DNA from: Candidatus Aenigmatarchaeota archaeon | GTDB taxonomy: Archaea; Aenigmatarchaeota; Aenigmatarchaeia; CG10238-14; SCSR01 | Direction: 5' to 3' | DNA: 39,568 nt | NCBI GenBank assembly: GCA_016177025.1 | Contig: JACOWB010000008.1 | Location: 80,076-119,643, forward strand | Part shown: positions 1-39,568 of the stretch, piece after piece | Layout: each line of letters begins with the position of its first letter | Position numbering within the stretch: the first letter of the stretch is position 1 | Notes under the pieces: generated by a model | Databases searched by the model: none | What the model was told of the DNA's origin: nothing | What the model saw: only the letters and a program-made list of their open reading frames with translations | Program-made: the position numbers and the translations under genes

Positions 1-1
1 C

Positions 2-373
2 GGGAAAGTTGTAGGGAACAGGATGCAATTGATAACCCAGTACGGGGGATTGCGCCCTTATGGTGCGTCCATGCTGTTGGGTGGTGTGGATAAGACTGGC
101 ATTCATTTAATTGAAACGGATCCGTCTGGGACTTTGTTTGAATGGAAGGCACAAGCAATCGGGAGAGGCGCTATTTTAGCTAACAAAATATTAAATCAGA
201 AATGGAAAGAGAACCTGAGCGAAAAGGAAGCATTTGAGATTGCATTGGATATAATCGACAAGACAGAAAAATCCGACAAGGAAAAAAGAGAAGTCGTCAC
301 AGATTTGGCTATTATCCGAAGAGATTCTAGGTTCAAAAAAGTAGATGAGAACTACATTAAAAATTTGAAGTGA
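2..373 (+). CDS. psmA: Proteasome alpha subunit (5'-truncated by window edge)
   Basis: TQYGGLRPYGASMLLGGVD and TDPSG...WKAQAIGRG motifs; directly upstream of SBDS-rrp4-rrp41-rrp42 as in the archaeal exosome superoperon. Confidence 0.95.
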   Translation, partial: GKVVGNRMQLITQYGGLRPYGASMLLGGVDKTGIHLIETDPSGTLFEWKAQAIGRGAILANKILNQKWKENLSEKEAFEIALDIIDKTEKSDKEKREVVTDLAIIRRDSRFKKVDENYIKNLK

Positions 374-431
374 GCAAAACAAAATTATTTAAACTCTACT
401 GATGTAGTATAATGAATGATTGCATTTATGA

Positions 432-1151
432 GTGATTCTGTTGACTGTAAGTATAGAAAAATCAGTTGTGGCTAAGTTAAATTACGCGCAACAAAAGTTT
501 GAAATACTCGTAGACCCGAATAAGGCTATGGATTTCAAAAACGGAAAAGGCATTCCGCTAGAGGATATACTCGCTTATCCTACAATTTACAAGGATGTAA
601 AAACTACAGATGCTGTGCCTGAGAAAGACCTGCAGAAGGCTTTCGGCACGACAGACGTGATGAAGATAGCTACTAGGATACTGAAAGAAGGGGACATACA
701 AATCACCACCGAACAGAGAAGGGAGATGACCGAACAGAAGAAGAACCAGATTGCAAACCTTATCTCGAAAAGGGGAATAAACCCACAGACGAACACGCCT
801 CATCCGGAGCAGAGAATCCTGAATGCGATGCAACAAGCTGGCGTGAATATAGATCCTTTTATGGATGTCGAGCTCCAGCTAGACAAAGTCGTGAAGGCTA
901 TTAAACCTTTATTACCTATAAAATTCCAGAATGTCACAGTGCAGATTAAAGTGTCTCCGCAATTTGCAGGGAAGGTGTATTCCATAATAAAGAGTGCAGG
1001 GAAGGTTACAAATGAACAGTGGCTCAATGATGGTTCTCTGCAGGCAAATATAGAAATGCTTGCGGGTATAATGGACGAATTCACGCAGAAACTTGCGAAT
1101 CTCACTCACGGCAGCTTCGAATCGAAGGTTATAAAGAGGGAAGACGTATGA
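432..1151 (+). CDS. sdo1: Ribosome maturation protein SBDS/Sdo1 (true start may be TTG at 441)
   Basis: FEILVDP, QITTEQRREM, INPQTNTPHP..RI..AM motifs; superoperon position. Confidence 0.95.
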   Translation: MILLTVSIEKSVVAKLNYAQQKFEILVDPNKAMDFKNGKGIPLEDILAYPTIYKDVKTTDAVPEKDLQKAFGTTDVMKIATRILKEGDIQITTEQRREMTEQKKNQIANLISKRGINPQTNTPHPEQRILNAMQQAGVNIDPFMDVELQLDKVVKAIKPLLPIKFQNVTVQIKVSPQFAGKVYSIIKSAGKVTNEQWLNDGSLQANIEMLAGIMDEFTQKLANLTHGSFESKVIKREDV

Positions 1152-1807
1152 AAGCGAGAAATGTAGTTATACCGGGTGACATGGTCGAGGAACGGAAAGG
1201 AAGGAAACTAGGGAATGGTGTATACGAAGAAAACGATAAAGTATTCTCGAAATTCTTGGGTGTCCCAAGAGCCACAGAAAATGATATCAATGTAATACCA
1301 TTGTCGGGAACGTATCTTCCAAGATTTGGCGATAGGATAATCGGCGTTATAGAAACTGTAGAAGTGTCGGGCTGGTTTGTTGATATAAACTCCCCGTATT
1401 CTGCGTTCCTTCCTTTGTCGGAGGCTGTGGAAGAATTTGTTGACTTGCAAAGAGCAGAGCTGACAAGATACTTTGACGTAGGCGATATTGTTTTCTGCAG
1501 GCTGTCCAAAGTGACGAAAACTAAAACCGTGCAAGCATCGATGAGAGATTTTGAATCCCGAAAACTCAGAAATGGTGTCCTGATCAAAGTCACACCGACA
1601 AAGATACCAAGGATAATCGGCAAGGAAGGCAGCATGATAATGATGATTAAGGAAAAGACAGGATGCGAAATAGTAACAGGACAGAACGGCTTGGTTTGGA
1701 TAAGAGGGGAGAACAAGGAGAAGGCCATCGAATCAATCCTGACGATAGAAAAAGAATCGCACACAATCGGTCTGACGGAGAAGATTGAAAAGATGCTGGG
1801 TGAATAA
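1148..1807 (+). CDS. rrp4: Exosome RNA-binding subunit Rrp4
   Basis: VIPGD N-terminus, S1 domain (YLPRFGDRIIG, VDINSPY), KH domain (PRIIGKEGSM, GQNGLVWI). Confidence 0.95.
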   Translation: MKARNVVIPGDMVEERKGRKLGNGVYEENDKVFSKFLGVPRATENDINVIPLSGTYLPRFGDRIIGVIETVEVSGWFVDINSPYSAFLPLSEAVEEFVDLQRAELTRYFDVGDIVFCRLSKVTKTKTVQASMRDFESRKLRNGVLIKVTPTKIPRIIGKEGSMIMMIKEKTGCEIVTGQNGLVWIRGENKEKAIESILTIEKESHTIGLTEKIEKMLGE

Positions 1808-2530
1808 ATGGGAAAGAAAACTGATAGTGAATTGATAATTGATGGCATAAGGTTGGACAAGAGGTTGCCTGACCAGACACGTGAGATCAAAATGAAAGTT
1901 GGGAATATAGTCAGTGCGAATGGTTCGGCCGAAGTTGCTTTTGGGAACACAACTGCTTTGGCATCTGTTCATGGACCGCGACCTTTATTTCCAAAGCATT
2001 TGCAGGAATCCCAAACAGGCATTCTTAGGGTCAGGTATAACATGGCACCATTTTCGGTTACAGACAGGAAATCACCGGGTCCTGACAGAAGAAGCGTAGA
2101 GATTTCGAAAGTAACCAGACTTGCACTAGAACCATCTCTATTTTTGGACGACTATCCGAAAGTGACTGTTGACGGGTTTGTAGAAATCATACAGGCCGAC
2201 GGTAGCACGAGAGTTACAGGAATCAATGCATTGTCTCTTGCTTTGGCATCTGCGGGGATACCAATGACGAGCCTTGTTTCTGCATGCTCTGTAGGAAAAA
2301 TCAACGGGACACTGATAGTTGACCTGAACGGCATGGAAGACAACAACTCCGAGTCTGATGTGGCGGTTGCGATGATGCCTGACAAGGATATAGTCACTCT
2401 GCTGCAGATGGACGGCATGCTTACCAAGGAAGAACTGCTTCATCTTCTTGGTCTCGCAAAAAAAACATGCGGCAAAATTTATGAAATGCAAAAGAATGCT
2501 TTGCTGGAGAAGTACAGGGGTGAGGAATGA
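1808..2530 (+). CDS. rrp41: Exosome complex exonuclease Rrp41
   Basis: RNase PH fold: RYNMAPFSV..RK.PGPDRRS.EISK, QADGSTR, LLQMDG. Confidence 0.96.
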   Translation: MGKKTDSELIIDGIRLDKRLPDQTREIKMKVGNIVSANGSAEVAFGNTTALASVHGPRPLFPKHLQESQTGILRVRYNMAPFSVTDRKSPGPDRRSVEISKVTRLALEPSLFLDDYPKVTVDGFVEIIQADGSTRVTGINALSLALASAGIPMTSLVSACSVGKINGTLIVDLNGMEDNNSESDVAVAMMPDKDIVTLLQMDGMLTKEELLHLLGLAKKTCGKIYEMQKNALLEKYRGEE

Positions 2531-3291
2531 TGGAAACTTATGCGCTTGAATTAATCCAAAGTGGAAAGAGAATAGACAAAAGGGAATTCCTGCAATTCAG
2601 GAACGCTGAAATAAAGGAAAATGTGATAGCCACCGCTGAGGGATCTGCTTATGTGAAATTGGGAAACACTCAGGTTATCGCAGGTGTAAAGATGAATGTT
2701 GGCACGCCTTTTGCGGACACGCCGAATGAGGGCGTGTTTTCTGTAAGCGCGGAATTCACGCCACTGGCATCAGAAGAATTTGAAAGCGGTCCTCCCGGTG
2801 AGGATGCTGTGGAACTTGCGAGAATCGTGGATCGCGGCATCAGGGAATCAAAAACCATAGAAATGGGGAAGCTTGTGATCACGCCGGGTGAGAAGGTATG
2901 GAGTGTTTTTGTCGACATACACATTATAGACAACCAAGGCAACCTTTTGAATGCCGCCGCGCTTGCCGCGCTTACTGCACTTTTAAACACGCGCATACCT
3001 AAGCTAGACACTGAAGGCAAAGTCCTTAGAGGCGACTATGAACGCAAACTCCCGGTTGTGCACAAGCCTATCACTGTCTCTGTGTGCAAAGTGGGTGACA
3101 AGCTGTTTTTGGATCCCACGAAAGAAGAGGAATCTGTTCTGGATTCGAAACTCTCGATAGCAGTCATGGAAGACGATACGATTTGTGCCATGCAAAAGCA
3201 GGGAAATAAAGGGATTGAATTTGCCATGCTGGAAAGCATGATCGACATAGCTATCGAGAAATCTAAAGAACTGAGGAAACTGGTGAAGTGA
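2527..3291 (+). CDS. rrp42: Exosome complex component Rrp42
   Basis: GKRIDKR, AEGSAYVKLGNTQV, FESGPPGEDAVELARIVDRGIRES, DPTKEEE. Confidence 0.96.
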   Translation: MMETYALELIQSGKRIDKREFLQFRNAEIKENVIATAEGSAYVKLGNTQVIAGVKMNVGTPFADTPNEGVFSVSAEFTPLASEEFESGPPGEDAVELARIVDRGIRESKTIEMGKLVITPGEKVWSVFVDIHIIDNQGNLLNAAALAALTALLNTRIPKLDTEGKVLRGDYERKLPVVHKPITVSVCKVGDKLFLDPTKEEESVLDSKLSIAVMEDDTICAMQKQGNKGIEFAMLESMIDIAIEKSKELRKLVK

Positions 3292-3458
3292 TGGGGATCA
3301 AAACTGTTTATAAAAAAATAAAACTTGCGAGGATACACAAGATAAAAAATTCGCCGAGATGGGCCGACATCAGAAAGTTTGGCATGAAAAGAGCCCGTAG
3401 AAGACGAATACAGGTAACCAAAGTAAAGAGATGGCGAAGAACTAGAATTAAAGTTTAA
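3291..3458 (+). CDS. rpl39e: 50S ribosomal protein L39e (55 aa, absent from ORF track)
   Basis: Manual translation MGIKTVYKKIKLARIHKIKNSPRWADIRKFGMKRARRRRIQVTKVKRWRRTRIKV matches the L39e pattern KK.KLA...K....P.W...WRRT..K; TGATG coupling to the rrp42 stop. Confidence 0.88.
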   Translation: MGIKTVYKKIKLARIHKIKNSPRWADIRKFGMKRARRRRIQVTKVKRWRRTRIKV

Positions 3459-3892
3459 ACATCCCAACAAGCTTGAGTGTTTGTGCACTTTCCTTCAACT
3501 GTTACTAATGTCTGGCACAAGCCTCTGACAATTATGGACGTGTTTGGACTATGGAGAGGTGCCGGTATTGTACCATTTGCAGGAGATGTCACACCCGACT
3601 CACCTGGACTTAAGGTCTGGTCTGTTGCAGTTTGAGTATTTCCATTAGTATATACTATTACCACACCCGTGAGCGTCTGGCTGTTAGGATTTAAATAGGA
3701 TATTGAAGCATTAGTCACGCTGTAAACATTAATCCATGCACCTCCACACAGTGTTAACGCCTCAGTCTGATTTCCTGATACGCGCGTTTGTGTGGTTAAT
3801 AATCCAGTGGCAAATATAGAAATCAGTCCGCCGACACCGACTGTAAATGCTATAAGAAGAACTACAGCAATCATAGGAGAAATGGCTTTCAT
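3455..3892 (-). CDS. Archaeal type IV pilin-like protein (class III signal peptide)
   Basis: MKA|ISPMIAVVLLIAFTV hydrophobic N-terminus; Thr/Asn/Ser-rich body with N-x-S/T sequons and 4 Cys. Confidence 0.85.
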   Translation of the reverse strand: MKAISPMIAVVLLIAFTVGVGGLISIFATGLLTTQTRVSGNQTEALTLCGGAWINVYSVTNASISYLNPNSQTLTGVVIVYTNGNTQTATDQTLSPGESGVTSPANGTIPAPLHSPNTSIIVRGLCQTLVTVEGKCTNTQACWDV

Positions 3893-4342
3893 TTAGACAT
3901 CCCAGCAGTCTTGAGAGCTGGTGCATTTTCCTTCGGCAGTAACAAGTGTTTGACATAGCCCTCTAACGGTTACTGAAGTGTTTGGGGTGCACGCACCACA
4001 AGACAATCCACCATTGAAGCCTGTTGTACTATTAGATGTCACACCGGATTCTCCCGGACTTAAGGTTGTATCTGCGGCATTTACTGTATTCCCATTAGTG
4101 AAAACTATTACGACTCCTGTCAATGTCTGACTGTTAGGATTTGAATAGAGTACTGTCGTATTTGTAACGCTGTACACATTAATCCACGCACCAGCACATC
4201 TTGTCAAGGCTTCGCTCTGGTTAGAGGTTATCCCTGTTGACGTAGTTGTCAGTCCTGTGACAAATATAGAAATCAGTCCGCCGACACCGACTGTAAATGC
4301 TATAAGAAGAACTACAGCAATCATAGGAGAAATGGCTTTCAT
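3811..4342. repeat. 82-bp perfect direct repeat (3811-3892 and 4261-4342) covering the 5' ends of both pilin genes
   Basis: caaatatagaaatcagtccg...ggagaaatggctttcat is identical in both copies, 450 bp apart. Confidence 0.95.
3893..4342 (-). CDS. Archaeal type IV pilin-like protein, tandem paralog of 3455..3892
   Basis: Identical first 27 residues; similar body with an extra CGAC loop. Confidence 0.85.
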   Translation of the reverse strand: MKAISPMIAVVLLIAFTVGVGGLISIFVTGLTTTSTGITSNQSEALTRCAGAWINVYSVTNTTVLYSNPNSQTLTGVVIVFTNGNTVNAADTTLSPGESGVTSNSTTGFNGGLSCGACTPNTSVTVRGLCQTLVTAEGKCTSSQDCWDV

Positions 4343-4351
4343 CTATATCTT

Positions 4352-4384
4352 TAAATAATTTGACGGTGTCGCCTTAAATACTTT
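4352..4384 (-). promoter_or_regulatory. BRE/TATA promoter of pilin pair 1, with a motif shared with the 8596 pilin promoter
   Basis: Minus strand AAAGTATTTAAGGCGACACCGTCAAATTATTTA upstream of ATG 4342. Confidence 0.55.
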
Positions 4385-4404
4385 TTGTTAGAGATTGCTA
4401 AACA

Positions 4405-4569
4405 TCAGACTTTCAGCAATTCGGCATAACCGCATTTTCCGCATGATAGTCTGTTCTTGTGCTGTCCCAGGATACTGACTCCACATCTAGGACAATATCG
4501 CATTTTTCTCTCTACTTTCCCTTCGTTTACTGAGAAATATTTATGCTGTTGCACTGGCCTGTGTTTCAC
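4405..4569 (-). CDS. rps27ae: 30S ribosomal protein S27ae (54 aa, absent from ORF track)
   Basis: Manual translation (GTG)KHRPVQQHKYFSVNEGKVERKMRYCPRCGVSILGQHKNRLSCGKCGYAELLKV; CPRCG...H..R..CGKCGY zinc ribbon; AGGTGA SD; follows rps24e. Confidence 0.93.
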   Translation of the reverse strand: MKHRPVQQHKYFSVNEGKVERKMRYCPRCGVSILGQHKNRLSCGKCGYAELLKV

Positions 4570-4837
4570 TGTTTTCACCTTTTGTCTCTTCTGCTTTTAC
4601 TGTTTCCTTAGGCTTTTCTTGGAGAATCTTACAACTTACAAAAGATTCGCCCAAACCCCTTTGAGAAAAAACATAATCTATCTGAACTTGCGATATGTCC
4701 ACGCCGTATTTCGAAGCCAGCTCCTTGCCGATGTCAGCTTTAGAAGGCGTGGAACTCCCCAGATGTCGTATCCTGACCTTCAAGTCCTTTCTTTTGAAAA
4801 AGGGATTCTCCTTATCTTCTATTATTTCAATCTCCAT
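4541..4837 (-). CDS. rps24e: 30S ribosomal protein S24e
   Basis: MEIEIIEDKENPFFKRK...H.GSSTPSK motif; position between spt4 and rps27ae. Confidence 0.92.
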   Translation of the reverse strand: MEIEIIEDKENPFFKRKDLKVRIRHLGSSTPSKADIGKELASKYGVDISQVQIDYVFSQRGLGESFVSCKILQEKPKETVKAEETKGENSETQASATA

Positions 4838-4838
4838 T

Positions 4839-5027
4839 TCAACCAACATATATAGCATATTTGCCTGTTTCTGTTATGTTCAGCATCTTTGCCATCTCAC
4901 TGTTCACGTCTGTAATCACAACCATCCCCTTCCAGCTTGTCGATAGATTCGTGGACTTGCACGCATCGCATACTTTTTCATTTGTGAATCTTCTGCAGTT
5001 CCTGCAGACCTGCAATCTCTTGGCCAT
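4839..5027 (-). CDS. spt4: Transcription elongation factor Spt4 (RpoE2)
   Basis: CRNC...CDAC zinc ribbon, W.GMVVI.D..SEMAK.LNI...GKYA. Confidence 0.95.
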   Translation of the reverse strand: MAKRLQVCRNCRRFTNEKVCDACKSTNLSTSWKGMVVITDVNSEMAKMLNITETGKYAIYVG

Positions 5028-5031
5028 CAAA

Positions 5032-5592
5032 TCACTTCTCAGGTATTCCTTTCTTCTGCTTCTTTTTTTCAGCTTCGATCCATTGCAAAGCCCCTAGCAA
5101 CGGTTGCCTCATGGTTAGACCTATCTTGTTGCCCTCCTCCCATGATATAGAAATTATCCTGCCTTTTACCAGGTCGCCTTCTTTCAGAGTCTTCTTTGTT
5201 TCTCTCCCCAAAAACAAGGAATTCTTGTTGTCAAAGCTGACATAATCGTCCATTAGCTGCGAGATATGAACAAGGCCGTCAAGCGGACCGACACGAACAA
5301 ACGAACCGAACTCCGTGTTGTCCACAACTTCGCCTAACGCGAGTTCATGCAATTCCGGCTTGTACACCAGAGCCTTGAATATCACAGGATAATGAATGCC
5401 CGGGTCTTCTGGAAATATCCTTCCCTCTTCAATCTTGTCCACGCTTATTATAGACAGCACCACGCCTATTTTCGGGTCTATTGTGCATTCGTACTTGTCG
5501 CCTAGAGCCTGCCTTACGGCTTCGCGAGACTTCATAGTAAACTTGTCCGGAGGCACCCTAATCGTGTCTTCAATTGTCAGTATTCGGTACAT
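5032..5592 (-). CDS. rpoE1: DNA-directed RNA polymerase subunit E' (Rpo7)
   Basis: [42 protein letters not shown]. Confidence 0.96.
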
Positions 5593-5596
5593 TTCA

Positions 5597-7561
5597 TCAC
5601 AACAAAGAATATGTAATTAGCAATCCTGCAGATAAAAGTGCCACCATGTTCATAACTTTAATTAAAGGATTTAAGCTTGGTCCGGCCGTGTCCTTGCTCG
5701 GGTCGCCAACCGTGTCGCCGACGACAGCGGCTTTGTGCGCATCAGACCCCTTGCCGCCGAAATTCCCTATCTCTATGAATTTTTTTGCATTGTCCCATGC
5801 GGCTCCCATGTTAGCCATCGTTATCGCAAGCAGAAAACCAGTAACAATGCTTCCTGCAAGCATTCCCCCCAGAGCCTCGGCACCTAAGACAAATCCTACA
5901 GCCAAAGGTGTGATAACTGCAATGATTCCAGGGACAATAAATTCTTTTATAGCCGCTCTAGTTGTTATGTCAACACATTTTGCATAATCCGGCTTGGCTC
6001 TCCCTTGCATCAAACCTTTTATTGTCTTGAATTGCCTGCGAACCTCCTCGACTATTGAGAATGCAGCCCTGCCTACTGCACGCATCAAGAATGACGAAAA
6101 CAGAAACGGTATCATGCCGCCGATGAATATTCCGATAACAACATTAACCTTCAGTATGTCTATCACTTGCAATTGTGCAGCCTCAGCATACGCGACAAAC
6201 AAGGACAATGCAGCCAATGCAGCTGAACCGATGGCAAACCCTTTTGTAACAGCTTTTGTCGTGTTTCCTACAGCGTCAAGAGCGTCTGTGACTTTCCTTA
6301 CACTAGGCGAAAGTTTAGACATCTCTGCTATCCCGCCGGCATTATCGGTTATCGGCCCGTAAGAGTCCACTGCGACTATCATCCCTGTTACAGACAGCAT
6401 CCCCAGAGCGGCAATCGCGATTCCGTAGACACCGGCAAAATAATATGATGCGAAAATTGCTGCGACTATCAGGAGTGCTGTTGGATATGTGCTCCTCATC
6501 CCCAATGCAAGTCCTGCGATTATGTTAGTTCCTGCTCCTGTTTTTGCCGCCTCTGCAACCTCCCTGACAGATTTTCTATCGCGCGCTGTATAGAACTCTG
6601 TGATATAGCTGATGATTAACGTCGCACCCAAGCCCACCAGCGCAGCGTAAAATATGTTCATGTTCTGAAACACGAAGTTGGACATCAGATAAAATAGAAT
6701 TGCCGCGACGACTGTTGTCGCTATCACACCTTTATACAAAGCGTTCCAGATGTTTCGATCTCTGCCTAGTCTGACAAAGAATGTTCCTATAACAGAAGCC
6801 ACGATTCCTGCAGCACCTATCGCAAGCGGGAATAAAACCGCATTAGTTCCGATTGTCAGACCTAAAAGCATTGCTGCGATTAAAGTAATTGCATAAGATT
6901 CGAACAAGTCGGCTGCCATACCGGCGCAGTCTCCGACGTTATCGCCTACATTATCGGCAATCACTCCCGGGTTTCTAGGGTCGTCTTCGGGAATTCCTTT
7001 CTCGACTTTACCGACCAAATCCGCACCAACATCTGCTGCTTTCGTATAAATGCCGCCGCCCACCCTCATGAACAAACTTATCAAGCTCGCACCAAATCCG
7101 AATCCGATAGTCAAAGCAACGCCTTGCGTGAAATAGAAAAGTGTCGTGATGCCTAAAAGGGACAGCCCGGCAACAACTAATCCTGTGACAGCGCCCCCCT
7201 TGAAGGCAACGTCCAAAGCCTGCACCAACCCTGCTTTAGCGGCTTCTGCTGTTCTTACGTTAGCCCTTGTAGAAATATTCATTCCTATATAGCCGGCAAG
7301 CCCTGACAAAACTGCCCCCAATACAAATGCCGCCGCTGTGAGCATGTTAAAAGCGAAAAACAAAACTACCGATAATATAATTACAATCGGGGCCAATGTT
7401 TTGTACTGCCTGAACAGATATGTGTTGGCGCCGTTCTTTATCGCATCTGATATCTCGACCATCTGTTTGCTTCCAGTCGGTTTTGACGTGATGTTGAAAA
7501 TCAGATATGCAGAATACAGCAAAGCCAGTACACCCGCGATAAAGCCGAACAACACTACCAT
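5597..7561 (-). CDS. hppA: Membrane-bound ion-translocating pyrophosphatase, K+-independent type
   Basis: [39 protein letters not shown] motifs; GNTTKA (Lys) signature of K+-independent enzymes; many TM helices. Confidence 0.96.
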
Positions 7562-7566
7562 TTTAT

Positions 7567-7932
7567 CTAACCTATAGCTAAATGTTTCTTAGACTTTAAA
7601 TAAATAGCTTTTCTGCCCAATGCTTTTAATTTTTTCCTCAGTTCAATATCGTTGGTTGCAACTAATGTTTTATCGTCTGCAAGGGTTGTCATGATCCTAT
7701 CAGGCATCTCCGCAGATTCCAAAACCTTTATGTTATATTCCTTGACGAGTTTCAAGGCTACTTTGGCGTTGACCCCTGCAAATGAACTCCTTTTAGAAAT
7801 TCTTATCAACTCCGTTTTCACGGAACTCAGCATTGTCAGCTCATTCTTTCCTATCAATTCATCTATCTCCCTCAAATCAATCTTGAACCTGACAGCATCG
7901 ATTAGGAAGTTCGTATCCAGCAAGACTCTCAT
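7567..7932 (-). CDS. PIN-domain protein, Fcf1/Utp24-like (COG1412)
   Basis: VLLDTNFL...V..EL...VATND..LRKKLK; usual neighbour of eIF2g/rpoE. Confidence 0.9.
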
Positions 7933-7939
7933 AGAAATA

Positions 7940-8068
7940 TTATCTTTTGTGGCTTTTTTTATGCGTTTCGTTGTGGTGGGCTAGAAGAAGATATAGAATT
8001 CCAGTTGCAAGAGCAAGGTTGGATAGGATGAGAAATGTGTTCGCATCCGCTGCGACTGCAATAGGCAT
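7940..8068 (-). CDS. Putative 42-aa single-TM small protein
   Basis: MPIAVAADANTFLILSNLALATGILYLLLAHHNETHKKSHKR; fills the gap between an AT-rich TATA region and the PIN gene, ending 7 nt before its ATG. Confidence 0.5.
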   Translation of the reverse strand: MPIAVAADANTFLILSNLALATGILYLLLAHHNETHKKSHKR

Positions 8069-8135
8069 AGAATAAATTCTGTTTTATCTAATAAATAGGT
8101 TTATATTAAGGGAAATTGAATTATGGTTAGATAGA

Positions 8136-8549
8136 ATGAAAGGTATATCCGAAATTATTGCAACTATTCTGATGCTGATGATCACGCTTGCTATTTCAGG
8201 TACTGCTTATATTTTCATTTCGGGAGCGTTCACGCAGCAGACGCAGGGGCTGGAAGTGGTGGATGCTTATTGTCAGGATGGGTCGCCTGATGTTGTGAAT
8301 CTGATTATGAGAAATCTAGGAACCGCTACGATAAGTGCTTCCGGCGTGGTAGTGACTCAAACGAATCCTACAGAACCGGTTCCGCCTGAAAATCCGAATA
8401 GGGCGTGGGTGGGAGGCATAACCTCTATTGCACCAGGAACTACCGGCACATTGCAGGACGCGTGTGAAGGCAACGGTCCAAGAACCTGCATCTACAGGGT
8501 TCTGCCGCCAATAGGCAGATCCATAATTGCATCAGTATCTTGCACGTAA
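8136..8549 (+). CDS. Archaeal type IV pilin-like protein
   Basis: MKG|ISEIIATILMLMITLAISGTAY class III signal; RNLGT motif; 4 Cys. Confidence 0.88.
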   Translation: MKGISEIIATILMLMITLAISGTAYIFISGAFTQQTQGLEVVDAYCQDGSPDVVNLIMRNLGTATISASGVVVTQTNPTEPVPPENPNRAWVGGITSIAPGTTGTLQDACEGNGPRTCIYRVLPPIGRSIIASVSCT

Positions 8550-8579
8550 AGTATTTAAAGGGACAATTCAAAATATTTA
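8548..8579 (+). promoter_or_regulatory. BRE/TATA promoter of pilin 8596
   Basis: AAAGTATTTAAAGGGACAATTCAAAATATTTA, similar to the element at 4352-4384. Confidence 0.55.
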
Positions 8580-8595
8580 TAAAGGTTGAGATTTG

Positions 8596-9054
8596 ATGAA
8601 AGCCATATCGACGGTCATTGCAACTATTCTGATGCTGATGATCACAATCGCTTTGGCCGGGACTGCTTATTTGTACATATCGGGGTCGTTTACCACACAG
8701 ACGCAGGGGCTGGAAGTGGTGGATGCCTTTTGTAACAATAGAGTAAATGCTACTATTTCATTCAGAAATATTGGGACGAATGCTGTAACATTTGTTTCTG
8801 GTCTGTGCAGTGCAACTGGTGTGAGTCCATGCGGATCGATAACTGTTGTAAGAACGGCAGGAGGAGGGACTATGAAGCTGTCCGGAAGTAGTGCTACAAT
8901 TGATCCGGGGGTTACGGCTACACTAGTCGACGGTGAGGATCCTGTTGCAGGTGCGCAAGGATGCACAGACTTTGGAGTACCAAGAAGCTGTGTTTATAGA
9001 ATCACACCGCCTTCGGGAAGAAGCGTTGTAGCGACTGTGTCTTGTCCTGGGTAA
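8596..9054 (+). CDS. Archaeal type IV pilin-like protein, paralog of 8136..8549
   Basis: MKA|ISTVIATILMLMITIALAGTAY; RNIGT; C-terminal C.YRITPPSGRS...VSC shared with the paralog. Confidence 0.88.
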   Translation: MKAISTVIATILMLMITIALAGTAYLYISGSFTTQTQGLEVVDAFCNNRVNATISFRNIGTNAVTFVSGLCSATGVSPCGSITVVRTAGGGTMKLSGSSATIDPGVTATLVDGEDPVAGAQGCTDFGVPRSCVYRITPPSGRSVVATVSCPG

Positions 9055-9085
9055 TCTTTTAGTTACAAGAAACTAAATTTAAGTT

Positions 9086-9571
9086 ATGAAAAAGGCAGTT
9101 GCTGTACCTTATGTTATAGCTCTTGTTCTTGGTGTTGCTGTAATAGGGCTTGTTGGTTATTGGTTTGTCACCACAGGTGGGAAGTTTGGGGGGCAAAGTG
9201 CGAAAACTGTATGTGACAATAGGTTTTTACAATGGTGTATATCGAAGGGTGGAGGAACCTATCTTGTATTTGTTGGTGATGGTAATTTAGAGTGTACTGG
9301 GCTTGGTTCTTATAGCGACTGTAAAGATATAACAGGAGTTAGTGGCGCAGGAGGTCCTGCCCCCGGTGGTGAGAAGGCTGGATTCCTTCAAGACTGTTCA
9401 AGTAAATCCTGTGATATAGGACTCGTTTGTTGTAAATCGGGCTCGTGTAAAGAAAAATCTGGCAACCCTATAAATGACAATAGATGTAGAAAAGTTAGCG
9501 GTGGAAGCTGTGGACTCGACACCGATTGTTTTAATGGGAATTGCAAAGATCCGTCACTAAAGTGCGCATAA
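9086..9571 (+). CDS. Pilin-like/membrane-anchored Cys-rich surface protein
   Basis: MKKA|VAVPYVIALVLGVAVIGLV N-terminus, CD.RF..WC motif, Gly/Pro linker, Cys-dense C-terminus. Confidence 0.7.
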   Translation: MKKAVAVPYVIALVLGVAVIGLVGYWFVTTGGKFGGQSAKTVCDNRFLQWCISKGGGTYLVFVGDGNLECTGLGSYSDCKDITGVSGAGGPAPGGEKAGFLQDCSSKSCDIGLVCCKSGSCKEKSGNPINDNRCRKVSGGSCGLDTDCFNGNCKDPSLKCA

Positions 9572-9574
9572 ATT

Positions 9575-10813
9575 TCATTTTATTATTCCATACCCGACCA
9601 ATCGCCATCTTCCCTGCACTTGTCGGGAAATAACAACCCTGCTGTTTACATCAGCACAAACGGGTATCTTCAAGTTCAACTGAATTGTGCCCTTTTTAAT
9701 AGACGTTACATTTCCGACAGACCTGCTTGTGCCTATGTTTATCAAAAGCGTCTCATTCATCTTTATCGGCTCCACTGTCGCCAGTTCTTTTGCGCCGACC
9801 ACCCTTTCTAACAGATGCAATTCCAAATTCAGCGAACTCATTACCTGAGGCAGTTTTCCTGGTAAGCCGACAACATTCCCGACCATTCCATCTGCTTTGG
9901 TCAAGGAAGGATCCAGACCTGTCATCATCCCTAACAGCCCACCAGCACCAGCATCTTCCAAATTCATTTTTCTTTTTTCCAGACCTGTTACAACTGTTCT
10001 TAGAGGTTCGTAAGTGCTTTTCTTCAAAGCACCAGGCTTTATTTCTATTTCATCACCAAGTTTGAATTTTCCTTGAACGACCGAACCACCAATCACCCCT
10101 CCCACAATTTCCTTTGGCATCGCTCCTGGTCTGTTGATATCAAAGCTTCGTGCGACGTACATCAGAGGGTCCGTGTTCAAATCTCTTCCAGGCGTTTGTA
10201 TCAAATCTTGGATAGCTTCCAGGAGAACATCTATGTTGATATTGTATTGGGCCGAGACAGGGATAATCGGTGCGTTTTCGATGATGCTGCCTGCAATGAA
10301 TCCCTTTATCTGGTTGTAATTTTCCATGGCCTGTTCTTTTGTTGCAAGATCAATCTTGCTTTGGACTATAATTACATTCTTTATTCCGACTACTTCCAAT
10401 GCTGTCAGATGTTCCCGTGTTTGCGGCTGGGGACATTTTTCATTCGCAGCTATCAGAAGTATAGCGCCGTCCATAAGGCTTGCACCAGTAAGAACAGTAG
10501 CCATCAAAGTTTCATGACCAGGCGCGTCTATGAAGCTCACAGTTCTTATAGGTTCTGTATCAGAAAAACAGTAAATGCATTTTTCGTTTGGGGAGTATTT
10601 CCCGCATTTGGAACATTTGTAGATTACTGCGTCTGCATAACCTAACCTGATGGTTATTCCTCGCTTCAGTTCTTCAGAATGAGTTAAAGTTAGTTTTCCT
10701 GTCAACGCCTTTGTTAAGGTTGTTTTTCCATGAGAAACATGGCCGACCATTCCGATATTGACTTCCGGTATCAATCTCGCATCAACTTCATTTTTCTTCT
10801 GTACTTCATTCAC
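9575..10813 (-). CDS. eif2g: Translation initiation factor 2 gamma subunit
   Basis: PEVNIGMVGHVSHGKTT, RGITIRLGYA, DAPGHETLMA, RWRLVGYG. Confidence 0.97.
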   Translation of the reverse strand: MNEVQKKNEVDARLIPEVNIGMVGHVSHGKTTLTKALTGKLTLTHSEELKRGITIRLGYADAVIYKCSKCGKYSPNEKCIYCFSDTEPIRTVSFIDAPGHETLMATVLTGASLMDGAILLIAANEKCPQPQTREHLTALEVVGIKNVIIVQSKIDLATKEQAMENYNQIKGFIAGSIIENAPIIPVSAQYNINIDVLLEAIQDLIQTPGRDLNTDPLMYVARSFDINRPGAMPKEIVGGVIGGSVVQGKFKLGDEIEIKPGALKKSTYEPLRTVVTGLEKRKMNLEDAGAGGLLGMMTGLDPSLTKADGMVGNVVGLPGKLPQVMSSLNLELHLLERVVGAKELATVEPIKMNETLLINIGTSRSVGNVTSIKKGTIQLNLKIPVCADVNSRVVISRQVQGRWRLVGYGIIK

Positions 10814-11342
10814 CCCCTGCTTCGGTTTTTGGTTTCTCTTCTTTTGCTTCAGTGGGATGTTCCTCTATTTTCTCAGTCTCGGCTTTCGGCAGCCCACCAG
10901 CTTTAGGTTTTTCATTCTTTATTTCAGGCTTTTCATCTTTGGTTTCTGCCTTGATATCTTCCTTTTTGCCGAACACGTCTTCCAGCGACTTTTCGCCTTT
11001 TTTAATTACCTTAACATTTATCTGCGCAATATCCTGCGACAGCGTGTTTCCTCTCACCGTCTTCCTCCTTCTTTCACCCTTGAATTTCGGATGGAATCCT
11101 GGCGGTTCTGTCAGTAACGCTCTTTTCCTGCCTTGCCCTTGCACAGAAGGGTGCATCGGGAATCCGTCCTTGTCGCTTCCGCCCGTGATTTTTACGGTAT
11201 ATCCAAGTAATCCGAACAAATCGCCTGCAATTTCGTCGCCTAATTTCTTGCCAATTAGTGAAACACCTTTATCTTGATCTACCTGTGTCTGGTAGGATTT
11301 TCTGGTTTCTCCATCGCTGATGACGATTGTAAAGTTTGCCAT
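10806..11342 (-). CDS. rps6e: 30S ribosomal protein S6e with charged C-terminal extension
   Basis: KITGGSDKDGFPM, GERRRKTVRGN, QINVK. Confidence 0.96.
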   Translation of the reverse strand: MANFTIVISDGETRKSYQTQVDQDKGVSLIGKKLGDEIAGDLFGLLGYTVKITGGSDKDGFPMHPSVQGQGRKRALLTEPPGFHPKFKGERRRKTVRGNTLSQDIAQINVKVIKKGEKSLEDVFGKKEDIKAETKDEKPEIKNEKPKAGGLPKAETEKIEEHPTEAKEEKPKTEAGGE

Positions 11343-11412
11343 AAGTATCAATATTAATTAAGGTTTTTAAATCCCGCGCCTGCCATAATATTTTAATGCA
11401 GGTTATATAATT

Positions 11413-11682
11413 ATGGTTATGAAAGTACCAAAGAATCTCATCGTACCTATTGTGGCTGGGATAGTTATAGTCGTGGGTGCCGCTATTTTGCTGAGTGGTT
11501 CCGGTAAAAATTTTGGCGCTATTGGTGCATCCAAAGATAGCTGCGACTATAGGTTCTTTGAGTGGTGCAAGGATTACCCTACAGGAGGGGTGGATTACGA
11601 TAATTTTGCTTCTGCCAATAGAGAATGTGTCGCACAGGGGTCGTACAGGACATGCGACCAAGTAAATGATGCGTTGGGTTAA
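11413..11682 (+). CDS. Small membrane-anchored 4-Cys protein, homolog of the N-terminal half of 9086..9571
   Basis: TM helix then GKNFG...SKDSCDYRFFEWC...EC...GSY..C, aligning with GGKFG..SAKTVCDNRFLQWC...EC..LGSYSDC. Confidence 0.75.
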   Translation: MVMKVPKNLIVPIVAGIVIVVGAAILLSGSGKNFGAIGASKDSCDYRFFEWCKDYPTGGVDYDNFASANRECVAQGSYRTCDQVNDALG

Positions 11683-11712
11683 TGTTTAAATCTTTACGGT
11701 CCTTAAATAAGG

Positions 11713-11790
11713 GTGAGTGGTATGCTCCAATGGAATGCTCTTCAATAGCTTTTTGCAGATTTTATTTACTTCTATCTCCAAATTACTCTT
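11713..11790 (+). promoter_or_regulatory. trpS leader: micro-ORF with Trp codon (11713/11722..11748) plus conserved downstream motif
   Basis: TTTAAAT at 11685; GTG AGT GGT ATG CTC CAA TGG AAT GCT CTT CAA TAG; then TTATTTACTTCTATCTCCAAATT. Confidence 0.6.
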
Positions 11791-11805
11791 TAGCAGGTGA
11801 ATCTC

Positions 11806-12897
11806 ATGACTAGGATTACTGTTGATGCAGTAGAAGGGGAAGTGGACTATGACAAAGAAATGCAGAAGTTTGGTATTGAGAAAATTGACGCCTATTTGAA
11901 GCAGATGAACAACTTGGATGTTCTTTATCGAAGAGGGATTGTATTTGGCCAGAGGGATTTTATAAGAATATTTGAAGCGATGAAAAACAAAAAACCATTT
12001 GCGGTTCTTACAGGATTTAACCCGTCTGGCCCTTTGCATATAGGAAACCTGATGATTTTGAAAGAGGCCTTGTTCCTGCAGAAGAACGGTGCTGACGTCT
12101 ACTTTGTAATTTCGAACGATGAGACTTATGTTTTCAGGAAGGCTGATACTCTGGAGAAAGCTACGAAAAATGCGTATGATTACGTGATACCTGATATAAT
12201 AGCGCTAGGGTTCGACCCTAAGAAGACTAGGATATTTGTTTCAACAGAGCTTGCTAAACTCTATGAACTGGCAGTAAAGGTTTCAGCCAAAACCACGTTC
12301 TCTGCAATAAAAGCTATTTTCGGCTTTACAAACGAGACAAACCCCGGCCAGATATTTTATTCGATAATGCAGTCTGCGCATATTCTTTTTCCACAGTCAA
12401 AGGAATACGGCGGACCGAGACCGACAGTCGTCAACATAGGGATCGACCAAGATCCTTACATGCGATTGGTGAGAGATATTGCTGATAAATTGGATTTCAT
12501 CAAGCCATCTTCTACTTACCACAAGTTCATGCCAGGACTGCTTGGGGGAAAGATGTCGGGCAGCAAACCGGAAACGTGCATCTATCTTACCGACAGCCAA
12601 GAAATTGCGGAGAAAAAAATAATGAGAGCGTTCTCTGGAGGCGCAAAAACTTTGGAAGAACATAAAAAATACGGAGGCAATCCTGATGCAGATGTCGCAT
12701 GTCAGTACCTTTATTTCATGTTTGAGGAGGATGACAGAAAAATAAAACAGATCTTTAGTGATTTTAGAAATGGTAAACTCGCTTCTGGAGACGTTAAGAA
12801 ATATCTTGCCGATAAAGTTAAGAAATTCCTGGGTGAACATCAGAAAAGAAGAGAGAAAGCGAAGAATCAAATCGAAAAGTTCATGTTAAGGAATTGA
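11806..12897 (+). CDS. trpS: Tryptophan--tRNA ligase
   Basis: TGFNPSGPLHIGN, GIDQDPYMRLVRD, KMSGS; AGGTGA SD before ATG 11806. Confidence 0.96.
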   Translation: MTRITVDAVEGEVDYDKEMQKFGIEKIDAYLKQMNNLDVLYRRGIVFGQRDFIRIFEAMKNKKPFAVLTGFNPSGPLHIGNLMILKEALFLQKNGADVYFVISNDETYVFRKADTLEKATKNAYDYVIPDIIALGFDPKKTRIFVSTELAKLYELAVKVSAKTTFSAIKAIFGFTNETNPGQIFYSIMQSAHILFPQSKEYGGPRPTVVNIGIDQDPYMRLVRDIADKLDFIKPSSTYHKFMPGLLGGKMSGSKPETCIYLTDSQEIAEKKIMRAFSGGAKTLEEHKKYGGNPDADVACQYLYFMFEEDDRKIKQIFSDFRNGKLASGDVKKYLADKVKKFLGEHQKRREKAKNQIEKFMLRN

Positions 12898-12901
12898 TTA
12901 C

Positions 12902-14161
12902 ATGGTTAAAAATTATGAGCTTACTCCTGAAGGTAGGGATTATTTGAAGAACGGTCTTCCTGAAAAACAGCTAGTTGATATTTTGAACAAACAACCAATG
13001 AAATCTCTGCCATTTGACGAAGCTAAGAAAAGCATAAGTAATTTCTACATCGGACTGCAATGGGCATTGAAAAACAAGTGGGCAAAATCGTTTGGGAAAG
13101 ATTTGGTGTTGGCGAAATATCCAGAAAAAATTCCTGAGCAGAAAGCGCTGGAAGAGGTTGATAAAGGTGGCGATGTTGAACAGAAATTAATCGACGTTCT
13201 TCTGCAAAGAAAACTGATTAAAAAGATTGTCACAAGTGAGGCTGACAAACTAGTCGGCAAAGAAGTGACTACTCTGACACCCCAGTTGTTGAAAAGTGGT
13301 TTATGGAAACAGGTCAAATTCCAAAAGTATGATGTGAGCGTTCCTGTATCGAAAGTTTATCCTGGTAAACTGCATCCTTATCGGCAAGTGATAGAAGAAG
13401 TGAAAGAAAAGTTAATCGGACTGGGATTTGTCGAAGCAAAGGGCCCGTTGGTCGAATCTTATTTCTGGAACGATGACGCTTTGTTTATGCCAAGCGACCA
13501 CCCTGCAAGAGGCATACACGATGTTTTCATGGTTAAAGGCGGTCGGCAAGCGAAAGTTTTAGATGAAAATCTCTGGAAGCGGGTCGGAGAAACTCATACA
13601 AATGGTTGGAAAACTGGAAGCAGTGGATGGGGTAATTGGAACTTTGATTTGGCGAGAAAACTAGTTCTTCGCAGCCAGACTACAGCGGTTTCTGCCAGGA
13701 CATTGGTGAAGCTGAAGAAGGAGGATATACCGCACAAGATGTTTGTCATAGACAAGAACTTCAGGCCGGATGTGATTGATGCGAAGCATTTCATTGAATT
13801 CGACCAGTGTGAAGGGATTGTTGCCGGTGAGGGACTTAATTTTAGGCATCTGTTGGGATATCTGAAAGAAATTGCGAACACATTTGGTGCAGAAAAGGTT
13901 AGATTCAAACCATCATACTTCCCATTCACAGAACCATCGGTAGAAGGAGTTGCACTAATCAAAGATATGGGATGGGTTGAATTCGGTGGCGCTGGAATCT
14001 TCAGACCGGAAGTTACTCATCCTCTAGGTGTGGATGTTCCTGTACTCGCATGGGGTCTTGGAATCGGAAGATTAGCAATGATAAAGCTTGGTATCAGTGA
14101 TATACGTTACCTTTACTCCGATAACTTGGATTGGCTGAGAAATAAAGAGGTTGTGAGATAA
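12902..14161 (+). CDS. pheS: Phenylalanine--tRNA ligase alpha subunit
   Basis: FWNDDALFMPSDHPAR, LRSQTTAVS, YFPFTEPS, FGGAGIFRPEV, WGLGIGRLAM. Confidence 0.97.
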   Translation: MVKNYELTPEGRDYLKNGLPEKQLVDILNKQPMKSLPFDEAKKSISNFYIGLQWALKNKWAKSFGKDLVLAKYPEKIPEQKALEEVDKGGDVEQKLIDVLLQRKLIKKIVTSEADKLVGKEVTTLTPQLLKSGLWKQVKFQKYDVSVPVSKVYPGKLHPYRQVIEEVKEKLIGLGFVEAKGPLVESYFWNDDALFMPSDHPARGIHDVFMVKGGRQAKVLDENLWKRVGETHTNGWKTGSSGWGNWNFDLARKLVLRSQTTAVSARTLVKLKKEDIPHKMFVIDKNFRPDVIDAKHFIEFDQCEGIVAGEGLNFRHLLGYLKEIANTFGAEKVRFKPSYFPFTEPSVEGVALIKDMGWVEFGGAGIFRPEVTHPLGVDVPVLAWGLGIGRLAMIKLGISDIRYLYSDNLDWLRNKEVVR

Positions 14162-15795
14162 TGCCCACAATTACTTATGGCAAGAAAGATTTGTTGAATT
14201 TGATTGGAAAGAAACTTTCCGATGAGCAATTGGAAGAAGTAATACATTCGATGAAAACCAATGTCGAAGAGGAAAACGAAAATGAGATAACAATCGAACT
14301 GACGCCCGACAGACCGGACTTGTTCGGAATCGAAGGTTTGGCACGAGCGATAAAACAATATTTAGGATTGCAGACGGGCTTGAAAAAATTTGCAGTCAAC
14401 AGTCCAAAGTTGCATGTTAAAGCTTCGTATCTTCCTTACAGACCTCATCTTGCTGCTGCAGTTGTTAGAAATGTATCGGTGACGGATGCATTTATCAAAA
14501 GTTTGATGAACATACAGGATATTCTGACGGATACTGTCGGAAGGAAGAGGAAGAAGGTTGCGATCGGCATTCATGATTTCGACAAAATCATACCTAACAT
14601 CAATTACATCGAAGTGGATCCGACTGAAAAGATTGTACCGCTTGATACCAATGAGGAGATGACTCTTGCTGAAATTTTGGATAAGATACCTAAAGGAAAA
14701 GACTATGGCCACATTTTGGCTGGACTGAAAAAGTTTCCTGTATGGACTGATGCCAAAGGTATTTTCAGTTTTCCCCCGATAATCAATTCCGACAGAACGA
14801 GGGTAACGGAAAAAACGAAGAATCTTTTAGTTGAACTCACTGGAATCGACAAGGAGACCGTCCTGCAGACTCTGAACATAATAGTGACGAATTTCGCTGA
14901 ACGTGGATGTTCCATCGAAGCTGTGAAGATATTTCATGGCGATAAATCTGAGGTTACTCCCAACCTTAATCCGACTTTCATGGATGTTGGCACTGACGAG
15001 ATAAACAAATTAATTGGACTGGACTTGAAAAAAAGTGATATAATTGATTCGCTGAACAGAATGGGTTACGATGTTACAGAAAACAAAGGTTTGTTAAGAG
15101 TTTTCATCCCTGCTTACAGAACTGATATTCTGCATGGAGTGGATGTTATAGAAGATGTTGCTATAGGATATGGGTTCAATAATTTTGTTCCACAGCTACC
15201 GCATATAGCCACAGTCGGTAAACTGCATCCTGCTGAAAAACTCTCTGCAAAAGTCAGACAGTTGTTAATTGGATATGGCTTCCAAGAAATTATAAATCCT
15301 GTACTATCAAATTCTACAGATCAGTTTGAAAAAATGAATTGGAAAAAAGAAAATGTAATTGAGATAGAAAATCCTGTGTCACAAGAGTATACCTGCTTAA
15401 GAATATGTCTGAAACCTGGTCTACTGAAGATCCTGGGAAAAAATACCCATGTAAGCTATCCGCAGAATATTTTCGAAGTTGGTGATGTCGTCTGGCCGGA
15501 TGAAAATGAGGAAACTATGTCAAAATCCATTAGGAGCATTGCCGGGTTGATGTGCCATTCAAAGACAAGCTTTACCGATGTGAAATCTTTAGTTGATTCG
15601 TTGCTAAAAAATTTGAATATCGGATATAAATTAGAATCTCATGATTTAGAAGAGATGATATCTGGCAGGTCTGCAAAGATTTTAGCGAATGGTAAATACA
15701 TCGGTAATTTTGGGGAAATAAACCCAACTGTCTTGAATAATTGGGGGATAGAAATACCGTGCTCAGCTTTTGAAATCGATTTGGAGGTATTGTGA
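14161..15795 (+). CDS. pheT: Phenylalanine--tRNA ligase beta subunit
   Basis: [42 protein letters not shown]. Confidence 0.97.
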
Positions 15796-15796
15796 G

Positions 15797-16375
15797 ATGG
15801 TTAAAAGAGCGTTCATAATACATGGTTGGGGTGGATCTCCTAAACATGGGTGGGAACCTTGGCTGAAGAATGAATTAGAGAAAAGAGGTCTCGAGGTCTA
15901 TGCACTGTCAATGCCAGATTCCGAACATCCTAAGATGAGTGCTTGGTTGGAAGAATTGAGAAACTCTGTTGTGACCCCTGATAAAGAATGCTATTTTGTT
16001 GGTCATAGTTTAGGATGCATAACAATTTTGCGCTATCTTGAAACTCTTGAAGAGGGTCAAGAAATTGGTGGTGTAGTACTTGTCGCAGGATTTAGCGATA
16101 TCAACATAACTATTGGAGAGGATGAAGATATTAATGAAATCGGAACTTTCTTCGAGACAGACGTCGATTTTGAAAAGGTAAAGAATCATTGTAAGAAATT
16201 TGTTGGCATACACTCTGATGACGATCCTTATGTACCTCTAAGATATGCCGACATCTTTAAAGAGAAATTAGGTGCTGAAATAATCGTGCAAAATAACATG
16301 AAACATTTTAGCGGTGAAGATGGTATAAATCAGTTACCAATTGCATTAGAATCTGTCCTCAAACTATCCAAATAA
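15797..16375 (+). CDS. RBBP9/YdeN-family alpha/beta hydrolase
   Basis: IIHGWGG, GHSLG nucleophile elbow, HSDDDPYVP, catalytic His in KHF. Confidence 0.92.
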   Translation: MVKRAFIIHGWGGSPKHGWEPWLKNELEKRGLEVYALSMPDSEHPKMSAWLEELRNSVVTPDKECYFVGHSLGCITILRYLETLEEGQEIGGVVLVAGFSDINITIGEDEDINEIGTFFETDVDFEKVKNHCKKFVGIHSDDDPYVPLRYADIFKEKLGAEIIVQNNMKHFSGEDGINQLPIALESVLKLSK

Positions 16376-16378
16376 AAT

Positions 16379-17134
16379 TTATCTAAACCGACCAAGTAAT
16401 CTATTCCAAAGGCCTTGGTTGTATCTGAATTCTTTCCCAACCAGATAATGCGCTAATCTCCTCATTTCCACAGATGCAGGTGATGCAGGATTATAATCCA
16501 CGACTGCCGACCTTGCAGCCAGTGACTTTTGAACATTCATATCTTCCGGAATTTTAGCTATCACAGGATACTTGAGGAAATCCTCGATTTCAGCTGCTGA
16601 TAGCTCATCTTTTTTATTCACGCGATTGACAACAGCACCAAGTATAACCTTGTCGAGCTTCTCTGCGACTTTTGCAACCTTCAAGGCGTCCAATACAGAT
16701 GGCAGATTCGGATTTGTCAGCAAGAGTATTTCATCCGCAACTTTGAGCGATAAGGTGGCTTCTTTGCCCAAAGACGGCGCTGAATCTAATAAAATGAAAT
16801 CGGTTTTACCTAGAAGTTTCAAAGTAAAGCTGTGCAATCTATCTGCATCAACGCCAACCAAATCATTTACAGACAAACCCGCCGGCACTACTTTAAAGCC
16901 GTAAGGATGATAATACACAACTTCGTTTGCTTTCGCATCGCCACGCAGAAAATCATGCAGTGATTTTGGAACCATGTGTAATCCCAAGTGCAATCCGAGA
17001 TGAGGTGTGGTTAAATTGGCATCAATCGCAGTCACATCCTTGCCTAATTCGGTCAAAACATGGGACAGGTTTGATACTAGTGTAGTCTTTCCGACACCGC
17101 CTTTGGCGGAAGCTACAGCAATTACGCGCGTCAT
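16379..17134 (-). CDS. minD: MinD/ParA-family ATPase (archaeal MinD)
   Basis: Deviant Walker A SAKGGVGKTT, IDANL, LLDSAP, VVNRV, IPED..V. Confidence 0.9.
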   Translation of the reverse strand: MTRVIAVASAKGGVGKTTLVSNLSHVLTELGKDVTAIDANLTTPHLGLHLGLHMVPKSLHDFLRGDAKANEVVYYHPYGFKVVPAGLSVNDLVGVDADRLHSFTLKLLGKTDFILLDSAPSLGKEATLSLKVADEILLLTNPNLPSVLDALKVAKVAEKLDKVILGAVVNRVNKKDELSAAEIEDFLKYPVIAKIPEDMNVQKSLAARSAVVDYNPASPASVEMRRLAHYLVGKEFRYNQGLWNRLLGRFR

Positions 17135-17170
17135 TTAATCCTAGTTTAATTTCCGTCAGTTTAAAGGTTG

Positions 17171-17303
17171 TGACCCCGGAGGGATTTGAACCCTCGACCT
17201 TTTTAGGTAGCAATGCTATCTCCTAACTCCCAGAGGATAGAAGGTTCAGCCATTCAAGTGAGCTGCTCTTTTTGGTCATCTATCCAAGCTGAGCTACGGG
17301 GCC
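17171..17303 (-). tRNA. tRNA-Arg(UCU) with four predicted introns (17281-17270, 17259-17245, 17237-17225, 17219-17202); CCA not encoded
   Basis: Acceptor GGCCCCG/CGGGGTC-A; T-arm GAGGG-TTCAAAT-CCCTC; removing four BHB-like introns gives a 75-nt cloverleaf with anticodon loop CT-TCT-AA and A20. Confidence 0.85.
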
Positions 17304-17452
17304 TGTAATCTATAATATTTATAAACTTTAAAGTTTTATTGAATTGTAGAAATGACCTTAGTGGTTGTTGATGAGTTCAAGTAAATCGGCCAAAAGTATA
17401 ATGAGAAATGTTTTTTCTAGAACTATTTACCTAGTTTTAAATTCATTTGCAA

Positions 17453-17515
17453 TTCCTCTATTGGCTCTTAAAAATCTAAAGGGGCAATAGGGGAGGATTC
17501 TGCAAAGCGGCAGAG
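17453..17515 (+). other. Two adjacent stem-loops upstream of the orphan ORF pair
   Basis: TCCTCTATTGGCTCTT/AAGGGGCAATAGGGGA stem with G-U pairs; TCTGC-AAAGCG-GCAGA. Confidence 0.5.
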
Positions 17516-17571
17516 GACCCGGGCACAGGAACTCTTTCTAAGGATTTTCATTACAGGAGGAGGTAGTCTAA

Positions 17572-17820
17572 ATGGGTAGCGACTACTCTCATCTCCGGAC
17601 AGTTTCTTATAAAGACGGGCATGGTAGATCTGCTACTGCTGTTCTAGAACTAGGTAAGGATGGATATGCATATTTGAGGGAGAGTGGAAGTCGTCGGCGT
17701 ACAACAGTTCATAAGAGAGAAGTTGTTGACGCTACAGATTCCGAGTTGGTAGACATGCTAAGACTATCATTGGGTCTCCCGTTTCAATTTTATAAAAATG
17801 GTAAATCTCGTAGGAGGTGA
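17572..17820 (+). CDS. Hypothetical basic protein (82 aa)
   Basis: Strong SD GGAGGAGGT 7 nt upstream; no family recognised. Confidence 0.7.
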   Translation: MGSDYSHLRTVSYKDGHGRSATAVLELGKDGYAYLRESGSRRRTTVHKREVVDATDSELVDMLRLSLGLPFQFYKNGKSRRR

Positions 17821-17827
17821 AAATTAA

Positions 17828-18142
17828 ATGGATGTGAACAACTCACGAATAACCAGACCACCGATTTTGCGTAGAAAAGTGATGATAGATGGGAGGAAAA
17901 GACAAGGTGGTATTTACGATGTGAACGGTAATCCTGCCGATCATATAATTCCAGGAAAAATCTACATGGCAAAAATTAATGGCGGGTATGTAAGAGTCCG
18001 CGCACAGCCTAACCAAACAATGCAGATAGCCGGAGGGGAAGAATTGAGAAGTGAAATCGACCCAAGAACAAGTGCGACAGAGGCATATGCTAGATCGGTA
18101 GGATTCAATTTAACTACTGGGGCTTATGAAAACCCTGCATAA
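17828..18142 (+). CDS. Hypothetical protein (104 aa)
   Basis: SD GGAGGTGA upstream; followed by a terminator; no family recognised. Confidence 0.7.
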   Translation: MDVNNSRITRPPILRRKVMIDGRKRQGGIYDVNGNPADHIIPGKIYMAKINGGYVRVRAQPNQTMQIAGGEELRSEIDPRTSATEAYARSVGFNLTTGAYENPA

Positions 18143-18181
18143 AATAGGAGTGAATGCAACTCCTATTGTTTTTCATTTTTT
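18143..18181 (+). terminator. Hairpin plus U-tract terminator
   Basis: AATAGGAGT-GAATGCA-ACTCCTATT followed by GTTTTTCATTTTTT immediately after the stop codon. Confidence 0.7.
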
Positions 18182-18216
18182 GTTAGCTTTTTATTTTGAT
18201 ATTCAAAGTGTTATTA

Positions 18217-20862
18217 ATGGACTTCAAAAAGATAGAGAAAAAATGGCAAGCTAAGTGGGATGAAGCTAAAATTTTCGAAGCCAACGTGAATCCGAAAAAA
18301 AAGAAATTCTTCACTTCAATAATTATCCCTTATGTCAATGGCAATATACACATAGGACATTCCTTCACTTACACACGAATAGATGCCTATGCAAGATTCA
18401 AAAGAATGCAAGGTTTCAATACGTTACTCGCAGAAGGATTTCATGCGACTGGTGAACCTATACTTGGCGCGATTGAAAGATTGAAAAAGAACGACAAATC
18501 TCAGATAGAAACTTTCAAAATGTATGGTGCGACTGACAAAGATTTGCAGATGTTCAAACGAAAAGGACCTGAATTCGCGGCCAAGTTCTGGATGGAAAAA
18601 ATTATAGAATCGTCCAAACTAATGGGATTTTCTGTTGACTGGAGAAGAAAGTTCGTTACTGCAATAGACCCAGCATTCAATCGATTCATAGAATGGCAAT
18701 ACAACACACTAAGAAAAAAAGGATATGTTATTCAAGGGACTCATCCAGTTATTTGGTGTCTGCATGACCAATCGCCAACTGGCGACCATGACAGACTGAA
18801 AGGCGAAGGTGAAAGCCCGACCGAATTTGTTCTGCTGAAGTTTAAATTGGAGTCTGGAGAAATTCTACCGTGTGCAACATTAAGACCGGAGACAATTTAT
18901 GGTGTAACAAATCTTTGGGTAAACCCTGCTGCAGAGCATGTTAAAGTCAAAATCGATGATGAAACATGGATTATTTCTAGAGAGGCTGTACAGAAATTCA
19001 AAGATCAATTGAAAGATGTTAAAGAAATTGGTATTATCTCTGGAAAGAGACTGATTGGAAAATCTGTAAGGAACATGGTGACAAACCAGAGAATACCGAT
19101 TCTTCAAGGGAAATTTGTGGATCCGGCAACAGCGACTGGAATTGTGATGTCAGTCCCATCACATGCACCATATGACTATGTAGCGTTAAAGGAGCTTGGT
19201 GTGGAGATCGAACCTATTTCTGTAATAAAAGTTGAAGGCTTTGGAGAGCATCCGGCAATAGAAGTTTCTGAAAAACTAGGAATAAAATCTACGAAAGAGA
19301 CAGAAAAACTTGATGATGCTACGTCGATTGTTTATAAAAAGGAATTTCATACCGGTGTTCTTAGAGAGATTACTGGGAAATATGCAGGAAAGAAAGTCTC
19401 CGAAGTTAAGAATGAATTGATAGAAGATTTTGTTAAACAGAATGTTGCAGACAAGATATGGGAATCGAGCAATCTCGTTATCTGCAGATGCACAAACAGG
19501 TGCCATGTAAAAATTTTGGAGAATCAGTGGTTTTTGAAATTTTCTGATAAAGAATGGAAAAATAAAGTTAAGCAATGCATCTCACAAATGAAATTCCATC
19601 CTGAAGAATCCAGAATACAATTCTTGAATACGGTCGACTGGCTGGATGACAAAGCTTGTGCAAGAAAAAGTGGACTAGGCACTAGACTGCCGTGGGACAA
19701 GGAATGGATTGTAGAAACTTTGAGTGACTCTGTAATTTATATGGCGTATTACACTATAGCCCGAACAATTAATGAAAATAAAATATCCGCCGAACAATTA
19801 ACAGATGGAATCTTTGATTATGTGTTTCTTGGCAAGGGTAATTTAAAAGAGCTTTCGAAAAATTCGAAACTGAACGAAAAGTTAATCCGGGGGATGCGAG
19901 AGGAGTTTGAATATTTTTATCCTGTGGACTTGAGGAATTCTGCTAAGGAACTGGTGCAGAACCATTTGACATATGCGTTATTCCATCATGTCGCCATTTG
20001 GAATGACCCGAAATATTGGCCTAAAGCTTACGGTGTAAACGGATTCGTCACTGTTTCCGGAGAGAAGATGGCAAAGTCGAAGGGAAATATAATACCACTA
20101 AAGAATTTAGTCGAAAAATACGGTTCAGACATAGTCAGAATAAACATAGCAACAGCCAACGAGAACATGGACGATGCAGATTGGAAGGAGGACTCTTTAA
20201 AGACGTTTTCTTCAAGATTGGCATCGTTGGAGCAGCTTGTCAAGAATCTGAAACGGGCTAAAAGAAAATCTGTAAACAACTTGGACAGTTATATGGAATC
20301 TGTATTGCAGAATTGTATAAAAGGCGCGACAGAAAATTATGAAACAATGAAATTCAGATCTGGTGTTCAGTACAGCATATTCCAGATATTTAATGAGCTA
20401 AATTACTACATAGAAAGATGCGACGGAATTAAAGGTTGTAATCAAGGCGTTTTAAAGAATTGTTTGTCTGCAGTCGTATCATTAATAGCACCGTTCACTC
20501 CCCACATTAGCGAAGAACTTCGGTATAACTTGGGACACAAGGATTTTATTTCATTGGGTCCGTGGCCTTCATTTGAGGACAAAAAAATTGACAAGAACAT
20601 CCTAGAACTGGAAAACATCTTCAAAAAAACGCTAGAAGACTTGGCCAAAGTTCTGAAGCTTGCTGGAAAAAAGAAAAATGCATACCTGTATTTTGTGACC
20701 GATAAAGAACTAAACTACTTTAAAGATCCTGTCGCATATCTGCAGAAAATGTTTGATTTCAAAAAGATAGAACTATACAAGTCATCGGACAGGAATAAAT
20801 ACGATCCTGAAAATAAATCATCAAGAGCGAAATACGGCAGACCGGCAATTTATTTGGAGTAG
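18217..20862 (+). CDS. leuS: Leucine--tRNA ligase
   Basis: PYVNGNIHIGH, DWRRKF.T, ATLRPETIYG, MSVPSHAPYDY, KMAKSKGN. Confidence 0.97.
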   Translation: MDFKKIEKKWQAKWDEAKIFEANVNPKKKKFFTSIIIPYVNGNIHIGHSFTYTRIDAYARFKRMQGFNTLLAEGFHATGEPILGAIERLKKNDKSQIETFKMYGATDKDLQMFKRKGPEFAAKFWMEKIIESSKLMGFSVDWRRKFVTAIDPAFNRFIEWQYNTLRKKGYVIQGTHPVIWCLHDQSPTGDHDRLKGEGESPTEFVLLKFKLESGEILPCATLRPETIYGVTNLWVNPAAEHVKVKIDDETWIISREAVQKFKDQLKDVKEIGIISGKRLIGKSVRNMVTNQRIPILQGKFVDPATATGIVMSVPSHAPYDYVALKELGVEIEPISVIKVEGFGEHPAIEVSEKLGIKSTKETEKLDDATSIVYKKEFHTGVLREITGKYAGKKVSEVKNELIEDFVKQNVADKIWESSNLVICRCTNRCHVKILENQWFLKFSDKEWKNKVKQCISQMKFHPEESRIQFLNTVDWLDDKACARKSGLGTRLPWDKEWIVETLSDSVIYMAYYTIARTINENKISAEQLTDGIFDYVFLGKGNLKELSKNSKLNEKLIRGMREEFEYFYPVDLRNSAKELVQNHLTYALFHHVAIWNDPKYWPKAYGVNGFVTVSGEKMAKSKGNIIPLKNLVEKYGSDIVRINIATANENMDDADWKEDSLKTFSSRLASLEQLVKNLKRAKRKSVNNLDSYMESVLQNCIKGATENYETMKFRSGVQYSIFQIFNELNYYIERCDGIKGCNQGVLKNCLSAVVSLIAPFTPHISEELRYNLGHKDFISLGPWPSFEDKKIDKNILELENIFKKTLEDLAKVLKLAGKKKNAYLYFVTDKELNYFKDPVAYLQKMFDFKKIELYKSSDRNKYDPENKSSRAKYGRPAIYLE

Positions 20863-21654
20863 CTAACTTCCTATCAGCATAGTCTCTATAATCGCACCTG
20901 CAATCAGCAGCACTACAGCAACCGAAATAATCTTCAGGCTGTCCTTGACCACAACCCAGAACAATTCTGTTTTTCTTTTAGCTACAACAGCCGACAATAT
21001 ACCACCCGCTATACCGGCAAGAAAGTAGGCCGCTATTTCGAACACACCATGGGGCAGATAAGTGATAAGAGCCACTGGTACGCCACCTACTCCGCCAAAA
21101 GATTTGGCTGTCAAACCTATTGCAGCGGCCAACACAGATGCATTCCATGATAGTATGAAGATTGCGCCTGAACCAAATATGAAAGCGAAGAGTATAGACA
21201 GCAGAAGAACGCCTATATTATTGATTGTTATCTTGATGAATGTGCTTGAAAATAGAAAGCTGCCACGAATCAGCTTTATCTCTGTTATCTGATCTTCGAA
21301 AAGTTTTTGTACGGTATCGTCGGGCAGGAATATGAAAACCAGTGACAAAGCGGCTATCATGCCTGAAAAGAATGCTGTGTAAATCAGAAGCATATCCCAG
21401 TGGCGCTTTAAAAATGTCTGATGCATGCGTTTTTTGATTTCAAGCTCTGTCATGAACGCTTCGTATGTCAGCAAATTAACCATAAAGGGAGTCATTATAA
21501 ATGTGACCAGGACTGACGTGAACAAGCCTATAGATTCTGGGAATACCAGGAAGGAGATGAAGAGACTTATAACCGAGACTAGTGCGCCAATGACAGACAT
21601 CCATAGAGGGTGCCTGATAGCCTCTCTTATGGTCACGATTTTTTCGAGTACCAT
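20863..21654 (-). CDS. SpoIIM/DUF95-family membrane protein
   Basis: NN..V, WNASVL, LPHGVFEIAAY, AGAIIE motifs; multi-TM. Confidence 0.88.
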   Translation of the reverse strand: MVLEKIVTIREAIRHPLWMSVIGALVSVISLFISFLVFPESIGLFTSVLVTFIMTPFMVNLLTYEAFMTELEIKKRMHQTFLKRHWDMLLIYTAFFSGMIAALSLVFIFLPDDTVQKLFEDQITEIKLIRGSFLFSSTFIKITINNIGVLLLSILFAFIFGSGAIFILSWNASVLAAAIGLTAKSFGGVGGVPVALITYLPHGVFEIAAYFLAGIAGGILSAVVAKRKTELFWVVVKDSLKIISVAVVLLIAGAIIETMLIGS

Positions 21655-21687
21655 GTTCTTAAATAGGTGATTTTAAAATTAATGTGT

Positions 21688-22128
21688 ATGAAATTCAAAT
21701 CTTCGTGGATAGGCTTGTTCCTTATAGCCGTTATGCTGTTTTCAACATTTGCCTATGCTGTCATACAATCTTTATACCCGAAACAGGCGCCTACATTGCC
21801 GGACTCCAACATAATTGATTATGCGCTTGAACCAGCACTGAAAGATGCATTAGTCCAATATGGCGCGACTGTCATCACATTCGAATATAATCTAGGCTGC
21901 AATAACTGCGTGAACCAGAAAGCGACATTGGAATTTTTTGCGACTGACTATAAAGAACAGATCTGGCTGGAAGAGATTCATGATGACAACTTGGATGTAT
22001 CAACCATAAGGATGTCGAGCGTATACGGCGAAGAGAATCTGGTAGATGCCAATGAAACTCAGATTGTAAGTTCTCTGTGTGGGCTGATGGTGGCTCCACC
22101 TGCAACATGCGCCCTTCAAAAAACTTAA
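21688..22128 (+). CDS. Membrane-anchored hypothetical protein with CxxC (possible thioredoxin-like fold)
   Basis: N-terminal TM, EYNLGCNNC, C-terminal LC......P..C. Confidence 0.65.
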   Translation: MKFKSSWIGLFLIAVMLFSTFAYAVIQSLYPKQAPTLPDSNIIDYALEPALKDALVQYGATVITFEYNLGCNNCVNQKATLEFFATDYKEQIWLEEIHDDNLDVSTIRMSSVYGEENLVDANETQIVSSLCGLMVAPPATCALQKT

Positions 22129-22151
22129 GCTAAAAAATCAGAGTAATATTC

Positions 22152-22601
22152 ATGGCATTGCTGGAAATGGCAGACTTTATCAACATCCTTGCTTTTGTGG
22201 GCATGACAACTGCGACTTACACAATTTTCTATATAGGCAGGAGCATGAGCGCCAAGGGAATCGGATTGAACATGTTTACACTCGCCTTGGGGATTAATCT
22301 GATCGGATTGTCGCATTTGTTTAGGGTATGGCTCGATGTGTCAACTTCCCCGCTTATACTGATGCTGGTGGCGACGGGCTCTGTCTTCTTGTCTGCTGGT
22401 ATCATCTGGGTGATTTATGACAAGGCGACGGAAATAAGCAGGCTGAAAGGCAGGGGGAAGGAAATAAACTCCGTAATCGCCGACCTGAAAGAAAGGTACT
22501 ACAAGAAAGAATTGTCTGAGGAAGACCTGCAATCCGCCTATTCAAACCTGATGAGAGAAATGGCTGAGATTGAAGTCAAACTGAAGGAGAAACGTAAATA
22601 G
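22152..22601 (+). CDS. Three-TM membrane protein with C-terminal coiled coil
   Basis: Three hydrophobic segments then charged helices (DLKERYYKKELSEE); co-oriented with the KaiC-like gene. Confidence 0.75.
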   Translation: MALLEMADFINILAFVGMTTATYTIFYIGRSMSAKGIGLNMFTLALGINLIGLSHLFRVWLDVSTSPLILMLVATGSVFLSAGIIWVIYDKATEISRLKGRGKEINSVIADLKERYYKKELSEEDLQSAYSNLMREMAEIEVKLKEKRK

Positions 22602-22621
22602 TTAAAAAGGGAATAATAATT

Positions 22622-23317
22622 ATGCCTGTGGAAAGAACTGAAAGCGGCATTCCTGGATTGGACAAGTTAATTGAAGGCGGTTTTGTAAAGAATTCTGTTA
22701 ATCTTGTTGCGGGGCAGACTGGAACTGGAAAAACTCTGTTCTGCATGCAGTATCTTTTGAATGGCTTGAAGAAAGGGGAGAATGGACTATATATAACTTT
22801 GGAGCAGAAGGAGGATGAGATTCTGCAGGACGTTGGAAGATTTGGTTGGGATGTTGAGTTTCAGAAATATATCAAAGCGGGAAAACTTGCGCTTGTTCCT
22901 TTAGAGCCTACAGGGATGAGGGAACTGACAACTGCGACAGTCAATTACGCAAAAAAAGTAAACGCCAAAAGATTTGTTCTTGATAGCTTGTCGATAGCAA
23001 CAATGGGCTGGAAAACAGGGGAGATGGACTTGACAAAAATCAGGGCTGAGGTTTTCTCTTATATGAAATCATTAAAAAATTTAGGTGTAACTAGTTTTTT
23101 AATAACAGAAATACCAGAAACAGATGACAAAGCTTTGAGCAGATTCGGATTCGAGGAGTTTCTAGCAGATGGTGTTGTAGTTTTATCATTTTTGAATGTC
23201 GGTGGAGAAGTGTTTTCCAATCTAAGGGTAAGAAAAATGAGAAGAACTAGCCATAAAAAAGAACAATATCCATATGAAATAACAAACAATGGTTTAAAGC
23301 TGCTTTCAAAGGGTTAG
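22622..23317 (+). CDS. Single-domain KaiC-like/RAD55 RecA-superfamily ATPase
   Basis: SGIPGLDKLIEGG, GQTGTGKT, YITLEQ, RFVLDS, EEFLADGVV, VRKMRRT.H. Confidence 0.93.
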   Translation: MPVERTESGIPGLDKLIEGGFVKNSVNLVAGQTGTGKTLFCMQYLLNGLKKGENGLYITLEQKEDEILQDVGRFGWDVEFQKYIKAGKLALVPLEPTGMRELTTATVNYAKKVNAKRFVLDSLSIATMGWKTGEMDLTKIRAEVFSYMKSLKNLGVTSFLITEIPETDDKALSRFGFEEFLADGVVVLSFLNVGGEVFSNLRVRKMRRTSHKKEQYPYEITNNGLKLLSKG

Positions 23318-24535
23318 AGAATCGCTAAAAGTAACACCGACGAGTGTTTGACAAAAACTACCACATGTTCCGCTAGGCAACGTTGATTGCTCCGAATAAC
23401 TATAAAATCCGACAAAGGGTGTGTTTTTCAATTCTTTCTTTAATATTTCAGCCTCTTTATAAATGTCTTTTTGTAAATATGCCATCCTCCCAGCACAACT
23501 AATTATTATGGAGAATGCAGGTGTTATTTTATCCAATAATTTGCCAGTCCTATCCGTAGCTTTGAGTATGTCATTTTGACTACCTTCAAGCAAATAAAGC
23601 ACACTGTTTTTAGGCACTGGGGAAAAGAATAAAAGTGACTTATCGGGCAGTACTGCCTGCGGGTTTTTGATCCAGAAATTCCCCATATTGTCAGAAAATC
23701 CGAAAGGATATTTAGCAATATATGGTACAATGTTCTCTTTTAGTTTATCTAGGGTGGTGCCGACTAGTTTGGCGTAAACTTCTGCAGCTGGCTTGTTGTC
23801 CAGTGTTTTCACTATTTTACCTTCGCTTTCTGTAGCGACGGCTACTCTTCTTGTTGGCTTGTATCCATGATCGACTGAATGAACATTTCTTAGTTTAGAG
23901 AATAAAGCCATGACTATTGTTGCATCTTTGTAGATTTTCCCATTTACAAACTGGTATGTTTGTTCGAACTGCACATCGTCCCCAGCTGAGCCACCGGCTA
24001 TAAAAGTATTTTTACTGAGAATCTCTAGCATTCCTGCCAACGTCTCTTCTTCATGGCCGAGTACTTTCTTTGTGGTGCCGGGAAATATAGTTAAAGCATA
24101 TGTAGGGTTTACAAATTTCTGCTCCTTGCGTAAAGCTTTTCTCAGATTTTCGGTGGCTTCTTTTGCCGATGCTTTTCCAGCCAATCTAGGATTCTTTGAG
24201 ACATTATCACCGACCCCTATTCCTGTAGAAATATAATCGGAAGACACAGCCAAAGCTACACAACTGCCTGTAGAAAATCCATAATTAGAAAGTTCGCCTG
24301 CAGTTGTGCAACCTATCCAATTGCACTTGAATAAATCATTTATTTTTTTAACAAGTTCTTTCAAAGATTTTTCGTTTCGCGCATATTTTTTGGCAGAGCA
24401 GAAAACTACACCAAAAGTAGGTGTTTTATTTCCAGATTTTTGCATCTCTTTTATCGCTGTTTTAACGGCTTCTTCCGCGGCTTTAGAAGGATTGTCTAGT
24501 TGGCTTGTTCCCACGCCAGCAGAGACATTTCTCAT
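23306..24535 (-). CDS. Stand-alone FIST-N/FIST-C sensor protein
   Basis: IGCTTAGE, AGGSAGD, LDNKPAAEVY, SCAGR, GFYSYSE. Confidence 0.92.
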   Translation of the reverse strand: MRNVSAGVGTSQLDNPSKAAEEAVKTAIKEMQKSGNKTPTFGVVFCSAKKYARNEKSLKELVKKINDLFKCNWIGCTTAGELSNYGFSTGSCVALAVSSDYISTGIGVGDNVSKNPRLAGKASAKEATENLRKALRKEQKFVNPTYALTIFPGTTKKVLGHEEETLAGMLEILSKNTFIAGGSAGDDVQFEQTYQFVNGKIYKDATIVMALFSKLRNVHSVDHGYKPTRRVAVATESEGKIVKTLDNKPAAEVYAKLVGTTLDKLKENIVPYIAKYPFGFSDNMGNFWIKNPQAVLPDKSLLFFSPVPKNSVLYLLEGSQNDILKATDRTGKLLDKITPAFSIIISCAGRMAYLQKDIYKEAEILKKELKNTPFVGFYSYSEQSTLPSGTCGSFCQTLVGVTFSDSLTL

Positions 24536-24564
24536 ATTTATTATTCAGTTTGATAAATATATCT

Positions 24565-25683
24565 CTATTTGAGTGCCGTTTTCATCCTATCCAACGCATT
24601 GGATAGCTCTCCCATGGAAACTGTAGAATATGTTAGTCGTACGTAGTCCCCACCGGCAGGACCAAAGATAATCCCAGGTGCGACAAGTACTCCATTCTGC
24701 TTGAATAGACTGGCAACTTGTTCGGATGATCCGTACTTGTTTATTCTAGAAAATACATAAAACGCGCCTCTTGGTGTACTGGATGGTACTCCCATTTCTC
24801 TCAAACCTTCCAACAGAAAGTTTCTTCTTCTTTGATACTCATCGATTACCTGTGGTAATCTGTCATTGCCCCTCTGAATAGCCTCTAATGCAGCATACTG
24901 ATTCATTGAAGGCGGGCATGTGACCATTGCTTGATGGACTTTCAACATTTCTCTTAATATATCAGGATTTGCAACTGCCCACCCTATTCTCCATCCTGTC
25001 ATGTCATGTTCCTTTGATACACCGTCCACCACTATTGCTGTATCTAAATATTTTCCGATTGAATGGTGAACATGATTATCATAAACAAATCTTCTGTATA
25101 TTTCATCGGAGACAACAACTATGTCATTGGCTTTAGCAATCTCCGCTATTCCTTCTATATCTTCTTTTGTCGCAACACTTCCTGTGGGATTGTGTGGGGA
25201 ATTGAGAATGATGATTCTTGTTTTGGGTGTTACCAATTTTTCTACATTCTCAGGCTTCATTCTGAAATCGTCTTCCATATTAAGAAGCGTGTAGACAGGA
25301 GTTGCACCTGCTATTAAAATCTGGTTTCTATATAAAGGAAAGCTGGGGTCAGATAAAATAACCTCGTCGCCTGTACCGGCAAAAGCCAAGATAGATGCCA
25401 TGATGGCTTCTGTTGCGCCAACAGAAATCATAACATTGTTTTTTGTATATTGCAATCCCAAGCCGCCATACGTTCTTGCAACAGCTTCTCTCAATTCTGG
25501 TATACCTTCGGATGGTGTATATTTTGTACGATTATCTTGTACAGCTTCAACACCTTTTGCTTTCACAGAATCTGCAGTCCCGAAATCTGGTTGTCCGAGA
25601 GCTAGATTAATAGCACCTGGAGGTGGATCTCTAAATAATTCACCAATTAAAAAATTGTCTATACTCGCCAAACGTCTCCTCAT
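24565..25683 (-). CDS. PLP-dependent aminotransferase class I/II
   Basis: LGQPDF, YT...GIPELR, NSPHNPTG, SDEIY, SKEHDMTGWRIG, GAFY. Confidence 0.95.
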   Translation of the reverse strand: MRRRLASIDNFLIGELFRDPPPGAINLALGQPDFGTADSVKAKGVEAVQDNRTKYTPSEGIPELREAVARTYGGLGLQYTKNNVMISVGATEAIMASILAFAGTGDEVILSDPSFPLYRNQILIAGATPVYTLLNMEDDFRMKPENVEKLVTPKTRIIILNSPHNPTGSVATKEDIEGIAEIAKANDIVVVSDEIYRRFVYDNHVHHSIGKYLDTAIVVDGVSKEHDMTGWRIGWAVANPDILREMLKVHQAMVTCPPSMNQYAALEAIQRGNDRLPQVIDEYQRRRNFLLEGLREMGVPSSTPRGAFYVFSRINKYGSSEQVASLFKQNGVLVAPGIIFGPAGGDYVRLTYSTVSMGELSNALDRMKTALK

Positions 25684-25706
25684 CGATTATAAATAAGAGC
25701 TTAAAA

Positions 25707-27146
25707 TTAAGAGCTTATAGAAATTGGGTTTGTCCATATTTCAAATGGATACTTTCCTTGGTGAGGCAAGGCCAAATCGTGTACTCTTGTGTTCTTACCT
25801 ACATTGACATGTGAAGCTGGAAGTCTACGAGCTAACTCTAGGGTATGTTCCTTGCCTTTTTTGTCTTCTGGACCATAATATGAGACTGTGAGAGGGTGTG
25901 GCAACCAAGGTGAACTAATCTCTTGAACAGCTCTGTCTAAACTATCAAAGTGTCTCACATGAAGCATGTAGACGTTACGATCTCCCCGAACAAGGGGGGA
26001 TTCCAAGTTATACAGCCGTAAAATAATTGGTAGACCCTGATATTCCCCTACTCTAATTTTTGGTATATCTACCTCGGGGTAGAGAAGCTTTTCTGATCCC
26101 CATCTCGCATTATCGGTAACTAAATTCAGTGTTTTTTGCAAATCATTGAAGTCGACAAAACCTATATCTGTGTCATGCTCTAAAGGATCACCCACTTTCC
26201 TTTTAGCAAACTCTTCTTTCAAAGCTTCTTCAAATTCTCTTGCTACGCTACTGTGTACCCATACTAATCTTGTAGCGTCGCATGCTAATGGATTTTCTAG
26301 TGCGCCGTCTGCTACGGATTTGGCCGATTGTTTTATATCTGCACCCTCATCTACAATTGCTTTGCAGCTACCTCTATCATAAGCTATACCGACACCGAGC
26401 GCCTTTAGTGTGGCTGAATTTCCAAATCCCAGTCTTGACTCTGGGGTGGTCTCTAGATTTATCATTTCGGAGTTAGTTTGCCTCGATTGGTCATCACTTT
26501 TCCATATTACGGTATTAATGCCTCCCGATAAATCACCTCCCATCTTTCTTGCGACTTCTGTTAGCTGTTCGGCAAGTTTTACCGAGAAATAAGCCATGCT
26601 CGAGCTAGGTCTGACCAGAACATCTCTTCCAGAAATAAGTGAATGTGATATCACAAAAATAGGCGGAAATAAATCGCCGAATGGCAAATAACCCACCACG
26701 CTATCATCTATAGGAACTCTTAATTCTACTGACCCGTTTGTCAGATGTCTTTGCACTCCATTCTCACCTACAGTATACCTTTGTCTTATGATATTCCCAA
26801 AATGTTTCATGTAATCTCTTATCCCCATTAAGTTTGCTCTAACTACTTTTGTAGGCAAGCCGGTTAATTTAACCGCGTAAGCAATCTCGCTTTCTTCTAT
26901 CGGAAGTGACTCACCTGCAGAACTGATAACATCTAAAAGAGTCGAAGGGTCTATTTTTCTTCTTCTATAATTTTTTCCATGGCCGAGTGCACTTTCTATT
27001 TCTCTTGTTGTGGAGTTTGGTAGCTCAACTGAAAATCTGTATGGTTCTGAATAAGTGCTAAATGGGCTAGTCATAACAAATCTTGATTCTGTGTCTGATC
27101 TCCTTCCGCCTATATAATTTTGTACTGCTATGCTTGGACTAGTCAT
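25707..27146 (-). CDS. Divergent aldehyde-dehydrogenase-fold protein (acyl-thioester reductase candidate)
   Basis: VRPSS (KPS-like), FGNS (FTGS-like), catalytic Cys in NPLACDATRLVWVH, VGDPL..DTDIG; ELGGK motif absent. Confidence 0.8.
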   Translation of the reverse strand: MTSPSIAVQNYIGGRRSDTESRFVMTSPFSTYSEPYRFSVELPNSTTREIESALGHGKNYRRRKIDPSTLLDVISSAGESLPIEESEIAYAVKLTGLPTKVVRANLMGIRDYMKHFGNIIRQRYTVGENGVQRHLTNGSVELRVPIDDSVVGYLPFGDLFPPIFVISHSLISGRDVLVRPSSSMAYFSVKLAEQLTEVARKMGGDLSGGINTVIWKSDDQSRQTNSEMINLETTPESRLGFGNSATLKALGVGIAYDRGSCKAIVDEGADIKQSAKSVADGALENPLACDATRLVWVHSSVAREFEEALKEEFAKRKVGDPLEHDTDIGFVDFNDLQKTLNLVTDNARWGSEKLLYPEVDIPKIRVGEYQGLPIILRLYNLESPLVRGDRNVYMLHVRHFDSLDRAVQEISSPWLPHPLTVSYYGPEDKKGKEHTLELARRLPASHVNVGKNTRVHDLALPHQGKYPFEIWTNPISISS

Positions 27147-28332
27147 ATCTGCAACCAACCCCTGCGATTTCTTCTGGATCTAATCTTCTTATATTACCGA
27201 TAACGGGCGTAGTTCTTCCACAAGAGCAGTTGTCTGTTATTATAGTTGCCATATCTCCCGTTTTGTACAGAATAAGAGGTGTCCCGTATCTTAATCCAAT
27301 AGTGTAAACCTCACCCTCCTCACCAGGAGTAAATATTGGTGCTACTCTATCACCTTGGTCTCTTCCGAGAAATACGTAGTGCGGTCCAAATGTCAGATGC
27401 TGTTGATTATATTTACACACTCTCCCAGCATCCCCATTAACAGGCGAATATGCTAAAGGTCTGTGCTCCGCTGTCCCGTATCCACCAGAACCTTTGATTC
27501 CGTGCAGTTCTCCTTCTATTCGTTCGATTAGCTCGGATGTTATTCCAGATCCTATTAAAAACAATTTATTTATTCCATGTCCTCCGAAAACATCCATAGA
27601 CTCGTCCAACAATGTTTTAAGATTGGTTCCTTTTCTGCCTAATGGGTCCCCTGTAGAGGACGGAACTGCCAACAAGACTGTAAATGGCGATCTTCCATTA
27701 TACCATTCACGTAGCTCTCTTGCCGTATCCTCAACTGAAAACTCTGGAGGTTTGAATCGGTGGGAAGCCCCGACTATTCTACAAACTCCTGGGAACATAA
27801 AACCACCGGGATGAGCAGGATTATAACAGTCATATACATTATCTTCTGGGGATATTCCCAACGAATCCCATATTCTGGCCACAGCATAATTTTCGATATC
27901 AAAATCCCAAGGCTCAGCATAATGGACAGGTATTTGAGTCATACCAGTGGATCCCGTAGTGGTCCATACAGAGGTACCCTTAACATCAACCGGCTTTAGA
28001 ACTTCTTTGGATTCCCTAATCGCCTCTCTTAATCCATTAGAATGCAGTGTTGACTCTTTTCTTAAAACCGGAAGGTTCATGATATCTTCCATACTAGCTA
28101 ATCTAGAGACGTCTACTCCTTTATATAATTCGGCGTAGAATGGAATTTTTTCCTTAGCTCTTTTGACTAGGAGGGAGTACACAATGCCTAATAATTCATC
28201 TCTTTCAGAAGGTCTCATGAAATCCCATTCTGGATCTCTGAAGATCATCGGCTCTATAGAACGCAAATCAGAACTTCTATTCAGTCTTCTTAATTCATTC
28301 GGACCTTTTACTGTACGGTTAACTGAGAACAT
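27139..28332 (-). CDS. PaaK/LuxE-like adenylate-forming enzyme lacking the C-terminal ANL domain
   Basis: PFYAELY...LPVLRK, TTGSTG (A3), YGTAE (A5), YKTGD (A7), CSCGRT; ends ...GVGCRYD. Confidence 0.82.
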   Translation of the reverse strand: MFSVNRTVKGPNELRRLNRSSDLRSIEPMIFRDPEWDFMRPSERDELLGIVYSLLVKRAKEKIPFYAELYKGVDVSRLASMEDIMNLPVLRKESTLHSNGLREAIRESKEVLKPVDVKGTSVWTTTGSTGMTQIPVHYAEPWDFDIENYAVARIWDSLGISPEDNVYDCYNPAHPGGFMFPGVCRIVGASHRFKPPEFSVEDTARELREWYNGRSPFTVLLAVPSSTGDPLGRKGTNLKTLLDESMDVFGGHGINKLFLIGSGITSELIERIEGELHGIKGSGGYGTAEHRPLAYSPVNGDAGRVCKYNQQHLTFGPHYVFLGRDQGDRVAPIFTPGEEGEVYTIGLRYGTPLILYKTGDMATIITDNCSCGRTTPVIGNIRRLDPEEIAGVGCRYD

Positions 28333-28412
28333 TACTACCCACCATTAAATATTATTAAATCTTTGATACATAGACAACTATAAAAAGTCAATTAAGGTTA
28401 TCTAGAAATCAT

Positions 28413-28838
28413 TCATAAAGCACCTCTCAACTTCTCGGCTATCTTAGACTCTTCATTTTTCAAAATATTCGAATAAGGCGACAAACTTTTACCAACTATC
28501 TGCAAGAAAGTAAAGTCCCCTTTATATCGGGGAATTACATGAACATGCAGATGATCAACACTCTGTCCAGCTATTCTTCCGTAATTAGTGCCTATATCTA
28601 ATCCGGCCGGTTTCAGAACTTTGTGAACCGTTTTTGCGATTTTTTTCACGAGTTCAAACAATTTGTCAGTTTCCTTGTCAGTGAGCGCCAACACAGATTT
28701 TACATGCCGTTTGGGAATAATCAGAGTGTGCCCCAGAGTAACAGGCTGACTAGAGAAGAATGCCAAATTATTGATATCTTCGTAAATTATTTCGTGCTTC
28801 TTCAGATTGTTTTTGTTGCAGAAAGGGCATTTTTTCAT
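28413..28838 (-). CDS. HIT-family nucleotide hydrolase
   Basis: CPFC, GHTLIIPKRH, AGQSVDHLHVHVIPR. Confidence 0.95.
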   Translation of the reverse strand: MKKCPFCNKNNLKKHEIIYEDINNLAFFSSQPVTLGHTLIIPKRHVKSVLALTDKETDKLFELVKKIAKTVHKVLKPAGLDIGTNYGRIAGQSVDHLHVHVIPRYKGDFTFLQIVGKSLSPYSNILKNEESKIAEKLRGAL

Positions 28839-28848
28839 ATTCTCTCAA

Positions 28849-30636
28849 TTATTCTATTATCGCTTTTATTCTCCTTATACCTGCAGCGATACCTTCTTCC
28901 TTGACAATTTTAAATTTACCAACCTCTTTTGTATTTCTCACATGCGGCCCACCGCATACTTCGATAGAGAAATCGCCGATGGAATAGACAGAAACTTTTT
29001 CCTCATATTTCTGCTCAAACATTGCTTGCGCTCCCCTTCCTTTTGCTTCCTTGAATGTCATTTCTTCCCTGACTACCAAAAGACCTTTCTTAATTTGCTC
29101 GTTGACAAGCTCCTCTATCTTTCTTACCTCGTCCTCGGTTAATTTTCTGTCAAGATTAAAATCAAAACGCAGTCTTTCCGGTGTTATATTAGATCCTTTC
29201 TGCACAACGTCCCTTCTTTTCAAAACCTTGCGTATAGCCTCGTTCAACAGATGCGTTGCTGTGTGGAGTTTTGTCGATTGTTCTGATGCGTCACTCAACC
29301 CGCCTTTAAACTTTTTTTCAGCTCCGACTCTGGAAATCTGTTGATGCTTTTCAAATTCTTTCTGGAATCCCTCTTCATCAATTTCTGTATTCATCTCTTT
29401 CCCGAGTTCTTTTGTCATCTCTATCGGGAAACCGAAGCTTTGGAACAGTAGAAATGCATTCTTACCATCAATCCTCTTGACTTGCCTAGCAATTTCTTCA
29501 AATTTCTTCAAGCCCCGCTCAAGGGTATTCCTGAATTTCGCTTCTTCGTTCTTCAATTCTGTCAGAATGAACTCTTTATTTTTTTCCAACTGTGGATAAT
29601 CTTTCTTGTAGATATCTATCACTAACTTTACCAAGTCACTAAGAAATTCCCTTTCTATCCCAATCAGTTTCCCGTGTCTTACGGCTCTTCTTATCAATCT
29701 CCGCAGAATATACCCTCTATCGACATTACTGGGAGTAATTTCTTCTGATAGAACAAATGTAGAAGCCCTTATATGGTCCGCTATAATTCGTATAGATTTT
29801 TCTTGTTTTTCATCAGGTGATTTTATTTTTGCAATTTCCTTTATCTTCTGAACAATCGGCTGGAAAGTTTCTATCTCGTAGACACTTTTCTTATTCTGCA
29901 ATGCTGCGACAGTCCTTTCAACTCCCATCCCTGTGTCGACGTTTTTTTGTTTCAGCATCTCATACTTGCCTTCAGCGGTTTTATTGTATTGCATAAACAC
30001 ATCATTCCATATTTCAAAATATTTTCCGCATGAATCGCCTGGCTTGCAGTCTTTGCCATGTGGCTTCTTGCCAGCATCATAGAACATTTCTGTGTCAGAA
30101 CCGCATGGACCGGTAGCACCGGCAGGACCCCACCAGTTGTCTTTCTTCGGGAAATAGAAGATTCTTTCCTTAGGTACTCCTAAACTCTGCCAGATTCTGG
30201 CGCTCTCTTCATCTCTCGGTGCATCCTTATCGCCAGCAAAAACAGATATGTACAGTTTTCTTTTATCGATGCCGAGCCACTTCTTGTCTGTCAAAAACTC
30301 CCAACTCCATTTGATTGCATCCTCCTTCCAATAATCTCCCAGCGACCAGTTTCCCAGCATCTCGAAAAATGTCAAGTGAGAATTGTCGCCGACTTCGTCT
30401 ATATCATCTGTGCGCAGGCACTTCTGAACATTTGTCAATTTCTTTCCGCGTGGGTGGGGCTGGCCTAGGATATACCTTACAAGCGGGTGCATGCCAGCCG
30501 TTGTGAAAAGAACTGTAGGATCTTCCTCAGGAATAAGTGGAGCATTAGGAATAACCGCGTGGTTCTTCTGTTTGAAAAATTCTATGTAAAGTTCTTTCAA
30601 TTTTTTTGAATCTATGCTTTTATTCATAATATTCAT
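28849..30636 (-). CDS. alaS: Alanine--tRNA ligase, short form without C-Ala domain
   Basis: LFTTAGM, HLTFFEMLGN, VDTGMGVER, ADHIRA, editing motifs HTATH and CGGPH; ends at GIRRIKA. Confidence 0.96.
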   Translation of the reverse strand: MNIMNKSIDSKKLKELYIEFFKQKNHAVIPNAPLIPEEDPTVLFTTAGMHPLVRYILGQPHPRGKKLTNVQKCLRTDDIDEVGDNSHLTFFEMLGNWSLGDYWKEDAIKWSWEFLTDKKWLGIDKRKLYISVFAGDKDAPRDEESARIWQSLGVPKERIFYFPKKDNWWGPAGATGPCGSDTEMFYDAGKKPHGKDCKPGDSCGKYFEIWNDVFMQYNKTAEGKYEMLKQKNVDTGMGVERTVAALQNKKSVYEIETFQPIVQKIKEIAKIKSPDEKQEKSIRIIADHIRASTFVLSEEITPSNVDRGYILRRLIRRAVRHGKLIGIEREFLSDLVKLVIDIYKKDYPQLEKNKEFILTELKNEEAKFRNTLERGLKKFEEIARQVKRIDGKNAFLLFQSFGFPIEMTKELGKEMNTEIDEEGFQKEFEKHQQISRVGAEKKFKGGLSDASEQSTKLHTATHLLNEAIRKVLKRRDVVQKGSNITPERLRFDFNLDRKLTEDEVRKIEELVNEQIKKGLLVVREEMTFKEAKGRGAQAMFEQKYEEKVSVYSIGDFSIEVCGGPHVRNTKEVGKFKIVKEEGIAAGIRRIKAIIE

Positions 30637-31881
30637 TTAGATGTTTAGTAAAGTTAAAATTAATGGGTTAAATCCTAGGAAAAAACTGATACTAGGCAAT
30701 AACAATATTCCCATGCAGTTGCTTCGTCTAACTCCTACATATGTGCACAACAAACCTATTCCAGTCGCTGTTATTCCTATCAATAAACCATAAATGCCAG
30801 TCATAACTGTTATCATAAGAACCAGAAAACTTAGTACAGATAATGACAGGATGGTATAGTTAATCTTGACCAAAAAACGCGGTATCGTCCTGCCTAAATA
30901 GAGAGTTATAGGCACAACAATCCCAGCTGCAAAAAATATCACACCTAGGAAAAGTAGGACATCATAAAAACTTATTTCAGGCAATATTCTTTCTATAGCA
31001 ACAGACGCACCTGAGCGTGGATTGTCAATCAAATAAAGGGAGTTAAGCGATACGACCTCGTTAGCGGTATTGATACCCGAAAGCGTGACAAGAAATGTTC
31101 TTGCTTCGCCTAAACCACCGATATACTGCATGAAAGTAGCTGCTTGAGATACTCCAACAGCTGGCAACAGCCCTACCAAAACACCTGCGATGACACCGAG
31201 AACTATCGCCTTGGATATGTTTACTTTGGAGGTTTTCAATTCCGTATCTATCTGTTGCTTTGGTATTTTCGAATTTTCTGCTATTGAAGTTATTAATATG
31301 CTTATTGCAAATAAACCTGCAAATGTGGGAAATAGTGCATTCTGTTGCGGAACTATTGAAGAGTTGAGAACTAGCATACCTAAAATACCCGAGAGGACTA
31401 CAATCAAAGTTGCGAACAGTATTTTCTTAATATGCTTCTCTGAAAGAACCATGAAAAATACTACGGCTAAAAGTGGGTATGCTATGTAAGGCCGTATAAT
31501 GTTGTAAAGTAAAGCAAAATAATTGCCGAAAAATAAAATGAAGATTATACTTATTATTAGCGAGATAAATCCTCCAATAACTGTTAGTCGGATCGCTTCG
31601 TATCCTCTGCCTTCTAGCAGAAGCCTGTGTCCAGGTAAAATTGACAACGCGTTGCTATCACCATCAGGACTACCAAGAAATATAGAGGGAATAAAACTAG
31701 TGAAAACTTGTGCTATTGCAGTTGATACTATCAAAACAGTTAGATAGTGTGGATTTGGAATTAGAAACACGAGTGATGCAAATAAAGGTAAAATGTTATT
31801 TAGATGTAGCCCTGGTAATAATCCTAGAATAACACCTAGAACAATTCCAAACAAACTAAACAAGAAAATTTCTAAAAGCAT
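30637..31881 (-). CDS. TctA-like/DUF112 membrane protein
   Basis: GLLPGLH.N, FIPSIFLG.P, LPGHRLLLEGRG.EA, RSG; about 12 TM. Confidence 0.88.
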   Translation of the reverse strand: MLLEIFLFSLFGIVLGVILGLLPGLHLNNILPLFASLVFLIPNPHYLTVLIVSTAIAQVFTSFIPSIFLGSPDGDSNALSILPGHRLLLEGRGYEAIRLTVIGGFISLIISIIFILFFGNYFALLYNIIRPYIAYPLLAVVFFMVLSEKHIKKILFATLIVVLSGILGMLVLNSSIVPQQNALFPTFAGLFAISILITSIAENSKIPKQQIDTELKTSKVNISKAIVLGVIAGVLVGLLPAVGVSQAATFMQYIGGLGEARTFLVTLSGINTANEVVSLNSLYLIDNPRSGASVAIERILPEISFYDVLLFLGVIFFAAGIVVPITLYLGRTIPRFLVKINYTILSLSVLSFLVLMITVMTGIYGLLIGITATGIGLLCTYVGVRRSNCMGILLLPSISFFLGFNPLILTLLNI

Positions 31882-31884
31882 TTA

Positions 31885-32283
31885 TCACCCTAAAATTTTT
31901 ACATCGTCTAAACTTTTCGGCATAATTTGCAATCTGCCTTTATAGTTTTCTATAACTCCTTTGACAGAAATTTTGTCGTTTAATTGAAAATCCTCTTCTG
32001 TAATGCCTATCTCATTCAAACTTTTCATATAGTCTGAAAACAACGGAACTTGTATTTTTGTTTTGCTATCGGAGATTGTAAGAAATAAGTGACCGTCCTC
32101 ATGTTTTCTTTTCTCTACTAAATAGCCTGTAGTAACTATTCTCCTACCCTCCAAGTCTGCAGTAATATCACTAATTTCTATCTTTTGAGGTTCTATGTTT
32201 ACAGAAGCGAAATAAATTAAGATTAATCCGACTATAGAAGTGAACAAGCTAAGAATCAATAAAAAATTCTTAGATAATACCAT
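31885..32283 (-). CDS. Membrane-anchored OB-fold protein
   Basis: N-terminal TM, HLFLTISD...I.V..F, ISVKG.IENYKGRLQI. Confidence 0.8.
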   Translation of the reverse strand: MVLSKNFLLILSLFTSIVGLILIYFASVNIEPQKIEISDITADLEGRRIVTTGYLVEKRKHEDGHLFLTISDSKTKIQVPLFSDYMKSLNEIGITEEDFQLNDKISVKGVIENYKGRLQIMPKSLDDVKILG

Positions 32284-32287
32284 CCTA

Positions 32288-35284
32288 TCAGACTCTATCA
32301 AAGCTTATTTCTATAATCTTGTTGTCAAAGGTTAATTTGCCTTTGTATTTTCCTTTCGCTTCCCCTACGGATATTTTTATTGCGCCAACTTCTTTCTTTA
32401 TTGCGTCTAAATATCCAGCTAATGTTTGTTCAGTAGATTTGTCGGATTTGACAAAGAGTGAGATTGTTTCCTTGACATTAAATTTATTTTGTTTCCTCAT
32501 ATTCTGAACTTCTCTGGTCAGTTCCTTGATGAGTGCCTCTTCTAGCAGAGGCTTGTCTAATGTCTTATTCACGTAAACTTTACCGTGTTTAAATTGAACT
32601 TCAGAAAATTCATCATCCAATGCTTCTTTTGTAACGCCGACGGATTTGGCATTGCAGATGAACAACAGAATACTATCAAGTTTGTCGATGGTTTTTACAA
32701 CATTCGTATCATCGGTTTGAACGAGTACTTCGGAGATAGGCCATCTTAGTTTTATTCCAGCCAATTGTCTTGCGGCTAGGCTTGCCTCAATTATTTCTTT
32801 TGCTATTTCCATTTGGCTTTCGAGATTTTCGTCAATAAATGCTTTTTGAGCTTTAGGCCAATCTATCATGAATACTGATTTATGGCCACCATCTAGATTT
32901 TGATAGATTTCCTCTGACAAGAAAGGTGTAATTGGTGACAATAATTTCGCCACGGTCAACAATGTTTCGTATAAAACTGATAATGCAGATGACTTGTCAG
33001 AACCGGTTTCAGTGACCCATACTCTATCACGGACGAGTTTGATATAGAATCTGCTCAAGTCATCGACGACGAAGTTCACGATTTTTCTTCCTGCATCATG
33101 AAACTCAAAATTTTCTAAATGTTCTGTTACATTTTGTATTAGGGAATTAAGTTTTGATAAAAGCCATTTGTCTTCAATCTTCAAATTTTTCAGTGATGGT
33201 TTGAAATCTTTTGTTATGTATGTTGTGAAGAATGAATAGGAATTCCATAAAATATTCAATGCTTTTCTTATTTCATCGGCTGTTTTGAAGCTGAAGTTTT
33301 GGACTTCCCATGGTGGAACTTCCCAACAATAATAGAGACGGAGTATATCGGAACCTAATTTTTCCAATGCATCTGTTGCCCATACAACATTACCTAGGGA
33401 CTTGCTCATTTTTTCGCCCTTTTCGTCTGTAACCCACCCGTTCAATGCGACTGCTTTGTATGGAGAAGAGTTGAAAGCGGCCATACCGCAGAACATCAGC
33501 GAATAAAACCATCCGCGAATTTGGTCCTGGCTTTCGTCTATCAAATCAACAGGCCATAATTTTTCAAACAGTTCTTTATTTTGATAAGGATATCCCAAGG
33601 AAGCCCATGGTGCAATTCCAGAATCGAACCAAACATTCATAGTATCCGGAACGCGATTCATCACACTCTTACAATTACGGCATTTTATTCCAATCTTGTC
33701 TACTACATGTTTGTGAAGGTCTATATCTTTTGGTAATCTGTTTATCGAACGCTTTTGCAGCTCTTCTAAACTGCCGATAACATCATAGTCGCCACATTTG
33801 TCGCATATCCAGACAGGCAAAGGAATACCCCAGTATCTCTGCTGGGATATACACCAGTCCACAGCATCCTCGAGCCAGTTGTGAAATCTTTCCTTTCCGA
33901 AATCTGGAAACCACCTAACCTTTTGGTTTTCCTTTATCATTTTTCCTTTTATCTTATCGACTTTGAAGAACCATTGTTTGCTTACCCGGAATACCAATGA
34001 GGATTTGCATCTCCAACATAAGGGATAAGAATGGACAACCCAACCGAAATGCAATAGAAGATTTTTTTTTCCCAATTTTTCTGCTATCATCTTGTCGGCG
34101 TCTTTGACAAAAATTCCTTTGAATTCCCCTGCATCTTCTGTGTATCTTCCCTGTTCGTCCAAAGGTGAAACTATCGGTAAATTGTAATTCAATCCCATGA
34201 GATGATCTTCCGGACCGTGCCCAGGCGCTGTATGAACTGCTCCTGAACCTTCTTCCATAGTCACAAATTCTTTTGCTGCTCCCTCTTTTGTTTCCTTGCC
34301 TTCAACTAGCCTGTGCTTGTAGGATTTTTTCGTCAATACAGGAATCGACAGGATTATTCTGCGTGCATTTGAATTGTTTTCCAGATTTTTTTGAACCGGC
34401 ACATCAAAAAGAGGTTTGTATTTTATTCCTTCCAGTTCTTTACCTAAAATCTTTTCAACAATCTCGTATTTCAAGTTCAATAATTCTTTTAACACAACTT
34501 CCGCACGTTTTTCAGCTATTATCAAAACTTCGTTGCCAACTTTTACTCTCAAATAATATTCATCTGGATGAACAGCGATTGCGACATTCGAGATTAGTGT
34601 CCATGGTGTAGTTGTCCACACTACTATGTATTCGTTATCTTTTCCGACAACCGGAAACTTGACATAAATAGAAGGGTCTTTAACATCGGCATAGCTGTCG
34701 CTCACCTCATATCCTGACAGTGCTGTTTCACAATGCGGACACCAGTAAATTGATTTTTCACCTGTTACAAGCATACCTTTTTCAAACAGCTGCTTAACAG
34801 TCCACCAGCCAGATTCGATGTAGTAATTTTTGAATGTTATGTACGGTTCTATATATCCACGCCACGCGCCTAATTGCCTGTACAGTTCCAACCATTTTTC
34901 TTCATTGCCCGTTGCAAATTTCCTGCAAGCTTCGATGAATTTTCCTACACCCATCATTTCGATGTCTTGCTTGGATTTTATACCGAGATTTTTCTCTACC
35001 ATGTTCTCTATCGGTAATCCGTGCATGTCAAAGCCTGGCTGGAACCACGAGCTAAATCCCTGCAGAAGCTTGAACTTGCTCCAGATATCCTTCAATGCGG
35101 TTGTCTTGACATGACCGACATGCGCATCGGCATTTGCATAAGGCGGTCCGTCCAATAGATAGAATTTTTTCTTTTTAGCATCAAACTTTGACAACTTTTG
35201 CGGTATTTTGCTTGACTCCCAGTACTCTCTGATTCTGTGTTCAAGTTCCCTTGGATTATATTGCCCTTTAACTTCTTTCACCAT
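32288..35284 (-). CDS. ileS: Isoleucine--tRNA ligase
   Basis: LDGPPYAN..HVGH, GFDMHGLPIE, WTTTPWTL, DQIRGWFYS, KMSKSLGN. Confidence 0.97.
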   Translation of the reverse strand: MVKEVKGQYNPRELEHRIREYWESSKIPQKLSKFDAKKKKFYLLDGPPYANADAHVGHVKTTALKDIWSKFKLLQGFSSWFQPGFDMHGLPIENMVEKNLGIKSKQDIEMMGVGKFIEACRKFATGNEEKWLELYRQLGAWRGYIEPYITFKNYYIESGWWTVKQLFEKGMLVTGEKSIYWCPHCETALSGYEVSDSYADVKDPSIYVKFPVVGKDNEYIVVWTTTPWTLISNVAIAVHPDEYYLRVKVGNEVLIIAEKRAEVVLKELLNLKYEIVEKILGKELEGIKYKPLFDVPVQKNLENNSNARRIILSIPVLTKKSYKHRLVEGKETKEGAAKEFVTMEEGSGAVHTAPGHGPEDHLMGLNYNLPIVSPLDEQGRYTEDAGEFKGIFVKDADKMIAEKLGKKNLLLHFGWVVHSYPLCWRCKSSLVFRVSKQWFFKVDKIKGKMIKENQKVRWFPDFGKERFHNWLEDAVDWCISQQRYWGIPLPVWICDKCGDYDVIGSLEELQKRSINRLPKDIDLHKHVVDKIGIKCRNCKSVMNRVPDTMNVWFDSGIAPWASLGYPYQNKELFEKLWPVDLIDESQDQIRGWFYSLMFCGMAAFNSSPYKAVALNGWVTDEKGEKMSKSLGNVVWATDALEKLGSDILRLYYCWEVPPWEVQNFSFKTADEIRKALNILWNSYSFFTTYITKDFKPSLKNLKIEDKWLLSKLNSLIQNVTEHLENFEFHDAGRKIVNFVVDDLSRFYIKLVRDRVWVTETGSDKSSALSVLYETLLTVAKLLSPITPFLSEEIYQNLDGGHKSVFMIDWPKAQKAFIDENLESQMEIAKEIIEASLAARQLAGIKLRWPISEVLVQTDDTNVVKTIDKLDSILLFICNAKSVGVTKEALDDEFSEVQFKHGKVYVNKTLDKPLLEEALIKELTREVQNMRKQNKFNVKETISLFVKSDKSTEQTLAGYLDAIKKEVGAIKISVGEAKGKYKGKLTFDNKIIEISFDRV

Positions 35285-35299
35285 CTCATCACAAGCCCG

Positions 35300-35359
35300 A
35301 TTTTTAGAATTAGGAGTAGCAAGGTAAATAACTTACGCAGCAATCCGTAAACCACTCAT
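35300..35359 (-). promoter_or_regulatory. ileS leader: micro-ORF with Ile codon (35359..35333) plus conserved downstream motif
   Basis: TTTATAAA at 35389-35382; ATG AGT GGT TTA CGG ATT GCT GCG TAA; then GTTATTTACCTTGCTACTCCTAATTCTAAAAAT. Confidence 0.6.
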
Positions 35360-35428
35360 GTGGTGCTTTTATAAAGCAAGGTTTATAAAGATTCAGTAGA
35401 AATAAATGGAAAATATAGAGATGATGCT

Positions 35429-35881
35429 ATTTCAGAATGCAACTGTTGCGGTAAAGAATTTCCAAGATTGAGTCCTGCTAAGATAGAAGGCGCTGTTATT
35501 GACGTTTGCGAGAGATGCTCCAAGTTCGGCACTAAGGTTAGCGGACCTCAACTTGCTTACACGCCAATCAAAAAAACTATTAAGATTTCTGAACTTGCTA
35601 ATTTGGACCTGATTCTAATACCAGAATATGGAAGGTTGATTTCCAAAGTAAGGGAGAGTAAAGGGTTGACACGTTACGATTTCGCAAAAAGAATTAATGA
35701 GAAAGAATCTGTTGTAAAACGGTTGGAAGATCAAGAATTCGAGCCTAATGAAGAAATGGTAAAAAGGATTGAAGATTCTCTTGATATCAGACTGAGAGAA
35801 AGATATGAAGGTGTTGTTTTACGACAGAGTGAAAAGAAAAGAGTTGATTTAACTGCCGGCGACATAGTAGAGGCATCTTAA
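35429..35881 (+). CDS. mbf1: Archaeal multiprotein bridging factor 1 (Zn ribbon + HTH); start codon uncertain
   Basis: In-frame SECNCCGKE upstream of the tracked ORF, IEGA.IDVCERCSKFG, HTH (RESKGLT...A..INEKES), LTAGD. Confidence 0.9.
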   Translation: MSECNCCGKEFPRLSPAKIEGAVIDVCERCSKFGTKVSGPQLAYTPIKKTIKISELANLDLILIPEYGRLISKVRESKGLTRYDFAKRINEKESVVKRLEDQEFEPNEEMVKRIEDSLDIRLRERYEGVVLRQSEKKRVDLTAGDIVEAS

Positions 35882-36147
35882 TGAAGAAAACTAGAAAGAT
35901 TGGGGATGTGTTTGGATTCTGGAAGTTTCTAATCGTGCTGTCTATCATGCTGAATGTCGTGAATTTTTATTTTATAAGTGGATTGTATACTGGCATTAAT
36001 TCAAATGACTCTAATGTGCCTTTATCAAGTACAGCTGGTGGAGGCATGACTGGCTATTTTGTTCTTGGCTCTTCATCATTTATTTCACTGATACTTCTAA
36101 TTGCTGTTGTAAGTGCGTATTTGGTTTTTAGAAAGCGAACAGTTTAA
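35881..36147 (+). CDS. Small two-TM hypothetical protein
   Basis: Two hydrophobic helices flanking a polar linker; coupled to the mbf1 stop. Confidence 0.65.
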   Translation: MKKTRKIGDVFGFWKFLIVLSIMLNVVNFYFISGLYTGINSNDSNVPLSSTAGGGMTGYFVLGSSSFISLILLIAVVSAYLVFRKRTV

Positions 36148-36202
36148 TGGTTGAGAGAAACGAGAATAGCCTATTTAAACCTAAAAACTACTGTAAGGTA
36201 TT

Positions 36203-36272
36203 GTGATTAAAGTGAACGGCGGTTTACTTCACATCGAGTGAACGTGATTTAACTAGTCCTATTTCTAAAAAT
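36203..36272 (+). promoter_or_regulatory. hisS leader: micro-ORF with His codon (36203..36241) plus conserved downstream motif
   Basis: TTTAAA at 36174; GTG ATT AAA GTG AAC GGC GGT TTA CTT CAC ATC GAG TGA; then GTGATTTAACTAGTCCTATTTCTAAAAAT. Confidence 0.6.
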
Positions 36273-36290
36273 AAAGCAAAGATATCTAAT

Positions 36291-37526
36291 ATGAAACTCC
36301 AACCTCCAAAAGGCACAAGAGACCTGTTACCTGAAGGTGCAAGCAAGTTGCAGAAGATAATAGATGTTTGTAGGGGTGTTTTTGAGAAATACGGGTTTGG
36401 ACCTTTAGTCACCCCTGCATTCGAAAGCTTTGACTTATTGTCGGCAAAAGGTGGTTTGGGGGAGGCTGTCAAAGATGAGATATATTATTTCAAGGACAAG
36501 TCTGATCGGGAATTGGGATTGAGGTTTGATTTGACCATGCCTTTGGCAAGGGTTGTTTCTTCCACATCATTGCCAAAACCGTTCAAGAGATATCAAATAG
36601 AAAAAGTGTGGAGATATGACAATCCGGCCAATCTAAGATGGCGCGAGTTCTTCCAATCGGATATAGACATAGTCGGAAGCACATCATTGCTATCGGATGT
36701 GGAATGTTTAACTGCGGTTTGCGAGATTCTGGAAAAACTAGGGTTCAAAGACTATTATATAAGAGTCAATAACAGAAAACTGCTTCAAAAAGAATTTGAA
36801 AAATTTGTTGAAAGGGACAAATTAATCGAAGTTTTCAGAACCATTGATAAGCTGGATAAAATAGGTCTAGAAGGTGTAGAATCTGAACTCAGAGCTAAAA
36901 ATATAGAACCCGAGAAAATCTTAGTGGTTCTTAAAATTAAAAGCATCGAAAGTCTACCTGACAATGAAGGGAAAAAAGAATTAGAAGAGCTTTTTGGTTT
37001 GGCAAGAAAATTCGGAATTGCTAAAAGAGTTAAATTTGATATTTCATTGGTACGCGGTCTAGAGTATTACACGTCTGTAGTTTTCGAGGTTAATCTTGGC
37101 GCAAAAGTTAGCTGTGGAGGGGGCGGAAGGTATGATGACCTCATTGAAACTGTCGGTGGCCAAGACTTGCCTGCAACTGGGATTTCATTGGGATTGGATA
37201 GAATTCTGGAAGTTATGAAAGAAAATAAGATGTTCGAAACCGAGAAAAGCAATACGAAAGTTTTTGTTGCAAATGTAGACAACTCAACAATCAAAGATGT
37301 CATACTGATTGCACAGGAACTTAGGAAAAACAATATAAACACACAAATGGATTTAATGGAAAGGAACTTTGGTAAGCAATTGGAATATGCAAGTAATGCA
37401 CAGATTCCTTATGTTCTAATAATAGGCAGAGAAGAACTAAAAAAGAAAAAGTTTAAATTAAAGGATATGAAAACAGGTAAACAGAGGGAGTTAGCGTTAA
37501 AGAAGATTATTTCTTTATTAAAATAA
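36291..37526 (+). CDS. hisS: Histidine--tRNA ligase
   Basis: PKGTRD, LRFDLT.PLAR, REFFQ.DID, LVRGLEYYT, GGGRYD. Confidence 0.97.
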   Translation: MKLQPPKGTRDLLPEGASKLQKIIDVCRGVFEKYGFGPLVTPAFESFDLLSAKGGLGEAVKDEIYYFKDKSDRELGLRFDLTMPLARVVSSTSLPKPFKRYQIEKVWRYDNPANLRWREFFQSDIDIVGSTSLLSDVECLTAVCEILEKLGFKDYYIRVNNRKLLQKEFEKFVERDKLIEVFRTIDKLDKIGLEGVESELRAKNIEPEKILVVLKIKSIESLPDNEGKKELEELFGLARKFGIAKRVKFDISLVRGLEYYTSVVFEVNLGAKVSCGGGGRYDDLIETVGGQDLPATGISLGLDRILEVMKENKMFETEKSNTKVFVANVDNSTIKDVILIAQELRKNNINTQMDLMERNFGKQLEYASNAQIPYVLIIGREELKKKKFKLKDMKTGKQRELALKKIISLLK

Positions 37527-37543
37527 TTCTATAATTGATTTGT

Positions 37544-39355
37544 ATGGTTGAAAAATTGGAGAAAATAATTCTCGACACTAGCATAATTGTGGATGGAAAA
37601 ATATCAGAGATGATAAAGACCGAGGAACTGACTAACGTAGAGCTCATTATTCCTTATGCCGTTCTTGATGAACTGCAGGCACAAGCATCGAAAGGAAGGG
37701 AGCCGGGGTTTGCGGGATTGGGTGAATTAAAATTATTGCGAGAAATCTGCGGGAAGAAAAAAATAAAAATGCGCTTCACAGGTGATAGACCCACCATGGA
37801 CGATATCAGGCTTGCAAAATCCGGAAGGATGGATGCACTGATTAGAGACGTGGCGAAAACTGAAAGCGGAACATTGTACACTGCCGACTATGTGCAAGCA
37901 TTGGTTGGTGAAGCCGAAGGTGTGAAAGTTAACCATATTCCTGCCGAAACCAAGACAGAAGGATTAAGATTTGAAAATTATTTCACTCCAGATACTTTAT
38001 CATTACACTTGAAGGAAGATGTTCCGCCAATGGCCAAAAAAGGCAAACCTGGAAAATTTGAATTGATGAAACTGAATGATGAACCATTATCACGAGGAAC
38101 CATTGAAGATATTATTCGCGAGATATCAGAGGCTGCAAGAATCAGTGAAGAGGGTTCTGTTGAGATTGTCCGTACCGGGGCGACGGTGATCCAGTTGGGA
38201 AGGTATAGAATAGCGATTGCAAGACCGCCGTTTTCTGATGGATTGGAAGTAACTATTGTTAGACCTGTTGTGAAACTTACCTTAGATGACTATAAGCTTT
38301 CTGAGAAATTGATGAAAAGATTGAAAGAAAGGGCGGAAGGAATCATAATTGCTGGCCCTCCTGGTTCTGGAAAATCAACGTTATGTGCAAGTTTGGTTGA
38401 ATTTTATCAAAAACAGGGAAAAATAATAAAAACATTGGAATCTCCGCGGGATTTGCAAGTTCCTCCTGAGGTAACACAATACGCGCCATTGGAAGGTGAT
38501 TTTGAGAAGACTGCGGATATACTGCTTTTAGTAAGGCCGGATTACTCTGCATTCGATGAAGTAAGAAAGACCAGAGATTTTGAAATATTCTCTGATTTGA
38601 GATTAGCTGGGGTAGGGATGATAGGTGTCGTGCATGCAAGCGAAGCTATCAATGCTATCCAAAGATTTATTGGAAGAATCGAACTTGGTGTTATTCCGCA
38701 TATACTTGATACTGTGATATTTGTCAAGGACGGTGAGATTAAAAAGGTTTATGATTTGAATTTGACTGTAAAGGTTCCTACAGGAATGGTCGAGGCTGAT
38801 TTGGCCAGGCCTCTGGTTGAGGTGAAAGATTTTGAAACTGGAAACCTTGAATACGAGATTTACACATTCGGTGAGGAGAATGTCATTATTCCTGTTAAAG
38901 AAGGTGGCACTATATCGCCATTAAAGAGATTGGCTAGCGAGAGAATCGTACAAGAGATTAGAAAATTCGATCCTGATGTCGAGGTTGAACTAGTTTCTGA
39001 TAACCAAGCTGTGGTAAGAGTTGACAATGAAGTTATTGCGAGATTGATTGGCAAAGAAGGCGCGACAATAAAGTCTTTGGAAGAAAGACTGGGCATACGC
39101 ATAGAAGTTGAACCTAGGACTGGTATGGTGGGAAATGAAATACAGTTTGAATTGTTTGAAAAGGGAAATGGCTTCGAGTTTATCTTCAACAGGAATCTGA
39201 TTGGCAAAGCTACAAGCATGTTCATCGAAGACCAGTTTTTGTTTTCCGCGACTATCGGGAAGAAAGGGAGCATCAAGATAACAAAGGAATCGGATATAGG
39301 CAAGGAACTGCTAAGGGCTCTTGTGGGAAAGAAAAAAATCAAAACCTTTTTATAG
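37544..39355 (+). CDS. PIN-domain ATPase with KH domains (PINA / COG1855)
   Basis: N-terminal PIN (ILDTS), GPPGSGKST, LLLVRPDY..FDEVR, GMIGVVHA, KH motif LIGKEG. Confidence 0.94.
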   Translation: MVEKLEKIILDTSIIVDGKISEMIKTEELTNVELIIPYAVLDELQAQASKGREPGFAGLGELKLLREICGKKKIKMRFTGDRPTMDDIRLAKSGRMDALIRDVAKTESGTLYTADYVQALVGEAEGVKVNHIPAETKTEGLRFENYFTPDTLSLHLKEDVPPMAKKGKPGKFELMKLNDEPLSRGTIEDIIREISEAARISEEGSVEIVRTGATVIQLGRYRIAIARPPFSDGLEVTIVRPVVKLTLDDYKLSEKLMKRLKERAEGIIIAGPPGSGKSTLCASLVEFYQKQGKIIKTLESPRDLQVPPEVTQYAPLEGDFEKTADILLLVRPDYSAFDEVRKTRDFEIFSDLRLAGVGMIGVVHASEAINAIQRFIGRIELGVIPHILDTVIFVKDGEIKKVYDLNLTVKVPTGMVEADLARPLVEVKDFETGNLEYEIYTFGEENVIIPVKEGGTISPLKRLASERIVQEIRKFDPDVEVELVSDNQAVVRVDNEVIARLIGKEGATIKSLEERLGIRIEVEPRTGMVGNEIQFELFEKGNGFEFIFNRNLIGKATSMFIEDQFLFSATIGKKGSIKITKESDIGKELLRALVGKKKIKTFL

Positions 39356-39375
39356 ATTGCCGGGTTTAAACTGTT

Positions 39376-39568
39376 ATGAAAGAGATACTTCCTGGAGACG
39401 GCATCAGAACCAAGAGAAAAATATATTGGCACTACGGGTTGTTTGCAGGGGATGTAGACGGGAAGAAGATGGTTTTTGAAAATACACTTAAAGGTGTTAG
39501 ACTCGTTACGCTGGAAGATTTTGCCAATGGAAAGGAATTAGAAGTCATTCCTTATGAGGGGGCTACAA
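39376..39568 (+). CDS. LRAT-family (permuted NlpC/P60) protein, 3'-truncated by window edge
   Basis: Manual translation MKEILPGDGIRTKRKIYWHYGLFAGDVDGKKMVFENTLKGVRLVTLEDFANGK; PGD.I...R..Y.HYG..GD and L..F..G pattern. Confidence 0.72.
   Translation, partial: MKEILPGDGIRTKRKIYWHYGLFAGDVDGKKMVFENTLKGVRLVTLEDFANGKELEVIPYEGAT

Follow-up and report, generated by a model that had tools for sequence, protein, structure and literature searches.

Known frameshift and operator systems

The mode of action proposed here for a set of leaders resembles that of prfB, which is subject to negative feedback by frameshifting; the operator of E. coli thrS reportedly mimics the anticodon arm of a tRNA. In a 39,568-nt window from a Candidatus Aenigmatarchaeota archaeon (contig JACOWB010000008.1, positions 80,076 to 119,643), short leader ORFs precede the aminoacyl-tRNA synthetase genes trpS, ileS and hisS. 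Judged from sequence comparison, these leaders probably constitute a new sensor of charged tRNA in this archaeon; the public sequencing runs that contain its DNA are all DNA runs. The reading that we favour, with a probability of roughly 0.55, is that they act as programmed frameshift sensors responding to a hungry codon, so that each synthetase would be under negative feedback. In its layout, the hisS site GGCGGU-UUA-CUU-CAC resembles prfB, with the difference that the sensor in these leaders would be a hungry sense codon.

Leader ORFs, promoters and a shared spacer motif

The original prediction had described micro-ORFs with TATA boxes and cognate codons upstream of the three genes, and all are present. 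Scored with a TATA matrix trained on 246 of the genome's own upstream regions, the distal boxes reach 8.9 (trpS), 8.5 (ileS) and 7.4 bits (hisS), while only 0.095% of genome positions score at least 7 bits. Their spacing to the leader start is the usual leaderless spacing of the genome, a geometry that fits the proposed leaderless translation of the micro-ORFs.

On the plus strand, the distal box of trpS (P1; TTTAAAT at 11685-11691, box 11685-11692) lies 28 nt upstream of GTG 11713 and 37 nt upstream of ATG 11722, either of which may start the leader ORF (11713-11748; (GTG AGT GGT) ATG CTC CAA TGG AAT GCT CTT CAA TAG). The candidate Trp sensor TGG, the only sensor codon of this leader as in each of the others, occupies 11731-11733 and the stop TAG 11746-11748. 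The start of trpS was corrected to ATG 11806, preceded by the Shine-Dalgarno (SD) sequence AGGTGA at 11795-11800; together with its SD the gene spans 11795-12897 (Pfam PF00579, 7.5e-42) and is the first of a trpS-pheS-pheT operon. On the minus strand, the palindromic box TTTATAAA (35382-35389) is found 30 nt before ATG 35359 and is conserved in nine leaders of the genus. The ileS leader ORF, MSGLRIAA* (35333-35359; ATG AGT GGT TTA CGG ATT GCT GCG TAA), carries the putative P-site codon CGG at 35347-35345, the Ile sensor ATT at 35344-35342 and the stop TAA at 35335-35333, and ileS itself lies at 32288-35284 (PF00133, 1.3e-115). For hisS, on the plus strand, the box TTTAAA (36174-36179) precedes GTG 36203 by 29 nt. 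Its leader ORF (36203-36241; GTG ATT AAA GTG AAC GGC GGT TTA CTT CAC ATC GAG TGA) contains an SD-like GGCGGT (36218-36223), the putative P-site codon CTT (36227-36229), the His sensor CAC (36230-36232) and the stop TGA (36239-36241), upstream of hisS at 36291-37526 (PF13393, 7.9e-40). The register previously noted for ileS and hisS (GGT TTA Cnn-cognate-n-n-stop) is exact.

A shared motif occupies the spacer between leader and synthetase: the U/C-rich TTTTATTTACTTCTATCTCCAAAT in trpS (11760-11783, plus strand), TTATTTACCTTGCTACTCCTAATTCTAAAAAT in ileS (35300-35331, minus strand) and the core TCCTATTTCTAAAAAT in hisS (36257-36272, plus strand). As had been stated, the 20-mers CTACTCCTAATTCTAAAAAT and CTAGTCCTATTTCTAAAAAT of ileS and hisS are identical at 18 of 20 positions, and the TCC core precedes the synthetase ATG by 29, 31 and 34 nt in the three leaders. 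The original prediction had also named occurrence of the motif upstream of unrelated genes as a test; across the 571-kb genome it was found only in the leaders of trpS, ileS, hisS and valS. Allowing up to five mismatches, the whole-genome matches of the trpS 24-mer are the trpS and valS leaders only; the ileS 32-mer has one match in the genome, and its 16-nt core is common to hisS only. The valS leader, a fourth one with a Val sensor, is located on another contig and has the Ser codon TCT versus AGT in the ileS leader. Neither a conserved RNA structure nor an Rfam family was found in the leaders, and classical hairpin attenuation is therefore not supported.

Conservation and specificity of the cognate codon

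The cognate codon, whose persistence in orthologous leaders had been put forward as a test of the original prediction, is kept across the genus in 9/9 Ile, 6/6 Trp and 6/6 His leaders. It is the only codon with unchanging meaning, and it undergoes synonymous swaps (ATT/ATC/ATA, CAC/CAT, GTA/GTC). The leader stop is constant in position and variable in identity, and one in-frame codon deletion was observed. Synonymous changes in MSGLRIAA* comprise TTA>CTA, GCT>GCG, GCG>GCA and ATT>ATC. Since the third base of the Ile codon varies among T, C and A, changes that are silent in frame 0 and radical in the +1 frame, frame 0 is the one selected at the sensor. Six of the eight genus trpS loci examined retain M-x-Q-W-(3-5 codons)-stop, with TAG, TAA or TGA as the stop at a near-constant position, and V[IV]KV[NK]G[GD][LI]LH is kept at six of ten genus hisS loci, with CAC replaced by CAT in one; at the remaining four, hisS stands directly behind another gene.

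Dicodons were counted in frame, in ORFs of at most 20 codons upstream of each synthetase gene, in related genomes that are not independent of one another and in which the start codons of distant genes were set by alignment. CGG-ATH occurs upstream of 17/28 ileS genes and is absent from valS (0/27), trpS (0/30) and hisS (0/28), i.e. from 0/85 together. CGG-GTN was found for 5/27 valS genes (other genes 0-1), CAA-TGG for 5/30 trpS genes (other genes 0) and CTT-CAY for 7/28 hisS genes. The same scaffold can carry different sensors, as in MSGMFQ-W (trpS) versus MSDMFQ-V (valS of genome G029) and MGECR-I-LG (ileS) versus MGECF-P-LG (proS). From composition alone, the chance of a cognate residue in each of four such peptides is about 0.003. 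At the level of sequence, conservation in relatives is the decisive support for leaders beyond chance, and the comparison supports the trpS, ileS and hisS leaders being conserved and specific to the synthetase genes.

Open shifted frames and candidate slippery sites

From the sensor codon onward, a shifted frame is free of stops over the whole spacer and, in ileS, valS and trpS, terminates at the synthetase start or right next to it. The +1 frame of ileS is open from the Ile codon (35278-35343, minus strand) as far as TGA 35280-35278, a stop lying across codons 2-3 of ileS (ATGGTGA). In trpS it is the -1 (+2) frame (11730-11813, plus strand) that runs to TAG 11811-11813, five nt into the gene; its end falls between -8 and +5 relative to the trpS ATG in 6/6 leaders, and in this genome the +1 frame is also open, to TGA 11798-11800 inside the SD. 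The +1 frame of the hisS leader is the hisS frame itself, with 25 codons open upstream of the ATG (36216-36290, plus strand). Distances from sensor to ATG in the genus are 61, 58, 58, 55, 64 and 64 nt, all 1 mod 3, with the frame open in 6/6. Although the hisS frame lacks any upstream start codon, its indels are kept to 3n; a leader from another genus (L027) shows the same open in-frame fusion.

Relative to the ileS ATG, the +1 frame meets its first stop between -10 and +5 in all genus leaders (9/9) and between -13 and +14 in all distant ones (14/14); in valS the frame is likewise open to the start, in 5/5 leaders plus L180. In a shuffle test, 14/14 distant ileS leaders were open versus 4.32 expected (product of probabilities 7.4e-9), compared with 3/14 versus 4.21 expected for the control +2 frame. 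In a frame-blind test, a slippery site followed by a cognate codon led to the start in 38/39 cases (the sole exception being L019) versus 5/46 for non-cognate codons (Fisher 1.6e-17), or 20/21 versus 5/46 when each gene contributes a single site per genus (1.7e-11). Because the data had been inspected before the three slippery classes were drawn up, this test is partly circular, with the non-cognate control as its safeguard.

CGG precedes ATH in 9/9 genus ileS leaders and 14 distant ones; among the Arg codons it is the least used (1.69 per 1000). The candidate -1 shift site of trpS, C-CAA-UGG (11727-11733, plus strand), has a C before CAA that is invariant in 10/10 leaders of the CAA type (trpS, pheS, and valS and thrS of G029), whereas the other two bases of that codon vary. 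Of the 14 distant ileS leaders, 11 have an SD-like sequence of at least 4 nt within 9 nt upstream of the P codon, versus 21.5% of control codons (p 8.6e-6), and GGTGA or GGTG occurs at a spacing of 4-5 in 5/5 valS leaders; the 3' end of the 16S rRNA is GGATCACCTCCT. Re-pairing after the proposed slip would be imperfect (CGG>GGA/GGG, CAA>CCA).

Proposed mechanism and alternatives

We propose that a short translated ORF senses how much cognate aminoacyl-tRNA is available and thereby exerts feedback on the synthetase gene downstream. Transcripts directed by the consensus TATA box would begin with the leader start codon or a few bases upstream of it. When the cognate aminoacyl-tRNA is plentiful, the ribosome would read 7-13 codons and stop 34-57 nt before the synthetase start, leaving the U/C-rich, unstructured spacer untranslated. 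Under shortage, the one sensor codon would stand empty in the A site, and the peptidyl-tRNA could slip on CGG (Ile/Val), NUU (His/Pro/Leu) or C-CAA (Trp/Phe), by +1 or, at C-CAA, by -1, often with an SD-like GGUGA 3-5 nt upstream. The shifted ribosome would then meet no stop as far as the synthetase start. In ileS, valS and trpS, its termination at a stop overlapping or abutting the start (ATGA, TAATG, TAGATG, GGTGA) could permit reinitiation; in hisS it would continue directly in the synthetase frame. Extended translation may additionally guard the spacer RNA against termination or cleavage.

The original prediction had instead invoked stalling at the cognate codon. In such a model a ribosome stalled there, its frame unchanged, would protect the RNA against FttA/aCPSF1 or against intrinsic oligo-U termination or cleavage, or would affect downstream initiation. 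Conservation and cognate specificity fit this equally well. The U/C-rich, unstructured spacer and the oligo-T directly after the leader stop in trpS (TAG-CTTTTTGCAGATTTTATTT) and valS (TAA-GATTTTATTT) also speak for it, but the T-tracts of ileS and hisS are weak. Nothing indicates masking of a site, and a stalled ribosome trails the polymerase, so that spacer RNA would be exposed rather than shielded. Stalling also leaves the strongest regularity unexplained, namely the stop-free shifted frame from sensor codon to synthetase start, as well as the 3n spacing in hisS and trpS and the invariant CGG and C before CAA; we regard it as unlikely. In two relatives (L473, L476) the Pro leader and proS are separated by a tRNA-Pro gene, an arrangement that agrees poorly with translational coupling and suggests a read-out at the transcriptional or RNA level. 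Vulnerable untranslated spacer RNA may serve as read-out, with frameshifted extended translation rather than stalling as the trigger.

Slightly less likely still is a pair of overlapping or relayed upstream ORFs without frameshifting, in which a longer ORF in the shifted frame is coupled to the synthetase and the short ORF competes with or feeds it. Read by eye, most ileS and valS leaders show shifted-frame start codons close to their 5' end. In many ileS leaders a +1-frame GTG follows shortly after the ATG (ATGAGTG) and could open an overlapping ORF of its own, and trpS has an ATG within CCAATGG. In L185 (valS) and L424 (pheS), where an ATG or TTG overlaps the stop of the first ORF, the two ORFs are linked by ATGA or TGATG. 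The SD-like sequences before trpS, valS and ileS could also allow independent initiation. Yet none of the seven hisS leaders (6/6 plus L027) has ATG, GTG or TTG in the open frame, in L210 the +1 frame is closed by a stop ahead of the Ile codon and offers a start only after it, and on a leaderless mRNA ribosomes would be unlikely to enter at an internal GTG 4 nt from the 5' end. Overlapping ORFs would moreover leave the invariant cognate codon unexplained, or make the feedback positive instead of negative. We find it very improbable that the synthetase binds its own leader as an operator mimicking the anticodon arm. Anticodon triplets do occur at or near the codon (GAU in CGGAUU of ileS, CCA in CCAAUGG of trpS, GUG in AAAGUGAA of hisS), but no conserved hairpin presenting them was found, their position relative to the codon varies among leaders, a U33-like base is not conserved in trpS, and valS leaders with GTC (L167, L172) keep the Val codon without a Val anticodon triplet.

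Only marginally more credible is a purely DNA-level role, with the motif as proximal promoter or operator of a common transcription factor and the micro-ORFs not translated as sensors. Start, stop and cognate codon conserved amid synonymous changes, together with the frame statistics, would go unexplained. As a TATA box the proximal motif scores 5.7 (trpS), 6.5 (hisS) and 5.7 bits (valS), but in ileS nothing TATA-like reaches 4.5 bits with the same matrix, and at -41/-42 in trpS and valS it would sever their SD. The second-promoter caveat of the original prediction may still apply to hisS only, where the TATA-like site, of median strength and at the usual -32 position, could yield a leaderless hisS mRNA. 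In favour of a DNA-level role, the valS gene of genome G002 retains the motif without the micro-ORF. Beyond the four synthetases considered above, leaders for Pro, Phe and Thr were found by a frame-based scan, and a Leu leader (L303) was picked while frames were read by eye.

Leader ORFs and promoters of trpS, ileS and hisS

The genome holding the window amounts to 571 kb in 23 contigs with 41% G+C, and among named records it comes nearest to MAGs that carry the label Candidatus Aenigmatarchaeota or Micrarchaeota, i.e. DPANN archaea. Pfam confirms trpS, pheS, pheT, a leuS-like gene, alaS, ileS and hisS in the window. Short leader ORFs upstream of three of these genes were found exactly where the original prediction had placed them: the trpS leader on the plus strand (TATA box at 11685, a start at either GTG 11713 or ATG 11722, the Trp codon at 11731-33 and the stop at 11746-48), the ileS leader on the minus strand (TATA box at 35389, ATG at 35359, CGG ATT at 35347-42, stop at 35335-33) and the hisS leader on the plus strand (TATA box at 36174, GTG at 36203, CTT CAC at 36227-32, stop at 36239-41). 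The start of trpS itself was corrected to the ATG at 11806, which is preceded by AGGTGA. The U/C-rich motif described for the spacers (leader stop to synthetase start) also held up, with agreement between ileS and hisS at 18 of 20 positions and a TCC core 29-34 nt upstream of each synthetase ATG.

The gene set used for genome-wide comparison comprised 641 genes from a simple calling script, the calls of which are crude. Throughout the genome, TATA-like words are concentrated 40-26 nt upstream of start codons and an SD-like word precedes only 127 of 626 genes. With 246 upstream regions as input, a TATA matrix was built whose core, TTTAWA, begins about 31-29 nt ahead of the start codon, and from this distance the promoter layout of the genome is mostly leaderless. 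On the same matrix the distal TATA boxes score 8.9 (trpS), 8.5 (ileS), 7.4 (hisS) and 8.4 bits (valS, on another contig), about the top quarter of the genome's promoters, and they lie 28-37 nt upstream of the micro-ORF starts. In both sequence and distance (usually -31 to -29) this distal element, P1, is a genome-typical archaeal TATA-box core promoter. As trpS heads a trpS-pheS-pheT operon, with 4-nt and overlapping junctions, its leader would in this genome govern both PheRS subunits too. A search of public runs with the window DNA matched groundwater metagenome runs, with no RNA run among those listed.

Conservation and specificity of the leaders

The ileS, trpS and hisS genes were fetched from 40 related genomes, relatives that are not independent of one another, and the start codons of distant genes were assigned by alignment. 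The cognate codon singled out in the original prediction is kept in the orthologous leaders at genus loci of ileS, trpS and hisS. Nine of the ten genus ileS loci having upstream sequence carry a leader of the form ATG-(S/C)-(G/D)-(L/S)-CGG-ATH-x-x-stop, the sole exception sitting directly behind another gene, and within the genus the leader has undergone the changes TTA>CTA, GCT>GCG, GCG>GCA and ATT>ATC as well as a one-codon deletion. Outside the genus, CGG-ATH is the only invariant portion (MKGEYRIVA, MDRRIEL, MGGRRI, VKGDARIFA), CGG being the rarest Arg codon (1.69 per 1000). In a scan that took one genome for each species, the ileS leader turned up in six further records, all of them DPANN-like, among which locus L240 duplicates L079. 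A 25-codon ORF matched in a Hadarchaeota record looks spurious; with this match included, the scan total is 7 of 78 loci with enough upstream sequence.

The trpS leader reads M-x-Q-W followed by 3-5 codons and a stop (TAG, TAA or TGA) in six of the eight genus loci examined, and two of these conserved leaders precede divergent TrpRS genes with an identity of only 35-49%. Upstream of the trpS gene of one relative (locus L060, genome G020) lies a short ORF with two Trp codons, which looks like a broken copy of the TrpRS N-terminus rather than a leader. For hisS, the leader V[IV]KV[NK]G[GD][LI]LH is present in 6/10 genus loci, with CAC changed to CAT once, and in the remaining four hisS abuts the upstream gene.

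A fourth leader precedes valS on contig C17 of this genome, outside the window, at about 10729-10850 (minus strand; loci L099/L164). Its TATA box is followed 36 nt later by ATG TCT GGT GAA CTA CGG GTA CTG GGA TAA (MSGELRVLG) and then by the motif GATTTTATTTACTTCTATTCCTAAAT. This leader is retained in five of nine genus loci, with GTA>GTC changes. The valS gene of genome G002 (locus L170) has kept the spacer motif behind a TATA box without a micro-ORF, and looks like a leader that lost its sensor. Searched over the whole genome, the 16-nt core of the motif (at most one mismatch) matches only hisS and ileS, a 24-mer only trpS and valS, and a 32-mer only ileS; since the matches are confined to the four leaders, and none lies at an unrelated gene, the motif is not a general promoter element.

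Specificity was assessed by counting in-frame dicodons in ORFs of up to 20 codons within 200 nt upstream of each gene. CGG-ATH occurs at 17 of 28 ileS loci and at none of the valS (0/27), trpS (0/30) or hisS (0/28) loci, and CGG-GTN at 5/27 valS loci vs. 0/28 for ileS, 0/30 for trpS and 1/28 for hisS. CAA-TGG was found at five of 30 trpS loci and nowhere in the other three sets, and CTT-CAY at 7/28 hisS loci (one doubtful), 2/27 valS, 0/28 ileS and 0/30 trpS loci. Different sensor codons are also found on a common scaffold: MSGMFQ-W at trpS vs. MSDMFQ-V at the valS of genome G029, and MGECR-I-LG at ileS vs. MGECF-P-LG at proS. The leaders are a real, conserved, synthetase-specific family with a cognate sensor codon.

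Stop-free shifted frames in the spacers

The frame-0 stop comes 0-6 codons past the sensor. Starting at the sensor, one of the shifted frames meets no stop throughout the spacer and has its first stop on or beside the synthetase start; with +1 as the open frame this is the arrangement of prfB-type genes. In the genus ileS leaders the open frame is +1 (9/9), with the first stop at -10 to +5 of the ATG (ATGA, TAATG, ATGGTGA); it is +1 for valS as well (5/5, first stop at -2 to +8) and -1, i.e. +2, for trpS (6/6, -8 to +5). At hisS the +1 frame has no stop (6/6), being the hisS frame itself; it is open for 23-26 codons without a start codon of its own, and the distances from sensor to ATG (61, 58, 58, 55, 64 and 64 nt) each equal 1 modulo 3. 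In sum, 23/23 ileS, 6/6 valS and 7/7 hisS leaders have a +1 frame that runs without a stop up to the synthetase start.

Distant ileS leaders, 14 in number and with unrelated spacers of 36-127 nt, have a +1 frame open to between -13 and +14 of the start in every case, where shuffled sequences lead one to expect 4.32 (product of shuffle probabilities 7.4e-9); the +2 frame, taken as control, is open in 3/14 vs. 4.21 expected. The third base of the Ile codon may be T, C or A, a choice that is synonymous in frame 0 and radical in +1, which argues that frame 0 is selected up to the sensor and +1 is kept open beyond it. Judged from sequence, such a transition is the signature of a programmed frame change. 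Conservation of the shifted-frame peptide is inseparable from that of the DNA. Stop-codon read-through was considered and rejected as a general rule: four of the seven tabulated genus ileS leaders are in the ileS frame with one intervening stop, and in the remaining ileS leaders and those of trpS and valS there are 2-4 stops or the frame differs.

Candidate shift sites

The codon directly before the sensor (P codon) follows the sensor type. Sensors beginning with C (His, Pro, Leu) are preceded by NUU and Ile and Val sensors by CGG, both with a proposed +1 shift, while Trp, Phe, one Val and one Thr sensor are preceded by CAA, the open frame being -1 and the base before CAA being C in 10/10 such leaders. 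The hisS site is CUU-CAC (GUU-CAC at loci L027 and L024) and one proS site (L476) is CUU-CCA; CGG at ileS and valS and C-CAA at trpS are not canonical slippery codons. This grammar was set after seeing the data, and it is the non-cognate control that gives weight to a frame-blind count across 11 sets of synthetase genes, for which 327 loci had been located (314 past filters). With the cognate codon next to such a site, the predicted frame extends to the synthetase start in 38 of 39 cases, compared with 5/46 where another codon follows (Fisher 1.6e-17); if each gene contributes a single site per genus, the figures are 20/21 vs. 5/46 (1.7e-11).

The 16S rRNA 3' end reads GGATCACCTCCT. The 9 nt ahead of the P codon hold an SD-like word of at least 4 nt in 11/14 of the distant ileS leaders and in 5/5 valS leaders, the latter with GGTGA or GGTG at a spacing of 4-5, vs. 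21.5% for control codons. When all leaders are pooled, 18/40 have such a word, and words of at least 5 nt occur in 10/40 vs. 4.4%. The genus elements GUGGU (ileS) and GGCGGU (hisS) are only SD-like, with wobble or mismatch. ARAGORN, run on the genome for Arg tRNAs reading CGG, called 16 tRNAs in all and no tRNA-Arg, and is uninformative on this point.

Leaders at other synthetase genes

Candidate leaders were also seen in relatives at proS (L467, GTT CCA; L473, TTT CCA; L476, CTT CCA), pheS (L424, CTC CAA TTT; L438, TGC CAA TTT; both ending in ATGA overlaps), thrS (L347, TGC CAA ACA) and leuS (L303, GTT CTA). Those of proS, pheS and thrS came from a scan that required an open frame and L303 was chosen while reading frames by eye, so none of them counts as a test. 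L303 is the only leuS case among the relatives, L282 being doubtful. No convincing leader was found at metS, argS and tyrS in about 28-30 relatives each, nor any leader in five genus genomes at leuS, metS, thrS, serS, proS, glyS, aspS, tyrS, gluS or argS. In this genome alaS, pheS and pheT lie within operons. The thrS match of this genome, on contig C2 at about 8492-9701 (loci L123, L345), is interrupted by a TGA and a TAA, for which a broken gene or an assembly error may be responsible.

At two of the proS loci a tRNA-Pro(UGG) gene lies between the Pro-sensor leader and proS (L473, 1410-1484, plus strand; L476, 2263-2337, minus strand), and the +1 frame remains open across it. These cases suggest an RNA-level component.

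RNA structure

Neither the 39.6-kb window nor four valS loci gave a match at the gathering score of any Rfam family, the T-box covariance model included. RNAfold gave folds no better than those of shuffled sequence for the four leaders (z of +1.12, +0.76, -0.03 and +1.00), and the RNAalifold consensus of the ileS and hisS leaders amounted to -3.0 and -4.2 kcal/mol with almost no covariation. The leaders show no terminator/antiterminator hairpins as in the trpL/hisL/pheM attenuators, and no conserved hairpin that could display a cognate anticodon in the manner of thrS. A 13-bp hairpin in the ileS leader of this genome, considered as a conserved structure, is broken in loci L064, L066 and L067. 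Beside valS, a conserved inverted repeat (..gcccctacc..ggggtagggtaa or ..ggcaaggtaaa) was observed in loci L165, L166, L167, L170, L171, L174 and L188; it may be a small structured RNA and has no Rfam match.

Proposed mechanism and alternatives

From the arrangement of frames and motifs we infer a transcript start, translation of the leader, a slip, reinitiation and the sign of regulation. When the cognate codon stands in the ribosome with an empty A site, the peptidyl-tRNA would slip and the ribosome would go on to translate the spacer in the shifted frame. It would then terminate at the synthetase start and reinitiate or, for hisS, enter the synthetase frame directly; the outcome would be negative feedback on the synthetase. 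Longer translation may also protect the U/C-rich spacer RNA.

The original prediction had the ribosome stall at the cognate codon. The leader with its cognate codon stands; the stall read-out is not supported, as stalling with no frameshift leaves the open shifted frames unexplained. A separately initiated ORF overlapping the leader in the shifted frame fails at hisS and at locus L210. An operator of the thrS type, in which the leader would mimic an anticodon arm and be bound by the synthetase, is rejected, given valS variants with GTC that lack any Val anticodon triplet and the want of a conserved hairpin. The shared motif might be a second promoter or an operator: scored as a TATA box, it reaches 5.7 bits at trpS, less than 4.5 at ileS, 6.5 at hisS and 5.7 at valS, and this reading is possible for hisS only.

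That the leaders sense through being translated is very likely, and a frameshift read-out is the best current explanation, with a probability of about 0.55. We give even odds to the fuller proposal of a modular DPANN family of charged-tRNA gauges, in which leaderless mini-ORFs with a single hungry cognate codon would direct a programmed +1 or -1 frameshift and bring the ribosome over a stop-free spacer to the start of the matching synthetase or into it, the sensor having been swapped on a common scaffold for eight or more amino acids (Ile, Val, Trp, His, Pro, Phe, Thr, Leu) and placed in some lineages ahead of a tRNA gene.

Comparison with known systems

Bacteria control synthetases by T-boxes, leader peptides and operator mimics; no archaeal counterpart was found in the literature. 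In the T-box, a cis leader of synthetase genes has a single specifier codon matched to the cognate tRNA and senses its charging, but tRNA binds to this large and structured RNA with no ribosome involved, whereas the present leaders have neither an Rfam match nor structure. With trpL, hisL and pheM, the latter a leader before pheST in bacteria, they share cognate codons in a short ORF, here conserved and bearing coding signatures, upstream of an amino-acid or synthetase operon, and a ribosome that would sense charged tRNA. They differ in having one sensor codon (trpS, ileS, hisS, valS) rather than a tandem run, in lacking hairpins, and in being archaeal with a leaderless geometry; the read-out that sets them apart is probably the change of frame.

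Among the closest known systems is the autoregulatory +1 frameshift of bacterial prfB (release factor 2), in which a short ORF has an early in-frame stop, slippery CUU before a slow A-site codon, and an upstream SD-like element. Like prfB, the leaders have an early in-frame stop in a short ORF; a putative slippery P codon (CUU in both prfB and hisS) would stand before a slow codon, a candidate SD-like stimulator lies a few nucleotides upstream in part of the leaders, and the shifted frame would yield a protein that relieves the slow step, again as negative feedback. At hisS the site, GGCGGU-UUA-CUU-CAC, is similar in layout to that of prfB. A shifted frame encoding the regulated protein is found at hisS (fused in 7/7), whereas the frames of ileS, valS and trpS end at the start codon. 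Unlike prfB, which waits at a stop codon for a release factor, the leaders would wait at a sense codon for aminoacyl-tRNA; they are archaeal and form a family over several amino acids.

Passages of PMC5009743 cover RF2, its SD-like stimulator and regulatory frameshifting. They also describe the ermC leader, where a ketolide induces frameshifting, ribosomes translate into the intergenic spacer and the downstream gene is switched on, and yeast Ty1/Ty3-type sites, CUU_AGG_C being rated 43% shifty. In ermC the trigger is a drug and mRNA structure hiding the start site is unfolded, whereas the leaders described here have no predicted structure, their shifted frame stops at the start codon, and the trigger proposed for them is an A site left empty. 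As in Ty1/Ty3, CUU or another special codon would occupy the P site beside a hungry sense codon; there a rare tRNA fixes the Gag:Gag-Pol ratio, whereas the cognate codon of the regulated synthetase would make the leader a homeostat. The mycobacterial 'ribulon' of leaderless poly-Cys sORFs, as outlined in bioRxiv 10.1101/834739, lies 5' of operons and responds to one amino acid via the ribosome; those sORFs differ, on the same outline, in having Cys runs whose stalling opens a duplex over the next RBS, and in being bacterial and placed at metabolic genes. Common to both would be a leaderless sensory short ORF by which a single amino acid is sensed through the ribosome.

Hungry-codon frameshifting is usually regarded as an error; if the proposal is correct, it has here been harnessed as a regulator, and the leaders would be the first cis-acting tRNA-charging sensor in Archaea; with them, frameshifting on starvation for a sense codon would for the first time serve as a homeostat. 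Archaea would then possess ribosome-based sensing of charged tRNA, and such sensing could work without any RNA structure. The design would be portable, the swap of one codon changing the amino acid sensed. Its sequence rules are concrete enough for finding further leaders, and the annotation of DPANN genomes would be affected, e.g. by an N-terminally extended HisRS produced through frameshifting. A full-text literature search found no archaeal synthetase leader and no frameshift control of a synthetase in print. Passages of a review of archaeal recoding (PMC8211752) mention synthetases only for Sec and Pyl, and a GeneTack table, covering prokaryotic genomes above 1 Mb (77/1106 archaeal), contains a '+1 tRNA synthetase' cluster, which it assigns to phase variation.

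Other features of the window

Seven synthetase genes (trpS-pheS-pheT, leuS, alaS, ileS and hisS) lie within 26 kb, at window positions 11806-37526. Between an ORF at 17828-18142 and leuS, a GC-containing hairpin at about 18143-18190 (AATAGGAGT..ACTCCTATT) is followed by T runs and looks like a bacterial-style terminator, and a conserved GTGTTATTAATG precedes the leuS start across the genus. A divergent region of 183 nt (35285-35467), which contains two palindromic TTTATAAA boxes that could serve both directions, is common to the ileS leader and the ORF at 35468-35881, the product of which is Cys-rich at its N-terminus. Directly 3' of hisS, positions 37535-39355 encode a protein that combines PIN, P-loop ATPase and KH domains.

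Follow-up and report, generated by a model that had tools for sequence, protein, structure and literature searches.

A tRNA-Arg(UCU) gene probably interrupted by four introns in a groundwater DPANN archaeon, and its intron series among relatives

The tRNA genes of archaea have been described as carrying up to three introns each in the accessible text of the tRNAscan-SE 2.0 paper (PMC8450103), which also gives 71 introns in 46 tRNA genes for Pyrobaculum calidifontis. In October 2026, a computational census that counted insertions from 10 nt upward put the number at up to five intervening sequences per tRNA gene in the Asgard archaea (bioRxiv 10.64898/2026.10.13.758758); DPANN archaea are not mentioned in the preprint text available to us. 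A maximum of three, which a sequence-only reading of the locus described here had given for archaea, thus stands in the peer-reviewed account as far as that text goes, but is exceeded by the preprint.

Several described systems come close to the present one. The intron-rich Thermoproteales, as portrayed in PMC8450103, share with the host short introns of the bulge-helix-bulge (BHB) type that are closely spaced and occupy both canonical and non-canonical positions. They belong, however, to the Crenarchaeota and reach a maximum of three introns per gene in that account, whereas the host belongs to the DPANN and carries a gene with a predicted four; their endonuclease is of the alpha2-beta2 kind with a crenarchaeal loop, whereas that of the host is a single subunit of 189 aa. 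The Asgard archaea resemble the host in that most tRNA genes are interrupted, D-arm introns have been missed, the intron load is high and introns have been gained repeatedly, as far as can be taken from the preprint and from Valentin-Alvarado 2024 (PMC11291895), yet they form another superphylum and the host genome is far smaller (0.57 Mb). ARMAN-2 (Ca. Micrarchaeum) is likewise a DPANN archaeon with many non-canonical introns in relaxed motifs, tRNAs missed by scanners and a tRNA-Ile(UAU), according to the portions consulted of Fujishima 2011 (PMC3239211) and Hirata 2012 (PMC3488258), but its three-unit epsilon2 endonuclease with an ASL loop (PMC3488258) contrasts with the one alpha-type subunit of the host. 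Outside the archaea, the nuclear tRNAs of Cyanidioschyzon merolae also contain multiple short BHB introns, D-loop ones included; in the accessible account of this eukaryote there are no more than three introns per gene, and their ordered removal has been shown by RT-PCR (PMC3728597). Compared with these systems, the gene presented here is an extreme case of the known multi-intron archaeal tRNA genes, one above the peer-reviewed three. We found no report of the tRNA intron load in Aenigmatarchaeota or of a four-intron DPANN tRNA, and supplementary tables could contain such cases.

The gene lies in a window of 39,568 nt, by which we mean the whole stretch of DNA that was analyzed, from a groundwater archaeon of Aenigmatarchaeota-like DPANN type whose genome assembly comprises 571 kb in 23 contigs and is 86% complete. 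Re-reading the sequence returned the 133-nt minus-strand gene and the four motifs at the very places where the sequence-only reading had put them (Table 1). When the four segments of 12, 15, 13 and 18 nt, 58 nt in all, are removed in silico, the 75 nt that remain, made up of exons of 22, 10, 7, 5 and 31 nt, are recognized by ARAGORN as a tRNA-Arg(tct) with a normal cloverleaf; the restored tRNA has the single G27.A43 mismatch that had been foreseen. The CCA end is not encoded in exon 5. AT-rich, TATA-like boxes, which may represent the promoter, precede the mature 5' end by 13 to 30 nt, and comparable boxes are also found upstream of other tRNA genes in the same genome. Judged from the sequence of the locus and of its relatives, this is probably a working tRNA-Arg(UCU) gene in which all four inserts would be spliced introns.

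Table 1. Predicted features of the tRNA-Arg(UCU) locus, in the order of the transcript. Precursor numbering follows window = 17304 - pre; junctions are predicted.
Feature	Window positions	Pre-tRNA positions	Strand	Content	Basis
AT-rich TATA-like boxes	17316..17333		minus	candidate archaeal promoter	sequence only
Whole tRNA-Arg(UCU) precursor gene	17171..17303		minus	133 nt, five exons and four introns	
Exon 1	17282..17303		minus	tRNA positions 1 to 20a: acceptor 5' strand, D-stem 5' strand, most of the D loop	intronless orthologue alignment
Intron 1	17270-17281	23-34	minus	12 nt, D loop 20a/21; helix TTGG/CCAA, bulges ATA, AAA	
Exon 2	17260..17269		minus	positions 21 to 30: D-stem 3' strand, nucleotide 26, anticodon-stem 27-30	orthologue alignment
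Intron 2	17245-17259	45-59	minus	15 nt, 30/31; helix CAGC/GCTG, bulges TCA, AAC	
Exon 3	17238..17244		minus	positions 31 to 37, with anticodon TCT	ARAGORN on spliced form and orthologue alignment
Intron 3	17225-17237	67-79	minus	13 nt, canonical 37/38; helix CTTC/GGAG, bulges TAT, TTA	
Exon 4	17220..17224		minus	positions 38 to 42	orthologue alignment
Intron 4	17202-17219	85-102	minus	18 nt, 42/43; helix TAGG/CCTA, bulges AGA, AAA, inner stem TAGC/GCTA	
Exon 5	17171..17201		minus	positions 43 to 73: variable loop, T arm, acceptor 3' strand, discriminator A	sequence and orthologue alignment

The prediction that standard scanners may miss or mis-call such a gene was borne out. ARAGORN in its default mode reports no gene across the whole window, and no Rfam model matches the window at the gathering score. 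A permissive Rfam scan of the locus (E up to 10) yields chance-level fragments around the T arm only, and a run of the Rfam tRNA model over the whole genome gives a match of 15.5 bits at the locus that covers model positions 43-63, that is, the T arm only. In its intron mode, ARAGORN proposes a tRNA-Pro(ggg) with one 37-nt intron, which is a mis-call.

All four inserts possess a central helix with 4/4 pairs in exact BHB register, and they differ in the structures around it. Intron 2 has a flanking helix h of 3 bp (outer helix GAG/CTT) and belongs to class hBH, while intron 4 has a flanking helix h' of 4 bp and belongs to class HBh'. In intron 3, h amounts to 1 bp in the raw precursor and to 4 bp with the other introns removed, so that class hBH applies after the neighbors have been spliced; its outer helix is formed by the anticodon stem and becomes continuous only once intron 2 has left. 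Introns 2 and 4 are therefore those with a flanking helix of at least two pairs from the outset, intron 3 gains one only after removal of the others, and intron 1 has none, with h of 1 bp, h' of 0, a 5' cut site within an 8-nt loop and a 3' bulge AAA. Both 3-nt bulges are closed on both sides in intron 4 only, and in introns 2 and 3 a single inner pair closes the 5' bulge. The first T of the central helix of intron 4 is at the same time the last base of intron 3, and the helix falls from 4/4 to 3/4 pairs if intron 3 leaves first. The description of all four as BHB-type introns holds for the central helices, with a flanking helix in inserts 2 and 4 and, after splicing of its neighbors, in insert 3, but needs correction for insert 1, whose motif is relaxed and bulge-helix-loop-like and not a full BHB.

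The chance of finding such helices was estimated by shuffling the letters within each insert 20,000 times and scoring the in-register 4/4 central helix. For inserts 1 to 4, the helix appeared at frequencies of 0.041, 0.011, 0.005 and 0.030; of the 20,000 shuffles, 18,311 contained no helix, 1,650 contained one and 39 contained two, and none contained three or four at once. A solver was also applied that walks a cloverleaf template along the sequence and may jump only at sites in BHB register, where 4/4 pairs, G-U included, form between two blocks of four bases, one ending two bases ahead of the jump and the other two bases ahead of the landing. Under a minimum intron length of 10 nt and the 4/4 requirement, the four-intron tRNA-Arg(UCU) was the sole solution. 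Lowering the limit to 9 nt gave 7 further solutions of 3-4 introns each.

Independent evidence on the inserts comes from the relatives of the host. The 133-nt sequence was searched in 61 related genomes and then in the 70 genomes of the family, and the UCU locus was recovered in 18 genomes; within the genus, it was recovered in 8 of 11, the search with the 133-nt sequence not retrieving it from G003, G008 and G010. No intron is present in G007, G026, G032, G039, G044 and G059. One intron is found in G004, G006 and G009 (the D-loop insert only), in G013 (the 30/31 insert only) and, at another place, in G002 and G049. Two introns, inserts 2 and 3, occur in G073, and three occur in G001 (inserts 1, 2 and 3) and in G005 (inserts 2, 3 and 4), while in G029 a motif-free alignment shows three insertions of 12, 12 and 32 nt, on the number of which the solver disagrees. 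All four are present in G000 and in G074, a second assembly in which the contig end cuts the gene after precursor position 108 and in which introns 3 and 4 are identical to those of the window and introns 1 and 2 differ. Sorted by intron, the first is thus present in G000, G001, G004, G006, G009 and G029, as well as in G074, and absent from G005, G007, G013 and G026; the second is present in G000, G001, G005, G013, G029, G073 and G074; the third in G000, G001, G005, G073 and G074; and the fourth only in G000, G005 and G074. One of the DNA sequencing runs also contains a form similar to that of G004, with insert 1 only.

The junctions can be derived from these relatives with no reference to motifs. 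A motif-free, gap-tolerant alignment to the compact 75-nt orthologue of G026 places insertions of 12, 15, 13 and 18 nt at the same four places, and in a MAFFT alignment of 10 orthologues every insert is present or absent as a unit, so that all four of the exon junctions proposed earlier from the motifs were reproduced. For introns 2 and 3, the orthologues fix unambiguous junctions, and these lie precisely behind the second base of the bulge. The exons of the 87-nt gene of G004 match the predicted mature tRNA without a difference, and insert 1 is its single insert; the intronless orthologues of G026, G032 and G007 score 67.3, 65.3 and 64.1 bits, respectively, on the Rfam tRNA model RF00005. Across the 10 orthologues, 93.8% of the cloverleaf cells pair, a value reached by none of 500 shuffles; the acceptor stem shows compensatory changes in 2 of its 7 pairs, and the G27.A43 mismatch is kept in all 10. 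In the splicing helices, 92% of 75 cells pair across orthologues; shifting the 3' partner by 1 to 3 columns lowers this to 25-54%. Covariation in the splicing helices is not significant: both partners are altered in 2 pairs, and 97 of 500 shuffles equal that number. The third pair of the central helix of intron 2 covaries (GC in 3 sequences, GU in 1, AU in 1).

The host appears to depend heavily on a tRNA of this kind. In 342 ORFs of at least 200 codons, AGA accounts for 49.8% and AGG for 28.2% of 5,786 Arg codons, together 78%, and AGA is the commonest Arg codon. A census of the tRNA genes, which is partial in that it covered 398 of 457 candidates of up to 240 nt, with 35 time-outs, is blind to tRNAs whose T arm or acceptor stem is interrupted and yields solutions that were not individually validated, found tRNA-Arg genes with GCG and TCG anticodons besides the four-intron UCU gene; its anticodon calls differ from those of ARAGORN at a few loci (e.g., C15:7276 and C15:28035). 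The loci solved in this partial census of the 86% complete genome included no further UCU or CCU gene, and a search for an intact UCU or CCU anticodon arm beside a T arm gave 11 matches; in no case was the T arm tRNA-like or the acceptor stem solvable. The check for another tRNA-Arg(UCU) elsewhere, which the sequence-only reading had put forward, thus gave no further copy among the loci covered, and a second one may still lie outside them. Interruption is widespread in the same partial census: 18 of the 22 solved tRNA genes carry introns, 25 in all, with no intron in 4 genes, one in 13, two in 4 and four in the tRNA-Arg(UCU) gene. Genes for the Thr, His, Cys, Glu and Ile-GAU tRNAs were not recognized in this genome. 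In a tRNA-Lys(CTT) gene, a 13-nt intron at 30/31 shares with intron 2 both its exon context and its 3' end.

Other explanations have to be weighed against a gene with four spliced introns. Most attention is due to insert 1, which lacks either flanking helix, whose central helix is weaker in some relatives (3/4 pairs in G006 and G074, and 3/4 in a shifted register in G001) and whose site the classifier of the Asgard preprint, as described there, would call not BHB-like (bioRxiv 10.64898/2026.10.13.758758). One might accordingly suppose that only the inserts at 30/31, 37/38 and 42/43 are spliced by the endonuclease, while the 12 nt of the D loop are retained as an enlarged D loop or otherwise removed. 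We consider this improbable, as insert 1 is present or absent as a clean unit among the orthologues, its helix has a pair probability of 0.44 to 0.96 in the precursor states, and tRNA-Ile(TAT) of the host is interrupted at the identical D-loop site, again by an intron with a 4/4 helix. G18 and G19 are needed for the contact between the D loop and the T loop in tRNA, and a retained insert 1 helix would tie them up. Furthermore, other intron-rich archaea frequently have introns in the D arm, which annotators often overlook, according to the text of the preprint (bioRxiv 10.64898/2026.10.13.758758).

A decaying tRNA pseudogene with insertions, with AGA and AGG read by a tRNA encoded on the unassembled 14% of the genome, would fit the failure of standard scanners at the locus, the 86% completeness and the outcome of a search of RNA runs, in none of which the locus was found. 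It would not fit exons that are identical to those of G004 and almost identical to those of the intronless orthologues, nor the exact splicing register of every insert, nor the UCU gene recovered from relatives, which carries subsets of the same inserts, nor a genome in which AGA and AGG make up more than three quarters of the Arg codons. A 636-nt contig from a third study likewise speaks against decay: it shows 0 substitutions in the 133 nt of the gene, as opposed to 25 in the 135 nt downstream, with four in the 50 nt upstream, so that in this relative the introns are conserved as much as the exons. Pseudogenization is, on this evidence, highly improbable. Still harder to credit is that the count of four is an artefact, arising either from a mis-assembly or from a real tRNA produced by other, fewer introns. 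The solutions admitted with 9-nt introns give this view its footing, but they have two stem mismatches, non-Arg anticodons or variable arms of 10-16 nt and conflict with the orthologue alignment, for which they were rejected. As for the assembly, three DNA runs of two studies, which may themselves be the source of the window DNA, yield contigs of 12.9, 7.2 and 1.5 kb that show 0 differences at the locus.

If the locus is a four-intron gene as we favor, it would be transcribed as a precursor of about 133 nt, in which EndA would cut each intron after the second base of each 3-nt bulge flanking the 4-bp exon-intron helix, making eight cuts, and the RtcB ligase would join the five exons into the 75-nt tRNA. 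The four motifs cannot form simultaneously because of overlaps: the central helix of intron 2 (H2) overlaps the D stem, that of intron 3 (H3) overlaps the flanking helix of intron 2 (h2), and that of intron 4 (H4) overlaps both the anticodon stem and intron 3. The introns thus probably leave one after another, and the motif geometry, on which the order is based exclusively, suggests that introns 4 and 2 would leave before intron 3. For close introns in general, it has been described that one must leave before the motif of the next can form (accessible text of the tRNAscan-SE 2.0 paper, PMC8450103). Modeled folding energies agree with the proposed order in part, namely for helices 1 and 2 and partly for helix 4, but not for helix 3. 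In the precursor and intermediates, pair probabilities of helices 1 and 2 range over 0.25-0.99; helix 4 reaches 0.23-0.46 while intron 3 is present, and helix 3, at 37/38, does not exceed 0.03 in any splicing intermediate. In the last intermediate, the predicted cloverleaf-plus-motif fold has an energy of -30.9 against a minimum of -36.5, i.e., it lies 5.6 kcal/mol above, and the precursor fold is not unusually stable (z = -1.53).

The genome encodes both enzymes that this route would employ, each by one gene. RtcB was detected with 543 bits, and EndA, a protein of 189 aa with the domains PF02778 and PF01974, with 97 bits; tblastn of the 86% complete genome gave no EndA paralogue at E below 0.7. 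The first PDB match of EndA is 5x89 (E 1.8e-31) and the second is 1a79 (E 2.3e-31), and its relatives at 50-95% identity over the best aligned segment are assigned to Candidatus Aenigmatarchaeota or uncultured archaeon. It is most similar to the subunit of the M. jannaschii homotetramer (1a79) in being a single two-domain subunit of about 180 aa, but differs from that alpha4 enzyme in having a basic insertion and in missing the triad lysine. On the assumption that the Tyr-His-Lys triad numbering of M. jannaschii EndA applies to the host enzyme, Tyr119 and His135 align with catalytic residues, while the position of the triad Lys is occupied by Ala, compared with Lys in all 5 aligned PDB enzymes. 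All 16 clade members have Ala, Thr or Ser at this position, and the basic loop, which in the host includes K124, K126, R127 and K130, is invariant among them. The loop is a Lys/Arg-rich insertion of 6 residues between the catalytic Tyr and His that aligns gap-free to chain 3iey_A, presumably the catalytic subunit of Nanoarchaeum equitans, and almost gap-free to 4fz2 of ARMAN-2, and we infer that it corresponds to L3. Hirata 2012 (PMC3488258), in the part accessible, provides the triad numbering of the ARMAN-2 endonuclease, describes the loop beside the catalytic His as common to the NEQ and ARMAN-2 enzymes, and reports that K241A and K244A do not abolish cleavage by the ARMAN-2 enzyme. It is only this basic loop adjoining the catalytic His that the host EndA carries. 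Older work has held the single-subunit kind of EndA to be strict for the canonical BHB (Fujishima 2011, PMC3239211, as far as its accessible text states). The host thus poses an enzymological puzzle, in that an alpha4-like endonuclease lacking the usual catalytic lysine would have to cut eight sites, two of them in a relaxed motif. As one tentative and rather doubtful solution, nearly all tRNA genes of the clade may be interrupted, one of them by four introns with a relaxed motif in the D loop, and be served by a single-subunit endonuclease whose active site has been rebuilt; its basic loop may then provide the missing charge as well as a wider specificity.

Such a gene bears on the reading of DPANN genomes. 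Since ARAGORN and the Rfam tRNA model miss or mis-call it, the genome would seem to be without a tRNA for half of its Arg codons. It has been suspected earlier that the incomplete tRNA sets of DPANN archaea hide heavily disrupted genes (Kaneta 2018, in the portion available to us), and the four-intron gene supports this suspicion; four introns within a 75-nt RNA also exceed the limit of three that applies in curated tools and, as far as the sources cited above go, in the peer-reviewed literature. In addition, the natural series of 0, 1, 2, 3 and 4 introns in one gene is usable for studying how tRNA introns are gained and lost. If the doubtful reading of the clade and its rebuilt endonuclease is true, this 0-to-4 series among species of one family would show tRNA introns being rapidly gained and lost at present, in the course of which introns may also swap between similar Arg and Lys tRNA genes.

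The uppermost pair of the tRNA-Arg(UCU) anticodon stem is a G27.A43 mismatch (window 17263 and 17201). It is present in 10 of 10 aligned orthologues, a retention that rules out damage to the gene and, as judged from the alignment, makes the mismatch a conserved trait of this tRNA. The same gene (133 nt, 17171-17303) is free of substitutions between the window and a contig from sequencing run X7; in the 135 nt that follow it downstream, the two differ at 25 positions. A near-identical gene (92% identity across 108 nt, no difference in introns 3 and 4) was also recovered from G074, a genome assigned to a different genus of the same family; this copy could stem from mis-binning, from a very close strain or from transfer.

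Features in the window, its own genome (G000) and related genomes
Feature	Location	Strand	Details
Four-intron tRNA-Arg(UCU) copy	G074 contig C36, L093:1-107		short contig, ends inside gene
Diverged 135-nt stretch	window 17033-17167		intergenic DNA and start of 251-aa ORF
251-aa ORF	window 16379-17134	minus	start falls in diverged stretch
tRNA-Lys(CTT)	G000 C22:22645-22731		13-nt intron at 30/31
tRNA-Ile(TAT)	G000 C2:3344-3455		15-nt intron, D-loop position of intron 1
tRNA-Lys	G010, L043		163 nt; three introns by solver
tRNA-Lys	G036, L060		189 nt; solver ambiguous, 5,684 solutions
tRNA-Lys	G053, L041		116 nt; three introns by solver
tRNA-Arg(CCT)	G025, L040		11-nt intron, D-loop position of intron 1
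EndA gene	G000 contig C14, L061:145-714 (outside window)	minus	single EndA gene of genome
T arm and acceptor 3' strand	G000 C13:1-90 (outside window)	plus	very start of contig

Introns resembling those of tRNA-Arg(UCU) interrupt other tRNA genes of G000. The intron of tRNA-Lys(CTT) shares with intron 2 an identical exon context (GCAGCTC) and an identical 3' end (GCTGAA), and that of tRNA-Ile(TAT) occupies the site of intron 1. Both likenesses could reflect shared ancestry, transfer from gene to gene, or convergence forced by the helix. Among the relatives, the tRNA-Lys introns of G053 and G036 lie, by eye, near 30/31, 37/38 and 42/43, the sites of introns 2-4. The relative G025 has its D-loop intron in a tRNA-Arg(CCT) gene; no gene with the CCT anticodon was found in G000 by a partial census with the solver (the cloverleaf-plus-intron search) and a search for intact anticodon arms.

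The splicing endonuclease of G000, EndA, retains the catalytic Tyr and His when aligned to solved archaeal enzymes, whereas the position of the triad Lys, which is Lys in all five solved enzymes aligned, is occupied by Ala. None of the 16 aligned relatives of the clade has Lys there, each carrying Ala, Thr or Ser, and a basic loop adjoining the His (GVK.K.G.KAAHEH) is invariant across these 16 sequences.

Neither ARAGORN nor the solver recognised genes for tRNA-Thr, His, Cys, Glu, Ile(GAU) or Gly(GCC) in G000, where only some of the Infernal loci have anticodons assigned. These genes may be heavily disrupted, may have the T arm or acceptor stem split by introns, or may lie in the missing 14% of the genome. 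Among 27 strong T-arm signatures in G000, the one at C13:1-90 alone falls outside known tRNA loci; its T arm and acceptor 3' strand are perfect, with tRNA-like pieces upstream of them, and it is probably a further interrupted tRNA gene, truncated by the end of the contig.
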